Part shown: positions 1-64,000 of the stretch, piece by piece | How the letters are laid out: each line of letters starts with the position of its first letter | Position numbering within the stretch: the first letter of the stretch is position 1 | DNA from: Antedon mediterranea | Lineage: Eukaryota; Animalia; Echinodermata | DNA: 64,000 nucleotides | Direction of reading: 5' to 3' | NCBI RefSeq assembly: GCF_964355755.1 | Contig: NC_092677.1 | Span: 5,602,101-5,666,100 of the forward strand | The notes under the pieces: model-generated | What the model saw: the letters and a program-made list of their open reading frames with translations, nothing else | The model's database searches: none | Told to the model about the DNA's origin: nothing | Program-made: the position numbers and the translations under genes

Positions 1-952
1 ATTGTACTTGCGTATACAAAATTAATAATATTCATAAATGCCTATAATAGGTATCAACCCGGTGAGAGTGCATGTATAACAATGATTTAGAAAACTTGTA
101 AAGCTGTAGGCCTAAGAAAGTGACCGATCATTTAATTCTTCAAGCATAGAACAGTACTACATTAGTAGAAGTCTCTCCCCCGGGATACTATGTTATTCAG
201 GGGTACCATTATCTGTTAACACTTTCTCTTGAAATGAACGAGAGAACTCATATGTATTTGTTAACACTACGGCTAACCTCTTTTAAGGAACACTTTTAAT
301 AATTGGTAACTTGGTTGCTGAAGGTATCCCCTTAATTGTACTGGAATTCCAAATTATTTAAGACCACCAACTTGATTGCTTCAATTAAACATAAGTAATT
401 ACAACCGCAATTGCCGTTACCAATTGACATTTAACTGAAACAGATAAAATCAATTTCTTATTTGCTGTACTTTCTATTCAGAAAATTGTTGTTGTGCGTT
501 GAATGTAATGTAGTCTACTTTTGAGGTGCATGTTGGGAAATACAGTGTAAGAAAATACATATTGAAATACTGTACCCCATATGTATATGTGACGTGTTGG
601 TGCATTCGTGTATTTTGTACAATGCAGTACCCCACACTAGGCCTTCTATACAAAATGTTCGGACGTTAGACAAATATTATTGAGGATAACACCCCAGGAT
701 ACAATTTGCATATATTAATTTTTGACAGCTAAATTATTATAATTTTAACGCTGAGCTTTGAATCATCAGTTCTTGTTCATGTAAACAAATAGTATCCTTT
801 AATATTAATTATAAATTGAATAGGCTAGAATTTTAGTCTAAATAAATAATTACGTCGTTATTTTTTATGTTATTTAAACCCCACTTTGTAATGATAACAG
901 TTTACCCACACTAATGTTTTAAAAATAGTTTGATTAGTGATATCATTCTTAT

Positions 953-1286
953 AGCTCTGTTCACACTTGGACGCAACGCAATAACCTGACGTAAACGCAC
1001 AGTGAAGCGTGGTTCCCACTAGCGACGCAACGCAATGACGTAACGCAACGCAAGTGAATTGACCAATCACAAGCGATGGCTTATTCGATTGTGATTGCGA
1101 ACTGTCTATAACTAAGTTTGTCATTGGTTAAAACGCTTGCGTTGCGTTTACGTCCTTGCGTTACGTTCTAGTGGGAACCAAGCTTTAGTAATTTGAGCAA
1201 TCACAACGACACGCGGATCATCTGAAACACTGCTTACGTTGCGTCTGCGTATCGTTGTATTGAGTTCAAGCATGGGAACCAAGCTT
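953..1286. mobile_element. Nested MITEs (inner 1005-1185 with TIR aagc.tggttcccactag / ctagtgggaaccaagctt)
   Basis: Terminal inverted repeats and internal inverted acgcaacgca/tgcgttgcgt. A second family end (gggaaccaagctt) at about 1274-1286 and a degenerate left end at about 953 indicate nesting. The same family occurs at 32201-32317 and about 32466-32571. Confidence 0.7.
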
Positions 1287-2179
1287 TATTTAAATGTATT
1301 TAATATAACGTAGCGTACGTACATTTTACTTCCACAAGTGTAAGTTTATTTATATTTTCGATACACTGTATCTTTATAGGATGTCTGGTAATTAATTGCT
1401 TCCAATTATGATATTAGAAAATTTGATTAAGACCAGAATGACGGTTATTCATTAAACAGTTTTCAAATTTTCAAAAATATTTAGATTTACTTTTTAAATG
1501 ACAGCTTATAACTTAACATCGCGGAACACTGGATAAAAATATTTAGAAAACTGATTGATCTTGAAAAAAAAAGCGTTACTTAAAATGATCGCTAATTCTT
1601 TCAATTTAAATTGTTTCCGCATTCCACATACCAAGTTATTTATGGAAAAGGTATAAACGTTGAGACCACGGTAAACAAAAGTCAATTTTAACCACTGTAA
1701 TGACATATTGTCCTTCAGAACTGTGTAGAAACATTACTATTTTTTATATAAATTCCCAGCCATGGGGTTTTAATTTAACCATATTTTTTTTTTTTTTTTA
1801 TCTTTTGTGGTTAACTACCACCTTTATTCAACAATTACAGGATCTCATATATATATTTACATTATTTTCTTCATATTTTTTTGTTATGTTATCTATTACA
1901 AAATATATTGCATGTTTAATGAAAAAAGTTGTTTAGTTATGACACGTTTGTTAACTTATTTATCATAATTTGTGTATCTTTCAGTTTATATATTTGTATT
2001 TGATTTGTCCTTTAGGGAATTGCTTAACAGTTATTGTAGTATACCATGCTGTCACAAGAAATGGCACTAACAAAATTTAAACATATTTATTTAACCATAA
2101 TTATTCATTTAGTAATGACAAATAATCACATGAAGTAACAGTTATTGAAAACTAACATGACAGTAATTCACAATATATC

Positions 2180-3090
2180 TTCTTTTTTAGAAATTAGATT
2201 TAGTAGTCATGAGACTTTTTAAAGGTATGAAACGCCATATGTACCAAAATCTTTATCTTTTTGCTAATATTAATTCGAAATACGGTCTAGATCTAAATAA
2301 TGCTTATTATTTCCTACAACGCCTGCCATGAACATTTCGAAATGGCCGCCATGATCTGTGTTACCTATCATATAATTGCATTTTGTTCACGTATTTTTCT
2401 TTTTTATCATAGAAAAATAGACATAATAATGATTTTCTTTTTTAGAAATTAGATTCAGTAGTCACAGTTAAAAACTTATGAAACGCCATATGTGCCAAAA
2501 TATTTGTCTTTTTGCTAATATCAATTCGAAACATGGTCTAGAACCTAGACTAGTCATTACCTTGATTTTTACATTAGTAATGATACTGCAAATTGTACCG
2601 GTAACCAGGACCGGTAGTGATACTTTGTAGTTTTTTAAATCAAGATCGATGCGCATAAACCTATTATCGCTTATTAATTTATTTTTAAAAAGGGAACTAA
2701 TTTCGTGAAAAACTTGTGCATTTAAAGTATTATATGTCAGGGACGTATTTATTTACTATGGAGGTTACCTCCCTGTAATTAAAAAATCAATGATTAGACT
2801 TGCCTTAGATTAACTGTCAAGGTGGATTGGTTAGTAACCCATGTTTAGAAATGTCAACCAATCTGTGTCAAATGAACAGAACAGAATTTATGTCAATAAT
2901 AACGTAACCATTCGGAAATTTCAAAATGACTTTAATAAGGAACCATAAACCCAAGTTGTAAAAATGCACACAACTGCTGCCATGCGCATTTCAAAATGCC
3001 ATGATCTGTGTTACCTATCATTATAATAATTGCATAATATTAGTGTTCATTTTTATTTATCTATTTTTATCATCGAAAAATAGAAATAAT
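2180..3090. repeat. Local tandem duplication with an interrupted second copy
   Basis: ttcttttttagaaattagat...gaaacgccatatgt at about 2180 and 2435; gccatgatctgtgttacctatca...atcatagaaaaatag at about 2323-2430 and 2977-3090. Confidence 0.6.
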
Positions 3091-3123
3091 AATAATAAAC
3101 ATATTTGTTTATTGATCCGCTAG

Positions 3124-6100
3124 ATACTCCTTCTGAACCAATCTTAGAAGAAGTTGAAACAACTCTGACAACCATAAGACTTCTGTTCGATCCACCGAAG
3201 AGTGACGGTGGTCTTGGTATAACATACTATAGAATTGAATACCGTATTGTTGACGAAGGGGAAACAAAGTATAAAGATGTAAAGCCACCAGGCAAGTTCA
3301 AAATATATCACTATTAAACAAAGTATTACGGGAAGCAATGTAAGGCAATTATTATTCCGGCATTTAAGAGTTGAACCATTCAAACGACACCCAATTCTGC
3401 AGCTGTCAGTAAATTGAGTCTAACTGACTATCGCAAGTCATCTAGATACGGGTCTGGCTGTACACGACATCTCTGTTAGTAGGGTCATATCAACATATAA
3501 GGTATAACGTGGTTCTTGTATTCACAAACGATTATTTTGTTGACGTTCACATACTTTAATAACAATAACATGTGAGTTCAACTGATTCTACCCAGAAAAT
3601 GATTTTAAACATCTTATGTTCAGGTGATTATATGCACAAAATGCATCTAAAAGGATGATACAAAATTGGAACTACAATAGAGATAATATAATAAATTTTT
3701 TTATTTTTGTAACTTTGTAGCAAAAGTATTGGAGTTAAGAAATTTGCAACCGAAGAAGCCATACCGGGTGAGAATAGCTGCAGGTAATGTTGCTGGAACT
3801 GGTAACTTTTCCATAGAAAGAACAGCGTTTACATCACGTGGAGGTAAGTAAGATAGGACTGGAGGATCGTTATTTTTTTTTATTATGGACAAAAATATAA
3901 AGAGTGTTATTATCAGTAACATATATACACTCTTGTACAAATAAGTAACAATGTTATTTATTTCTTTCTGTTTGTTTATTTCAGAAAAATCTCTTTTTTT
4001 TAACAATCAAAGGTTTACATTTTTTTAACGTAATCCTATGTCCCAAGGCGTAGTATTCGTCACACTATATATAAATATAATTTAAATTTGTAATATTTCA
4101 ATCGGCCCCAAGCGTGTTGAGTGTTCTCGTGAGGTTTGCGTCAATGTAATTTTTTATTTACAGCAGAATATTAAAACTAGCATTCATCTTCACATTCCTC
4201 TCTGTGACTAAGAATATAATAGATAAGATATTAATGACATAATTATGTAACGTAGATAAAAGGAAATGACTTAATTTTACAAGATCAATCAATGATTCAT
4301 CAGAAGCAATTATTTATGTCATTTTAATCATACAAATGCATTCTGCCAACAGTAGGGAATTCTTACTTTGTGGTACCAAGTACTGACCATCTGAGCACGA
4401 ATCCTTACATTGAAATCATGTTAGCTTTTTAAATATAATATTTCAAATATTTGAGAAATGTGTTGTTTGTTGTTATGCTATATTTTTTATTAACTAACGT
4501 TTGACAGTTGGTCAAGGGAGTTGTATTAAAAGAACTCCTCGCATAAACTATAAAAACACTTATTTGTTAATTCTTTATTATGGTTCGTCTGATTTAATAC
4601 GAGTAACATTACAGTATTATTATGTTTTAATCATTTATTGACTTGTGTAACATAACAACTGTACATGTTTTCCTTTCTATCATAATTTACAAAACAACTT
4701 AAAAAAAATACATATACTAAACCTTGAATTATAATTGATTAAATAACCGCTAGACATTTTGACGTAGGACCCAAGTTGCCAACGGCACCAGCAGCGACAC
4801 TGGACCCTGATAAACACAATGATCGCACTACTCTGGCGCTCAAGATTGCCATCCCAATTGTGGGTGTTTTCATGGCATTGGCATTTGCAGTATTAATGGT
4901 TCTTGCGATTATAGCAATACGAAAGAGAAAGTGGAGAGTTCTTGAGGTATATATATAATATTTATATAATATTTATATATAATATTCAATTTAATACTGT
5001 ATAAACGCTCATTTGGGAAACCCATATTTAGGGGATACTTATATTAAGAAGATACTCTTCCGAACAATGGAAGAAGGAACAATCCCTATAGAGTTTCTGA
5101 TCTATTTATGTCAATTCATAGACATTCAATAAGCTACTGTACAATAGTCCTATTCGACACTTATAAAACTTTGCATTGTTTTTGTTGTTTCTAGGAGGAG
5201 CAATTGTACCGATTTCACACCGGTAGTTCCAGTGTTGAGAGTATACCTTCTCTTCTGAAAACTATTAGTAGAGTAAGTAAACAAAATACACACAACACAA
5301 ATCAATATTTCTATACATTGTTTATAAGTTTGCATATGAACCTTAATATGTTATTATAATTTTTGGCAGGCATATGTAGATGTTAACATTCCATCGATGC
5401 AGTTTAAAAATTTAACATGTGGTAAAAGACGAAATTTCGAGTTTTCGAGAGATAAGTTAAAACTTGGTAGAACGATTGGCAACGGTTCGTTTGGTAAAGT
5501 AGTAAAGGCTGAAGCTAAAGACTTGATTAGACCTGGTTACGTCACAACAGTCGCAGTCAAGATGTTAAAAGGTAATTTTTAAAAACAGCATGCATAATTT
5601 GAGAAGACTTGCAGTATTATTTGTCATGCCATTTTTAATCATCATACACAAATATTGCACAAGTTTTTTCAATACTTATTGAATTAATCCCAAAGAAGAA
5701 GTTAAAGAAGAAAAAGTTCCACGGTACGAAACAAAATATATATTCTGATGTATTTAAATCAATTTTGGAAAATAATATGATCAAGAAGAACATACCAATA
5801 ACACCTAATTAAAAATAAATGTTTAATTATGTCTTCTTTGAAATATTGTGTTTAGAAAATGCTACTGAAGTTGATCGACAAGACTTGTTAAAAGAACTAA
5901 GGGTTATGAAGTTGCTTGATGTTCATCCTAACATTGTCGTCTTGTTGGGATGTTGTACAGATCGTGGTATGTATTTGTCCATCCTTGACGTAAAAGACAA
6001 TACGATATGTTTACATAATAATAGGGTTTATCCCAAATAGTGTGAGCGATGCATAGCGCCACCAGTATAATAAAACTGTATATACTCCTGGTGGTGGCGC

Positions 6101-8762
6101 TTGCACCCAATTTAGGGAGATTTCGTGTCGACGACCTATGATTCATGTAAACTGCATGCTTCTCAAGATTGTGTTTGATGAAAACATTTCATTAATTAAC
6201 ACGTAGGCCTACTTTATAGATATTTCGGACTCTATATCAAACATTTTATATTAACAAAAATAAAGAGTTTAACCATGGACCTATAAATTAGGTCCATGGT
6301 TTAACTACCAACATATCAAGTCAATTTAAAACACGTACTTTAATTTTATAGATTTGTATTTGCTGATATAAATATGATTTAATACAATTTTAAGATTAGA
6401 TCTATTATTGATTTTTGTACAAGTTTCCTTAGATTGTATATGTGTATATGCTGTTGCCGATAATACGAGGTTAAAGGGTTTAATTGAGAATTGATGTTTA
6501 ATATATTTTCCTTTTATTGTATATTTTATTTCTCTCAATAATACGAGTTTAGTGAAGTTAAGAATAATAATGTAGTGTAGGTTTGTGTTTAAAATAATTT
6601 TGAATTACACTTATCGACGCATTACAAGCATGTTATGTTGTTGCCATTAGGACACGTTACTCTCATATATTTTTTCCAATGAAAATTAACTGTGAAAATA
6701 AGATAACAAACACGTGATGTCAGTTGTATAAAAAGTAATTAGTTGAGTAAACGAGTCATTTATTATTTATAATGAACGTATTAAAATTCCAAGGCAGTTT
6801 TAGATTATTATTATTATTACTATTAGTATTAGTAGTAAATACAATTTCTAGTTGCTAAACCTTTCTTTTTATATATTAAATATTAAATCTGTTTTAAAAC
6901 AATGTGTTCTTATACAACCATTTAGATATAATTTCGAAGTTCGTTTTAAATAGTTTTAGAAATACAACTTAAGTTACTTATTTGATTTCTTTAGATCCAA
7001 TTTATGTTATAATGGATTTCCTACCAAATGGGAACTTATTGGGTCATTTGCGAAGCAGTCGACAGAAGGTAGAAAGTTCCAACCGTACAAGTATGAAAAC
7101 GTATCTTAGTCCGACAGATCTTCTACGATACGCGTATGAAGTAGCCAACGGTATGGCGTATTTGGCATCAATGAAAGTAAGTACCGTAGAATGATGTCAT
7201 ATCACCATATTTGGGCACATCACACTTATAGTTTGGTAGTGTAGACAGAGCTTAAAAATATAATGTTGTTGTTAAAACAAATTTGAAATATTATTTTAAA
7301 GGCAGAACAAGTATTAACAAAATACTATGGAAACATAATGTTTGTTTTTTAGTGTATACATCGTGATCTTGCAGCAAGAAACATCCTGTTATCATGTGAC
7401 TGTGTATGTAAATTAGCAGATTTTGGATTGGCACGTGACGTAATTAATGGCGGGGTTTATCAAAGGAAATCACAGGTTAGGCTAACCAGAATTGTGATGC
7501 ATACAGAAATAATCACCGTAGCCCAACTATGTGTTCCAAACACGTTTTTAATTTGTGACTGTTACCTTCAAAAACCATGCTTGAGTTTCTATCTAGACAT
7601 AACAATAGGTAACTGTTTAAAAAAAAAATAAAAATAAATTTCTTTTTATTTCCAGGGTCGAGTTCCAATACGTTGGATGGCATTAGAATCACTTATTGAT
7701 AATGTTTACACAATACAGAGTGATGTTTGGTCGTTTGGGGTGTTGCTTTGGGAAATTATAACTATTGGTAAATCTTTTACACTTTTGATTATTCTTTGCT
7801 CCTCAAATTATTTTCCGTCTGTCACCTCAAATTGATGTTGTGAGGACCAACTAATAAAATAACTAATACAAATGTTATCCCTTCACTATTTCAAGTAAAT
7901 CACTCTCTTTATTTATAGCACGTATCCGATGCATGTTTCTGGTTTTCTTCTTTCAACTTCAAGACTTTCTGCAGTATAAATTTATATTAGACTTTAGTGG
8001 CCCGTAAGTAAAAAAAAGAGTTTAAGGGTTACTTTCTGTAAAAATTTACCTCAGTTCAACTATAAAAGTAATATTTCGTTAAATCAAGTTGTGTTGATTT
8101 TTCAGGATCATACCCGTACCCAGGCATGTCATCTAAACGTCTTATATCAGATTTACAGAAAGGCTTTCGAATGCCAAGACCAGATCACGCAAATGACGAC
8201 GTGTAAGTTATTCATCAATCATAATAATCCTCGTAAAAACAAGTGTCAACCTCCCTCGTCATTTGCACGATTATAAAACATGTTTTAAATTTTGTTTTAC
8301 TTAGGTATCAGATCATGTTAGAGTGTTGGAACACAAGTCCAGAATTACGACCCAGTTTTTTGGAACTAAAACGCAAATTAGAGATAATGTTATCAGAATG
8401 TAGGGTGAGTGATAAGATTATCGGCGAGCACATTTTATCAAATGTGAATCTCAAGAATTATAACCACTTTATGCTAGCCAATTTATTTACTTGCTTACTG
8501 AATATTATCTACAGTGCATGTAAATAAGGATTTTATTTCACATTTTTTAATTTTTTTTAACAAACAGGAATACATTGTATTAGACGAGCTCGAAGAACTT
8601 GTGTATGACTACGCCTTAATCGGTTCCAACGACATCGCCAAAGAGATATTTCCGGAAGTTGCCGAGAATGATTTAGCGACGACTCGTAAGACCGGGAGGA
8701 GTCTTCGGACTGAGCGAACGCCTTCGGGAAAAATACAAACACCATTCGACTTCCCCTTATAA
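3124..8762 (+). CDS. Receptor tyrosine kinase, FN3-TM-kinase, RET/Cad96Ca(Stitcher)-like kinase domain; 5'-incomplete
   Basis: Eleven phase-compatible exons: 3124-3291, 3721-3843, 4768-4946, 5370-5571, 5856-5966, 6995-7176, 7353-7475, 7656-7767, 8106-8202, 8305-8404, 8568-8762. FN3 (FDPPKSDGG...[23 protein letters not shown]), TM ([29 protein letters not shown]), [53 protein letters not shown]. No upstream coding exon was identified in 1-3123. Confidence 0.93.
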
Positions 8763-8914
8763 ATTATTTTTGTAAATTGTATCATAGGCTGGCTATAAAT
8801 ATTTTGAATTTTCAAAAACGTTTTTTACCATATACATTTTAAACTTTTAATTTAATGATGTCCCTAAATGCAAACAAGGGTATACAGTTTTACCAATTTC
8901 TTTTTATTTTTGTC

Positions 8915-9692
8915 CAGCTCAGATTACATTTTTTAAAATCCTACATCTGTCATTGGTTTTGGTAATACTGCCCAGATAATTATAAAGTATTACGTCGATA
9001 GGGGGCTGGATATATCCATGCACTACAGCTCAGATTACATTTTTTTCAATCCTACATCTGTCATTGGTTTTGGTAATACTGCCCAGATATAAAGTATTAC
9101 GTCGATAGGGGGCTGGAGTATCCATGCACTACAGCTCAGATTACATTTTTTTCAATCCTACACCTGTCATTGGTTTTGGTAATACTGCCCAGATATAAAG
9201 TAATACGTCGATAGGGGGCTGGAGTATCCATGCACTACAGCTCAGATTACATTTTTTTCAATCCTACATCTATCATTGGTTTTGGTAATACTGCCCAGAT
9301 ATAAAGTATTACGTCGATAGGGGGCTGGATATATCCATGCACTACAGCTCAGATTACATTTTTTTTCAATCCTACATCTGTCATTGGTTTTGGTAATACT
9401 GCCCAGATATAAAGTATTACGTCGATAGGGGGCTGGATATATCCATGCACTACAGCTCAGATTACATTTTTTTCAATCCTACATCTGTCATTGGTTTTGG
9501 TAATACTGCCCAGATATAAAGTATTACGTCGATAGGGGGCTGGATATATCCATGCACTACAGCTCAGATTACATTTTTTTCAATCCTACATCTGTTATTG
9601 GTTTTGGTAATACTGCCCAGATATAAAGTATTACGTCGATAGGGGGCTGGATATATCCATGCACTACAGCTCAGATTACATTTTTTTCAATC
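8915..9692. repeat. Tandem repeat, about 107-bp unit, 7 full copies plus a partial copy
   Basis: Unit cagctcagattacatttttttcaatcctacatctgtcattggttttggtaatactgcccagatataaagtattacgtcgatagggggctggatatatccatgcacta starts at 8915, 9026, 9132, 9238, 9345, 9453, 9560 and 9667. Confidence 0.95.
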
Positions 9693-12649
9693 ACTAATAT
9701 AATTTGTAATCACTTTTTATCGGTTTTGATTGATAGTAGGCCCAATTCAATTAATAATAATAATAATAATTTTAAATTTATAAGATTTTAAAATGTCCAA
9801 GTAATGTTTGGTTTAGGTTTGTGTATATTATTATTTTAAACAATATTCTAATTTGTGTATAAGGTTAAATATCACTTCCATTGTTAAAATTATGTAAATA
9901 TAAGTAAAGTATTAATTATTAAATAGGATTTTTAAATGTGACGCCATCTACATGTTTTGCTTGATAAAGAAAAAAAAAGTAGGATACTAGAAATTAAATA
10001 TCATTTGAAAATAATTCTATGATAGACATACTAAAAGGTGGTTGCTATGTGAAATCTAGGCCTGCATCAAACAATGTAAATAATAGCACATCGTAGTACT
10101 AGTAGTAAAGTTGGGGTCTATTATTAGTAACCCGGTAAAATGCTTTACATGCTATCCATATGAGCTTTTAAAAAGTACAAATTATGTGTCACTAATTAGC
10201 TATGGCCTAGGCCTAAATGCGTTTTAACGGATCTAATGAATGACGCCGTAAAGCCATTTGCCATTATTGCGAGAATAGACCCCCAAAGAGTCAAATAGTA
10301 TTTATAAATGTTTTCAATAAAAACAATACATATAGTAACAACTTGTTTAGTATTTATCTTCAGATGTAATAACAGTACTGTAGGCCTGTTATTAGTACCG
10401 GCCGCCGGCCGCCTGTGTAATACCGAATTGGCCAACTTCGGTGTTCCGCGTCTGGTTTTACGATACTAGGCATACTTTTGTTATTTGTTATTCCATCAAC
10501 TTAGGGGGACTCTTATAGGAAAGTTACATATTTTTTCATATATTACAGTTTCTTTTAGTCAGAAAGATAAGCAGCAATTAAAGTATCATGTTTGGAAGTC
10601 CCACCTGGCGAATTCATGCACAGATGAGGAGCATAACTGCATATATGACTAATTATTTGGGGAATGTTTTAAATTGTATTGGACACATTAAAGATAACTT
10701 GAACTTTCTCTATTTTAAAATATGAGAATTGGCAATAAGATAATTTTATAATAATAATAATTTATTTGGGAGCTACACTTTTGAAATAGTGACACACTTC
10801 TTGAATGAAGGTGCGTCCAGAGTCTAGTAATTGTAAATGATAAAAGTTAGAGAAAACTGATGATGAGAAATAAAATGATTTAACAATAGGCCTATTTACA
10901 AGGAAACTTAAACTAAATTATGTACAAAATATTTTAAAAAATAACATTAACAAAAGTAATGCTTTAAAAACAGTGGCACACTTCTTATACTATTGCATGT
11001 TTGCCTTTATCGATTATTATTATTCTTAAAAATTATGAAGTGGTCTAATAAACAATGTCGCTTACAACAGCCTTCTTTAATTGGAGCAACACCGGGCAAA
11101 TGCTTTGATTGAAAGAAGTCTGTTTACGATTGTATGTATTTTTAAAATTTCAATCCTGACCAATCAAGTTGTTCATAGAACATACTAATCAATAATAGGC
11201 TAGGAACCTGCCGCGTACTCGCCCTGTGTACTTGATTGTTTGGCCGATGCGGATAATTATAAAGATTAGGTTGAAGAAGATGGCGAAAATATTAAACATT
11301 GTGCTATACAGTATCACATGAATTGAAGGCACTGAAATTCCATATATTTGGTCAATTTTTAGTTATAGATTTCTGAAAGAAATTGAACTGGCTGTTTTCC
11401 GTTATGTTCGTTAAATATTTCAATTAACCGTTATTACAAACGTGAAGAACGTTATTAACTCCCGTACTAATACACATACTTATGGTTGGGCTTCATGTGT
11501 TAACATAAACTCAATATACTATATATGCTCTATGGTATCAACATCGTTTAAGTTTAACACAGTATAAGTTAAATATAATACGAAATGGGATAGGCGTATG
11601 AAAACAAATATGTACACAGGAAATAACACTTATGTCTACACTTATTTGGGTTGGTGCTTGAAAGAACTCGGATAGCGTGTGCCTCTGCATTTTGCCAATG
11701 ATTTCACTTTCGCTTAAAATTTGTCATTTCTTTGATTTTGTCCAGCTCAATTATGAAGAGGAGAAAATACTCGAAGTACCTATGAAAACATGGAATTTAT
11801 TGCCGTGATTTTGTAACAAACACATAACTTCTTACCAATATTTTATCGAGTATGTATGTGAGTTATACTAGTAGTCGTTATTATTTGTATAAAATTCCAT
11901 TATGTTAATCCATACCGTTAGTGCAGTACAGTAAGTGATTTACCATCATTTCACCCCTTAAGCTCCTTAACAAATATTTTGAAAGTAATAGTCTCGTTTG
12001 GTCCAGGCAATTATCGTCTTTCAAAATATCTGACAAATACGTCTAAGTATATCTAATATTATACTTTTAATAATTAGAAAAAGCTCGAGCGATCATAAAA
12101 TTACAATAAATTTATTTTTTTCTTCATTTAAAATTGTAATATTTTGATTATATGTTTGATTAAAAACCACTATTAAGTCATTATGTAAAAATGCTTGTGC
12201 ATTGAACATGTATGTATTCCAATTTGGTATTCGAATATAACCTCGTTTAATACGGACCGTGAACTTAGTCGTCGTGCAGTGTTATTTTATTTATAGTTAT
12301 GTTATTAAAACGCTTAGCACTCCATTTCTTTTAATTATTAATCAAGCGAGGAATCTGATAACCAAGCAATATGTTACTTTATTTTAAAGCTGGTGCTATT
12401 TAGTATATATTGAACAATCAACGTTTAAGTTTATGCTTAAGTCTAGGCCTAGTAGACAAAACGCAAGTACGGCATTTTGTTTTCAGTTATCCGCTAAAAC
12501 CTCATTCTCTCCGGTGGGCCATTTTGCGGTAGGTAACCGTAGCCTAGGCCATCAACCGCAACAACTCGTTCCGATTTTCTAAGAAGAACCGGATTTGTAT
12601 TTGTATGTATAGGTTTCACACCGTCCTAGTCTAACAATTTACTTGTGAA

Positions 12650-22532
<9,883 letters not shown>

Positions 22533-23942
22533 CTGTAATGTGTGTAAGTGGGGGACGATTCAGTATAGGTGAGGCCGGCCGTGGGGGTAGGATTTTTTTG
22601 GAATCAGTTGAAAATAGAGATCAGCTTTCAATAAACACCACCACATTTCAAACATGTGTTACCAGTTAATTCCTCTTTTGTTAAAACACAATAAACTTTA
22701 AAGCCACTAACACATTTTGTCAACACCCTTTTTCCTCCCTCGCACAAACTAAATTCTACAATAACCACGCGTGTAGTCGCCTAATTTATAGGGCCATGTA
22801 TTTGCCTCTTTTATTCAGAATTTTTGAAATGCTTAATTTATAATCAATGTATTCCATAAATATTTGTACTGCATGTATATTGAGAGTATTTATTAAACTA
22901 TAAATACAACTTGCCTTATTTTTGATATCGTATTTAAAACAAATATTATATTAAGCGTAAAACAATACATGGTATATACAAACTATTTGATTTAGGCAGA
23001 CTTAAATTAATTTAGTAGTGTAGTAAGCACATTCCAATTCGATTTTTAGTGTTTATATCATTGTAGTATACTATTAATTATTATTTGCTGTTATTTATTG
23101 TATATAATATTACATATTAATCCAGAAAAATGATGTTGTGGGTATCAGTTGCTGGAACTTAATGGAGATACAGGTATATAAAAATAAGCAAAAAAGAACG
23201 ATAAATTAAAACATCCACAAAGAATATTCCAAGCTTTCGGATAATATTATATAATATAATTATTTTTTTTTTTATTTTTTTTTTTTTATTTCAACTTTAT
23301 TTATAGAGGGTAACCCTTCCAGCTGAACCCGCAGGCCAGCTGATATTCAGGGGCCCTCTTAAAAATGACAAAATATATAAAACTATACTTAACTAATAAG
23401 TATATTATATATATAAAGTATAGACTTTTTGTTTATATTAGCGAAAGTGAACATTTGATTACAGCCGGTCAAGTCTGAAACAGAAACAATGTGTTTTACC
23501 TTTTAATCTAAAGTCTCCAATTCGTTCCATATCAATTCTATGTGGAATAAAGATAATATGGCTCTGTTCTTTAACATTTCTTCGTTTCTTTGGAATTACT
23601 GGTCAGTGTGAAAATGGAGCTATACAATTAATGAGTTTATTTTATACCGCCGTCGTGAGAATGTATCATTAACATGTGTCAAAGTTCAGGGTACGTGATT
23701 ATTATTAAGAAAACAGAATGTAAAACCATATCTTCTGGTTAATGTTTACAACAATACACAGTATTATATTGTGTTTCTTGTTATACTCATTATGTTCTAA
23801 TTCTATCATACTTTACGATTAATCATTGTCATTGCAAAACATTGCTTTGTTTTATTAATACATTGTATACTATTCATGGCAATAAACAAAGAAAGACCGA
23901 GAACATGTTTTTTTTACTTTACATTGAAGATATATATATACG

Positions 23943-26900
23943 TATAGTAACCATTTAAAATACTGTTATTATGCGATAATATAGCCATAATTATATGCGC
24001 ATATATTGCGGTATAATCATCTTATAGACATATAGTAATTTTTTAACCATTTATTTCCAAAAATTAAAAGGTCGAAATTTGGCCATTTTTCGAAAATTGT
24101 TAAATGGCCAAAATACCAGCTTTTTAAAATACTGTTATTATGCAATATTATTGCTATATATAATATATAAATAAATTCCTGTCATTTGATTGTGGGTCAC
24201 ATGGCGTGCAATAGTACGCACTATTAAACGATCGTATAGTACATTTTACACATTTTTGTGTACGAAAAAAAAACGTTTCGCGGATGAAAAAAAAATCTAG
24301 TGTACAAATTACTATGAAATACAACAGCGCCACCTGTTGTCTTGCTTTTTTTGTTCGTAAACACCAATAAAGGCTGGTTTCCTGTCGACGTAAGAAGTCG
24401 AATTTTGCAACGATTCTTGCGTTTCATACGTTTCTTACGTCTCTTACGAAAGTTGAGAAAAAATTGACGTCGTTGACGTTAGTCAAGATCGTGTCGGGCC
24501 GCAGAGAAACATCTGTAGTTATGCTGCTCCCGAAAGTTGAAATTTTGGCTGTGAAACACACGTCGTATGCTTACGTCGATTTTAGTGTTGTTACGAAAGT
24601 TGAAATTTTTTTCTTACGTCGGTCGGATTTATGACGTATTTGAAACAACATCTCTGATTGGTGTTTCTTTTTAGAGCGGGTTTTATCATTTTTCGCGCAA
24701 AATGTTGAATGTTGTTATTGTAGCCTACCTGTCAGTGCAGCACACCAACATGTTATTTTCAGTAGATAAGCTAGGTCCTAGTATTAGTAAAATACTTAAT
24801 TAATACTGTATGGTACCGTACTAATAGGAATTGATTTGACCAAATAATCAAACTAGCCTAGGCTAGTAGGCCTATGTATTATTTGTATGAATCAAAATAT
24901 GAATTAATTATCCTGGCCCTCTAGGCCTAGCCTTAAATAGTTTTCAAAATTAAAAAAAGGCAAATCATTTCGAGATTCCTATTATTATTAGACCTACCTA
25001 GGCCCTAGACTAGGCATTGGCCTATTGGCCTATAAGCATATATAATCGAGCATGAGATAGTACTACCGCAGTAAGATACCCATTATTTACAGGCCTAATC
25101 TATATATAAATTTACGTAAGGGCAAAATTCGGTAAATCGCGCTTTACTTCTAGAATTTTTACTCGATGGTATATAAAGTTGGTTCGTACTTTCGGTACTG
25201 ATTTTAACCACCTGATGTAACCCTGTTTACTAATTAAATTAAGTTAGATAATTAGTTATTGACGATTAAAACGAATTTAGGTTCAACGATTTGCCCCAAA
25301 TAGGGGTGTTTTCCGATCGTGGTATACACTGTCTAATAATGGATGTCCATCTTGAAAAATACCCGCCACAAAAATGCGAGGAGGCTTCGCATTTTCCTAT
25401 CTCCTCCTACGATAATTGTTTTTAATAGCTGAAAACCGGTTGAACAGCTAGAGTACAGCATCATAATGTTGAAGACAGGCCGATTTTCTTTAAAAAATAC
25501 TATTTTGATTTAATATACGATTATACAAATGTATTGATTTGCGATGAATGGAACATCCCAATCTCTCAGTCTGCCAGAGTTTGGTTTAACACAAGTAGGT
25601 AAATTTATGAGCCCTTGGTTTAACACATACGGTAGGTAAATATATGGGCCCTTTGAGAATAAACTTGAACAATACTGTAAATACCTATTATAATTACCTA
25701 TTTTTGGTCCTCATTTGAATCGAACATTTCTTACTGTGAATGTTCGTACTGTTAGATGTAATATAAAAATATATACAAATAAACTTATTACTGAGATTGT
25801 GGATAGGCTCTACTGTTAGATATATAAACACATTATTATATACAAATAAACTATACTGACATTTCCTTCTCAACGTTTGTATTAATTAATAATTACCAAA
25901 AATATAAACGTCGTAGTGGTGTATCGTGACTATATTTCAATCGATTATGACAATGACAGTTTTAACAAAGTATTAAATCGCAAATGTTTTACTGTATTTA
26001 GAGGTATATTATTTATAGGCCTATAAAACATGAAAAAAATATTTCGTTACTGAGTGCATAAAGAATATATTTAAAAATTGTTACATCTAATGTTACATCT
26101 CCCTGGTTACATACAAAACACAAATTGGGTTTCTTTAAATGAGTCCAAATCAAAAATTTGGACTCATTTTGTGATAAGTTTTTCCTTCGGAAGTAATTCC
26201 CAGGGTGCTAATTTTTGTTGACTACATAAATCATAGTCCTGCGGTACGTACATTTGAAATCGCCAGTTTTGCTACTCTGAAATTACTATGTATTCGAGAA
26301 CCATCTAGTAAGAATAAATTTAACAAAGCAATATAAATTATACAAAATCAAGCAAACAATTTTTTGTTAAAGTTACATATTAATATTATATTGCTTACAG
26401 GGGCTTTCTATATCTTATCTTGTTGCAAATGTTCATTTTCGCGACGTTTCTACCGATGCTGATTGTTTATTGCACGTCCATAAATAAGAGTATTATATTT
26501 TGATATGAGTTGTAAACTCCCTGATTAGAACATGATTAGGCTAAAATTATAGTAGTAAATACATACAAATGTTATTGTCCGGCTTTATTTCACTATAAGG
26601 ACATACACATTACGTCATAACTCTTGTCGCTCATTGGTTGCTTGTTACGATTGCGCTTACGTCTCTTGCGAAAGTTGACTTCAAGTCAACTTTCGTAAGA
26701 GACGTAAGAAACGTGACGCAAGGGCTTTCATTCAAGCGTAAGATAAAAAATCCCGGTTTCCTGTAAAATCGGAAGAAAACGTCGTAACGCAACAATTGTT
26801 AGGTCATCGGTTTCCTGTAAAATCGTTTGTCGTTACCATTTTTCTTACGTTGCGTCGATTTTATAAATTTTCGATCGTAATCGGTTTCCTGTAAAATCCG

Positions 26901-29230
26901 CATTTCTTACGACAAATCGACGTAGTCGCAACAAAAGTGATGTTCTTACGTCGACAGGAAACCAGCCTTAAGCAGCAACAGATTTTTGTGTACGATTTGG
27001 AGATATATATGTACTAATTTCATTTAAAAATGCATTTAAATTAGCTTTAGATCTTAGATTAGGATTAATTAATGGGGACATCCCTACGTGGAATCGTTGG
27101 AAAAAACATAATTAGCCTATATATAGTTCCAGTTGCCTGTCGAAGTTTCGTATTGCTGTAGGCTACGTGTAGCCTAGCTGGGCCTAGTATTAGGATAGGC
27201 CTTAGGCGTTTTAGACTTGCTAGACCTAGTATTGTTTGGTCGGTTTTTTTTTTACATAATTAACACTACACTACAGTAGGTGCGTTTATAAAATCCATAT
27301 AAATAATAATATTTAATATCTTTGTTAAAAACCAAATGTTACTGTTTTAATCAATGTGAATCAGATGTAGGCCTTGGCTAGGCCTACCTTTTATTTGATT
27401 CAATAGTCAGCTGTGTGACTTAGGCAATTAAGGAGAGGAGACTCATGAATTTTTAAATAAAATAAGAAATACATTTTTATAGTATATTTTTTAACCCATT
27501 TGTTACAAATTCTTTCTCTTTTATTGCTACTTTTCTTTTCTAAAATCATCAGTGTTAATTTTAATCTGAGGAGCTGATGCTATTAAATTTTGTTACTTAA
27601 AGGTAGCACTTTTTGTATATAGATGATATCGACAGCCTCATAACAAAAGTGTCTAAGTCATAATTTTTTTTTCTGCCTAACTCACTGCTTATATCAATAT
27701 ACTATATTTGTTGTGTTTCTGCCTAAGTCAGCATAATAATAGTACAGGGATTTTTTTCGAAAAATGGCCAAATTTTGACCTTTTTATTTTTGGACATAAA
27801 TTGTTACTATAGGTCTATAACATGATTGTAACGCAACATATGCGCATATATAGTAATATTATTGCATAATAACAGTATTTTAAAAAGTGCATTTTTTGGG
27901 CATTTTTTGCCAAATTTCGACCTTTTTATTTTTGGACATAAATGGTTACTATTACTATAGGTCTATAAGATGATTGTAACGCAATATATGCGCATATATA
28001 GCAATATTATTGCATATTAACAGTATTTAAAAAATTGCGTTTGGCCATTTTCTGAAAAAATCCCTGTACTATAGTACATGGATTTTTTCGAAAAATTGCC
28101 AAATTTCGACCTTTTTATTTTTGCACATAAATGGTTACTATAGGTCTATAACATAATTGTAACGCAATATATGCGCATATATAGCAATATTATTGCATAA
28201 TAACAGTATTTTAAAAGGTGCGTTTTTTGGCCATTTTATTGCATAATAAACATGGGAGGAGACGAATAATGGATTCTGCGAATGTCAATTGTCATATAGT
28301 AACCAGTTTTGACATAAATGGTTACTATAGCATAATAATAATCATGCGCAGAGTCGTGTAATGGGTTCTGCGCATGTTAATTGTGCTATAGTAACCAGTT
28401 TTATCGAAAAATAAATAGGTCGAAAATTGGCCATTTTTTGAAAAAATCCATTATAGTACAGGGAAATTTTCGAAAAATGGTCGATTTTCGACCCTTTTAT
28501 TTTTTGACATAAATGGTTACTATTGCATAATAAACATGTGCGGAGACGAATAATGGGTTCTGCGCATGTCAATTGTGCTATAGTAACCAGTTTTGACATA
28601 AATGGTTACTATAGCATAATAAACATGCGCAGAGTCATCTAATGGGTTCTGCGCATGTTAATTGTGCTATAGTAACCAGTTTTTTCGAAAAATACAAAGG
28701 TCGAAAATTTGCCATTTTTTGAAAAACTCCCTGTACTATAGTACAGGGAAATTTTCGAAAAATGGTCGATTTTCGACCCTTTTATTTTTTTACAAAAATG
28801 GTTACTATTGCATAATAAACATGCGCGGAGACGAATAATGGGCTCTGCGCATGTCAATTGTGCTATAGTAACCAGTTTTGACATAAATGGTTACTATAGC
28901 ATAATAAACATGCGCAGAGTCATCTGGTTCTGCGCATGTCAATTGTGCTATAGTAACCAGTTTTATCGAAAAATTAAAATGCTATAGCATAATAAACATG
29001 CGCAGAACCCATTATTCGTGCATTTAAATGTGCATTTTATATTGCGTTATAATCATCTTAAATAAAATATTAGATCTATACTGTAGAACATGGACATTTT
29101 TGGAAAGTGGACAAATATCGACTCTTTAAATTGATGTATTCAGTGCAGATCACATTTTCTAATTCTGCGCATGCTATTTTGCAAATAACATGCGCAGCCC
29201 ACATTACGTAATTCTGCGCATGTCATTCTG
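23943..29230. mobile_element. Large degenerate DNA-transposon-like element with inverted subterminal repeat arrays
   Basis: 23943-24150 is the reverse complement of units repeated at about 27740-28230 (cgaaaaatggccaaattt.gacctttttatt...tatgcgcatata...aacagtattttaaaa). Further arrays of gcgcatgtcaattgtgctatagtaaccagtttt at 28250-29230. No transposase ORF; boundaries approximate. Confidence 0.55.
24371..26968. mobile_element. Non-autonomous PIF/Harbinger-type DNA transposon, about 2.6 kb
   Basis: Perfect 26-bp TIR aggctggtttcctgtcgacgtaagaa (24371-24396) / ttcttacgtcgacaggaaaccagcct (26943-26968), TAA on both sides (24368-24370, 26969-26971), and subterminal ggtttcctgtaaaatc repeated three times. 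Confidence 0.85.
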
Positions 29231-29324
29231 TCAAAAAAATGTATATGTTTTTTATGTTTTAAGAGAAAAATTTTTAAAGCAAGATATTTCTGACTAATAT
29301 TCTTTTTACTAACTATACATTTTC

Positions 29325-32300
29325 TTACAGCATAGTTTTCACTCCATAATTGCTTTTGACGGTCAGCGTGGCAGATCCTTTGAATAGTTTCATCTGAAAC
29401 GCCCTCATAACTTTACACACGTACTTGCCATCATCTGCCTTGCTGACGTCATTAATGAACAGAGTACATCTTCCATTATCTTCCAACTCCGTGTAATACT
29501 TGCTGCCTGGTTTAGTGACGTCAGTTGTCGAGGCTATGACGGTGCCGTTAAATTTACCATGCTGGTTGTTTCGGTACCACATAACTCCGGTAATTTCCTC
29601 ACCCGGTGGTAGGATTCTGCACTCAATATAGGTACTTCTGTCCCCAACCATTGCCGTCTGATTATATACATGAACTGTTAGGTTACCTGAAAAATAGAAC
29701 CTTTATTCAGTAAGGTAGACACAATTGTATGCAGTTCTGTTGTAATTAATTGTCAGTAGTCAGTCCTATGACAAACAGTATGTAAAATATGCATTTGTCG
29801 TCAAGCTCTGGAGAATCAATTTTTCAATCTTTTTTTGCGACTATGAGACTGTATTTTGTATGTACACATACCTTCTATTAAACAAGAGACAGAGGAAAGG
29901 GACTAATAATACTGTGTGTCTACATGAAAAAAATAGTCTAAGTTTAACTGAATATGTTTAATTCACGTGTAGACTAGGCCTACACGTGACAAACATAGTC
30001 CTTAATAATATGTGTCTCCTAAATGTAAACATATTAATTTGTATTTACAGTTAACAGTAAGAGTCCCCATTCCACTTGCTGCTGCACCGCTGTCGTACTC
30101 TTCCTCCTCACTGTTTACAAAACAAGCATACTTCCCGCCGTCATCAACTTTAACATCCCGGATGATAAGTAAGCCCCTCCCTTTCTCTTCGTCTATAATT
30201 GCCTCGTACTTGGGGGTCCTTTGAACGTAGTCATCGTTGCTAGATGCAATAGCCTCTGTATAATTGTCGAATTTTCGAAACCAAGTGGTGGTCCTGATAG
30301 CGCTTGTTTTGGGGAATATTTCACAGACGATTGAACTACTTTCAGATGCTTCTTCTACCTGCACATTGCGAACATGTGCCACAAGTTTCGCTGAAACAGA
30401 ATTCATACATTTAATATTTTAATTTGTACTAACAATTAAGTTTTTGAGAAAACATTGGTTTAGAAAACATTGGTTTAGAAAACGTACAGCCCAAATCTTC
30501 AACGAAAATAAAAAGAAGATTGGACAATCTTCTCATTCACTCCATCACAAAAACCCTGAAAAATAGTAGCTTTTTTTTAACAGACTCGGCGCATTAGATC
30601 GGATTGATCTTCGTAACACATACATTATTTTAAGATTCCCGAACAATTAAACTGCGTCTAAAGACTGAACTAAAAGATTATGATAAAAAGGATCGTAAAG
30701 AGTACAACCACAAGCCACCACCAGGTGACTACTGCCCTGTAGCAACTTCTACTTACGTTCGACAGAGAGCATAAAGCTTTTTACATGAGTTTCGTCATTT
30801 TTCATCAGAACTGTCAGTTTGTAGAGACCAGCATCATACGGGATCAAGTCATCAATTGTCAATTTGAAAGAACCCGGCTCTCCAAATTCCACAGCATATC
30901 GATTTAAATCTGGACAAAATAAAATCGGTTTAGAAAGTGTTTGTGTACTACACTTTACTTTACGCATTAGGCATTTCTTTAGAAACGTTTCAAATGCATC
31001 ATTCCTCCACTTCCGTTTATTTTTTCCATCAGTACAATATGCAATGTGTAAAGCTCTGTCTACACTATCAAAGTTTATGTGAAAAAACATGTAATAATAA
31101 TGATGATAACATAATGCTGTCATATCACTACCATATTTGGGCATATCACTACCATATTTGGCCACTTTACACTTTTTTTGTCAAATAAGTTTGATAGTGT
31201 AGACAGAGCTTTAAGAAACATCCATTTTACTGAATGATGGAAAACAACAACACTGATGAACAAATTCCTTTTTATTGTACTAAACAATCATTATCTAATT
31301 TTATTTCAAATATTTTTAAACATAAGTGGATTATCATACCTTTATTATCAGATTTCTTCAATGTACCTGACTGATAAAAATATGAAAATTAATTTTAAAC
31401 GTGATTTACTGTGCAAATCTTAGACAAACCTATTGTAGAGCCTGTTTCCTACTTCCCGAATTTATTTGCTCAAATCAATGACCAACATGTATTATAATTT
31501 CACCCACTTTTAGTGAAGCGAAACCAACTAGGAATGCTCGATTAGTGCGAATACATTCGCTTAGTGGAAAAAAGGTTTTAAGTTGAATCTTTATGAAGCA
31601 ATTTAGCAATATCATTATTTCATTTTCTTTTTATTGAGTAAAATGTGTTAATAGCTAAGGAAATAATGCACTACATAAAAATTACTGCAAGACACTTTTT
31701 GACAGAAAGTAAAGAACACAAAATGCATTATGTAGTTTTATCAGGGAAGAAATGAACTTACACAATTTTACTATGTTTTTTTTTAAAAGATATTTTAAAC
31801 ATTATGTAATATAATAAGAAAGTGTATATCGTGATGTAATATAAACAAATATGCTAAGGCGGAAAATACATAACAAAATATTGAAACTGTAATCAATGAT
31901 ATAGAAACTGAAATTTCATTATAATATTTAGATTAAATTATGTTTCGATAACACAGTATTAAAATCATAAAGATAATAGACGTCGATTATAATTACACTT
32001 ACTGTTTCGTATGGAATGTAATCATAGCCCTGCTGTTTATGTGCACTGGTGCTTTGATTATTGTCCTAAAACAATTGTACAGAAATATAAAAGTATGAAA
32101 AACAAGTGGTAAAACAAGGCAATATACCGACGACCGATCAACCGACCGACCGACATAGTGAGCTCTGCACACGACTAAAAAACTAAAAAGGTCCCGGGTA
32201 ATGCTTGGTTCCCACTATAGACGCAACACAATGCAACGTAAGTGATTTGACCAATCACAAGCAAAGGATTTCGTTGCCTCTACATCCCGCATTGCGTTTC

Positions 32301-35300
32301 TAGTGGGAACCGAACTTAAGGGATCATCTGGAGGATTGCTTTCCCTTACTCATGACAGCCTTGTCCATGGCGGGTCTAACCCTGTGTAAATGTGGCGTGA
32401 ACATTGACGGTACATGTACATAAACTTAGTGAAATAAAAATATATAACATAATAATAATAATCAAAAGGCTTGTGACGAAATGTAAGTAATTTGACCAAT
32501 CCGAAAGCGATGGATTATTCAAACTGTTGATTGAACGTCCTTGCTGTGCGTCTCTAGTGGGAACCAAGCTTAACTATGCATATAAATTAAATCTCATTTG
32601 AGGCTTAGGAAGTGGAGTAAAAACAGCCCTTTGCGCCAAAGTATGTTTTGTATTGCACCCTAACACTTGGTCAGGATTGAACCCTTGTTCTTAGGATTAG
32701 AAGGCAAGCAAAAACTCCAGTACTAATTTTTAATGCACAAAAAACAAAACTGTATATTTCCTGCAAAGTTTTAACATAAACAAATGAACAATATTTAAAA
32801 TATTGGATTATCCTTATTATTTGTTAAATCTATACTTTCAATTTGAACATTTTATTGATATAAAACCAGGCGATACATACCTTGATTTCGTCATAATTAT
32901 TATCCAGAATGAAGTAAGGTCTGACTAAATCATTGCTTGATCCATCCATTGGTCCAGAGTAAACGTTTCCTGACCCAATGGCTTTCATACGAGTTCTGAA
33001 ATAAAAAAAAAAGTTTTTTAAAAGTGTTCATGCTAACATTGTGCATTACTTTGTGAAAATCTCAAAGACAACATGTCTTACCGTTTAGCTTCTTTATTTG
33101 TTGTGATAAGGCCTACATTAAAAAAGAATGTATGAAAGTGATTTATTTATAATTGTATATACTAAAACTGGATGTTGAATAGACATATTTAAAAAAGGAA
33201 ATACATATTAATCGTTTAAAAAAATTAATAATGCGATTATTCAAAACTAGAATTATTTTCGAATATCCAGAGTCCAGCTATTTCTATGTGGAACGTCAAA
33301 CATGTACTCAATATTATCTTAGTTGTGTTAGGGTTAAGAATGTGTACGATTTCCAGAAATTGTTGATGTTGTCATCGATTATGATTGGTCAATTCTTTTG
33401 ATTTTGCACTAACTTATAAGACTCAAACTATACCTGTATTAAATGTGACAATGTGATCCGTTTTGTCCTCTTCTTTGTTGATTTTGAACCACGAGATACT
33501 GGCAATCTTGGCATTCATAGGTTCATAGGTCAACACAATGTTTGCTGAAGCACCTTCGTTGAATTCGAAGTCATCGTCAACAAATAGTTTGAACGGCAAT
33601 ATTTGTTTCTTAAATGCTGCACCTACAGGTATAAACAATAATAATACACAGTAAGTAATAATTAATAATGTCACTAATCAAACAACGTTAAGCTACATTC
33701 ACACGGTTCCATGTTGTTAGATAATGGAAAATAAATCATGTAAGGAGATAATTGAAGAGCCATTTTCCATTCCGTGTAAATGTAGCTTATAATACCACAC
33801 AACTAATCAACGAAATGTGATAAACAACATGTTTATTATTTATTGGAGGCCTATACATATTTCCTTTTTTAAAATTTCATTTAGGCCTACTTTTGTTCTA
33901 AAATTGGAAATTGTTTCATTAGATTATATTGGTCCTTTTAACTTTTGCTATTGGTCTTAGTTTCTTCTTACCTTTGAACATGAAACCCAAAGACATTCCA
34001 ATGATTATAACTACAACGAACACAGATATCCAAATCAAGATAAAGGTCTTCTTCCTATCCTTTTTATCAGAATCTATTAAAAAATAAAAATATATGTATA
34101 ATTTTGTACTATTTAATCATGGTGTTTTTGATGAGATATTTTAGTAATTTTATTTATACCAATGTATATACTGTGTATACTAAACTATACTGTAAAAGTT
34201 TGAAAATTAGCTAATATGCATATTTTACTTTTTTTATTTACTATAATTACAGGTGTAAGTAAATTCCAGAAAATAATGAAAAAGGTGAGGGTAATATAGA
34301 AAGATAATGGATATAATGTATAATATATTTGTGATATATGACGAACGAATAAAAGTTGTAGTTTACACCACAAAAGAGAGAGAATAAAAAAAAGTTTATT
34401 TGTAATGCAGTAACGAATATTGAAAAGAAGAAAAACCCAGAATGAATAGAAAGGAGAAACATATAAAGTGACAGTGCTGACAATTAATCATAGGGCTAAT
34501 AGGCCTAATATAAAAAAAAATAAAATAAGATACTATAATTCTCCGTTTATACTTACTAGATGAGTCCAGTCCTTCTATATTGCTCGTCTGGTTCATAATA
34601 CCTATACCTGTTTCAACACTAATACGACAGGAATAGTTTCCAACATCATCAGTTTCAGATAAAGTATGAATAATGAGCTTAATCCTAGGTTTTTCTTCAT
34701 GTTTCACAGTGTATTTGGACAAAGTGGTATCTAGTATATTTTCATTACGATACCATGTTACGTTTGGTTTCGTTTTGGGATTTATTTCAGACCACTGGCA
34801 GTAAAATATGTTGACATTTACATCGTTTCCAATTTTCTCGGTGGATGCAGTGAGAGTTGGCGTATCCATATCTTTAACAAAAATATCGACAAAATGACAT
34901 AGTAATAATTATTGTTTTTAAAGGAAGAAATCATTATTAATTAATACCTGCTAAATAGCCATTTAGCTGAGTCTATGTTTGGTATGAAATAGAACGGCAG
35001 TTGCAAGAAATAAACGTATAAACTTGATTAGTAGCCAGAGCTTTATGTTTATAATATAATATATATATAATGCACTGTATTATTATACGGAAATATAAAA
35101 TAACTCACAATATACATCCAGGTGATATGTCGTAATGACATCATTTTCCCCGCCACTTTCAACAACTTGAACAGTGTAATGTCCTGTATCCTCTCTGCTT
35201 ACATTTTTTATCCTCAAATCTCCATAGGGATCAACGATCGAAAATTTTGGAGATTTAGTTGTATTACCAGAATTAATGATAATTTGTTTAATATTTATTT

Positions 35301-35803
35301 TTTCATCTTTGAACCAACTTATCGATTGTATTTTGTCATTTCGAATACCACCTCCAGCAGGAATTGTGATTATTTCACCTTCAATTATTGACAGTTCTGA
35401 CTGTGTGGCTAGAAAAAAACAACAAAAAAACACAATACAATTTTACCATCTCATTTAGTCGTGTTCGTACTGTAACCTAAACGTAAAGCTAAGTAATACC
35501 ATACTTGTAGGCAGGTGTTTTATATGTACACAGATAATGATTATTAACAGAACAATAAGAGAAAACCCTTTTACTTATACTTGGTATAGTTGGGCTCTTT
35601 ATGCTTGTGATGTCTGATGTCTCAATTTTTAAGAGATTTTTAAGTATTTAATTAGTCCTATGACACTTGCAAGTGTTGCAGTATTGGAATAAGCAAGTCT
35701 ATCATCGGAACAATAACCACTGATGTTTATTAAACTTACCGATGGCATTTTCAATAAAAAACAGTAGGACGTATACGGACAGGAACACAAATTGTGCCAT
35801 CAT
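29325..35803 (-). CDS. Ig-superfamily type I receptor A (about 688 aa): SP-Ig-Ig-TM-[split Ig with Tyr-rich insert]-Ig-Ig
   Basis: Exons 35803-35740 (MMAQFVFLSVYVLLFFIENAI), 35408-35109 (Ig), 34871-34557 (Ig), 34073-33972 (TM FILIWISVFVVVIIIGMSLGFMF), 33622-33434 (Ig first half), 33112-33082, 32995-32881, 32065-32003, 31370-31340, 30909-30757 (Ig second half), 30390-30049 (Ig), 29686-29325 (Ig and stop). All introns GT-AG, all phases compatible, 2067 nt total. Confidence 0.8.
31050..31211. mobile_element. MITE with TIR aagctctgtctacactatcaaa
   Basis: Perfect inverted termini flanked by TA. A partial copy of the right end lies at about 7192-7253. Confidence 0.8.
32201..32571. mobile_element. 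Two MITE copies of the ggttcccactag family
   Basis: gcttggttcccacta...ctagtgggaacc (32201-32317) and a left-degenerate copy ending ctagtgggaaccaagctt (32571); internal tgaccaatcacaagc as at 1060. Confidence 0.7.
33690..33788. mobile_element. Short MITE
   Basis: TIR aagctacattcacacgg / ccgtgtaaatgtagctt flanked by TA. Confidence 0.6.
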
Positions 35804-37161
35804 CTAAAGAAAAGAAATATTAGTTTTACCAAGTTTATGACATTGACTGAATAATGTAATGTAATAGTAATACTTACAAATCCGATTTGACAGTGGTTAT
35901 AGGCCTACTTTTGTTATGTGGCATTTTAAACGTTTTTTTTTTTCGATTTAACTTCTCAATAATGGTACTTGAACGGGAAACATTGCAAAACCGGGAAGTT
36001 TGAAAATGTTAGTGGCCTTTCAACTAATATACCATCCTACTGTATACTGTAGACATACTCATATTATGATCCGTATGAATGAGACGTGCGTCAGCATCAA
36101 CATGGTAACTTGTACCACAAGAATTAACCAAATATTGGTATATTCTCGAGGGCATGAAACTGTAATTAAACTAGATTATTATTGAAACAGTAAAGTAATT
36201 TACACAAAAACGGTCATATAAGAAATAAATAATACTCACTACACCAAAATGCTTCTTGTATCAATGTAGAAAACACAATAACACGATAGTGAAAATAATC
36301 ATCGCCTACATTAAATCTTTATAACATAGTTTTATTTTCAGTTTCCATAATTGATTTTGCACGAATTAAATTAAAGCGTATTATCAAAAGTAATTTAATA
36401 TTTAATTTTCTTCCGGGTAGAAAAAATACCTGTTTTAACTAATATATTTTAGAACTACCATAAGTGTCAGAATTGTTTTAAACATGAATATTGGTGAAAC
36501 TACATCATGTACACAAATAAATGTATATACTCTTTTATTAAAACAAAATAAAACATTTATATTTTTTTTAAATATGCCTTTATTATCACATTGTCTACTT
36601 CGGTTTAGATAATTGCTGTTGTATTATTATTGTATTAACTTTATACAATTTAACATTTAAAAAGTTCATTACAGTAGTTTTACAACGACTGAATAATATA
36701 TTATTCTTAATGTCGTATGCTACTTATTTTCTATATTCTACGCGATACATTGTATTACGACTTCATTTTATCCTATACTATTTAAATACAACAATGACAA
36801 TAACACCAATTAGTGGCTGATAATAAATATTATAATTAGTATGCCTAAAACTAGAAATCACAGTTTATAAAAATTAGTGTATAAAGAAATTTTAAACTTG
36901 ACTGAAATGAAAAGTTGCGACGATAAGACAATTTTTAAATTGTTGTATTGCCATTGTGGTCGTGCGATGTAACGGCACATTATTATTCAAACTTGGTGTC
37001 TGTTAACACATAGGCCATTATATCTTTTTCGGCGTACTTAATAGAGTACACACTTCTAGAAATAGGTCTATTGTTTAAAAAAAAAAAATTCATTTTAAAC
37101 TAATTTTGTTCGGTTTTTATATGGTGTTAACATTTTACTTTTTCATCATTAAAATCCTAAT

Positions 37162-39290
37162 CTATTTAACCTTTTGACTACTACTATCATCAAGTAAAGC
37201 TATGCTCTCTGCATTACACATTTCTCTTTTTAGCTTAAATTCTTTCTTAGAAATCGGCTGCATTCCAATAGTATACTCCTTTGTTTCTGAACCATAACTG
37301 TAAACACACACTATTCCTTTTGCTTCTTCTTTCCCTTCTTTTATACTGTAGTAAGCTAGGTCAGATTCTTCTACATTCACTGCACCTAGTGTGTTAAACT
37401 GACACCAGGTTTTACAACCATCTTTATTCAAATAAAGTGTAAGCTCCTTATTTGTCTCATTTCCATGACTTGCCATTACTATTTGGTAGAACTCATCTGT
37501 TATTCTGTCTTTGTTGGTAAGCGTACAATACCACCCTTGATAATAATAAGAAAATATCATTATATAACTAGAATTGAGTTCGTCACTTTGACCAATTATA
37601 GATGATCATTTTATAATTTTACTTACATTAAGTTTAAAAAAACGATGCATGTACAGTACGTTAAAATACGACCACAAAATGTTGATGTATGCCATACTAT
37701 GAGATGACCTGATGCAAGTTTGTGTATAGTGAATTTAATTGATATTTGATGATGAATTATGGAGATATAATTGATAGTGTAATTTCACAAAATGGAGCAT
37801 AAATGACGTCATGGATGAGTGATCACGCTGAAAATACAGTATTTGAAAGATATTGTGAAATTTTGGTGATTATTGACATTTAAATCTTTGATTTAATTGT
37901 TACACAAAATACAGAGAAATAAAGAATAAAGATTTTATACATTAACAATAGGTGATCATTTTATTCTAACTGATCACCTAATAATTATGAAAATGCAAAA
38001 ACAAATCATTTCAAATGTCACAGGAAAGGAGTACCTGGCATTCTGGATTAGCTTCCAACATTGTTTTATTCCCAAAATCATGTATGAAATGCTTCATCAC
38101 TGTATACATGAAAACGTTGCTTAGAGTCCTCCAATGAACAGCTGATGTTAACTTTGTGCATACTCAACAGCCTGATAAAAAATCATATTATAGGCCAAAG
38201 TGGAATTTAAAGCTAACTAACATATGTGCTTACTGTGGGTTAAAAAAGTTGCTATATTAATACAAATCTAATCTTAAATAATCTATTATTTTCAAGATAG
38301 GCTTCTTAATCATACTTGTGTGTGTCCTCCTAAAGTATCATCAGGTGGTTGAACAGTGGTTACAATATTCCAGGTGTCATCATCATTAGTACTTGTTATC
38401 AGAAATACTTTTTCTGCGAAGCAATTTACATTAATTTATAATCATTTTAAATCAACTATTCATTAAACAGTATGTTGATTTATTGTTTGAAGGTTTGCAT
38501 GGCGAAATCAAATGTTGATATAAAGTTTGCGGTACACCACATGTATTAGTTCTGAAAAGAACTGTTGAGTTTCTCGACGTTTCGATCAATATACTTCGAT
38601 CGTCCTCGAGGAGGACGTGGTGAACCGCAAACTTTATATCAACAGTATGTTGATTATTTCTACTATTCAATGAATTATTAACCCAAACTTAGTATCTTAA
38701 TATTTTGATTATTCCAAAAAAACCAACAAAGAAAAACATTTTATGAATGTTTATGAAATAACTTACTTTCTATACTCTCAACATTTGTCCAACTCCAAAC
38801 TCCTGCAACAATCAAAAGCCTTGAATTTAAGCATGTACCATCACCAAGATCTAAAATAACATTTGATTGTTAGTATTGATTACCCTTTACAATAAATGTT
38901 TCATTATAAGAAAACGGAAATACTTAAATAAGAAGAAGACATATTTAAAAATTATTTTAAAGCAATTTAAATAAAAGACAAAAAATGTGTTATATTTAAT
39001 TAAATTACATTGTAAAAAAGTAATAACATAGACTTACTCCGACTAACTCCTGGAAAGCCTTTCAAATCAAATTGTACATCTTCTGGTTCTGTCCAGTTGG
39101 CACCATTATCACAGGTTTTCATCATTATTATATTCCTCTCTTTTGTGATATTATTTTGTGTAAAACACATTCAAATCAATTTTCCCTTTTTCTAATTTGT
39201 CATAACTGTTTTTAGAACATTATTCTTTTTTGTTAATATGTCACTTTTTGAAAAGATACATTGTATATTAAAAAAATACCAAGAAAATCT
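37162..39290 (-). pseudogene. Pseudogenised partial duplicate of the last five sialidase-like exons of receptor B
   Basis: Exon and intron similarity to 39920-41704. In-frame TAG and TGA plus a deleted acceptor region in the first duplicated exon (about 39038-39210), a frameshift in the exon at about 38035-38171, and a frameshift after GGIVRLPTK in the last exon. The FRRP-motif exons are not included. Confidence 0.85.
38481..38640 (-). mobile_element. Short Penelope-like insertion with a degenerate hammerhead motif
   Basis: Absent from the paralogous intron (about 41035). 15-bp direct repeat aacagtatgttgatt (38466-38480, 38641-38655); 28-bp inverted repeat (38513-38540 / 38617-38644); minus strand reads ctcgagga-c-gatc...gatc-gaaacgtc-gag. 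Confidence 0.65.
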
Positions 39291-39419
39291 AACTAAAAAA
39301 ATATCATAGAATATATTTCCTAAATACTGCTAATATCTAATATAGCTAAGCATTATTTATACTATTTATAATTTGTACATTCTATGCAACACATTCTATT
39401 ACAACGTATATCCAATATT

Positions 39420-39578
39420 TTTATATATATCCAAAGGAAAATTACTGAAAAAAAATCAGTGGCTGGATCTCAATGGAGATATAAAAAAAATCGACAAGCT
39501 AAATCAAAACGACAAAATTAAATAGCCAACAAACCTAGCAGTGCTTTTGGGCAACACTAGCCCTTCATCAGTGCAAGT
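39420..39578 (-). mobile_element. Penelope-like pseudo-LTR fragment with a mutated hammerhead
   Basis: Reverse-complement match to 44419-44590; minus strand reads gcactgatgaagggctagtgttgcccaaaagcactgc (GAAA changed to AAAA). Confidence 0.7.
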
Positions 39579-39919
39579 ATATTTTTATACATGTACGCCT
39601 AATCGTAACATTATTATTATTAGTCTCTATTTTAGCATACGCTATCCTGTAAAAATAAACTTGTAGAAATTATTAATAATGATCGTAAGTTAAAATTTAG
39701 TTAATATCGTTTTAGTTTTATGCATATGGTGTTCTAATCTAATTAGAAATTTACATAAATCCTAATTGCATAATATCTCTATTGGAATTGAACGGTGTAG
39801 TTTTCATTCAATTCTGCCATTTGTACACAAGACATTCAATCAGTAAAAACATGTCTTTAAATGTGTGTAACACCACACATACTTTCCAGGGAACAAATTA
39901 TTAAACACTTTGGCTACAG

Positions 39920-42195
39920 TTACTTTAAATAATCATCAAATGAAGCCATGCTCTCTGCTTGAACAATTTCTCTCTTTTTTATTATAATTTCTTGTTTGGA
40001 AATTAACTGCATTCCAATATTATACCCCTTTGTTTCTGAACCATAACTGTAAACACACACTATTCCTTCTGCTTCTTTTTTCCCTTCTTTTACACTGTAG
40101 TAAGCTAGGTCAGATTCTTCTGCATTCACTGCACCTAGTGTATTAAACTGAGACCAGGTTTTACAACCATCTTTACTTAGGTGAAGTGTAAGATCATTTG
40201 TTTTATTTCCATGACTTGCTATTGCTATTTGGTAGAAATCATCTGTTTTTGTTGGTAAACGTACGATACCACCCTTGATAATAAAATAATTTAAATGCAA
40301 TAAAATAATCGGTCATCAAATTACTGTACTGTAATATTAAAAGGCAAATATAGTTTAACCAACTCAATGAGGCAGAACATGTACATGTGTTGCAGCATTT
40401 AAAGATTATATAATTTACAAACGGTTAATATTTAAGAGTGTTATGGTATATTTCCATAATTACTGTATTGTACAAATCAATCAAAACCATTTGTTTTATA
40501 CAACATTTAAGTAGATATTGAAAAGAGTACTGTATTCACATTGTATTAATGACAGGTAGACGTGCTATAATATAGATGAAACTAAAGAAACTGACAGTAC
40601 CAACCTGGCATTCTGGATTTAGCTTTAACATGGCATCCTCATCCCTGACATCAAATGATTTAAATCCTTTATCACTGTATACATGGAAACGCTGCTTAGA
40701 ATTCTCTAATGAACAGCTGATGTAAACTCTGTTATCTGCATATTCAACAACCTATAAACAAATCACATTATGACAAATAGCCATTTAGAGGTAACTAATA
40801 ATAACAAATGCTGCTATGTTACTAATCTAATCTGAAATAAAATCCACAATTTTCAAGTTAGGCTACTTAATCATACTTGTGTGTGTTCTCCTAAAGTAGC
40901 TGCTGGTGGTTTAACATCAGTTACAATATCCCAGGTGTCACCATTATTAGTACTTGTTATCACAACTAGGCTTTCTGCAAAGCAATTTAAATTTACATTC
41001 ATTTATAATCATTTTAAATCAACTGTTCATTAAACAGTATGTTGGATATTTCTACTATTCAATGAATCATTAACCCAAACTTAGTACTGTATATTAATAT
41101 TTTGATTATTCCAAAACAAAAAAAAACAACAAAGAAACAACATTTATGAATGTTTATGAAATAATTTACTTTCTATACGCTCAACATTTGTCCAACTCCA
41201 AACTCCTGCAACAATTAAAAGCCCTAAATTTAAGCATGCACCATCACCAAGACCTAAAAAATATACAATATTGATTACGTTTTATAATAAATGTTTCATT
41301 ATAAGAAAACGGAAATAAGTAAAGAAAACATATACAGTATTTAAAAATTATTTTAAAACAATTTAAATAAAAGACAAAAAATGTGTTATTTTTACTGAAA
41401 TTACATTGTAAAAAGTAATAACATAGACTTACTCAGACTAACTCCTGGAAAGCCTTTCAAATCAAGTTGTACATCTTCTGGTCCTGTCCAGTTGGCACCA
41501 TTATCATCAGATTTCATCCTTATTATCTTCCTCTCTTTTGTGTTGTTATCTTGTCTAACACACATTAGAATCAATTTTCCCATTTTTTCATTTGTCATAA
41601 GTGGTACTAGATTCTGAAAACTGTGTTTAGAACATTATTCTTTTTGGCTAATATGTCACTTTTTAAAAGATACTTTGTATGGTAATAAAATACCAAGAAA
41701 ATCTCAAACAAAACTTAAAAAATAAATAAATGAAAAAAACATAAATTATTTCAGTTCTTGTTCTATGGTCATATCTCAATTTAATACCTTGTATCATTTT
41801 CATATAAAATCAATTTTGTTTTTTCTTCCCATTCAATCAAACTCTTTCCATTCACTCTTCCTCTTCTCATTATTACATCTGAGTTATTTTGCTCAACAAA
41901 GACAAGAACATGAGAATTTATAATGACTACTGCAGGACGTCTATAAAATAAGAGAAAAACAAATACTGTACATCTAAATGCTATAGATAAAAAGATAAAA
42001 AGAAGAATTTGTATAGTTTCCAAATCAAATAGACAAACCTATAGGCCTACTGTATTTGAAAGGCTCTAACTCTAACCCATTTTAATACTTTGTACAGTTT
42101 CAAAGGATGTACAAGCTATTAAATATCATATATTACAGACAATATTTACCTGAAATTGCTACAGGGTTCACTATCAAATGCTGCAGTTAAATAAC
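39920..42195 (-). CDS. GH33 sialidase-like beta-propeller domain (NEU2/3/4-like), predicted inactive; C-terminus of receptor B
   Basis: FRRPAV (FRIP-like), VLVFVEQ, DVIMRRG, FQNLVPL...GKLILM, Asp boxes SDDNGANW, STNNGDTW and SKDGCKTW, LGDGACLNLGLLIV, CQGGIV, ESDL, IVCVY, all in the order seen in metazoan sialidases. Confidence 0.85.
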
Positions 42196-45100
42196 CTATA
42201 AAAATATATATACAGATATGAATGTATAGGCTACACGACAACTACTGCAACTTCGCAAAAGAAACAACACCTACAGCAAGAGCAGCAACAAACCCAATAA
42301 TAATAATAATTAATTTAGAAAAAAGTAAGATATTTGTAAGATTATTTTCGGAAAAGTATTATTTATCATACTGCCATAGTTATCGTATAATATATTTGAT
42401 AAACTAGCCATGTAGGTGGAAAGATATGATATATTTTTTTAAATAATAATATTCTATTAAACTACTTACATTGTACATGCAAGTGTGCTGATTTTTTTAT
42501 TCCTTTTAATTTTCTTGTGATTTTATCTTTTCTTGTCTTAAGTCCACACATGTACTCTCCAGCATCAGTCAATGACACTTTCTCAAACTTTAAGCTTGTT
42601 TCATTATACTTATAAATTACTTTACATCTTTCAGGTACTTTTTCTTGTTCTACCTTCTTCTGTTGAGATGTATCAGAAGTAAATATCACTTTCATCCCAT
42701 CAGCAGTCTTCTTATACCAATTGACAGCTTTCACTCCTTCTTTAATTGCATACTTGCAAGTTAAAACTGCTTTATCTCCTTGTGTCACAAGACAATCATT
42801 CATTACCATGGCTAAAATATAAATATATTTTAGATGAAATTTAGTTCACAATAAATATACAAACATGGATAAATACTATAGTTAGTTTTTTATCAACACC
42901 GAAACCAGTATTAGAAATACTGTGCAAATAATTTCAATGTAAATGTTTTTTATATATTTACAAATAACAATAAATTTACTTACAGTATAGCCAAAATTTG
43001 GGAGTTTTTTTTTCTTAATTATAATTTTAACATCCAAATATTTTGAATCTGACAAGTTTTATTTTAGCTTTCATAGCTAAAATAAACATAAAGATATTTT
43101 TTTTTAGTGAAAAGAACAATGGTAATAAATATCCTTGTTATACTTACAGCCTTCAATAACTTCCAACCTGCTTGTTGATGAATAAGTTACACTATCTTTT
43201 TCTTCTTTCACAAATCCGCAACGGTAGTCACCAGTATCAGAAATGTCAACGTTTGAAATTGTAAGAAAATATGTCTGATTTTTCTTACTATATTCAAACT
43301 TAAATCTGTTGGTGTCAGCAATTTTCTTCCAATCGTCAGATTCAAATTTATATAAGCTAAATTCCTCAATTTGTTTTGAAATACAAAAATTAATCCTAGC
43401 AGTGCTTCCTGCAACAGAGTATACAGTATTTGAAACTGGATCTGAAATTTAAAAAAAAAGATTGATAATTAATATAGTAAAAATATAACCCATTAAGTCA
43501 ACAATTAAAAACATTTCTAATGGGGTCCAAAAAGATTAAAAGGATTAATAATTCAGCTAGACTCTATCTTTTTAAATCAGTAGTTGGAAATGAACTGATC
43601 AATAAAAACATATTGTGTATGGAACACATATGCGAAGGTGAAATAAAAAATTATACAATATAGTTAAATGTTGTACACTTTATAAATGCTTATAATTGTT
43701 GCGCAACATTTTCAAAACGGGTATAAAACAAGTAACACAGCAAAATCACAATAGGTGTACCAAATAAGCAATTAACAAGAATAAATAGATTGAAAAAAAC
43801 AATAAGATGAGATAGAAGAAGGATGTTTAGAGTGTTTCAAATCAAAAGCATGCAACATAGAACATTTGTTGCAAAACGTGACTTTTTAAAGAAAGTAATT
43901 TCAGGTGCAAAACTCAACTTTTTTAAGAAAGTGTTTCAATCACAGCACAGTTTTAACTATGAATACTACACTTACTTTACAATCAATCCATGATGACTAT
44001 TTTAGTCTTTAGAAAAAAAAACAATAGTTATTCAAAGAAACTCAAGGGTGATTAGGAAAAAAACCCAAAAATTCAAAATTCCAGAATCTGCTTAGAATAG
44101 ACTAAACAGGCTGAGTTTGGTGGTTCATGGCTAATACATGGTAGCCATTGAAGTATATAATTACTTGACTCAACAATTCAGCCCTCAACATATTTCTGGA
44201 AAAATATACTTTGTATTTAATCTAGGTGAGGTGTATTAAAAATCATGCAATTTACAGTATAACAAATATAATATATATATATATAAATATAATACTCTTA
44301 TTCAGATAATACTCTTATTCAGACTCCACCCTGGCTCCCTTTGTTATATTTCTTTTATTCCTGTCCACCCAGGCAGCACTTGCCAGCTTTATACTATGAC
44401 GTTATCCAAATTCCTTCACTTGCACTGATGAAGGGCTAGTGTTGCCCGAAAGCTCTGCTAACTTTTCTGGCTGTTTACTTTATCGTTTTGATTTAGCTTT
44501 TCGCTTTTTATTTTTGTATCTCCATTGAGATCCAGCCACTGATACCCACAGCATTGTCATTTTTTTCAGTAATTTGCCTTTGGATTTATAATATATATAT
44601 ATATATACATACAGGATAACAAATATAATATATATATATATAAATATGTAATATCAAGAGTAGTGGTGATTATATAATCTAGAATTAATATAGTAATTTC
44701 AGAAGATGCAACCATGTGTAACATATTCACAAACTAAAACATTTTCTGGTTAAAGCATTGCATAGTTAAAGCATTGCATGCTTAAAGAAAGGCAACATAT
44801 GGAAATTCCCAACAAAAAGAAAAACATTTTAGCACTTTATTCTAAATTCCAAAAAAAAAAGAGCAAAAAAAAGAAATTAAAATTGTACATTCTCATCTTT
44901 AAAAAAATGCAAGCACTACAGCAGTTTTATGACAAAAATTAGGAAAATTATATGTTCTTGGCATTGATAATAAAAACATAGCATTTTTTACTGTCCTAAC
45001 GATTATGTAAATGCAGCCTTCATCATACATTGTTACTACCTGTCTTCATCTTGAGCTGGTAAATACAACAGTAATAGCAGAAGTGGAGAAAGGCAGGAAA

Positions 45101-48100
45101 CGTTCACGATCTATTTGCTCATAAAACACACTCAGCATTTGAATAACCTTTTTTATGTTGCTCTTTCAACAGAATTTATCATAATTTCCCATCACTTGGA
45201 ACACTAATAACAGTATAATTAGCTTGATGTGGCAGAATTATATTAAACCAATGACATCCTCTGGTTGGCAGAAACTGTAATATATGTGACAAATTGGTTG
45301 ACAATCTTTAGTGAAAAAACGTTTCCTTCCGCAGTTTTTGGGACCTCTTAAATGGGAATTGGTTACTGTCTCCCTTTGGAATTGTTTTCCTACAGTATCT
45401 TTATCCGTCTGGCAACTTTGATTGCTAAAACTAATTTTCTTAATCTTCTGGTATTTATTTGTTATTAAGTACTTTGAGGCTTTTAACATTATGCGCTACA
45501 TAATCTAGAATTATTATTTTTTTTGTTGGGAACCAATAATTACTACTTTACAATAAACAAAATTACTATCCTTATAAAGAGCAATTGAAAAAAACATATT
45601 TTTATTCGAAATTTGAACTTTAATTCATACAATTTACATAACATGCAAAATACAACACTAAATTAAAACAAGACAAATTTATAATCACTCAAATATCTAG
45701 TAGGTTAATGAGACGTAATCTCTTAAATACATGATGAGCATCTAATTTATGGATCCACAGTAACAATGAGACTAAAATCAAAAAAGACCCTGTGCATACA
45801 AACTGTAATGATCATCTGGCATTTGTATATAAATTTCAACTAATAACATTCCACAACAACTGTATATTTTCTGTCTTCCTTCAACTTCTACTTCACATAT
45901 GTATATTCCTTCATCTTCAGATTTAATGTTTCTGATTTCAAGACACACCTTATTCTTATTAATATATGCACATTGACAGGGTAATCCTAAATTGGTTTTT
46001 AAATTTTCAGGTGAGTTTATTGATGTCAGGAAGGTCTTTGCTTCTCCTCCAGCATGCTTATACCACTTGATATCGGATATTACAGCTGAATCATCAAAGT
46101 ATGTTATATTTAAAAACAATTCAACATATTTTCATCCCTCATTAGTAGTAACATCAGGAATCTCCATTTTGAGAGCAGCTATAAAAACAAGACCAGGAGA
46201 CAATAATTCTTTAAAACTGAATTTTATTACTGGACTTGATTTGCAGTATTTAGCTTAAAAAATGCTTTACCTACTTTATTTAAGAAATTGCATTTGACTA
46301 TTTTAAAATCATTCATATAATTATTAATTGTATAGCATTTTATTTTATCTTTATCTGTATTCTGTTGAGTTTTATGTTGTCAGATGAATTTGAGATCTAG
46401 AAATTAAATTTCTAATATAGTTGTCAACTCATAATGATTAATGGAAGATACACACTTGGAGAAAAATAAAATGCATTACCTTATACACAGAAAAATAGAA
46501 TAGTAGTACTTTAGGGTTAAGTGTCTTTAGTTTTGGGGTTTTTCAATGCCTTGGGTATTTAATAGAGGTAACTAATACAGTATTCATGAGTGTTTTAAGC
46601 ACTGATTTGCCACCACCACACAATGTGAGAAGAGCTGCTTTAGATCTAGGTGATCAAGATAGTAATAAGTTTTGGATTATTTAAAAAACCTAAAAAAAAA
46701 AGTTTTCCTTGGTATGTACAACCATAATGACTAAATATTTTACTTTAACAATACAAATTTAAGGTCTTACTTTCCTAGATAGAAATTGTACTGATATCCT
46801 AATATTTAGAACTGTCAATTCAATCTTGTCTTTTGTCCGTAACGTACATATTTTCGCAGTTCTATTTTTAGCAACAGGATTCTTTCACATTAACTTTTTT
46901 TTGGAAAGGGGGTATGTGGTATATTTAATATATAGAATTTAAACCAATTACCAGAACATTTTTATCAATTGATTTTCGACTTAGACTCCATGATTTAGAA
47001 AAACCAAAATAATAATAGTAGTAGCTTTTACTTTTGTAAAATATAAGGGCCTGAGGCCTATTTCATGTTCGAATAAAATCTTGAATTGAATTGATAATAT
47101 TTTGTTTGTCCGTCCTTTTCGTTGAATAACACTCTTTTACATCAAGCACAATACAATTTTCATCTTTGATAATTATTATGATGATTTCTGAAGTCACATT
47201 TTGCAGAGGAACTGTAAATAAAGTAACACATTACCTTCCTTAACTGTCAGCTGTGTAGAATCTTCCAGCTTCTTTTCTCCATCAACTGGCTTCACTTCAC
47301 ATTGATACTTCCCAGCATTACCAAGTATAAAATTCTTTATCTTCAAAGACAGAATGCTATTTTGGTAACTTGTTACTTCAAATCTGCCATCTTTAGAACC
47401 ATCCTTAATCTCTGTTGTGCCATCTTCCTTAATCTTCTTCCACTTGTAACCTGTTAATGGCATATCTGCTGGTCCATATCTGCACTTCATTTCAAAATTA
47501 CTGACACCACGTTCTGTTGAGTAGTTTGGATTTACCATTTCAATCCCTTCAAAAAATGTGAACATTTTAGATAACAATTTTGTGCAGTTTGATTTCCATT
47601 TTCAAATAGATTAAGAACATACACATAGTAGTATTTTGTCAAAAAAGAATGAAGCTGACTTCATTTTAATAACCTTTTATAGGATATTTTAAATATTCTT
47701 TTCTGTATTCCAATAAAAATAAATGATACTGTTTTTTTCAAATATTATGTGCATATATTGTATATTTAACTTATGTCATCAACACTTTCTATAGAGTATC
47801 TTATAGGGATATTAAAGAAACAAATTATAAAAACTCACAATAAACAGATAAATTGTTGACACCTCGATACTGCTGTCTACTGCCATCTATGCTGCAGTGG
47901 TACTCTCCTGAATGAGATCTCACAGGATTTGGAATTGTTAGGTTGATGCCTCCTCTACCATTTGTAGACACTGAAAAAACATAAATTAAATACACAATTG
48001 TTTTCCCATAAATTGAGCTTTCAGTTTGAAATAAAATATTTTCTTTTTTTTGTTATTCATCTAAACTGAGACATTTGAATTATATTCTGAACTATGTTAT

Positions 48101-51100
48101 GTTTTACAAGGGAAGAGTGAAATTAAGTTTCACCAATCCACTATAAAATAAATGCAACCTTTTTAAACTAGCTTATAGGAATATGCAGTCGTTCCTGTAG
48201 TATAAATTAAAAGAAAATAGATGTGTTGTTACTTACTTGTATATGAACTTGATCTAAAAAAAAGAAGCAATATGAAAATAAATAAAATCAAGTAATTGCT
48301 TAACCAGAGTTGAAAGATAATCTATATTAGGCATAATAATTGAGTATTCATTAATTTCTGTTCCATTAAAATAGCGGTCATAAAATAAATAATTTTTATT
48401 CTGTTCACTATTATATACTAGAAAAAGATCTTTAAATATCAAATAAAATCAACTTATTCTTTCAAATCAAAATAAGGTAAACACATAACTTCTTAATTCC
48501 TTTTTTTTTGTAAAATGAAAACAGAATAAAAATAATAAAGCTCATTAAAAGGCTTTTTTTTTTTTTTTTGAAATATATATTTAAAAATAATTTGTTGTTG
48601 AAAAAGCCATGTTAAGGTCACATACAGGTTATTTATATTTATATTTCCTTGATAAACCGTAATTTAAAGAAAAGCAAATAGGCAACCAGAAGCCCATTTA
48701 TTTTAAATAAGCAAATTAATTTGACTTTTTTAAAATCAGCAAATTAATTTAAAAAAATTAAAACTGGAATATCTAAATTGGTGTGATTTAATTCATCGTT
48801 ATTGGTTATATTTTGTGGGACAATACATTTTTAAATATAAATAGTAGAGATTATGAATACAATACCAACAAATTGACACAGAAATATTATATCAATTTAT
48901 TATATTATATAAACATTGCAGCAAGCATCAATATTGATGCATGTTGCTCTAACCATTATTTGTGTAATTTGTTTGTAGACAGAACTAAATGTAAGCAAGC
49001 AATGAATGAAGGAAAACATTACAGTAGTACATGATGATATAAACAGCAACAAGAGTAAGCAGGAGAATATCTTAGAATCCAATGGTACATGATAAAAATA
49101 AATGCTAATAATAATATATGTATATAACAATAAATGCTAATGTAAATGCTATTTTACAAGCAACAGTAGATGATGAAAAGAAAAAAGGTATTGTAGGAGG
49201 CACAGTAGCAAGCAAATTAAACAGGCAACCCATAAGCCAAAGTTAAAGATAAATTATTCAAAATATGTTTTAGATTTAAAGTGCATCAAACCTGTGAATT
49301 AAAATACAATTGTAGCTTAATTCCGATTTGAATAATTTGTTTGTAAGAAGATATTGAACACTGATAAAAATTGGAAATCATTATTTATCTCCATTTTATG
49401 TTTTCGCACCAATTAATAATTGATTAATAGGCACACTTTTTAAAATCACATTCATTTTCATGCCGTGATTGAGAATTACACTATGCCATACAGTGCTCAC
49501 AGAATTTGAAGAAGGTTGCCTTCCAAATTCTTTGATGTCCTTTAGCGATAGCCAAATGAAAAAGAAATAACAAACTTGTAGACGAATATAATTTTGCAAT
49601 AAAATATATTACCACACATTCCACAAACCATTACCTTTTAGGTGAGTCATTTGCTAGGACAATAAAAAAATAAACAAAGAATACATTCAGTAAAGTTTTA
49701 AAAGTGACCAAGGTGTTTTGCAAAAGGTAATGACAAACTTATTTATTTCAGTTTCATCTTTTTTGCCTTAACACCAAAGCTACAGTATAATATAGAGTAA
49801 AGAAACGGTCTGCTTTAAGAAATAGAAATTCACAATTATTAATTAATATTAATTAAAACAATAAAAATACAATGAAAGATATGCAACAATATAATTATGA
49901 TTATTATGTATAAATATGCTTTACTCTGTAATAAGGACAAATACTTTCCTCAATTTGTAATTTGTTTTGTTGTATAATAAATTAGATTGTATTGTATCTT
50001 TAAAATGCATGTTTTTACTTCTTTCTTTTACTTTTTTACTATGTCAACATCATTATAGTTTACATAATGCAATGTAAAGCAATACAAAGAGTTAGACCTT
50101 TATTTTGTTTAAATTGTCACATTCTTTGAAATACCAAGTATCTGACAACATTTAGACTGGAACTCAAGTTCAAGTCTTTTAGCAAAAATGGCAACTGTAA
50201 CCTTTAACATTCAAAAGTCTACAAATAAATGGTTTTTAACAAAAAAATATGCAAAGAACAGAATATTTTTTCTTTTTATCTAGCTTTTAGTGTATAAGTT
50301 TTGCTTGAAGTTCCATGAACATACAAATCCAAGCTAAATACAGATACCACAACTGACCTAGTCATACCTACTGTACTTACGAATCTCAGCTCACAAGTCA
50401 CATATGTCTTAATGATTCAAATAAGACTGAAGATTTTAATATTTTTAATATTTTTATTTTTTTGGTTTAAAAAGATATATTGCCCACCTAAACAATTTTT
50501 ATTTTTTTATATTTTGTTGTTGAATGTATGCCATTTTAATTTCACATAGTTATTCACTTTGACTAAAAATTGGATCACCAAAAAATGATTTACCTTTAAA
50601 AAACTGTAATTTAAATTTAATTGTTTATTTATTTTTTTTTTTACAAGTGAAATCAGTATGTTTGTTGTTTTTTTTCCTATGGAAGTGAACAACATTAAAA
50701 CTGCAAAATCTGGTTTATTAATCTTTATTTTTCATTATTTGGGTGACAATACATCTTTAAAAAAAAGCAGAAAAAAGATGCTGAAAAAAATGTCTAAAAC
50801 CCATGTGTGTAGATGTAAGACTAGATCAAGAATAACGACTTTACTGTCATACGTGCCCATGCATTTTTTCAAAATTATACTTATATTTAGAATTTATTAT
50901 CAACAAACATTATGCTTGACCAATTTTTAAGAGCTGAAGAATGGGTTAGCTTGAACTAATAACTACTGAAGGTACAATTATGATGACTTCATTTGCAATA
51001 CCTAGGTTTGTCATATACTGCACAGCAAACTTCCTATGTACACAAACCCAGCACAAGTGCTTACAAGAATATTTCCAAACTCAACAACCAGTTATTGGTA

Positions 51101-54100
51101 GTTCAACGAGATCAACCAAGATATTTTCAGTCTGCTTAATATTTTATTTACATCACATGGTGAGAATCTTGTTGAATGTTATTAATGTATCATATCTTCT
51201 GCATGTGGTCTTGGACAGCATGTGATTAATAAAATGGCCATTTGTTTTTTTTATAGTAAAATTAAATGCATTTTTGCTTTTTTTAAAGTATTTTGTTTTA
51301 CCTTTAGGATGTAGCACTCCTTCTGATAATTCAAAATAAGAAGTTTGTGCTTCGGTTCTTTTTATTTTCTTAGATGTACTGGGACGTAAATCGAGATCAA
51401 CATATTTTATCTCTTTCTATAAATAATTAAAATAGATAACTACATAAACATAACAAATGACACCTGTTAAATACATTCATTGTTCAACAAGGTACTTTCT
51501 TCAATTGGTCGGATTGAAAATATTGTTATTTTTGCAACAATTGGTTTTGTTAGATTATCAGCAATCAAATGTTTCTACATCTAAGTGTACTGTATAAACT
51601 TACAGGTTTCACAGATTCAGGTAGTATTTTTTTATCTTTTCCAGATATTCCTATGATGACAAAATATCAACTTTACATAAAATTGAAAACACTATATTTG
51701 GTTTTTTTAAAAAGATCAATAATGCTAGATCTCAAATTGAACCAAATCTAAGAGCAGTGATTATTATTAAGTTTTACTTGTTCTATTTCAAAACAAAAAA
51801 AATGGTTTAAAAGTTATGATCTTAAAATTTAAGTAACCACAAGTAAAAGGTGTGACATTATAGTACCATAATAGTGTTGTGGTTAATTGCAAAAATCCAA
51901 AAATTGCACAATATTGTAATAGAAAGGTTAACATTATTTTAAAAAAATCATCCGCAACTACTGTACTAACAATTTTAATTATAGCAAAAAACAAAGCAAA
52001 AACTTTAAAAAAAATTGTTTTAAATGATATCACCAGTAGGGTTTCTGCCATGTCCTAAATCCGCATAAGTGACGGGTTTATCTTTCTTCTGTGAAAATAT
52101 TTAAATTACATAAATTTGGAATCGGAAATCATTTTGGAAATAAATCATAAATTTCAAAGGTTTCATTTGTTTCTATTTATGGTTTAGAGACTATCACAAA
52201 TTGTAAACAAAAGTGATTTAATAAATAATATTGATTTCTTTACATTTTTCAAATTTAACTACATAAAACTGATTTCTTTTATAAAGCTTTTAAAGTAAAA
52301 CAATTTCTTACTGTAATACTTCTGCCAATGCGTCTTCCTTAATAATTAAATAAAGAAGATAGTATAATTTAATAAGAACAAAGTATTTTAATCTTAGTAT
52401 AAAATAATACTGTTTAACATTTTCAGTGAACAATTCACATAAAAAGTCCCCAGCATTTCAATAGTGCTGCAGTACTTTATTCACGGGAGGTACCAACCAA
52501 GAAAGAAATTGCTTGGCCTTTCTCTTTTTCATTTCATTTCATTTATTTATTTGACCAACAAAACATAATATACAATGTACAAAGATGAATTGGTCAGGGA
52601 CTGCTAAAGTAATACGATTACTGTAACTACAAGAGTCAGCAGTCCAATGATCTTAACTAAAATATATAATTTTATGAACAAATAAAGTAAAAAGCTGTGA
52701 GTATACAACAAAAAAAAGAACAAAAATGATATACAAAAAAGTTGAATAAAATAGTATTAGTATTTTAGTTACATTTTTAATTAAGTTCAGAAGAAAACAC
52801 TGTATTCTGGTAGATCTTGTGTAATGTAGCATCTACTGTAAATAGTAACAAAATATAATATGTACATCTTGAAGTTGTTGCCACTTTGATTTTCCTTAGT
52901 GAGCAAGACACAACACACTAGAGCCTAACACTTTAGTAGAATAATACAGTAGATATGAAAACCATTGTTCTATATGAGCATAGGTGTAGATGTTTCTTAT
53001 CTAGTTTTAAATAATACACTGTTCTTCTGTTTTATTGCTGTACAGTAGGTAACTATGAGTTTTACAACATGACTGCTAAGCAGTAATCAAGCACTTACTG
53101 AATATTGTTTTTATTATTTACTGTGGAAGGGTAGATATTTTCGGGATGGTAATGTACACTATAAAACATCACACTACATACTACATTCACAAAATTAAAT
53201 GGTCAATAAATGCAAGATCTAAGAATTAAGATTCAATTAAAAATTCCTATTTGGACTGTTTATCTTTCTTATACCAGCAGCTTAAAGCTGAACAGAGATT
53301 AATGGTTAGGTTTACAGTACCTTCATATTCAGCATTTCCACCAGATGTTCCTTGATGTTCTGCTAAATGTTCTTCATCTTCATCATCAGGATTTATCTTT
53401 GAAATAAAACATTTTTAATGCAGTTCAGGCTGATGCTAGCAAGAAATTTTCTTTGCCAAAATATCAAAAAGTTAGAAAATTGTTTATCCTGACAATAGAA
53501 ATAATAATAAACATGACCAACCTCAAACCTTTGTCCGGATATAGCAGAGATTGTTATTGGCTGTTGTTGGCTATGTGAACTTGATGTGATGAAAACTTCT
53601 GTTTCATTGTCCATCATCTGATACTCTTCACCACTTCTAATACCACAGTACATATGACAAATACAAATTAAAATTAAACTACAGCATGGACCTTTGGAGC
53701 GTCTTTCATGAAAGTTCATATTTAAACAAATCTGTGTTGCATTTAAAAAATTGGTTATTGATCTCTAAAGATTTCAAATTATTTCTATTTAATGTATAAA
53801 CGTTACTAAACTCACCTGTTTCCATGTCTCTTATCTTTATTTTTGTATCTAACTATTAAATAAACATAACAGATATTTGACCAGAAACAAACAAAACAAT
53901 TATCTCTTATGAAGTGAATTAATGTATAGTATTAATATTGTACATATGAATGTTATTATTAGTAAACATACCCTAGTAAAGTACAATAATGAACATTTTT
54001 ACTTTGAGCAATTGTATGTCACATGAATTTCCGTATGGACAAATAAAATGAACTATGAACTATGAACTATAATTGCAACAATTCACTCAACATTTTAAAC

Positions 54101-57100
54101 TATTTTTTAGCCCATCAGCAACCAATCAGATATAGAGGGCAGTGTTACTGAAATTGGCTGATAAAATACAAAAAATAACACACATACAGTGCAATACATT
54201 TTAAATAGTCATTCCATTTACAACCCTGAATGTTCAACATATGATTCATCTATTGAATTAAAGATGTATTGTTCCTTGAAACACAAAAAATGAAGGTCAA
54301 AATATTCTAAATTTAAATTGGGTATATCAAAGTAATATTAAAGTTAGTAAAAAATTCGAGCCAAAAACAACAAGTTTACGTAATTAACAGGTAAAATTTG
54401 ATTACATTTCGTCTGGAAAATCGTTGCTAGCGAAAGTAAACTAAGATTTCAAACCACAAGTATGCATTATGCATTGCTAATTTGTTTTCAACTCGTCACG
54501 GTTGAGAAGGTGTTTTCACACAGATCGGGAGGAAGTTTATGATTATGCATACAGAGTAGCCAAACAAATCGTGTTGCATTATGGGATATATTTTGATCGA
54601 AAACTTTGACTGGAAGTAAAAAAAACGTCTGTATTTCAGATAAATGATTTTTTGGTGAACGTTAATAACTATTATGATACTTCAAAATGACCCACCTTTT
54701 TTCGAAATCTTTTTTTTTTTTTTTTTTTTAAATTAGTCAAAGGGACAATACATCTAAAGGGACAATACATAAAAAGAAAGTAATTAACTAATTATCATAT
54801 GAAACTATCATAAAAACTCACAGGGAATGTCCCATTTTCTGCCTAGTCTATTAACAAAAAATGTAGTGTTTTCCCACCGACACTACAGTGAAATACAAAT
54901 TTGTTTTGCAATGAGAATATTCATATCCGCAATGAGGAAAACTTCATATTAGACAGACTGGTAATCATTAATAAAGTTATCTAATGTACTATATATAAAT
55001 GATATCATTAATAGTAGTAGATAACTATATTTATGATTATCATAGATATTTTAAAAATAATAAAAAGATATTACTTACATGATTTGATGCAGTATTCAAC
55101 ACAAAAAAATCCACAAAAGTAAAGGCAGCAATAACAGACAAACTGACAGACTGTTTTCCAACTACTGAATTGCTGTTGATTTGAACCAATCACCTTGTCT
55201 TCTTTTTTTATTTCAACCGTCTTGAACCTTGCAATACTTGGACGGTATTTAAAACTCATCTCAACTGGTTTACCACCTTCAACTGTCACTGTATTAATAT
55301 CTGTATTGCTCCACTCAATATTCTTGTAATACATAAAATCTAAAAATAAAAATTTAAACAATCTTACCCATAAAAAAAAAATTAATACAATCATATAAAT
55401 AAATTATTTGCTGAACAGAATACTATATTAAATACAATACCGTATTTATTCATAAAATTAATAAATTTAACAATCTCATTTGTCGCTAAGGGCCTGTTTG
55501 GACAAACAGTAATTGAATATGTAAGATTGACGCATGCGGCGAATACATCTTGGCCAAGGGAATAAAAAGTGCAAACAATTAACTACTAACTTTACCGTGT
55601 ATTTCAAAAACTAGCGAACAAGATTTGTTTTGATAGTCTTCACCTCTACACCATACATTATTGTACATTCCTATCCTGACAAACTATTCAAAACTTTCTA
55701 TATAAAAGTCAAAGATAGTAAGGTCTCGGGTCCATTCTGCAGTTGCCACAGATTGACTTCTTCATCAGTACTTCTATGAATGGATGATTAGTTGGGAACA
55801 TGAACGCTAGTTAATCATACCCAGTACCGTTTTGATCGTATGATCATTCGGGAAAACACCTCACAATGCTGCGAAGGTACATCATCATTAAAGCAAATTA
55901 AACTCATATTGTCAAGTTAGGCAATGGCAGCTACAGTATATCGGCTGAATTATCGTTATACATAATTCGGTCTCAATTTGTAAGGTTGATCACAAAAAAA
56001 CGACAGAAAATAGTAGTAGTTTATGGAAGATCATGACGGCAGTGGTACCGTCGCATGTGGGATAAAACTGGAATTATAACACAGTACAATTTTGACTGGT
56101 GGTCATATGAAATATGACTTTGACAACGTAAAATTTTTAACGTTTAATGTGTAAACTTGTCTAGCACATATAAAAGCCAAAGGTTGAGAACACTTGATTT
56201 GATCCAATTAAAAATAACCAATAAAGGAACTGAAAGTGAAATAGTTTCAAAGATAATCTCAATGTGCATGCTATTCAATTGATAATAATATTAAATAAAT
56301 TAATAATTCAGGGAAAAGATGCTTTACTTACAAACAAGGAGCAGTAACCATAGGAACAGACAAACAACAATCAAAGCAATCAGGATGATATAGAATGATC
56401 CTGGACCTGCTGGAATAATAATTCAGTATTTTCCAATTATTATTATTATTATATTTATATATGTATCATTTTTTTGTAGAATCAGTTACAAATAATTTAA
56501 AAACCTGTATTTATCAATTTTTAAAATTCAGATGAAATACTGTGACTGTCACTGTCAAGTAAACGTTGTGGCTGTACCAATATACAGTTTGCTGATTTTA
56601 TTAGATCATGCTGATATGCCGCAATGATTATAATAATGTGGCCATGGCAACAGACAAAATAAACATTTTACTATAGCCTGCAATTCTATTTGTTTTGAGA
56701 TTGCCATATACAAAATTTCTATATCAGTTCCTTGTTTTTAGGACCCAAGTGGAAATAAGTTTTTAACTTTTCTTGGCATTCCTTGTAATCAAGGCCTGTG
56801 TTTCTGTGCAATTGTTTTTTCTACTTTTTTTTTTGCATTGTTTTTATTGTTTTTTAACCTTGATTACTAAATAAAGAAATTCAAATTCAAATTAAAAAAA
56901 CTTACTCAATTTTAGTATGGTAAATAAGTACATAAGTGGGTTTGAGTCCCACACAGAAATTACTGCACTTGCATATATTTCCGCAAGTATTCTCAATGTA
57001 CTTAGTATAAAGTACAAATTACGTCAGAGTAGGGCAAAACATTATTTATTATTTGTTTGTTGTTATTTAAAAAATACACAATCAACACTTGTTTTGCACT

Positions 57101-60100
57101 GTTAGTGAAACATCTATAAAGCTAACAAAAACATGAATTGAAACAAAGTATAAATTAAAACAAAAGCATAATTTTAAAAATAAAATAAAAATGTATAAAG
57201 AACACTGCATCGATACTACCACAATAATATCAAAATTGAAACCTGTCATAAGAAAACATAATATTGTCAATCATGACAATTTTAATGACTGTATTGTTTT
57301 TTAATACATAAAATTTGTTAACCAGCACTATTGTTAAACTGATTAAAAACGAAGTTGTAACATCTTTAAATGTATTTTTCTTCTTCTTTCTTATCTATGG
57401 TGAACTTGCATCTTAATAAATAGTATGGGAAATTTCTAATCTTTTTTTAGCCCTTAGGTGAAAGTGAATTAAAATGGCTTTCAAAAAATGAATTATTGAA
57501 TTACCTTTTCAGTGGGACAATCTTTAAATTTAAAGCAGGTTTTTTTTAGATCATGACGGCAGGTACGGTCGCATGTGGAAAAAACTGGAATTATAACACA
57601 GTACAATTTTGACTGGGGGTCATTGAAATATGACCTTGACAATGTAAATTCCTTTGAGTTTACTGTGTAAACTTGACTAGCACATATAAAAGCCAAGGTT
57701 GAGAAAACTTGATTTGATCAAATTAAAAATAAACAATAAAGGAACTTGAAAGTGAAATAGTTTCAAAGAAAATTTCTAATCTTTTTTTAGCCCATTTAGG
57801 TGAAAGTGAATTAAAATGGCTTTCAAAAAATGACTTATTGAATCACCTATTCAGTGGGACAATCTTTAATTTAAAAGCAGGTTTTTTATGTTACCCCTAA
57901 TTATTATATTGCTGTGAACAAAGCTCCTATTTCTATGAACTTATGAGTCACTGTAGCTTTGTGAATGAAATTAAAGCATATCTCCACAAAATAAGAAAAG
58001 GAAACTTAATTTGCCAATGGTTCATTGCAAATACAAAAACAACTGAGTTTCAATAAGACATAAAAACAAAACAAAAATTGATTTCTAGCCAAATTATCAA
58101 GGACATTTTGTTTTTATATATTTTTGAGAAATGTTCAAGAATAATCTAATCATATGTTCATCACTAATAACTACACAAAAACAACAGTTCCAATCAGACA
58201 TAAAAACAAAACTTGATTTCTAGCCAAATTATCAAGGAAGTTTTGTTTTTTATTTTTTGGGAAATTTCCAAATACCGTAATCATAAGCGATTGCCTTTAC
58301 TATTCTTCTTAAAGGTGGCAATCCTGATCAAAATTCATTAACAATGGAAAAAAAACAGCTACAGTACACATTCTATTCTCTCGTATTACCCACTAGTTCA
58401 GACTACCTGCACTTTTATGCCCGACGATACATCATCAAAAGCATATTGATTGAAATATCTACATACATGCTGTACATGGTGTACCACAAACTTTATAGCA
58501 ACATATTCTCTCTATTCATAAAGGCTTTTGCAACAATTCACTATTTGCCCCAATCGTAAGAAAAGTTTCATTGTTTGTGTCTTATTGGATTGCATTTCTG
58601 CTGACAGGATGTTAGGTCATTGTATTACGTCTAAATAAACATAATGCAAAGGATAATAAGCAGGATATCCGTACATTAAAACTAAGAAACAGTTTAAATA
58701 ACAATTTAAGTTTATACAATGTTAAATTTAGTATAATTACCGACATTACAGTTTTCTAGTGTTGTTGTCTCATTAAGCCTTGCATTCTCTGCATAGCAAG
58801 TAAGAATTGATTGACATATCTCAATTTTTATAGTTGTTGTATTTTCTTCGTTCTCAGCCACTTTTCCATCTTGTAATATCAATACTAATGATGGCTTGGG
58901 ATGGCCATCTGCTGTACATGTTGCAATACCATCTTCAGATGTAAAAGTAACAGTGATATCTAAATGAAAAATATCAGTTAATTTCAATTTAATGTGATAT
59001 GTTTTAATTAAATTTTGCGATACACCATGATATGTAGTTCTAAAAAATTTAGTTTTTCGACGCTACGATCATTTTAGAAGTGAGGTGTTGTCCTGAGGAT
59101 GGAAACTTTGAGAAACTCAACCATTTTTTTAGACATACGTGTAAACTGCAAACTTATATAACATATTGATTTTTGCCATGTTGGATATGGTGAATGAGGT
59201 AGAAAATCACTGAACCTAGTTGTGTAGCTTGGCTAGTACTAATAGAGATAGGATCATACTCATTTGAATGAATCAAAATACGAATATTAACATCCACATT
59301 GTATTAAAAATGGGAATATTTCCATGGATTGAAAATTCAATTAATTAGACAAAAAATCATTTTTTATGGTTTACATACAATATACTATCAAGTGTTTTCC
59401 TTCACTTGTTTTAGCATTCTCTCCTTTAAACTGATCACTTTCTGCTTTACATGTATAATTCCCAGCATCTTCTTCAGTAGCTGATTTAATCTTAAGAACC
59501 GACTCTGTACTGTTATTTGCAATCTCATATCTAGAAGGGTTGTTGGTGTTGACTGTCTGTCCATCCTTATACCAAGTAATGTGAGGAATAGGATCACCAT
59601 CAGGTATACTACAGGTAAAGGTCACTAATTGACCTTCGTAGATAGTACTTTCTGAGGCAATAAGAAGTGGTTGATCCAAGTCTGAGGTAAACAATTAAAT
59701 GCAAGAAAATATGCAACATTATTCTTAGCAGTAAACTATAAACCACTATTAATATTATCAAACACTTCTTTAAATCACTTTCAGAGGTTTATACAATTCT
59801 AATACGTTTGGGAACATTTATCTATGCTACATTGATTTGCCAGATGATTTGTTATTTCTTTAAATATAAAAAATGATTTTCTATTTGAAACACAACAAAA
59901 TAATCACTACATATTTTATTTACACATATGATATAATAATTATATTGAAATAGTGTGTTTACTTACAATATACAGTTAGAATAGATGGATTTGATTGTTC
60001 AGTATATCCATCATTTTTACGTATCTCACAGTGAAATATTTTTTTAGAATCACCTCTCATTGGCTGTGAAATCCCCAAGTCAGCTTTTCTAGGTGTTATG

Positions 60101-60582
60101 TTCAATGTAAAACGTCCATTGTTTAACTTCTTATCATTTACAAGGTTTGAATTGATGATGAATCCATCTTCATTTAGTTCATCCCATTGTATTACATCAG
60201 GTGCAGTAGTAAATTGTGAATAATCACAAGTCATCACCACTTCAGCATCACCTTCCTTGGCTGTCTGGTTGGCTGCTGTCACCAACTGACAATGTGCTTC
60301 TGCAAATTAAACATACAAACGTGTTATAACCCTTTTAAAATGCCAGAGAGAATAATGATCCTAAATTGTGTAACCATGTGAGATGCAAAATACAAAATTG
60401 TAGGCTGATGTAAACATTGTAGTGGTCGTTAATAAACCACTAGGGTAAGTGATTAATTAAGATGGAAACATTTTAAGAAATACTGTATTTAACTTTAATC
60501 AAAGCAGCTTACCTTTTATAGTAATATCCAGTAATATTACTACAGCTACAAAAGACTGAAATAATAAACAAGAAATATTCAT
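39920..60582 (-). CDS. Ig-superfamily type I receptor B (about 1326 aa): SP-Ig-Ig-Ig-TM-[split Ig with ITIM-bearing insert]-Ig-Ig-Ig-pseudo-sialidase
   Basis: Exons 60582-60513 (MNISCLLFQSFVAVVILLDITIK), 60299-59967, 59681-59379, 58959-58741 (3 Ig), 56409-56332 (TM FYIILIALIVVCLFLWLLLLV), 55339-55079 (Ig first half and Cys-rich stretch). Small exons 54842-54822, 53852-53816, 53636-53522, 53396-53321, 52337-52312, 52088-52034, 51650-51604, 51416-51302, 49653-49635, 49539-49501, 48253-48237. Then 47970-47839 (Ig second half), 47546-47235, 43441-43148, 42811-42470 (Ig), and 42195-42150, 41940-41788, 41620-41433, 41253-41170, 40974-40877, 40751-40605, 40273-39920 (sialidase fold). Total 3981 nt, in frame if the damaged exon at 46178 is skipped. 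The smallest exons are tentative. Confidence 0.7.
43148..43441 (-). CDS. Ig-domain exon absent from the ORF track
   Basis: Phase 1-1 exon: DPVSNTVYSVAGSTARINFCISKQIEEFSLYKFESDDWKKIADTNRFKFEYSKKNQTYFLTISNVDISDTGDYRCGFVKEEKDSVTYSSTSRLEVIEG. Confidence 0.88.
44291..44615 (+). mobile_element. Penelope-like element fragment in a (TA)n tract
   Basis: Contains the hammerhead, matches 39420-39578 in reverse, and is flanked by duplicated aacaaatataatatatatatatataaatat (about 44261-44290 and 44618-44647). Confidence 0.65.
44422..44458 (+). ncRNA. Minimal type I hammerhead ribozyme motif (Penelope-associated)
   Basis: gca-CTGATGA-a-gggc-tagtgtt-gccc-GAA-AGCT-C-tgc: intact core, 4-bp stem II, palindromic AGCT in place of stem III, and gca/tgc stem I. 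Confidence 0.8.
45778..46178 (-). pseudogene. Damaged Ig exon inside receptor B (in-frame TGA, no donor site)
   Basis: Phase-1 acceptor at 46178; AALKMEIPDVTTNEG*KYVELFLNITY...IKWYK...LEIRNIKSEDEGIYICEVE; TGA at 46134-46132; no GT after the G strand (GMLLVE). Confidence 0.75.
50473..50756. mobile_element. Kolobok-like non-autonomous element
   Basis: agatatattgcccacc ... gggtgacaatacatct followed by TTAA. Confidence 0.55.
54262..54755. mobile_element. Kolobok-like non-autonomous element
   Basis: TTAA-agatgtattgttcc ... gggacaatacatct; the right end is locally duplicated. Confidence 0.6.
56029..57890. repeat. Direct repeats flanking the TM exon of receptor B
   Basis: About 220-bp block gatcatgacggcag...gaaatagtttcaaaga at 56029-56251 and 57549-57769; about 115-bp block aaatttctaatctttttttagccc... 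at about 57430 and 57770. Confidence 0.8.
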
Positions 60583-63500
60583 TAAAAAAAGTGCTACAAT
60601 TCTTTATGTTTATTTTTACTGGAATTTGCCAATTTTATAAATAAATTAACATCAGACTTGAATAAAAAGTAATTTCTAATTTCAATATTAACAGCAAGTT
60701 GTTCATTTACTTGGAAAGTTCGGATGGCACTCACAAAAACAGTGATGCCGTAGTCAAATACTCGACGTCATAAAAGTATAAAATATCTTGGTATCTTTAT
60801 TTCAATTTAAAAAAACCTTAAAACAGCCAAAAAGCTTGATTTAGGATTTTTTTACAAAAGGCCTTCAATTAAAAACATCAATTACAAACTTGATTTCATA
60901 TAAAAAATATAGTGGTAATTACATTTATAGCAGTATCATCATCATCATCATCATCATAAAAAACGTTATATTGTTGTTTGTAGTATAAATGCCACAAATA
61001 ACGGTTTACAACAATGATATCATTATGTTATGTATTATCATGTAATCTATTTATTCTTTCCTTAGTATTATTTTGTCCGTCAATTATCTTTCAATCAATT
61101 TCATCTGGCTATGTCAATTTTTCAGAGTATATTCCTTATGGCCAGGAATCAATGTGATTATCTTGTCACGATGCACAATCAAAAATTATGCACAATTTAA
61201 CGAAATCATGTTTCAATGTAATCATATCTATCACAATTAAACCAAATTTGTTTGTTCATAAATTTCAGGTCATATTTCATCATATGGCAATTCAATTACA
61301 TGCGTAGCAAATATAACGCATGCGTAAGGATGCTTAAAATTTTAAAAATTGTCAACATTTATTTTCGTTGAAATCAGAGTATGTTTCAGGCAATTTTAAG
61401 TGTTTAAAAAATTGCCATGAATGATTTCTGTTTTACAACCTTTCTTTAGTAATTTCATCATATTTTATTCACTTTTCAACTTGAAACCATGTTATATAAG
61501 CATGTCATTTCCTTAAAGTGTATGTATCATATGTATGATTATGAAATTAAGAGAAAAAAAGTTGATTACATCATCACTAATTGCATATTAAACACAAAAA
61601 TAATTTAAATGAATGAATTAAATCTAGTTTTATTTCATTTTTGGTTGTGATAAAATTAACTTCCAGTCACGTTGCGCTGCTTGACTGTCACATTTGAAAT
61701 TGGTAATGTTTTATTGTGGCCACGCTATTTTGTATAAGTCGCTATATACATTTTCGTCATTTAGATTATATTGTCCCTCTGAATTTTGTTGTTGTTGTTA
61801 AAAGGGTCCTACAGTAGATACTGTTAGTGTTCTAGTCTAGAACTTAACTTAAACCAAAGCTAAAATATACCTAGTCAAGACTTCTTACTGGTAGCCTTAA
61901 TGGCGGTGGTGCGAAGAATTGTCTAATTTTGTAATAAAATTATTTGCTTACTTTCATCATTTAAATTCACTCTCTGACCTCCTATCATCGATAGTCGATC
62001 CAGTCCAGATTTTTCTGTGCACAATAGAAAGAAAAACTATTCACAAATATTTATAAGCTGCCCATTGTCCAATCACAGAGTGATTTATTTTTGTTCTAAT
62101 CACTTTCATTTATAAAATTTGCACTGGATATTTGGGCACTCTACAAAATAAAAAAAAAAGAAGAAAAATATGAGGAGCAACTGGTCATGTATATAAAAAT
62201 ACGATATAAAGATTAAAGCATATCATATAGAAGGAGTGGCATGCAAAAAAAAAAACATGGGTCTAGGCCTAGGTCCAGCCTGTGTATTTTTAAAGGCCAG
62301 GTGCAGGCAAAAAATCATATTTATCCAATAATTATCGATCTATAGTTTCCCCTATATGTTTCATAATTTTTGGGATTTTATTTGTGTTACACGAGCTTGT
62401 TGGAAATGGATTAAGGAATAGAAGGATATGCATCAGTTTGAGATCAAAGCTTCCATGACTCTAACCGCCGACAATGTAAAAACAAAATAAACAATTTAAT
62501 TAACCGTTGTTAACAATGAAATGGTCGTGTGCCTATATATTGTTTACTGCACATGCTCAACAACCTTTAACCTTGTTGGCTATGCTACTCACGTTTACTT
62601 AATTGTTTGAATATGATGACCTTTTCAAATTAAAAACAAAGTTCATATGTCTGAAGGAAAATGTTTTGAGTAATAACATTATTGAAAATTGGAAGAAAAT
62701 TGATAACGTTTACGCGATATGCGCTCTATTGAATGTGACGAAGGTCTAAATTTCACATGAATTCATATCTACAACTCATTACCTTTTAGAATAATTTTTA
62801 AAAATGGGGGGTCACCAGCCATCTCGGACAGCTATAATCGATCGAAAAAAGGCATATTTTTATACAAATTTGCATATAATGGCCCATTTTCAAGCGCACG
62901 ATTTTTAAAGTTTGACGTGCATGTGTGTCATTATTTTAAATTCATAATTCATCAAAAATGAAAGGAACTTATCCCAAAAGGTATATACAGAACAAAATCA
63001 AGTGCAAAAACGGTTTGTCTAAGCTGCGCGAGAGCTAAGTACGTAAAAGTGAGCATTTTATAACTTTCAAAGCGCGCGTACGCGCGAAAATACCAAGGTT
63101 CAAAATTTTGCTGATGATACAGGAAGATGACCCTTGACATGAAGCATCCGTGTGTCCAAGTTTCATTCGAAAAAGGCTGTTTCGTGTTAGTTTTGAATTT
63201 ATAGTCATATTTTCATTAAACCATTTGTTGCACAACTACATATACGTGCATCTGCTGGCCAAGTTGCAACATAACTGCTACCACCGTTTTTGAGATCTGC
63301 TGCTGCGGACAAAAAATGAGCAGACTAAAAAATGAAATCTTTGACAATAACAATAATTACTAATATAACTTGAATTTTACGTTTCTTGGCCTAGTTAGTA
63401 TTTTAACTTCAGAGTTCACTGTATTTTCATGCTAGGCCTATATAGAGCAAACATTTTTCACAGTATATCCACCATCTTTTTTCACCTTCTAGGGAGTCAC

Positions 63501-64000
63501 CAGACATGTTATTACATTAGGTTAAACTACCTATCTTCCTGGTTTTTATAGCAGAATTTTGCTAAATTTTGTATTTGACCATGCATAAGGGAAATTCATG
63601 TTTTTTCGTCTAAACACAGGTTTTATATTTAAAATTCATGCCTGTACCTGAGCTTTAAGACACACAGTACAAATCCTAGAAGGGGGAGGGGAGGGGCTAT
63701 GCTGGAATAGTAGCTGAACAACATACTAGCCTACCAATAAAGGGGCCTCTTGCTCTGTGTGTGTGCCACACCTTACTTCAACCAAAGCCTGGTGATTGGC
63801 TAGTGGTTATGTCATCCACATCACATCCAATCACCGGGATACATCACCACTGACTCTACTACTCTCTGGCAAACCAAAGAATATATATCACAAGAATGAG
63901 TATTCCGCGATTTTTGCATGAGAAATTTGTAACAGAGAGCTCCAGTGAGTGATGCCCGCCCTCATAAGGGTGGATGTATACATACTAAATAAGACTTGAT

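What the first reader, a model, noticed from the sequence alone, without database searches (positions are those of the whole stretch)
29325..60582. Two tandem Ig receptors with Ig domains on both sides of the membrane
Seen in sequence: both minus-strand genes splice in frame from signal peptide through 2-3 Ig exons and a single TM exon directly into further Ig exons (3 in gene A; 4 plus a damaged one in gene B), with no second signal peptide or stop in between. Established: IgSF receptors such as CD2, SIRP, Siglec and PECAM have Ig domains only outside the cell and largely unstructured tails; intracellular Ig domains are typical of titin- or MyBP-like soluble proteins. Inference: this is a receptor family with folded cytoplasmic Ig arrays. 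The same layout in two very divergent paralogs argues against a chance mis-join. I know of no described family with this layout but cannot search for one.
Basis: partly seen in the sequence, partly recalled or inferred. Interest (0 to 1): 0.9.

Follow-up and report, generated by a model that had tools for sequence, protein, structure and literature searches.

The report
Feather-star receptors with inside Ig arrays
Two real feather-star genes encode membrane proteins with antibody-type (Ig) domains before and after the membrane helix; the inner part likely sits in the cytoplasm, starts with an Ig domain split by a tyrosine-signal loop, and in one multi-gene family ends in a probably inactive sialidase-like domain, a receptor design for which I found no study.

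Summary
Real, and stranger than first described. Both genes are crinoid (RefSeq names: Antedon mediterranea). My exon models equal RefSeq proteins letter for letter (gene B whole; gene A from residue 214), and a spliced RNA-type contig joins gene A's last three exons. The exon after each TM is only half an Ig domain; 4 (A) or 9 (B) small exons encoding tyrosine motifs follow, then the other half. Gene A's layout is conserved in Anneissia. Gene B belongs to an Antedon family whose longest members run leader-Ig3-TM-split Ig-Ig2-5-sialidase-fold propeller lacking catalytic residues; here RefSeq ends gene B at a stop in the damaged exon. Cytoplasmic topology is likely, not shown: family B has a conserved Cys-rich hydrophobic run that could be a second TM, and RefSeq gives gene A no leader. 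Best reading: type I receptors whose membrane-proximal split Ig presents a phosphotyrosine loop, with a distal Ig/pseudo-sialidase scaffold. Ten paper searches found no description. The scan had not seen this family, but noted cytoplasmic Ig arrays in shark B7-H6 (unchecked), so Ig on both sides is probably not unprecedented.

The parts
61952..61960 (-). Gene B first coding exon (start codon in RefSeq)
   Evidence: model equals P0014
60513..60555 (-). Gene B signal-peptide exon (an in-frame ATG at 60582 is an alternative start)
58741..60299 (-). Gene B three pre-TM Ig exons (60299-59967, 59681-59379, 58959-58741)
56332..56409 (-). Gene B TM exon
   Evidence: KD 3.54
55079..55339 (-). Gene B first half of split Ig domain plus Cys-rich hydrophobic run (7 Cys in 23 aa)
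48237..53852 (-). Gene B nine small exons encoding the insert: YxxM (53636-53522), ITIM-consensus VTYADL (52088-52034) and IKYVDL, plus TSYFEL (51416-51302); four of the nine skipped in RefSeq isoform X3
47839..47970 (-). Gene B second half of split Ig domain
47235..47546 (-). Gene B whole post-TM Ig domain
   Evidence: Pfam V-set 2.5e-06
45778..46178 (-). Damaged Ig exon: in-frame stop near its start, no donor; end of the RefSeq protein
42470..43441 (-). Two intact Ig exons (43441-43148, 42811-42470) downstream of the damaged exon
39920..42195 (-). Seven exons of a sialidase-fold (BNR) domain, open and in frame with the preceding Ig exon
37162..39232 (-). Partial broken duplicate of the sialidase-like exons (stops, frameshifts)
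35740..35803 (-). Gene A signal-peptide exon (join to Ig2/TM inferred from phases; absent from RefSeq model)
34557..35408 (-). Gene A pre-TM Ig exons: V-type without the Cys pair (35408-35109) and C2/I-type (34871-34557)
33972..34073 (-). Gene A TM exon
   Evidence: KD 2.95
33434..33622 (-). Gene A first half of split Ig domain
31340..33112 (-). Gene A four small exons encoding the 81-aa insert with YFIL, YDEI, YDYI
30757..30909 (-). Gene A second half of split Ig domain
29325..30390 (-). Gene A two whole post-TM V-type Ig exons (30390-30049, 29686-29325, stop)

Best explanation
Both genes encode crinoid membrane proteins with Ig domains before and after one strong TM helix; they are likely type I receptors whose post-TM part is cytoplasmic, where a split, membrane-proximal Ig domain would loop out a tyrosine-motif segment for SH2-type signalling and the distal Ig array (plus, in family B, a probably inactive sialidase propeller) would serve as a docking scaffold. 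SHOWN: exon chains and RefSeq identity; split of the first post-TM Ig between profile positions about 50-55; tyrosine motifs in the insert; family architecture; sialidase fold of the last domain in a predicted model. INFERRED: leader join in gene A; cytoplasmic side; that the Cys-rich run of family B is an S-acylated helix lying on the inner leaflet, not a TM; phosphorylation and recruitment of PI3K-type (YxxM) or SHP-type (ITIM consensus) partners; loss of sialidase activity; an immune or cell-recognition role.
For: Split domain: a profile built from 47 whole Ig domains matches first halves at positions about 6-55 and second halves at about 40-106 in both genes; against 500 shuffles, 4 of 6 first halves and 3 of 3 second halves were never reached, one first half was reached 4 times; halves joined in silico score as one domain (A 39.8 bits, B 29.8 bits). 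The Atlas model of gene A aligns 114-133 residues spanning both halves to V-set domains. Two-chain fold of gene B's halves: weak support, 0.34 against best control 0.02; that mark was reached by 51 of 78 solved and 2 of 108 mismatched pairs, at 0.60 or under by only 5 of the 78 and all 4 passing mismatches; contacts agree at least 75%, partner pLDDT at least 56; likeness to solved Ig folds can explain it. Halves that fold together must lie on one side, which argues against a TM between them. Inside signs: 2 ITIM-consensus motifs after the Cys run in gene B (0.24 expected, p 0.02), 3 Yxx[LIVM] in gene A's insert (0.93 expected, p 0.04), matching motifs in both Anneissia proteins; YxxM in 4 of 6 family-B members (YxxM as PI3K site: PMC11599192 passages); 3-6 basic residues follow the Cys run in all 9 family-B proteins that have it; its uncharged span is only 15 residues in 6 of 6; rough insertion energy +0.7 to +1.8 versus -6 to -7.8 for TM1 (recalled scale). 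N-glycan sequons 2.1-3.6 per 100 aa before the TM in 5 of 7 proteins versus 0.65-1.2 after; none of 11 post-TM parts exceeds shuffles. Lone core Cys in 10 of 35 post-TM and 0 of 12 pre-TM whole domains. Gene A has no second hydrophobic run; Anneissia XP_033126120.1 keeps Ig-TM-first half; outside Ig 34% versus post-TM parts 59-69% identical to Anneissia. Sialidase fold: Z 21.0, rmsd 3.9, 303 aligned to human cytosolic NEU2, tied with bacterial sialidases; Pfam BNR_2 above cut-off in 6 of 8 proteins scanned.
Against: No topology experiment or dedicated predictor was available. The Cys-rich run scores KD 1.75-2.0, above the usual 1.6 line, in all 9 family-B proteins that have it. 25 of 35 post-TM whole domains keep both canonical Cys. 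Family-B first halves are only weakly Ig-like (3.2-10.2 bits; one of four not above shuffles). Both RefSeq models of the gene A front end lack a leader, and five basic residues precede gene A's TM against three after. My AlphaFold2 models left the split domains under pLDDT 50. ITIM-bearing exons are in gene B only, not in the aligned paralogs; YxxM alone is not above chance (p 0.12). Paralogs are not independent samples.
Confidence: 0.6

Rival explanations
1. Family B is double-pass: the Cys-rich run is a second TM, so the later Ig domains and the sialidase-like propeller are extracellular (a two-headed surface lectin or adhesion protein) with only a 55-residue loop inside.
For: KD 1.75-2.0 and strong conservation of the run (that exon 75-86% identical among paralogs); modelled as a helix (low confidence); most post-TM domains keep the Cys pair; sialidase folds are often secreted (own knowledge).
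Against: It would separate the two Ig halves and put YxxM and ITIM-consensus motifs and a basic cluster outside; only 15 uncharged residues, 6-7 of 23 Cys; gene A has the same split without such a run.
Confidence: 0.15
2. Gene A is made without its leader, as a type II signal-anchor protein with its Ig domains outside, and the upstream leader-Ig1 exons give a separate short secreted product.
For: RefSeq starts at an internal Met; a stronger acceptor at 34794 would stop leader-Ig1 at residue 124 and leave exactly that Met as first in frame; basic cluster before the TM; the Anneissia model also lacks a leader.
Against: The 34871 acceptor keeps a full open frame; the whole second Ig domain with both Cys is conserved upstream of the TM in Anneissia; conserved tyrosine motifs would face outward; the Anneissia locus appears split into two partial models.
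Confidence: 0.12
3. The post-TM Ig array and propeller are cytoplasmic but do not signal; they are a structural tether (titin/obscurin-like) linking an adhesion receptor to the cytoskeleton, and the tyrosine motifs are sorting signals.
For: Fold and sequence matches of post-TM domains include titin and obscurin among many generic Ig proteins; Yxx-hydrophobic motifs also serve endocytosis (own knowledge); an intracellular Ig domain is reported to bind actin and fidgetin in a sea cucumber receptor (PMC13133943 passages).
Against: Alternative splicing toggles exactly the ITIM-bearing exons; fast-changing ectodomain and gene-family expansion look like immune receptors. The two readings are not exclusive.
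Confidence: 0.1
4. The long models are annotation read-through joining a short-tailed receptor to a downstream soluble Ig-sialidase gene.
For: Five RefSeq models (P0002, P0003, P0010, P0011, P0013) start at or after the insert with no TM; gene B here is cut by a stop.
Against: The break would fall inside one Ig domain; TM-to-Ig joins recur in gene B isoforms and 5 paralogous clusters on two contigs; no leader after the TM; contig 1 of run X1 carries 96 unlisted letters before the second-half exon, close to the 94 of the two preceding small exons.
Confidence: 0.03

Closest known systems
ITIM/YxxM-bearing type I IgSF receptors (SIRP, Siglec, PECAM, LILRB, CD28 family)
   Same: Leader, V/C2 Ig ectodomain, one strong TM, tyrosine motifs encoded by small exons after the TM, multigene expansion.
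   Different: Their tails are unfolded (own knowledge); here the motifs sit in an insert inside a folded Ig domain, followed by 1-5 more Ig domains and often a propeller.
Non-mammalian B7-H6 (NCR3LG1) with cytoplasmic Ig arrays (earlier scan notes e1-8584054, e1-8583871, e1-8807352; unchecked; Flajnik 2012 paper not held)
   Same: Ig domains on both sides of one TM, array of several inside.
   Different: Those notes describe C1-type or disulfide-less vertebrate domains; here post-TM domains score best as V-set with no C1-set hit, the first is split, and no vertebrate relative was found.
AjNLR-new of sea cucumber (PMC13133943, passages read)
   Same: Echinoderm membrane receptor with an Ig domain claimed to be intracellular and to bind cytoskeletal proteins.
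   Different: Two TMs around the Ig region and a NACHT domain; no Ig ectodomain, no split Ig, no sialidase fold.
GH33 sialidases, including human cytosolic NEU2 (1snt)
   Same: Six-blade propeller fold (Z 21.0, rmsd 3.9, 303 aligned), Asp boxes, N-terminal R-x-P motif.
   Different: About 16% identity; conserved Glu and second Arg replaced by His and Ser in the alignment to NanJ; fused behind a receptor.
A published invertebrate receptor family with a cytoplasmic Ig domain and tyrosine motifs ('cyIG'/'YYcoR'; name recalled, may be wrong)
   Same: If my recollection is right, TM followed by a cytoplasmic Ig domain with tyrosine motifs.
   Different: Not found; I could not compare. If it exists it would lower the novelty of the split-Ig part, not of the sialidase fusion.

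Membership tests
Type I IgSF signalling receptors (SIRP/Siglec/PECAM/LILR-like) | Signal peptide joined to Ig ectodomain | tested here: met
   Gene B RefSeq isoforms and paralogs P0008, P0009, P0012; gene A inferred from phases only
Type I IgSF signalling receptors (SIRP/Siglec/PECAM/LILR-like) | Exactly one TM helix | tested here: inconclusive
   One in gene A; marginal Cys-rich second run in family B
Type I IgSF signalling receptors (SIRP/Siglec/PECAM/LILR-like) | Tyrosine-based motifs after the TM | tested here: met
Type I IgSF signalling receptors (SIRP/Siglec/PECAM/LILR-like) | Short, unfolded tail | tested here: not met
   Whole Ig domains after the TM
Type I IgSF signalling receptors (SIRP/Siglec/PECAM/LILR-like) | Phosphorylation and SH2 recruitment | not testable with these tools
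   needs cells
B7-H6 (NCR3LG1) of non-mammals | C1-type Ig domains (as in the earlier notes) | tested here: not met
   Post-TM exons score as V-set; no C1-set hit among them
B7-H6 (NCR3LG1) of non-mammals | Orthology or synteny with NCR3LG1 | not testable with these tools
   no genome held; no vertebrate hit
GH33 sialidases | Six-blade propeller with Asp boxes | tested here: met
   (model mean pLDDT 44, about 55-80 in the first part of the propeller)
GH33 sialidases | First Arg of the triad (RIP-type motif; role recalled) | tested here: met
   R-x-P-A-V in 7 of 7 paralogs with the domain and in the window
GH33 sialidases | Catalytic Glu and second Arg (roles recalled) | tested here: not met
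   Aligned to His and Ser in the profile-to-NanJ alignment
GH33 sialidases | Tyr nucleophile near the C-terminus | tested here: inconclusive
   Not covered by the tool alignment; the motif reads EESDL in 6 of 7 paralogs and the window, where a recalled consensus has Tyr before SDL
Titin/obscurin-type soluble Ig chains | No leader, no TM | tested here: not met
   the 'obscurin-like' name of P0002 is an automatic label on a model without TM
Recalled 'cyIG/YYcoR' family | Published definition | not testable with these tools
   no such paper

The most novel reading that the evidence does not exclude
A new receptor design: a cytoplasmic Ig domain used as a clamp that holds a variable, alternatively spliced, lipid-anchored phosphotyrosine loop next to the membrane, followed by an Ig stalk that carries a catalytically dead sialidase propeller into the cytosol as a glycan or protein sensor, so that one protein senses on both sides of the membrane.
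Probability: 0.22. Interest if true: 0.9.

Novelty: new variant of a known kind. Interest (0 to 1): 0.72.

Why it matters
Ig receptors are taught as folded outside and unfolded inside. A conserved crinoid gene and an expanded family with folded inner Ig arrays, a signalling loop nested within an Ig domain and a pseudo-sialidase tail would add a second, invertebrate origin of that layout beside non-mammalian B7-H6, show how tyrosine-motif tails can be built into a domain, and offer a testable entry to immune signalling in the earliest-branching living echinoderm class. Even the main rival (a double-pass Ig/pseudo-sialidase surface protein) would be an undescribed architecture.

Tried and rejected
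No whole genome held. Word-indexed search with gene A's TM-to-second-half region found only itself (1 of 422 candidates). Profile search of TM plus first half over 1.84 billion representatives: 11 hits, 6 input-family proteins, 1 Anneissia protein, 4 long prokaryote-type repeat proteins dropped as spurious; no relative outside crinoids at this sensitivity, which does not show absence. Atlas feature searches gave only generic Ig clusters under 0.9. AlphaFold2 with 3- and 13-row alignments did not resolve the split domains; Foldseek of model 1 gave generic multi-Ig hits. Domain tree (29 rows) has unsupported deep nodes: one origin of post-TM domains neither shown nor excluded. hhalign of A and B first halves: no detectable homology. 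Single-sequence PDB searches missed or barely found sialidases; one search used a mis-set threshold and is void. NCBIfam: nothing relevant. Ten paper searches found no paper on this family; PMC11999971 and PMC12227049 (passages) mention no such layout; two B7-H6/NKp30 papers were not held. No supplements were read. Subscription journals are mostly outside the library.
Full report
1. What is there. The window is AT-rich animal DNA. Splice-site scanning and manual exon building on the minus strand gave two genes. Protein searches with single exons returned RefSeq proteins named Antedon mediterranea at 100% identity. Gene A (35803-29325, 12 exons, 688 aa) equals XP_071958507.1 from residue 214 on. 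Gene B (61960-46131, 19 exons) equals XP_071958880.1, and without four small exons XP_071958882.1. RefSeq models are predictions; that they list isoforms differing by one residue or by exons of 26-115 bases suggests transcript support (own knowledge of the pipeline, not checked). In run X1, guessed to be RNA, one 1,078-base contig joins 30909-30757, 30390-30045 and 29682-29321 end to end, and a 378-base contig holds exactly 33624-33433 with 13 and 173 further letters on its sides; DNA-type run X2 has contigs that run through introns.

2. The first post-TM domain is split. The exon after each TM has no Pfam hit; a later short exon hits only the C-terminal part of V-set. A profile from 47 whole Ig domains of these proteins places first halves at positions about 6-55 and second halves at about 40-106. 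Against 500 shuffles each, 4 of 6 first halves and 3 of 3 second halves were never matched, P0007's was matched 4 times and P0012's 54 times; joined halves score 39.8 (A), 29.8 (B) and 30.3 bits (P0007) over most of the profile. The Atlas model of gene A aligns to V-set domains across both halves (114-133 residues). Folding gene B's halves as two chains gave weak support (0.34, best control 0.02; see counts under evidence; likeness to known Ig folds may drive it). My AlphaFold2 runs did not resolve it. A paralog shows a repeat inserted at the same place in another Ig domain (P0016), so this loop tolerates long inserts. Inserts are 81 aa in A and 116-197 aa in family B.

3. The insert carries tyrosine motifs. 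Gene A has three Yxx[LIVM] (0.93 expected, p 0.04), and both Anneissia proteins carry matching ones; gene B has two ITIM-consensus motifs (0.24 expected, p 0.02), in exons that isoform X3 skips. YxxM follows the Cys-rich run in 4 of 6 family members, though one YxxM is not above chance (p 0.12). The ITIM exons have no counterpart in the aligned paralogs.

4. Families. Gene A has counterparts in Anneissia japonica: XP_033126120.1 (Ig-TM-first half) and XP_033126110.1 (insert-second half-Ig-Ig), on contigs of the same length, probably one gene split in two models (inference). Identity to Antedon is 34% for the outer Ig and 59-69% for the four post-TM parts. Gene B's search returned 10 Antedon clusters among 201 candidates, on three contigs; three full-length ones read leader-Ig3-TM-split Ig-Ig2 to 5-BNR domain, others have fewer outer Ig or lack the BNR domain. 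The last domain has the sialidase fold (Z 21.3-19 to sialidases, 21.0 to human NEU2, rmsd 3.9, 303 aligned; all 19 PDB profile hits are sialidases or BNR proteins). It keeps the first arginine motif but has His and Ser where NanJ has the conserved Glu and Arg (catalytic roles recalled), so it is probably inactive. In this window the Ig exon at 46178 has an early stop and no donor; skipping it gives a 1,300-aa frame to the end of the propeller. A broken partial copy of the propeller exons follows. No relative outside crinoids was found.

5. Topology, the open question. For inside: halves that fold together must share a side; tyrosine motifs and a basic cluster follow the Cys-rich run; the run has only 15 uncharged residues with 6-7 Cys in 23 and a rough insertion energy far worse than TM1 (recalled scale); glycan sequons are denser before than after the TM, with 2 of 7 pre-TM and 0 of 11 post-TM parts above shuffles; 10 of 35 post-TM but 0 of 12 pre-TM whole domains have a lone core Cys; no leader exon after either TM. 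Against: the run passes a Kyte-Doolittle threshold in all 9 family-B proteins that have it; 25 of 35 post-TM domains keep both Cys; both RefSeq front ends of gene A lack a leader, and a cryptic acceptor at 34794 would explain the RefSeq start and cut the leader off. Paralogs are not independent. I put an inside location at about 0.7 and the full signalling reading at 0.6.

6. How it likely works. Ligand binding by the fast-changing ectodomain would cluster the receptor; the split Ig would hold the insert as a loop near the inner leaflet, in family B tacked down by S-acylated cysteines; kinases would phosphorylate its tyrosines and recruit SH2 proteins, with splicing setting the inhibitory content; the distal Ig array and dead propeller would dock further partners. 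All of these steps are inferred.

7. Relation to what is known. It works like an ITIM/YxxM IgSF receptor but fails the unfolded-tail feature; it is not B7-H6, titin or an active sialidase (membership table). Ten searches found no paper on the family (listings only). I read passages of PMC13133943 (intracellular Ig claimed in a sea-cucumber NLR), PMC11599192 (YxxM as PI3K site), PMC11999971 and PMC12227049 (no such layout in the passages found). Earlier scan notes describe cytoplasmic Ig arrays in shark B7-H6 (not checked here). I also recall, without a source, a published invertebrate family named for a cytoplasmic Ig domain. Homology between genes A and B beyond shared layout and exon phases is not shown. 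Verdict: new variant of a known kind, interest 0.72.

Noticed in passing
window 3099-8762 (+): Receptor tyrosine kinase gene: FN3-like exon, TM exon and kinase exons (Pfam PK_Tyr_Ser-Thr in 2 exons tested).
   Followed up: partly
window 12635-22532 (+): Membrane-anchored aspartyl protease, beta-secretase-like by motif (label recalled); Pfam Asp hit for 17046-17303, TM-like last exon at 22245-22532.
   Followed up: partly
window 37162-39232 (-): Partial, broken tandem duplicate of the sialidase-like exons; it contains a repeat insertion near 38500-38630 with high depth in both runs.
   Followed up: partly
run X1 record 5, laid on window 41432-41600 and 38034-38157: A 1,118-base contig with 11 and 7 differences matches sialidase-like exons, so a paralog or allele of the propeller is in that run; 613 letters precede the laid part.
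   Followed up: no
P0016 residues 528-696 (XP_071957667.1): A second split Ig domain, interrupted at the same loop by a 9-residue Ser/Pro/Thr repeat.
   Followed up: partly
P0002, P0003, P0010, P0011, P0013: RefSeq models without leader or TM that start at or after the insert: truncated models or soluble cytosolic isoforms.
   Followed up: no
window 8915-9692, 18861-19559, 27767-29033: Tandem repeat arrays with periods 107, 21 and 85-285 bases.
   Followed up: no
window 35408-35109 (-): Gene A's first outer Ig domain lacks both canonical Cys, like CD2/CEA-type N domains (comparison recalled).
   Followed up: no

Follow-up and report, generated by a model that had tools for sequence, protein, structure and literature searches.

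Can a single immunoglobulin (Ig) domain be coded in two halves with a tyrosine-motif tail between them, and what kind of protein would carry it? The question is raised by a gene, here called gene A, in a 64,000 nucleotide stretch of the genome of Antedon mediterranea, a crinoid (the window; all positions below refer to it). A sequence-only reading had proposed that the first cytoplasmic Ig domain of gene A is split by an 80-residue cassette of tyrosine motifs, displayed as a loop from an Ig scaffold and possibly switchable by splicing.

The exons, phases, motifs and two missing canonical cysteines of that proposal were all found as described. The six exons lie on the minus strand, have GT-AG ends and measure 189, 31, 115, 63, 31 and 153 nt, with phases 1-2-0-0-1 across the cassette; the splice-site scores of the cassette exons are similar to those of the other exons, and the loop contains NVYSGP, PYFIL, NYDEI and GYDYIPYET. 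The whole model reads as a single open frame of 688 aa that begins in the signal-peptide exon and ends with the stop at 29325, and from residue 214 onward it equals RefSeq XP_071958507.1 (P0001) letter for letter. It starts with a signal-peptide exon (35740..35803, aa 1-21, with a hydrophobic N-terminus and a phase 1 end) and Ig1 (35109..35408, V-set, without cysteines, Pfam V-set E 1.4e-07), both outside the RefSeq model, followed by Ig2 (34557..34871, with a Cys pair, Pfam Ig_2 E 1.5e-06), inside which RefSeq starts at Met214. These three exons are open, GT-AG and in phase, and the earliest Cys of the model is residue 146. The transmembrane (TM) exon at 33972..34073, with a hydropathy peak of 2.95 at aa 237, is the single TM-like stretch beyond the signal peptide. 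Downstream of the first half-Ig (33434..33622), the cassette and the second half-Ig (30757..30909) there are two further V-set domains with both cysteines, at 30049..30390 and 29325..29686, the latter with the stop codon (Pfam, Cys count).

Expression was followed in a run, X1, that was taken as RNA though not recorded as RNA; it was judged RNA-like because of a GT-AG joint and bare introns. This joint, 31370/32003, connects cassette exons 3 (32003..32065) and 4 (31340..31370) with a depth of 16.2 in X1 and 0 in the DNA run X2 (the check covered 31216-32140), and the loose end of its contig is the start of the exon at 30909. Spliced X1 contigs join the 63-nt exon and the last 31-nt exon directly to the second half-Ig, which shares a contig with both later Ig exons. 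The first-half exon is spliced towards the cassette, exon 2 (32881..32995, with NVYS, YFIL and DxxYDEI) is a contig piece, exon 1 (33082..33112, also in P0001) would fill a gap of 30 letters in X1 record 2 with one further letter shared, and the remaining cassette joins are consistent by length with X1 contigs. The small exons are thus included in spliced RNA, by direct joints for the last two and by length fit for the others, as had been proposed. The join from the TM exon to the first half comes from the RefSeq model; in X1 just 13 unplaced letters precede the first-half piece. Among the X1 pieces listed, none falls on the signal-peptide exon or links it with the Ig1 and Ig2 exons, and the Ig2 exon has no X1 cover, which is no evidence of absence as contigs drop rare forms.

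The same plan of TM segment, half Ig, insert, half Ig and more Ig domains was found in at least six other Antedon genes, one of them inside the window; the count is a lower bound because it was drawn from protein searches and not from the whole genome. Across the family 2 to 6 further Ig domains follow the second half, and relatives carry a BNR (sialidase-like) domain at the C-terminus. Searched by sequence against the PDB, P0011 matched Ig proteins only and no sialidase. A search with residues 20-245 of P0001 among proteins of 261-832 aa returned P0001 itself only. When the last Ig domain of gene A was run against a 50% library, P0001 and P0002 were the only high-scoring full-domain hits among the matches listed (150 of 180), the others being generic Ig proteins.

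The relative within the window, gene B, lies upstream of gene A on the same strand and is a second split-Ig example. Mapping of its RefSeq proteins (XP_071958880/1/2) places a signal peptide followed by three Ig exons at 60555-58741, the TM exon at 56332..56410, the first half-Ig with a Cys-rich, weakly hydrophobic stretch at 55079..55339 (profile 8-50, hydropathy), an insert of nine small exons at 48237..53850, the second half-Ig, strands D-G, at 47839..47970 (Pfam, profile) and an intact Ig exon at 47546-47235. A motif scan beyond its TM segment gave the ITIM consensus motifs VTYADL and IKYVDL and the ITSM-pattern TSYFEL, and the loop also carries a YxxM (YQMM). The isoform X3 is without the four exons at 52337-51302, that is 81 aa of ITIM exons, and keeps the rest of the insert.

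Do the two halves in gene A belong to one domain? On a family profile of 106 positions, built from 33 intact Ig domains of the gene A family, they match positions 7-48 (strands A'-B-C-C', 15.6 bits) and 46-105 (D-E-F-G; 62-107 of the Pfam V-set profile), 77 residues apart, and two half matches were found in all seven TM-bearing proteins tested. P0001 carries the V-set marks Trp92 on the C strand and DAGLY at 216 (the D-x-G-x-Y motif). From the C-strand Trp to the D-strand Tyr there are 103 residues with the cassette and 23 without it, compared to 25 in the next domain. Co-folding of the halves gave a complex score of 0.70 (best of 3 controls 0.01), with runs agreeing in at least 99% of contacts and a partner pLDDT of 88. 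In microbes, 51 of 78 solved complexes attain this mark and so do 2 of 108 mismatched pairs; in eukaryotes the counts are 39/65 and 2/126. Because the controls were unrelated proteins and not other Ig halves, the high score may come from resemblance to Ig folds already solved. The predicted contacts, B-E and C-F antiparallel and A'-G parallel, follow the normal V-set order. With the insert in place, AlphaFold2 left residues 109-192 below a pLDDT of 50 and almost without secondary structure; its confidence in the two halves was low too (block means 43-58), and the single-sequence prediction of P0001 had a mean pLDDT of 35.8. A three-Ig NCAM fragment aligns with the range 57-468 of this model over 282 of its 288 residues (Z 14.2, rmsd 10.9), and in the Atlas model the range 55-244 aligns by 115 residues to a single V-set domain (TM-score 0.65 by target). 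Atlas feature matches were all below 0.9. The expected beta-sandwich with a disordered loop was borne out in three structure predictions, and the halves tile one profile; we predict that they make a single V-set domain in which the loop connects strand C' to strand D. The B-F disulfide cysteines of the V-set class are missing, both positions being Leu; since disulfide-free V domains (CD2-like) are known, this lowers "canonical" and not "Ig fold".

A different product could still be made from the 3' part of the gene: with an internal start inside or close to the cassette, an Ig protein in soluble form would result, and what is left of the first half-Ig would be decaying on a tyrosine tail of the ordinary type. 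A second X1 contig of 99 nt (depth 6.3) does enter the 63-nt exon from the intron, the models of P0002, P0003, P0010 and P0013 begin within the insert or at strand D, although such short models may be 5'-incomplete, and in the gene B group the first halves have weak scores (5.2-8.7 bits, reached by 1-11 of 300 shuffles) and no C-strand Trp. The first half of gene A, however, keeps this Trp and in the shuffle test scores 18.4 bits, which 0/300 shuffles reach; RNA shows it spliced in the direction of the cassette, and the two halves add up to one normal domain. We give the separate product a small chance.

A motif scan of the gene A loop showed just YFIL, YDEI (3 apart), YDYI and YSGP, and gave no match to ITIM ([SIVL]xYxx[IVL]), ITSM or full ITAM (YxxL/I-x6-12-YxxL/I), although DxxYDEI in exon 2 resembles half an ITAM; P0003 has one ITIM-pattern match. 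In Anneissia japonica, from a second crinoid family, 5/6 of the loop tyrosines are matched, including 3/3 in exon 2, with an identity of 33-38% over the insert exons against 58-67% in the Ig parts, so the motifs are conserved beyond Antedon. The Anneissia exon borders were inferred from protein spacing, and the TM segment and first half are not seen there because both models start inside the insert. The YDYI of gene A and Anneissia is one conservative change from the Src-binding YDYV described for p130Cas (PMC3665742, excerpt), a four-letter likeness that serves as a lead; YDYV was not found in PMC2192828. In contrast to the membrane protein of gene A, p130Cas is a soluble adaptor.

The loop might also have no signalling role and be an insertion that is tolerated because the site between C' and D is permissive. 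Such a site would account for the long Ser/Pro/Thr repeat that a relative has at the same place in another Ig domain (P0161, residues 575-646) and for the four of six relatives with at most one YxxM-type tyrosine in the annotated part of the insert. It would leave unexplained that the loop, diverged elsewhere, has kept its tyrosine motifs, one of them duplicated, and that gene B has two ITIM and one ITSM consensus motifs; we regard it as very improbable.

The sequence-only reading had suggested skipping of the entire cassette. Three of the 16 inclusion patterns of the four cassette exons are in frame, the full skip among them, and the skip would give normal domain spacing and a plain three-Ig tail of 608 aa without tyrosine motifs, a non-signalling form in some cells. 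In the corresponding loop of gene B, X3 drops its ITIM exons but retains the remainder of the insert. The 1-1 phase symmetry of the cassette is no evidence of skipping, as any frame-keeping exons that enter a phase-1 intron must show it, and thus would be a by-product of the insertion. RefSeq has a single member in gene A's cluster, and the join 33434-30909 was not among the X1 joints listed, which again does not count as absence where contigs drop rare forms. Further, the piece that varies across crinoids is a unit of 21 residues, and we consider the whole-cassette switch improbable. The GYDYI unit is absent in P0002 and present in two copies, with a spacing of 21, in P0003, and the 63-nt exon (phase 0-0) is the sole single cassette exon whose loss preserves the full frame. 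Judged from these sequences, it looks as if this exon is the variable unit, in 0, 1 or 2 copies.

On which side of the membrane does the split domain lie? The missing cysteines had been taken to fit a reducing compartment; this argument was not supported, since Ig1 before the TM segment is also without cysteines, both later domains keep theirs and the Anneissia D-G half keeps its F-strand Cys. Absent cysteines therefore say little about the compartment. Pooled over seven proteins, which are close kin and not independent, N-glycosylation sequons number 37 against 19.4 expected before the TM segment and 55 against 49.6 after it; in gene A alone the test does not discriminate (5 against 3.0 before, 5 against 3.9 after). 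Cys pairs are present in 13/13 pre-TM domains of five relatives, compared to 23/33 intact downstream domains. The two tests favour a type I topology with cytosolic motifs, and we infer that in gene A the signal peptide, Ig1 and Ig2 are on the outside and that the split Ig is likely cytosolic.

The flanks of the gene A TM segment are basic on both sides, with a basic cluster directly before it, which would also suit a type II signal anchor. If the real transcript begins within the Ig2 exon, in agreement with the RefSeq start at Met214, the split Ig, the loop and the later Ig domains would be outside the cell, and the tyrosines in acidic context would be sulfated ligand-binding sites. The Cys pairs of the two later Ig domains, the five post-TM sequons and the terminal BNR domain of relatives are in line with this, and the Cys-rich stretch of the relatives, which had no named match among Atlas features, could be a second TM segment. 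However, a crude estimate of insertion energy rates this stretch as marginal (five relatives +0.7 to +1.8, one +4.1; true TM segments -5.5 to -7.8), post-TM sequons are not in excess, and ITIM-consensus motifs stand in the corresponding insert of gene B. The open, in-phase upstream exons of gene A and the pre-TM Ig domains in the RefSeq models of 5/6 TM-bearing relatives also speak against the reversal, and we see it as unlikely, with a small but real chance.

With a probability of roughly 60%, then, gene A codes for a membrane protein whose first post-TM Ig domain is coded in halves predicted to co-fold, likely in the cytosol, and whose 80-residue tyrosine-rich insert would form a disordered loop and likely serve as a phosphotyrosine docking tail. 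Ligand binding or adhesion would cluster the receptor, a Src-family kinase would phosphorylate the loop, and SH2 proteins might then dock next to the membrane on a loop with both ends fixed, the Ig array behind it being a possible scaffold for cytoskeletal or other partners. The output would likely be set by how many 63-nt GYDYI exons are included rather than by removal of the whole cassette. The corresponding loop of gene B carries a YxxM together with ITIM/ITSM exons that are optional.

The textbook Ig receptor has its Ig domains outside and an unfolded tyrosine tail inside, as in the Ig-superfamily receptors SIRP, Siglec, PECAM-1 and CEACAM1, where the tails are free, unfolded C-termini. 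The crinoid proteins share with these a signal peptide, an Ig ectodomain, one TM segment and small tyrosine-motif tail exons, spliced variably in gene B. They differ in that the tail exons lie between Ig halves with 2 to 6 more Ig domains after them, and gene A is without ITIM or full ITAM. An echinoderm precedent for a cytosolic Ig domain on a receptor is AjNLR-new of the sea cucumber Apostichopus japonicus, a membrane protein with a NACHT domain, two predicted TM segments and a reported intracellular Ig domain whose binding partners are actin and Fidgetin (PMC13133943); the excerpted description mentions no split domain or tyrosine loop. Membership in this Ig-TM-NACHT class was rejected, as no NACHT was among the Pfam matches of the five proteins scanned. 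The integrin beta-4 tail, in which Fn type III modules, also beta-sandwiches, are linked by a connecting segment, is tyrosine-phosphorylated through Fyn (PMC2150849); this is an analogy only, as the modules are Fn3 and not Ig.

Folded domains with exon-coded loop inserts include NCAM VASE, the LAR mini-exons, the C5 loop of cardiac MyBP-C and the split PH domain of PLC-gamma, and the gene A insert is like these in that a folded domain tolerates an insert in a loop. The Ig inserts among these are short, about 10-30 residues, and are not receptor tyrosine tails; the PLC-gamma insert consists of folded SH2/SH3 domains, and the connecting segment of integrin beta-4 lies between domains and not inside one. 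A literature search gave no match on the MyBP-C insert and nothing on crinoid Ig ITIM receptors, invertebrate TM proteins with cytoplasmic Ig, split Ig domains or echinoderm sialidase-Ig TM proteins; supplements of crinoid genome papers could list these genes.

More tentatively, and with somewhat less than even odds, we propose an undescribed crinoid receptor family in which the entire signalling tail is a cytosolic Ig loop, a cassette slot for Src-type, YxxM or ITIM exons varied by splicing and exon duplication, with the Ig array behind carrying more cargo, which in several members would include a cytosolic domain of the sialidase-like type. Such a family appears to place Ig domains on both membrane sides and to thread its tail through one of them. 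If so, it would be a new receptor design, with tail exons gained inside a folded domain without breaking the fold; as split-domain folding would fix both tail ends, motif access could depend on tension or domain opening. In an invertebrate, gene A without ITIMs and gene B with optional ones would be paired candidates for activating and inhibitory signalling.

Another feature, Ig domains in tandem that are likely cytosolic, is shared with titin and obscurin, and titin fragments rank high in the fold search, but gene A is short, TM-bearing and V-set-like with 14-18% identity to titin. Obscurin is a giant Ig array with RhoGEF/kinase domains and no TM segment, and this identity was rejected for a product of 688 aa with one TM segment and Ig families only (Pfam). 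The split Ig is invisible to routine annotation because neither gene A half passes the Pfam cut-off, and RefSeq labels the family proteins uncharacterized or obscurin-like, the latter given automatically to P0002 and reflecting generic Ig likeness.

Gene A, the split-Ig gene on the minus strand, was reconstructed as 12 exons at 35803-29325 (-), all with GT-AG ends and in a single 688-residue frame. Signal peptide, Ig1 and Ig2 precede the TM; after it come a half Ig, four small exons, the other half Ig, two further Ig domains and the stop. RefSeq protein XP_071958507.1 (P0001; Antedon mediterranea, a crinoid) is identical to this model from residue 214 onward and lacks the signal exon, Ig1 and the larger part of the Ig2 exon. 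The reconstruction confirmed the coordinates, lengths, phases and motifs that the sequence-only reading had given for the cassette of small exons (31, 115, 63 and 31 nt), and also that skipping it whole would preserve the frame, as do only 3 of the 16 inclusion patterns (all, none, and all minus the 63-nt exon). The most fitting reading of the phase 1-1 symmetry is a trace of exon gain within a phase-1 intron, and such symmetry does not prove a switch. Very high-copy repeats lie in the cassette introns (31049-31213 and 32199-32573), where the summed depth reaches several hundred thousand.

Against a family profile of 33 intact downstream Ig domains, drawn from 12 family proteins after setting aside split domains, a repeat-laden domain and one truncated at its N-terminus, the gene A halves match at 7-48 and 46-105, separated by 77 residues, and the first half scores at a value reached by 0 of 300 shuffles. 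Removing the cassette would bring Trp and Tyr to a spacing of 23; the next Ig domain has 25. Folded as two chains, the halves gave a complex score of 0.70 against 0.01 for the best control. The pass mark was attained by 51 of the 78 solved complexes tried and by 2 of the 108 mismatches; it should be noted that the controls were not Ig halves, and that a pass may reflect likeness to solved folds. Run agreement was at least 99%, partner pLDDT was 88, and strands paired as B-E, C-F and A'-G. The earlier expectation that AlphaFold would yield one beta-sandwich with a disordered loop was upheld in prediction: with the insert present (AlphaFold2, 11-row alignment) 109-192 came out disordered and the half-Ig strands were of low confidence, and the sandwich pairing appeared in the two-chain prediction. 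Range 57-468 of that model aligns with a three-Ig fragment, and residues 55-244 of P0001 in the Atlas structure-model collection with a single V-set. The halves are predicted to form one Ig domain.

The split-Ig plan is a family trait. Among 10 matches from the protein search, seven (six genes) carry it with a TM, two begin at the D-G half and one at the next Ig; every one of the 7 TM-bearing proteins examined gave two half matches to the profile, with only a weak match for the first half in the gene B group. Gene B, next upstream at 60555-46135 (-) (RefSeq XP_071958880-2), has a signal peptide and three Ig domains ahead of the TM, then a half Ig, nine small exons, the other half Ig and one more Ig. 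Its insert holds YQMM, two ITIM-consensus motifs and one ITSM pattern, and RefSeq isoform X3 is without the four exons that bear the ITIM/ITSM motifs. A conserved Cys-rich, weakly hydrophobic stretch followed by basic residues comes after the first half-Ig (55163-55079 (-); P0006-P0009 and P0012 among the relatives); it may be a palmitoylated membrane anchor, or possibly a second TM. At 46179-45781 (-) RefSeq gene B stops 15 residues into an Ig exon that reads as a whole domain in relatives, while the open Ig frame carries on at 46131-45781; the post-TM array may be shortened in this copy. In several family proteins a sialidase-like BNR domain terminates the post-TM Ig array. Ig exons followed by BNR exons lie, apparently in duplicate (41.6-39.9 kb and 39.2-37.2 kb), at 43448-37165 (-); this order is also seen in P0007, P0008, P0009, P0011, P0013 and P0161. 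P0161 further has a long Ser/Pro/Thr tandem repeat (575-646) that interrupts a different post-TM Ig domain, again roughly between C' and D.

Gene A has a single TM, so use of the signal and Ig exons would place everything past it in the cytosol. Pooled over seven related proteins, which are kin, sequons before the TM number 37 against 19.4 expected (0 of 2000 shuffles) and after it 55 against 49.6 (P 0.22), gene A alone being non-discriminating. Complete Cys pairs occur in 13 of 13 pre-TM domains (five relatives). Downstream, where models lacking a TM supply 11 of the domains, the count is 23 of 33. The proposal that missing cysteines mark a reducing compartment does not hold for gene A: Ig1 is itself cysteine-free, and the two later domains keep the full pair. 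The helix could instead be a type II anchor that places the split Ig, loop and later Ig domains outside the cell; the RefSeq start inside Ig2 and the basic residues on both sides of the TM leave some room for such a reversal, which we nevertheless consider improbable.

Transcript evidence comes from one run guessed to be RNA (X1), compared with DNA runs. Inclusion of the 3' half of the cassette was observed there: the GT-AG joint from the 63-nt to the last 31-nt exon has depth 16.2, against 0 in DNA run X2, and the same contig extends through the D-G half and both later Ig exons. Inclusion of the 5' half is strongly implied by a second contig with the first half-Ig and the 115-nt exon, a gap sized for the first 31-nt exon, and 27 leftover letters consistent with assembly overlap onto the first contig, both joins being deduced from length; assembled contigs are no proof of a single RNA molecule. 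At 32131-32038 a further contig of 99 nt, with depth 6.3, runs from intron into the 63-nt exon, candidates being a retained intron end, an upstream acceptor or an internal start; other neighbouring intron had zero X1 cover in the parts examined.

Two proteins of Anneissia japonica (P0002 and P0003), of a different comatulid family, show 57% overall identity, and 33-38% where the two tyrosine-bearing exons align; both models begin within the insert, so the comparison covers neither TM nor first half there. Even so, 5 of the 6 loop tyrosines have a counterpart in one or both of these proteins. GYDYI is absent from one and occurs twice in the other, 21 residues apart, the length of the 63-nt exon. 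As this copy number varies and so few patterns keep the frame, the 63-nt GYDYI exon is the likely variable unit.

In the probable mechanism, clustering through Ig1-Ig2 would lead to loop phosphorylation by a Src-family kinase, and SH2 proteins would dock on YDYI and on DxxYDEI, which we take to resemble half an ITAM. This way of working would be like that of Ig receptors with a tyrosine tail, but gene A shows no ITIM, ITSM or full ITAM motif match. The open-access literature searched describes no receptor with its tail inside a post-TM Ig domain. Our boldest reading, a crinoid receptor family whose whole signalling tail is a loop of a cytosolic Ig domain with swappable motif exons, we put at about 0.35. 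YDYI is close to the YDYV of p130Cas (PMC3665742), and the Ig array might serve as scaffold, a role reported for intracellular Ig in the sea cucumber protein AjNLR-new (PMC13133943).

Elsewhere, self-comparison of the window revealed tandem and inverted repeat arrays at 8915-9692, 18853-19571 and 27739-29019. Exons at 3100-8760 (+) with a Fn3-like piece, a TM and kinase motifs are presumably a receptor tyrosine kinase, and those at 12700-22530 (+) we take, from their motifs, to be a membrane-anchored, BACE-like aspartic protease.

Follow-up and report, generated by a model that had tools for sequence, protein, structure and literature searches.

Exons and gene models

The window, by which we mean the entire 64,000-nucleotide stretch of Antedon mediterranea DNA that was analysed, is intron-rich and has a GC content of about 30%. 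Its minus strand carries seven exons, S1 to S7, that encode a domain related to sialidases (Table 1). All have AG/GT ends, and they join in phase to give 355 open codons. They continue in phase 1 from the preceding Ig exon, and the RefSeq model P0001 (XP_071959374.1) has identical junctions. The original prediction of seven exons in an open frame, joined in phase to the last Ig exon, is thereby confirmed. An alternative acceptor for S3 at 41613 was ruled out because it creates a stop, and RefSeq uses 41620. P0001 is the identical match among the seven proteins retrieved with S7, all of which come from Antedon mediterranea, and a word-index search with the whole propeller domain as query gave no matches outside Antedon proteins.

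Upstream on the same strand lies a gene that has a signal peptide, an Ig ectodomain and a transmembrane (TM) segment, as well as a cassette with predicted immunoreceptor tyrosine motifs (ITIM and ITSM-like). RefSeq annotates the stretch composed of Ig exon d, Ig exon e and the propeller as a separate gene of its own (P0001), distinct from this TM/ITIM gene, which counts against the single fused gene originally proposed. Downstream, S3 to S7 recur as a pseudogene duplicate that is approximately 77-85% identical to the copy with the open frame. RefSeq retains a 126-amino-acid model of its last exon (P0015).

Table 1. Positions of the features in the window, listed along the minus strand, with two plus-strand genes at the end.
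Feature	Position	Strand	Remarks
Signal-peptide exon and three ectodomain Ig exons	60555-58739	-	
Two similar intronic copies, about 200 bases	~57760-57580 and 56240-56020		on either side of the TM exon region; noted by eye
Transmembrane exon	56409-56332	-	hydropathy 3.5
First half (strands A-C') of split Ig, then Cys-rich hydrophobic segment	55339-55079	-	Cys-rich segment at 55140-55079
Three spacer exons	53852-53321	-	basic stretch and YxxM motif
Four-exon, 81-codon cassette	52337-52312, 52088-52034, 51650-51604, 51416-51302	-	two ITIM matches and one ITSM-like match
Two micro-exons, spacer to second Ig half	49653-49635, 48253-48237	-	
Second half (strands D-G) of split post-TM Ig	47970-47839	-	0 of 500 shuffles score as high
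Ig exon b	47546-47235	-	ends in phase 1; skip to exon d would keep frame
Ig exon c, broken	46178-45845	-	in-frame TGA at 46134-46132; no donor at paralog position; RefSeq isoforms X1-X3 end here
Small exon, likely source of P0001 start	45055-45040	-	deduced from the three residues with which P0001 begins
Ig exon d, V-set	43441-43148	-	profile match; spliced to Ig e in a contig of run X1
Ig exon e, V-set, directly before propeller	42811-42470	-	both cysteines; a contig of run X1 shows its splice to Ig d
S1, pseudo-sialidase, phase-1 acceptor	42195-42150	-	same junction in P0001
S2	41940-41788	-	R21 equivalent kept (codon completed across S1/S2 junction); R41 lost; D46 loop deleted
S3, carries Asp box	41620-41433	-	BNR_2 match, E 8e-5
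S4	41253-41170	-	pseudo-sialidase exon
S5	40974-40877	-	Asp-box-like loop; His187 at E218 position
S6	40751-40605	-	Ser203 at R237 position
S7 and stop codon	40273-39920	-	R304 lost; Glu291 at Y334 position; Ser314 at E355 position
Pseudogene duplicate of S3-S7	39245-37165	-	three stops, frameshifts
Gene C	35803-29328	-	related Ig receptor gene, described in the text
Receptor tyrosine kinase exons	~3100-8760	+	seen by eye
Membrane-anchored aspartic protease	~12600-22530	+	seen by eye

Fold of the propeller domain

The domain encoded by S1 to S7 is predicted to have an intact sialidase beta-propeller fold. Its AlphaFold model reached a pLDDT of 89.4 and a pTM of 0.89 with an 87-row alignment, which comprised the window domain with 11 members of its family and 75 further sialidases (picked mainly by a length below about 480 amino acids from the 150 listed of 406 profile matches). 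Human NEU2 entries occupy the top Foldseek ranks (E 3e-16, TM about 0.75, 18% identity). The structural superposition that the original prediction of a GH33-like propeller called for also gives human NEU2 as the best match (VIA-align Z 36.9, rmsd 2.4 Å over 317 residues), with bacterial sialidases next at about 35. The Pfam family BNR_2 is matched by the propeller domain at 46.8 bits, with a cut-off of 31.4.

There are three Asp-box-like loops, at residues 103-110, 164-171 and 271-278, and nearly invariant alignment columns hold S103, G107, W110, S164, G168, W171, S271 and W278. The three structural Asp boxes that had been described as preserved are thus present as loops, but two of them are non-canonical. 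When S7 alone served as the query it matched no Pfam family and gave no useful PDB match. Atlas searches found sialidase-like fragments at 0.94-0.95 with low recognition, and the search with the segment that follows the TM found nothing above 0.76. Bacterial origin or contamination is ruled out by the spliceosomal introns and by the position of the domain among animal enzymes in the tree described below.

Loss of catalytic residues

Catalytic positions are given in NEU2 numbering, which we set on the active Antedon enzyme P0019 by the motif context that we take to surround each residue, rather than by the NEU2 sequence itself, and from which the alignment columns were then read. The available text of a survey of animal sialidases names six essential residues, which are R21, R237, R304, Y334, E218 and D46 (PMC3431349). 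The window domain retains R21 alone, as its R15, and has lost the other five. If R41 and E355 are added, which are labels of the original prediction outside the six of PMC3431349, then it matches one of eight catalytic columns. Counted over the 75 other sialidases, the residue expected at each column is found in 65 (R21), 68 (R41), 67 (D46), 74 (E218), 74 (R237), 73 (R304), 73 (Y334) and 68 (E355). All six essential residues are present in 108 of the 159 proteins examined.

In the window domain E218 is replaced by H187, R237 by S203, Y334 by E291 and E355 by S314, R41 and R304 are also lost, and the D46 acid/base loop is deleted in the Antedon copies. Only one arginine of the R21/R237/R304 triad is therefore kept (the R237 column was also read against NanI), and the nucleophile pair of Tyr and Glu (Y334/E218) is absent. 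Realignment to a profile of active enzymes placed identical letters at the catalytic sites, in agreement with the prediction that R21 is kept while R41, the D46 loop, R237, R304, Y334 and E355 are lost. A change that had gone unnoticed earlier is E218 to His, which is shared by all family members with coverage of the site. His at the E218 position and Ser or Thr at the R237 position are pocket residues that are fixed across both of the crinoid genera discussed below.

Because every member of the family, in both crinoid genera, has undergone the catalytic loss and the fold remains intact, the evidence supports a retained pseudoenzyme that is predicted to have lost hydrolysis. Sialic-acid binding by the propeller appears unlikely, since one of the three triad arginines is left and the location of the domain is likely cytosolic. 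The reading as a sialic-acid lectin was rejected with the triad gone.

A vertebrate paralog that lacks most of the catalytic residues was also seen, namely killifish sialidase-3 (P0070, XP_015815384.1). Judging from its residues, stand-alone dead sialidases may exist in fish.

Relatives in crinoids

When 1.84 billion representatives were searched with a profile, 406 of them matched. The 10 matches below 1e-30 all come from Antedon or Anneissia, and no dead Ig-fused relative from other echinoderms is found among the 150 of these 406 matches that were listed. Antedon copies form a multicopy cluster and are 51-73% identical in the propeller domain, while the window propeller and the active Antedon enzyme share 24% identity. 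Dead domains of Antedon and Anneissia are 39-43% identical, compared with 49-56% for active enzymes of uncertain orthology.

Two proteins of Anneissia japonica (P0013 and P0014) are without R41, E218, R237, R304 and Y334, and keep E355 and the D46 loop. A third (P0017) has the same Ig order before a partial propeller, and the same residues are absent from the part that it covers. The Ig profile matched 15 of the 159 proteins examined, and all 15 are members of the dead-propeller family.

A tree built by a quick method from 84 rows, three short ones having been left out, unites the dead domains in a single clade (SH-aLRT 100) that sits on a long stem. This clade is sister to the active crinoid enzymes (95) within the animal group (100), although the long stem weakens the sister placement. 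There is clear constraint on the pseudo-sialidase family across genera, and so the retained domain of the original prediction holds for the family. However, selection on the window copy is not established, given that dN/dS against the pseudogene duplicate is 0.77 and not significant (Fisher P 0.24).

Receptor architecture and membrane topology

Five annotated Antedon models are single-chain receptors with ectodomain Igs, a TM, four to six further Igs and the dead propeller. They are P0002, P0004, P0006, P0158 and P0162, and the accessions of these TM-propeller paralogs are XP_071958824, 071958647, 071958844, 071957667 and 071958852. Window positions 60300-39923 are collinear with P0002, P0004 and P0006, whose domains run from three Igs and the TM through a half Ig, the Cys-rich segment, the spacer and a second half Ig to more Igs and the propeller. 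Both the paralog fusions and the split at the present locus are taken from RefSeq gene models.

The first Ig after the TM is divided by the spacer. The segment after the TM matches positions of about 3-60 of the Ig profile, and the segment after the spacer matches positions 58-99. Second halves beat 500 of 500 shuffles in all six receptors. First halves were equalled by 1, 1, 1, 14, 17 and 32 of 500 shuffles, and are thus weak in three of the six. An AlphaFold model of the split Ig, made with 10 sequences, had a pLDDT of 35. Gene C encodes a signal peptide, two Igs, a single TM, a split Ig without cysteines, two more Igs and a stop. Both halves of its split Ig are unmatched in 500 shuffles, tyrosine-bearing exons lie in the gap, and it has neither the Cys-rich segment nor a propeller.

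The Cys-rich hydrophobic segment is conserved in all family members except P0162, which has a single hydrophobic segment and yet ends in the propeller. It is likely a palmitoylated membrane anchor. Three of the five types of post-TM Ig lack the B-strand Cys in most copies, which favours the cytoplasmic side, whereas Ig b and Ig e have retained the full cysteine pair. Sequons for N-glycans number 33 in four ectodomains, where 15.7 are expected, and 36 in the part after the TM, where 27.7 are expected, counts in which the paralogs are not independent. The propeller has five against 3.0 expected (P 0.18). Because an Ig is split around the spacer, gene C has a single TM, P0162 has no Cys-rich segment and the sequons contrast in this way, the tail after the TM, including the propeller, is likely cytoplasmic.

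It is quite unlikely that the family instead consists of two-pass proteins, wherein the Cys-rich segment would span the membrane, the Ig chain and propeller would bind glycans or cells outside, and the ITIM matches would be non-functional. A marginal second TM is possible at the hydropathy of this segment (1.75-2.0), and the five propeller sequons and the two Ig types that retain both cysteines point the same way. However, such a topology would leave the membrane between the two halves of a single Ig. The Cys-rich segment is also missing from P0162 and gene C and is followed by basic residues, the three tyrosines of the cassette all lie in ITIM/ITSM context, and the Arg triad is gone.

For the family, the five single-chain models and these topology arguments support a propeller at the cytoplasmic end of an Ig receptor. 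Crinoid Ig receptors that end in a pseudo-sialidase are a real architecture that has likely not been described before. No published description was found in the literature searched, which misses most subscription journals and supplements.

In P0158 and P0162, tandem repeats of eight residues are inserted in the fourth post-TM Ig, at the loop position where the first Ig is split.

The ITIM cassette and the break in Ig exon c

The cassette is included in RefSeq isoforms X1 and X2 and skipped in X3. Two ITIM matches arise in shuffles with P 0.002, and the placement of all three cassette tyrosines in ITIM/ITSM context has a shuffle P of 0.0003. The scoring used what we take to be the ITIM consensus, and the matches are predicted motifs.

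All three RefSeq isoforms splice into Ig c and end at its TGA, such that the ITIM-bearing models stop about 4 kb upstream of the propeller. Ig c has this single in-frame stop and no donor where its paralogs splice. At this locus, therefore, a stop codon probably severs the propeller from the ITIM-bearing receptor. The spacers of the five fused paralog models contain no ITIM, while four of these models have a YxxM motif, and no annotated model has ITIMs and the propeller on one chain. The proposal that the propeller is fused to the cytoplasmic end of an ITIM receptor thus survives as regards the end of an Ig receptor, which holds for the family, but is doubtful as regards the ITIMs. The suggested link to the regulation of Siglecs by sialidases is probably a coincidence, because such regulation requires an active enzyme that acts on glycans outside the cell.

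A chain that carries both the ITIMs and the dead propeller could still be made at this locus by skipping Ig c or from alleles with an intact Ig c, a tentative reading that we regard as doubtful. The frame would survive a skip, since the end of Ig b and the start of Ig d are both in phase 1, and the resulting chain stays open throughout; no contig displays such a skip. There is but one stop in Ig c, so the break may be recent or allelic. Some contigs also bear on this reading. They come from X1, which is presumably an RNA run and is distinct from the isoform of that name, and they show presence only and do not inform on expression. One contig (96% identity, 10 differences in 236 letters, so that it may derive from another allele or copy) enters Ig d, with a contig end at 43443, from an exon that ends in AG rather than CAG. 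Such an entry is what Ig b, or Ig c if intact, would give, unlike the start exon used by RefSeq, and a fused transcript may therefore exist. Against the reading stand the three RefSeq isoforms that enter Ig c and stop, and the spacers of the fused paralogs.

A splice between Ig d and Ig e with GT-AG ends is seen in another X1 contig at 96% identity, and this joint is absent from the three other runs examined. None of the X1 contigs covers S1 or joins 42470/42195, and one runs from Ig e 39 letters into the intron.

The exons downstream of Ig c have no lesion in 571 codons, whereas the tandem duplicate has accumulated its stops and frameshifts. This difference is in line with a fused chain at this locus. 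It also argues, along with the splicing of Ig d to Ig e, against the view that the window propeller is a fresh remnant, untranslated since the stop arose in Ig c and not yet decayed, while the paralogs keep the function. Such a remnant would explain the stop and lost donor upstream and the three-codon exon with which P0001 starts. It would also explain the dN/dS against the duplicate and the way in which X1 contigs differ across Ig d and Ig e, with 14 nonsynonymous and 5 synonymous differences at 505 and 125 sites and hence near the site ratio. Even so, we consider it rather unlikely.

Possible functions of the propeller

The reading that we prefer, to which we would give a probability of roughly 60%, is that the window holds a member of a crinoid family of Ig receptors whose C-terminal, non-catalytic sialidase fold likely serves as a cytoplasmic docking scaffold, and that here this fold is probably cut off by the stop. 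Earlier, a scaffold, a glycan binder and a decoy had been offered as alternatives. A non-catalytic scaffold is the role that we infer to be best supported, and a sialic-acid binder is unlikely for the reasons given above.

Under this scaffold reading, an active crinoid gene of the NEU type would have been duplicated and recruited behind a chain of post-TM Ig domains. Catalysis would have been lost once, before Antedon and Anneissia split, with tandem amplification afterwards. The ectodomain would bind a ligand, and the signal would be carried by tyrosine motifs that interrupt a loop in the first Ig of the cytoplasmic part. The Ig chain might keep the propeller away from the membrane, where it could bind partner proteins via its remodelled pocket, with R21 kept and His, Ser or Thr at the E218 and R237 positions. 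The sequenced allele likely yields a receptor terminating behind Ig b, in forms that include or omit the ITIMs. It may also yield an Ig-Ig-propeller product, either on its own or through exon skipping.

Another possibility is that the propeller acts as an integrated decoy or sensor, which would mimic the animal's own cytosolic sialidase or bind a metabolite or a pathogen protein, and so switch the receptor from inside. Its origin from the crinoid's own NEU-type clade, its divergent multicopy cluster and its new pocket residues, fixed in both genera, are consistent with such a role. However, with 24% identity to the active Antedon enzyme it would be a poor mimic, and we know of no pathogen effector directed against sialidases. 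This possibility thus seems unlikely.

A bolder version envisages inhibitory or activating crinoid Ig receptors that hold a dead copy of the animal's own cytosolic sialidase as an intracellular sensor or decoy. At this locus, the choice to splice in or leave out the ITIM cassette and Ig c would switch the receptor between inhibitory, sensor-coupled and truncated forms. This is speculative and improbable. If true, the dead-sialidase sensor would be an animal parallel of plant integrated-domain receptors and of the inside-out sensing of butyrophilins.

Relation to known systems

Vertebrate Siglecs have a signal peptide, an Ig ectodomain, a TM, ITIMs and clustered paralogs, as does the window receptor with its ITIM matches. 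As far as the available descriptions extend, the same features are shared by invertebrate ITIM receptors of the Ig superfamily, such as Hydractinia Alr, the Botryllus receptors and oyster NCAM1. In contrast to all of these, the crinoid tail runs on into folded Igs and a propeller, and its ITIMs are located in a skippable cassette within a split Ig. Pseudokinase receptor tyrosine kinases, in the portions of their literature available, resemble the crinoid family in combining an ectodomain with a non-catalytic folded cytoplasmic domain. The D2 domains of receptor tyrosine phosphatases (PTPs) and the B30.2 domain of butyrophilins are likewise folded cytoplasmic domains with non-catalytic or sensor roles. 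The folds of these proteins are unrelated, and the analogy is one of function only.

The closest echinoderm counterparts are the sea-cucumber proteins AjNLRC4 and AjNLR-new, which the accessible text presents as Ig-TM-NACHT membrane receptors (PMC8699970, PMC13133943). Intracellular Ig domains are reported for AjNLR-new in the part of the source at hand (PMC13133943). Like the crinoid family, these receptors join Igs to an unexpected large domain. However, theirs is a NACHT domain with two TMs and that of the crinoids is a sialidase fold, and the likeness is by description only.

The inactive trans-sialidase of Trypanosoma cruzi is also a pseudoenzyme of the sialidase fold that belongs to a multigene family. 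In the sections available it is described as having a single change, Tyr342His, and as keeping lectin-like binding at the cell surface (PMC5632715). The window domain differs in that it lacks the Arg triad (R21 excepted), the acid/base loop and both nucleophile residues, and in its likely cytoplasmic location.

The window domain is nested within the clade of the animal GH33 NEU2/3/4/5 group (for example, human NEU2 and the sialidase-3-like protein XP_071940874.1 of Antedon), with which it shares the propeller, the Asp-box loops and the RIP arginine. It differs from them in lacking five of the six essential residues and in being fused behind receptor Igs. In its accessible portion, the survey of animal sialidases retained only sequences with all catalytic residues, and the six were fully conserved (PMC3431349). 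Animal sialidases have been portrayed as enzymes that stand alone and conserve their catalytic residues in full. In the crinoid family the sialidase fold is instead reused as a non-catalytic module of surface receptors, retained in two genera and amplified in one, with signalling motifs inserted within a loop of a likely cytoplasmic Ig domain. Its members are candidate immune or self-recognition receptors for crinoids, an echinoderm class poor in immune data, and with them a receptor pseudoenzyme whose fold is new becomes open to testing.

Two genes recognised by eye on the plus strand of the window are a receptor tyrosine kinase, with exons for FN3, TM and kinase domains, and a membrane-anchored aspartic protease that we take to be BACE-like.

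Follow-up and report, generated by a model that had tools for sequence, protein, structure and literature searches.

In the textbook view of IgSF receptors, the Ig domains lie outside the cell and a short, motif-bearing tail lies inside. The vertebrate ITIM-bearing type I IgSF receptors include Siglec/CD22, PD-1, CEACAM1 and LILRB, and to our knowledge the tails of the known ITIM IgSF receptors hold no Ig domains. In the class III receptor tyrosine kinases PDGFR, KIT and CSF1R, a juxtamembrane cytosolic kinase is split by a disordered insert with YxxM and phosphotyrosine docking sites. The Hydractinia Alr proteins are ITIM-bearing type I IgSF receptors according to the portion of the preprint cited here (bioRxiv 10.1101/2022.03.04.482883). 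Ig-like domain 20 of filamin C (gamma-filamin) is cytoplasmic and, in the portion of the report cited, carries a 78-amino acid insert from its own exon that serves binding and targeting (PMC2192634). The sea cucumber protein AjNLR-new is presented, in the cited part of its report, as an echinoderm membrane receptor whose intracellular Ig domain recruits cytosolic partners (PMC13133943). Full-text searches of mostly open literature listed no paper that presents a crinoid split-Ig receptor family in its title or abstract start.

The window analyzed here is a stretch of 64,000 nucleotides from the crinoid Antedon mediterranea. One of its genes, gene B, is in our reading (probability roughly 0.55) a single-pass Ig receptor in which a likely cytoplasmic Ig domain is predicted to be split in the C'-D loop by an insert comprising a Cys-rich helix, a YxxM motif and an alternatively spliced ITIM pair. 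Its likely role is that of an inhibitory receptor that can be tuned. Gene B corresponds to RefSeq XP_071958880-882 (isoforms X1-X3), which match the window exactly, and a 19-exon chain with AG/GT at all internal splice sites reproduces X1 letter for letter (P0008, 747 amino acids). Every peptide quoted in the initial annotation is carried by the minus strand, and the motif peptides and both half-domain exons lie where that annotation had placed them. What gene B encodes upstream of the split Ig had gone unmentioned: a signal peptide, an ectodomain of three Igs and a single strong TM helix. The features are as follows.

60513..61960, minus strand: end of the start-codon exon (61960-61952) and signal-peptide exon (60555-60513); matches RefSeq X1, hydrophobic N-terminus
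59967..60299, minus strand: ectodomain Ig1 (V-like); folded, pLDDT about 70-80
59379..59681, minus strand: ectodomain Ig2 (I-set); Pfam Ig_3/I-set, residues 139-211
58741..58959, minus strand: ectodomain Ig3 (short, C2-like); from the structure model and RefSeq chain
56332..56409, minus strand: transmembrane exon, the sole strong TM helix; mean hydropathy 3.5 (Kyte-Doolittle) and a summed insertion energy of -7.8, modelled as a helix at residues 306-333
55163..55339, minus strand: first Ig half (strands A'-B-C-C'), from profile and alignment comparisons
55079..55162, minus strand: Cys-rich helix followed by basic residues, from hydropathy and the model; missing from paralog P0021
53321..53852, minus strand: insert exons common to the family, 53852-53816, 53636/53633-53522 (YxxM, NAGNAG acceptor) and 53396-53321
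51302..52337, minus strand: ITIM cassette, gene B only; exons 52337-52312, 52088-52034 (VTYADL), 51650-51604 and 51416-51302 (IKYVDL, TSYFEL)
48237..49653, minus strand: micro-exons 49653-49635 and 48253-48237
47839..47970, minus strand: second Ig half (strands E-F-G); Pfam V-set, HH match
47235..47546, minus strand: complete post-TM Ig domain (c1); Pfam V-set E 2.5e-6
45820..46178, minus strand: next Ig exon, with an in-frame TGA at 46134-46132 after 15 codons
39923..43445, minus strand: two more Igs and a sialidase-like (BNR_2) propeller, annotated separately as XP_071959374
29325..35803, minus strand: sister gene A

In the RefSeq X1 chain, exon 55339-55079 is joined in frame on the minus strand to exon 47970-47839 through an insert of 9 exons and 507 nt, and not through 11 exons and about 567 nt as originally proposed. 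The larger figure probably describes a chain with two extra candidate exons, 53120-53099 and 52835-52801; with both added, the chain stays open over 11 exons and 564 nt, and neither is present in the 3 retrieved RefSeq isoforms. A 39-nt candidate exon (49539-49501) also preserves the frame, and a 53-nt candidate (48357-48305) was rejected since it broke the frame in every combination tried. Exon joining and the cassette skipping in X3 were taken from the RefSeq annotation. X1-X3 contain very short exons (17, 19 and 26 nt), use a NAGNAG pair and differ in whether the cassette is skipped, which suggests that these models are transcript-guided.

The in-frame joining of the two halves was borne out by the 3 RefSeq isoforms and by the same join in 6 paralog models. 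The order TM, first half, insert, second half and further Igs is common to 7 crinoid gene models, 5 of which end in a sialidase-like propeller, and the join from TM to second half occurs in 7/7 family models that have a first half and TM. A read-through annotation, in which an ITIM receptor ending before 47970 has been fused to a separate cytosolic Ig(-propeller) protein starting at the Met that heads the second half, would account for P0018, modelled from exactly that Met, and for the stand-alone Ig/propeller models P0015-P0017. A candidate exon at 48194 meets stop codons in each of its three frames after some 30 nt at most, and the join is seen here in gene models. We nevertheless regard this explanation as very improbable: the join is present in seven models, which lie on two chromosome-scale contigs, the Met codon itself spans the 48237/47970 splice, and an orphan first half before the tail and an orphan second half after it, in both gene A and gene B, would need a further explanation.

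The two halves were compared with an HMM built from 32 intact local Igs. Their coverage is complementary and in order, with the first half matching positions 5-36 and the second 62-100 of 101. Joined, the gene B halves score 23.2 bits, and 30/30 controls with a shuffled first half score lower (maximum 19.5); for P0004, P0011 and nearly P0003 (3/6 B-family members) joining gives no clear gain over a shuffled first half. By sequence the second half is clearly an Ig (Pfam V-set positions 72-102/109, E 0.014; HH probability 95%, E 2e-8). The first half has no Pfam match, and its HH score of 17.8 (E 0.005) compares with a mean of 9.3 and maximum of 20.3 for 100 shuffles, at least one of which scored higher. 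Order, coverage and the second half favour two complementary Ig halves; the Ig identity of the first half is modest. Searches of the PDB with whole proteins were dominated by generic Ig matches. The likely D strand (SYTM) is encoded mostly by the 17-nt micro-exon (48253-48237), and a related short stretch occurs upstream of the second half in paralog DNA contigs. One alignment of the gene B split region with intact Igs was discarded since it set the C-strand Trp against the wrong residue.

Could the halves be relics that no longer form one domain? Under this explanation the topology remains cytosolic, the first half and Cys helix make up a novel module next to the membrane, and the insert amounts to a usual type of disordered ITIM tail with cytosolic Igs after it. 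The first half of gene B lacks the B-strand Cys and C-strand Trp, leaving the F-strand Cys of the second half as the only one retained across the joined domain, and its scores are weak. The halves are separated by as many as 170 residues and by a helix bound to the membrane, and the joined domain forms a long branch in the tree. In an AlphaFold model of X2 from a shallow, 7-sequence alignment, residues 330-645 have pLDDT <50 and the halves are unfolded. Set against this, the halves are conserved at 65-87%, above the insert at 38-53%, and their profile coverage is complementary and ordered. Few parts are better conserved than the first half and the Cys helix (72-89%). A relative in Anneissia japonica retains both and has Trp at the C-strand position; its record ends before the point at which a second half would lie, and none is seen in it. 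The range so far is narrow, Antedon and one Anneissia fragment.

Sister gene A also bears on this explanation. It encodes a signal peptide, two Igs, a TM, a split Ig whose insert is Tyr-rich and roughly 80 amino acids long, and two more Igs. When its halves are aligned to intact Igs, a single gap of 80 residues results, and in the predicted structure the joined halves adopt a V-set fold (pLDDT 85-98) with the insert disordered, a result that is partly circular because the alignment was built from intact Igs. The gene A model would indicate that such a split can fold, and relic halves are in our view an unlikely account of gene B. In both genes, as first noted, a short phase 1-2 exon precedes a phase 2-0 exon of 115 nt, but the common ancestry of the inserts drawn from this is not supported: the inserts have no sequence likeness (best blastp E 1.4). 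The stretch matching the 115-nt exon of gene B encodes 49-88 amino acids in 6 paralogs versus 38 in gene B, and the coincidence of exon length was set aside as uninformative. A clade uniting the split domains of A and B is neither supported nor rejected (p-AU 0.29).

The first-half exon of gene B also encodes an overlooked 27-residue hydrophobic segment with 7 Cys, 6 of them on one helical face. As a TM helix it is marginal, with a summed energy of +0.7 to +1.8 versus -6 to -8 for TM1. Its 15-residue apolar core could cross the membrane; 3-6 K/R follow within 15 residues. The segment is likely a palmitoylated helix that lies on the membrane. An in-frame internal donor (GT at 55147) could take out 69 nt of the helix. 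The paralog model P0021 lacks the helix and retains all downstream domains, although its absence may be an annotation patch. Across 6 models, with paralogs not independent, 41 sequons were observed before the TM versus 21.2 expected, and 51 versus 47.1 after it. Because a single strong TM follows the signal peptide, post-TM sequons are at background and P0021 has no helix, the insert and post-TM Igs are likely cytoplasmic, provided that the Cys helix does not span the membrane. The initial annotation had reached the same location from the tyrosine motifs; the location is likely, and the TM, sequons and P0021 are better grounds, since no other family model carries the ITIM cassette and X3 leaves it out.

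A rival to this topology is a two-pass arrangement. The Cys helix would be a second TM and the first half a short loop in the cytosol; the insert, second half, Igs and propeller would lie outside the cell as an Ig stalk with a sialic-acid-binding pseudo-sialidase at its tip, and the tyrosine motifs would be idle. The hydrophobicity of the helix (Kyte-Doolittle 1.75-2.0) is compatible with this, many post-TM Igs retain the canonical Cys pair and most retain DxGxYxC, and a lectin-like propeller would fit outside. The second half and c1 of gene B have 3 sequons versus 1.6 expected, and the P0005 insert is S/T/P-rich. The last two Igs of gene A have 4 sequons versus 2.0 expected. Yet basic residues follow the helix, post-TM sequons overall are at background, the remainder of P0021 is intact without the helix, gene A has the same layout and no second hydrophobic stretch, and the membrane would separate the complementary halves from each other. 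We consider two passes rather unlikely.

The ITIM consensus matches VTYADL and IKYVDL do lie C-terminal to the TM and exceed chance. The cassette has 81 amino acids, and its 3/3 tyrosines fall within motifs. In 100,000 shuffles, with patterns picked after the motifs were seen, the probability of at least 2 ITIMs was 0.008 for the cassette and 0.019 for the whole 169-amino acid insert; requiring in addition one T-x-Y-x-x-[VIL] lowered it to 0.0002 and 0.0009, respectively. YxxM alone had P = 0.08. The strict ITSM consensus has V/I where the ITSM-like TSYFEL has L. ITIMs were found in 1/7 family models and, by annotation, in X1 and X2 only, X3 skipping the cassette. YxxM is present in 5/7.

In gene B the Ig reading continues past the in-frame TGA, which cuts off the downstream Igs and propeller; the propeller is therefore lost from gene B. 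The downstream XP_071959374 has no signal peptide or TM, and in 5 paralogs the corresponding part belongs to the same chain. Of the propeller-bearing matches, 4/7 are models without signal peptide or TM, in keeping with the single-pass reading. A seventh homology match, P0020, was discarded as a spurious crystallin-repeat protein, and the ESM Atlas held no usable match for the post-insert part of P0003. R555 of NanI belongs to the sialidase Arg triad; the equivalent second Arg is Ser or Cys in the propeller, with the Glu retained in the NanI alignment. The nucleophile Tyr appears to be replaced as well (YSDL pattern versus ESDL); it falls, like the third Arg, beyond the aligned stretch. The paralog propeller is probably an inactive sialidase. 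Its assignment to BNR_2, with Asp boxes, has Pfam E values of 1e-12 to 1e-20 and a match to NanI (PDB 2bf6) at E 4e-5.

If gene B is a single-pass receptor, ligand binding by Ig1-3 would lead to phosphorylation of the insert tyrosines. Y508/Y539/Y561 (X1 numbering) may then recruit an SHP-1/2-type phosphatase with tandem SH2 domains, and the EEYxMM seen across the family may recruit PI3K p85. A palmitoylated Cys helix would hold the loop at the inner leaflet, and the halves would close around the insert and display it like the kinase insert of a receptor kinase. When the cassette is skipped, the inhibitory arm would be turned off. In the paralogs, the extra cytosolic Igs and probably inactive propeller may serve as a scaffold. 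More tentatively, and with somewhat less than even confidence, we propose a crinoid receptor class whose Igs lie both outside and inside the cell. A cytosolic Ig next to the membrane would be assembled from two halves around an exon-shuffled, splice-tunable loop (palmitoylated helix plus phosphotyrosine motifs), the Ig counterpart of a kinase insert, and would be followed by a cytosolic Ig array and a dead sialidase cap; gene B would have become inhibitory through gain of the ITIM cassette and loss of the propeller.

If this is correct, folded cytosolic Igs, one of them split to show ITIM and YxxM, would broaden the rule of Igs outside and tail inside. It would also provide a non-chordate deuterostome case of splice-controlled ITIM signalling, and suggest that inhibitory family members arise by exon-cassette capture and gene fission, in an animal that is an emerging regeneration model. 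The general weight is limited by the narrow taxonomic range.

Comparison with the receptor kinases is an analogy only, as the host domain there is a kinase and not an Ig. The propeller of the paralogs shares BNR_2 and Asp boxes with GH33 sialidases (Clostridium perfringens NanI, PDB 2bf6; animal NEU1-4), but has lost the R555 equivalent and is fused behind cytosol-type Igs in a receptor. Filamin C resembles gene B in having a cytoplasmic Ig-like domain interrupted by an insert, and differs in its filamin-type fold, its role as a cytoskeletal cross-linker, the absence of a TM and its single-exon insert, with no phosphotyrosine motifs described in the cited portion (PMC2192634). AjNLR-new has two TMs and a NACHT domain, and the cited part of its report describes no split Ig, Ig ectodomain or ITIM insert (PMC13133943). 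It was not among the matches of two homology searches and, unlike the Ig-TM-NACHT receptors AjNLRC4 and AjNLR-new, the family models show no NACHT domain when scanned with Pfam. The ESM Atlas clusters closest to the region from TM to second half were fasciclin-3, pIgR-like, CEACAM1-like and CD22 (scores 0.89-0.91), which serve as leads only. Gene B is likely a variant of the ITIM-bearing Ig receptors with a split inner-Ig layout that we did not find described. It shares with them, including Hydractinia Alr in the portion of that preprint cited above, a signal peptide, V-like and further Igs, one TM, [ILVS]xYxx[ILV] motifs in a likely cytosolic tail and a tandem family. It differs in that its motifs lie between Ig halves, with more Igs after them, to which the paralogs add a sialidase-like propeller.

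The 7 proteins found among 18 candidates using the first-half exon of gene B as query were all Antedon mediterranea RefSeq models. 2/7 were 100% identical to the query and correspond to XP_071958880-882, isoforms X1-X3. A 19-exon chain from the window DNA, which is AT-rich animal DNA in composition, reproduced RefSeq X1 exactly, and every peptide quoted in the initial annotation was located at its position on the minus strand. From N- to C-terminus gene B encodes:

signal peptide
Ig
Ig
short Ig
TM
55339-55163, minus strand: first half of the proposed split Ig (half1, 55 residues)
55162-55079, minus strand: Cys-rich hydrophobic segment (Cys helix, 27 residues)
basic patch
insert, including the ITIM cassette (52337-51302, minus strand)
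47970-47839, minus strand: second half (half2)
47546-47235, minus strand: complete post-TM Ig (c1)
15 residues

The insert had been described as 11 exons of ~567 nt. As annotated it has 9 exons and 507 nt; an open 11-exon, 564-nt chain is possible with two further candidate exons, but is absent from all three RefSeq isoforms X1-X3. A NAGNAG acceptor distinguishes X1 from X2, and X3 omits four exons, which carry both ITIMs and TSYFEL. Exons as short as 17-26 nt and isoforms of this kind are usually transcript-derived, so the RefSeq gene B models are likely transcript-based.

Of the two halves of the proposed split Ig, half2 is clearly Ig and by sequence is an E-F-G half (Pfam V-set positions 72-102/109, HH probability 95%). 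Half1 is less clear. It aligned in register to strands A'-B-C, but weakly (7.5 bits alone; HH E 0.005, exceeded by the shuffled maximum). The gene B halves joined scored 23.2 bits vs a maximum of 19.5 with half1 shuffled, but half1 of paralogs P0004 and P0011 was no better than shuffles, and AlphaFold, given a shallow 7-sequence alignment, did not fold gene B's own halves. The Ig identity of half1 is supported by its likeness to the c1 head, the Anneissia Trp, its conservation and sister gene A. The gene A halves joined scored 37.8 bits, aligned to nine intact Igs with one gap, at C'-D, and were modeled as a V-set domain at pLDDT 85-98 with the insert disordered, a partly circular result. P0010 and P0021 carry an 8-residue Ser/Pro/Asp/Thr (proline-rich) repeat array at the same loop, C'-D, in a later Ig beyond the TM. 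This is a second case of a split Ig among the family members and shows that the loop tolerates inserts. In a 42-domain tree the joined B domain lay apart from that of gene A and grouped with ecto-Ig1 and c1, branching inside the group not being resolved; a single origin of the two split domains was neither rejected nor established by the AU test (p-AU 0.29; 29-domain subset, 4/8 proteins plus gene A).

RefSeq places the start of gene A (XP_071958507) at an internal Met. Upstream, at window 35803-34557, minus strand, are one exon for a signal peptide and two for Igs, with an in-frame splice to the TM exon. The first Ig is missing both canonical cysteines, as are CD2/CEACAM N-domains.

The TM-half1-insert-half2-c1 core is common to six paralog models (P0003, P0004, P0005, P0010, P0011 and P0021). 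Five paralog models run on via further Igs to a propeller, whereas gene B stops at an in-frame TGA (46134) within another Ig exon, so gene B is a truncated family member. Past its stop, a further pair of Igs and a BNR_2 propeller form a gene of their own in the annotation (P0015). The sialidase-like propeller, in which one or more catalytic Arg residues are lost, may be a scaffold or ligand-binding module. Against 1.84 billion representatives, the first-half exon profile matched 7, comprising 5 from Antedon, a fragment from Anneissia japonica and a crystallin, the last discarded as spurious. As far as seen, the family is limited to crinoids. P0018, from another contig, has neither signal peptide nor TM; it begins with the Met heading half2, continues through Igs to the propeller, and is possibly an internal start or incomplete model. 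In DNA runs, summed contig depth was tens of times that of the neighboring intron for the c1 exon (window 47270-47509) and several times for half2. Without amounting to a count, this hints at a copy number of c1-like exons well above that of the proteins identified. Elsewhere in the window are:

39215-37165, minus strand: second, partial, apparently decayed sialidase-like exon copy, after the first (tblastn)
3099-8759, plus strand: receptor tyrosine kinase exons (FN3-like, TM, kinase with HRDLAARN and DFG; ORFs only)
12635-22529, plus strand: BACE-type membrane aspartic protease-like exons (ORFs only)
8915-9692 and 27767-29033: tandem repeats with units of 107 bp (7.2 copies) and of 85-285 bp

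The post-TM part of gene B is probably cytosolic (probability roughly 0.75-0.8). The ectodomain is followed by one strong TM. The Cys helix would be a marginal second pass; 6/7 of its cysteines lie on one face, and lysines come after it. P0021 is without it, yet its >900 downstream residues are nearly identical to those of P0010; an in-frame donor in gene B could remove most of it, and gene A lacks a second hydrophobic stretch. Sequon frequency is twofold enriched before the TM and at background level after it. The B-strand Cys has been lost from several post-TM Igs, and others have additional cysteines. Against a cytosolic location, the last Igs of gene A carry canonical Cys pairs and 4 sequons where 2.0 are expected.

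The two ITIMs (VTYADL, IKYVDL) and ITSM-like site (TSYFEL) are more than chance predicts. The YxxM site, EEYQMM, is not above chance on its own, but EEYxMM is retained in 5/7 models; the Cys helix occurs in 6/7 and the ITIM cassette in 1/7, gene B. Nothing similar to the cassette was found elsewhere within the window, and it perhaps derives from another receptor's tail. On ectodomain engagement the looped-out insert would be phosphorylated; it could then recruit PI3K p85 in every isoform and, in X1/X2, also a SHP-type phosphatase. A palmitoylated Cys helix would keep the loop at the membrane, its ends clamped by the Ig halves. The initial annotation is partly confirmed as an observation and partly supported as an interpretation.

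The combination of elements in gene B was not found in the literature searched. ITIM-bearing IgSF receptors are described in a cnidarian (bioRxiv 10.1101/2022.03.04.482883), a cytoplasmic Ig-like domain with an exon-encoded insert in filamin C (PMC2192634), and an echinoderm receptor with an intracellular Ig (PMC13133943). Each element of gene B, the ITIM IgSF receptor, the insert in a cytoplasmic Ig-like domain and the intracellular Ig, is precedented.
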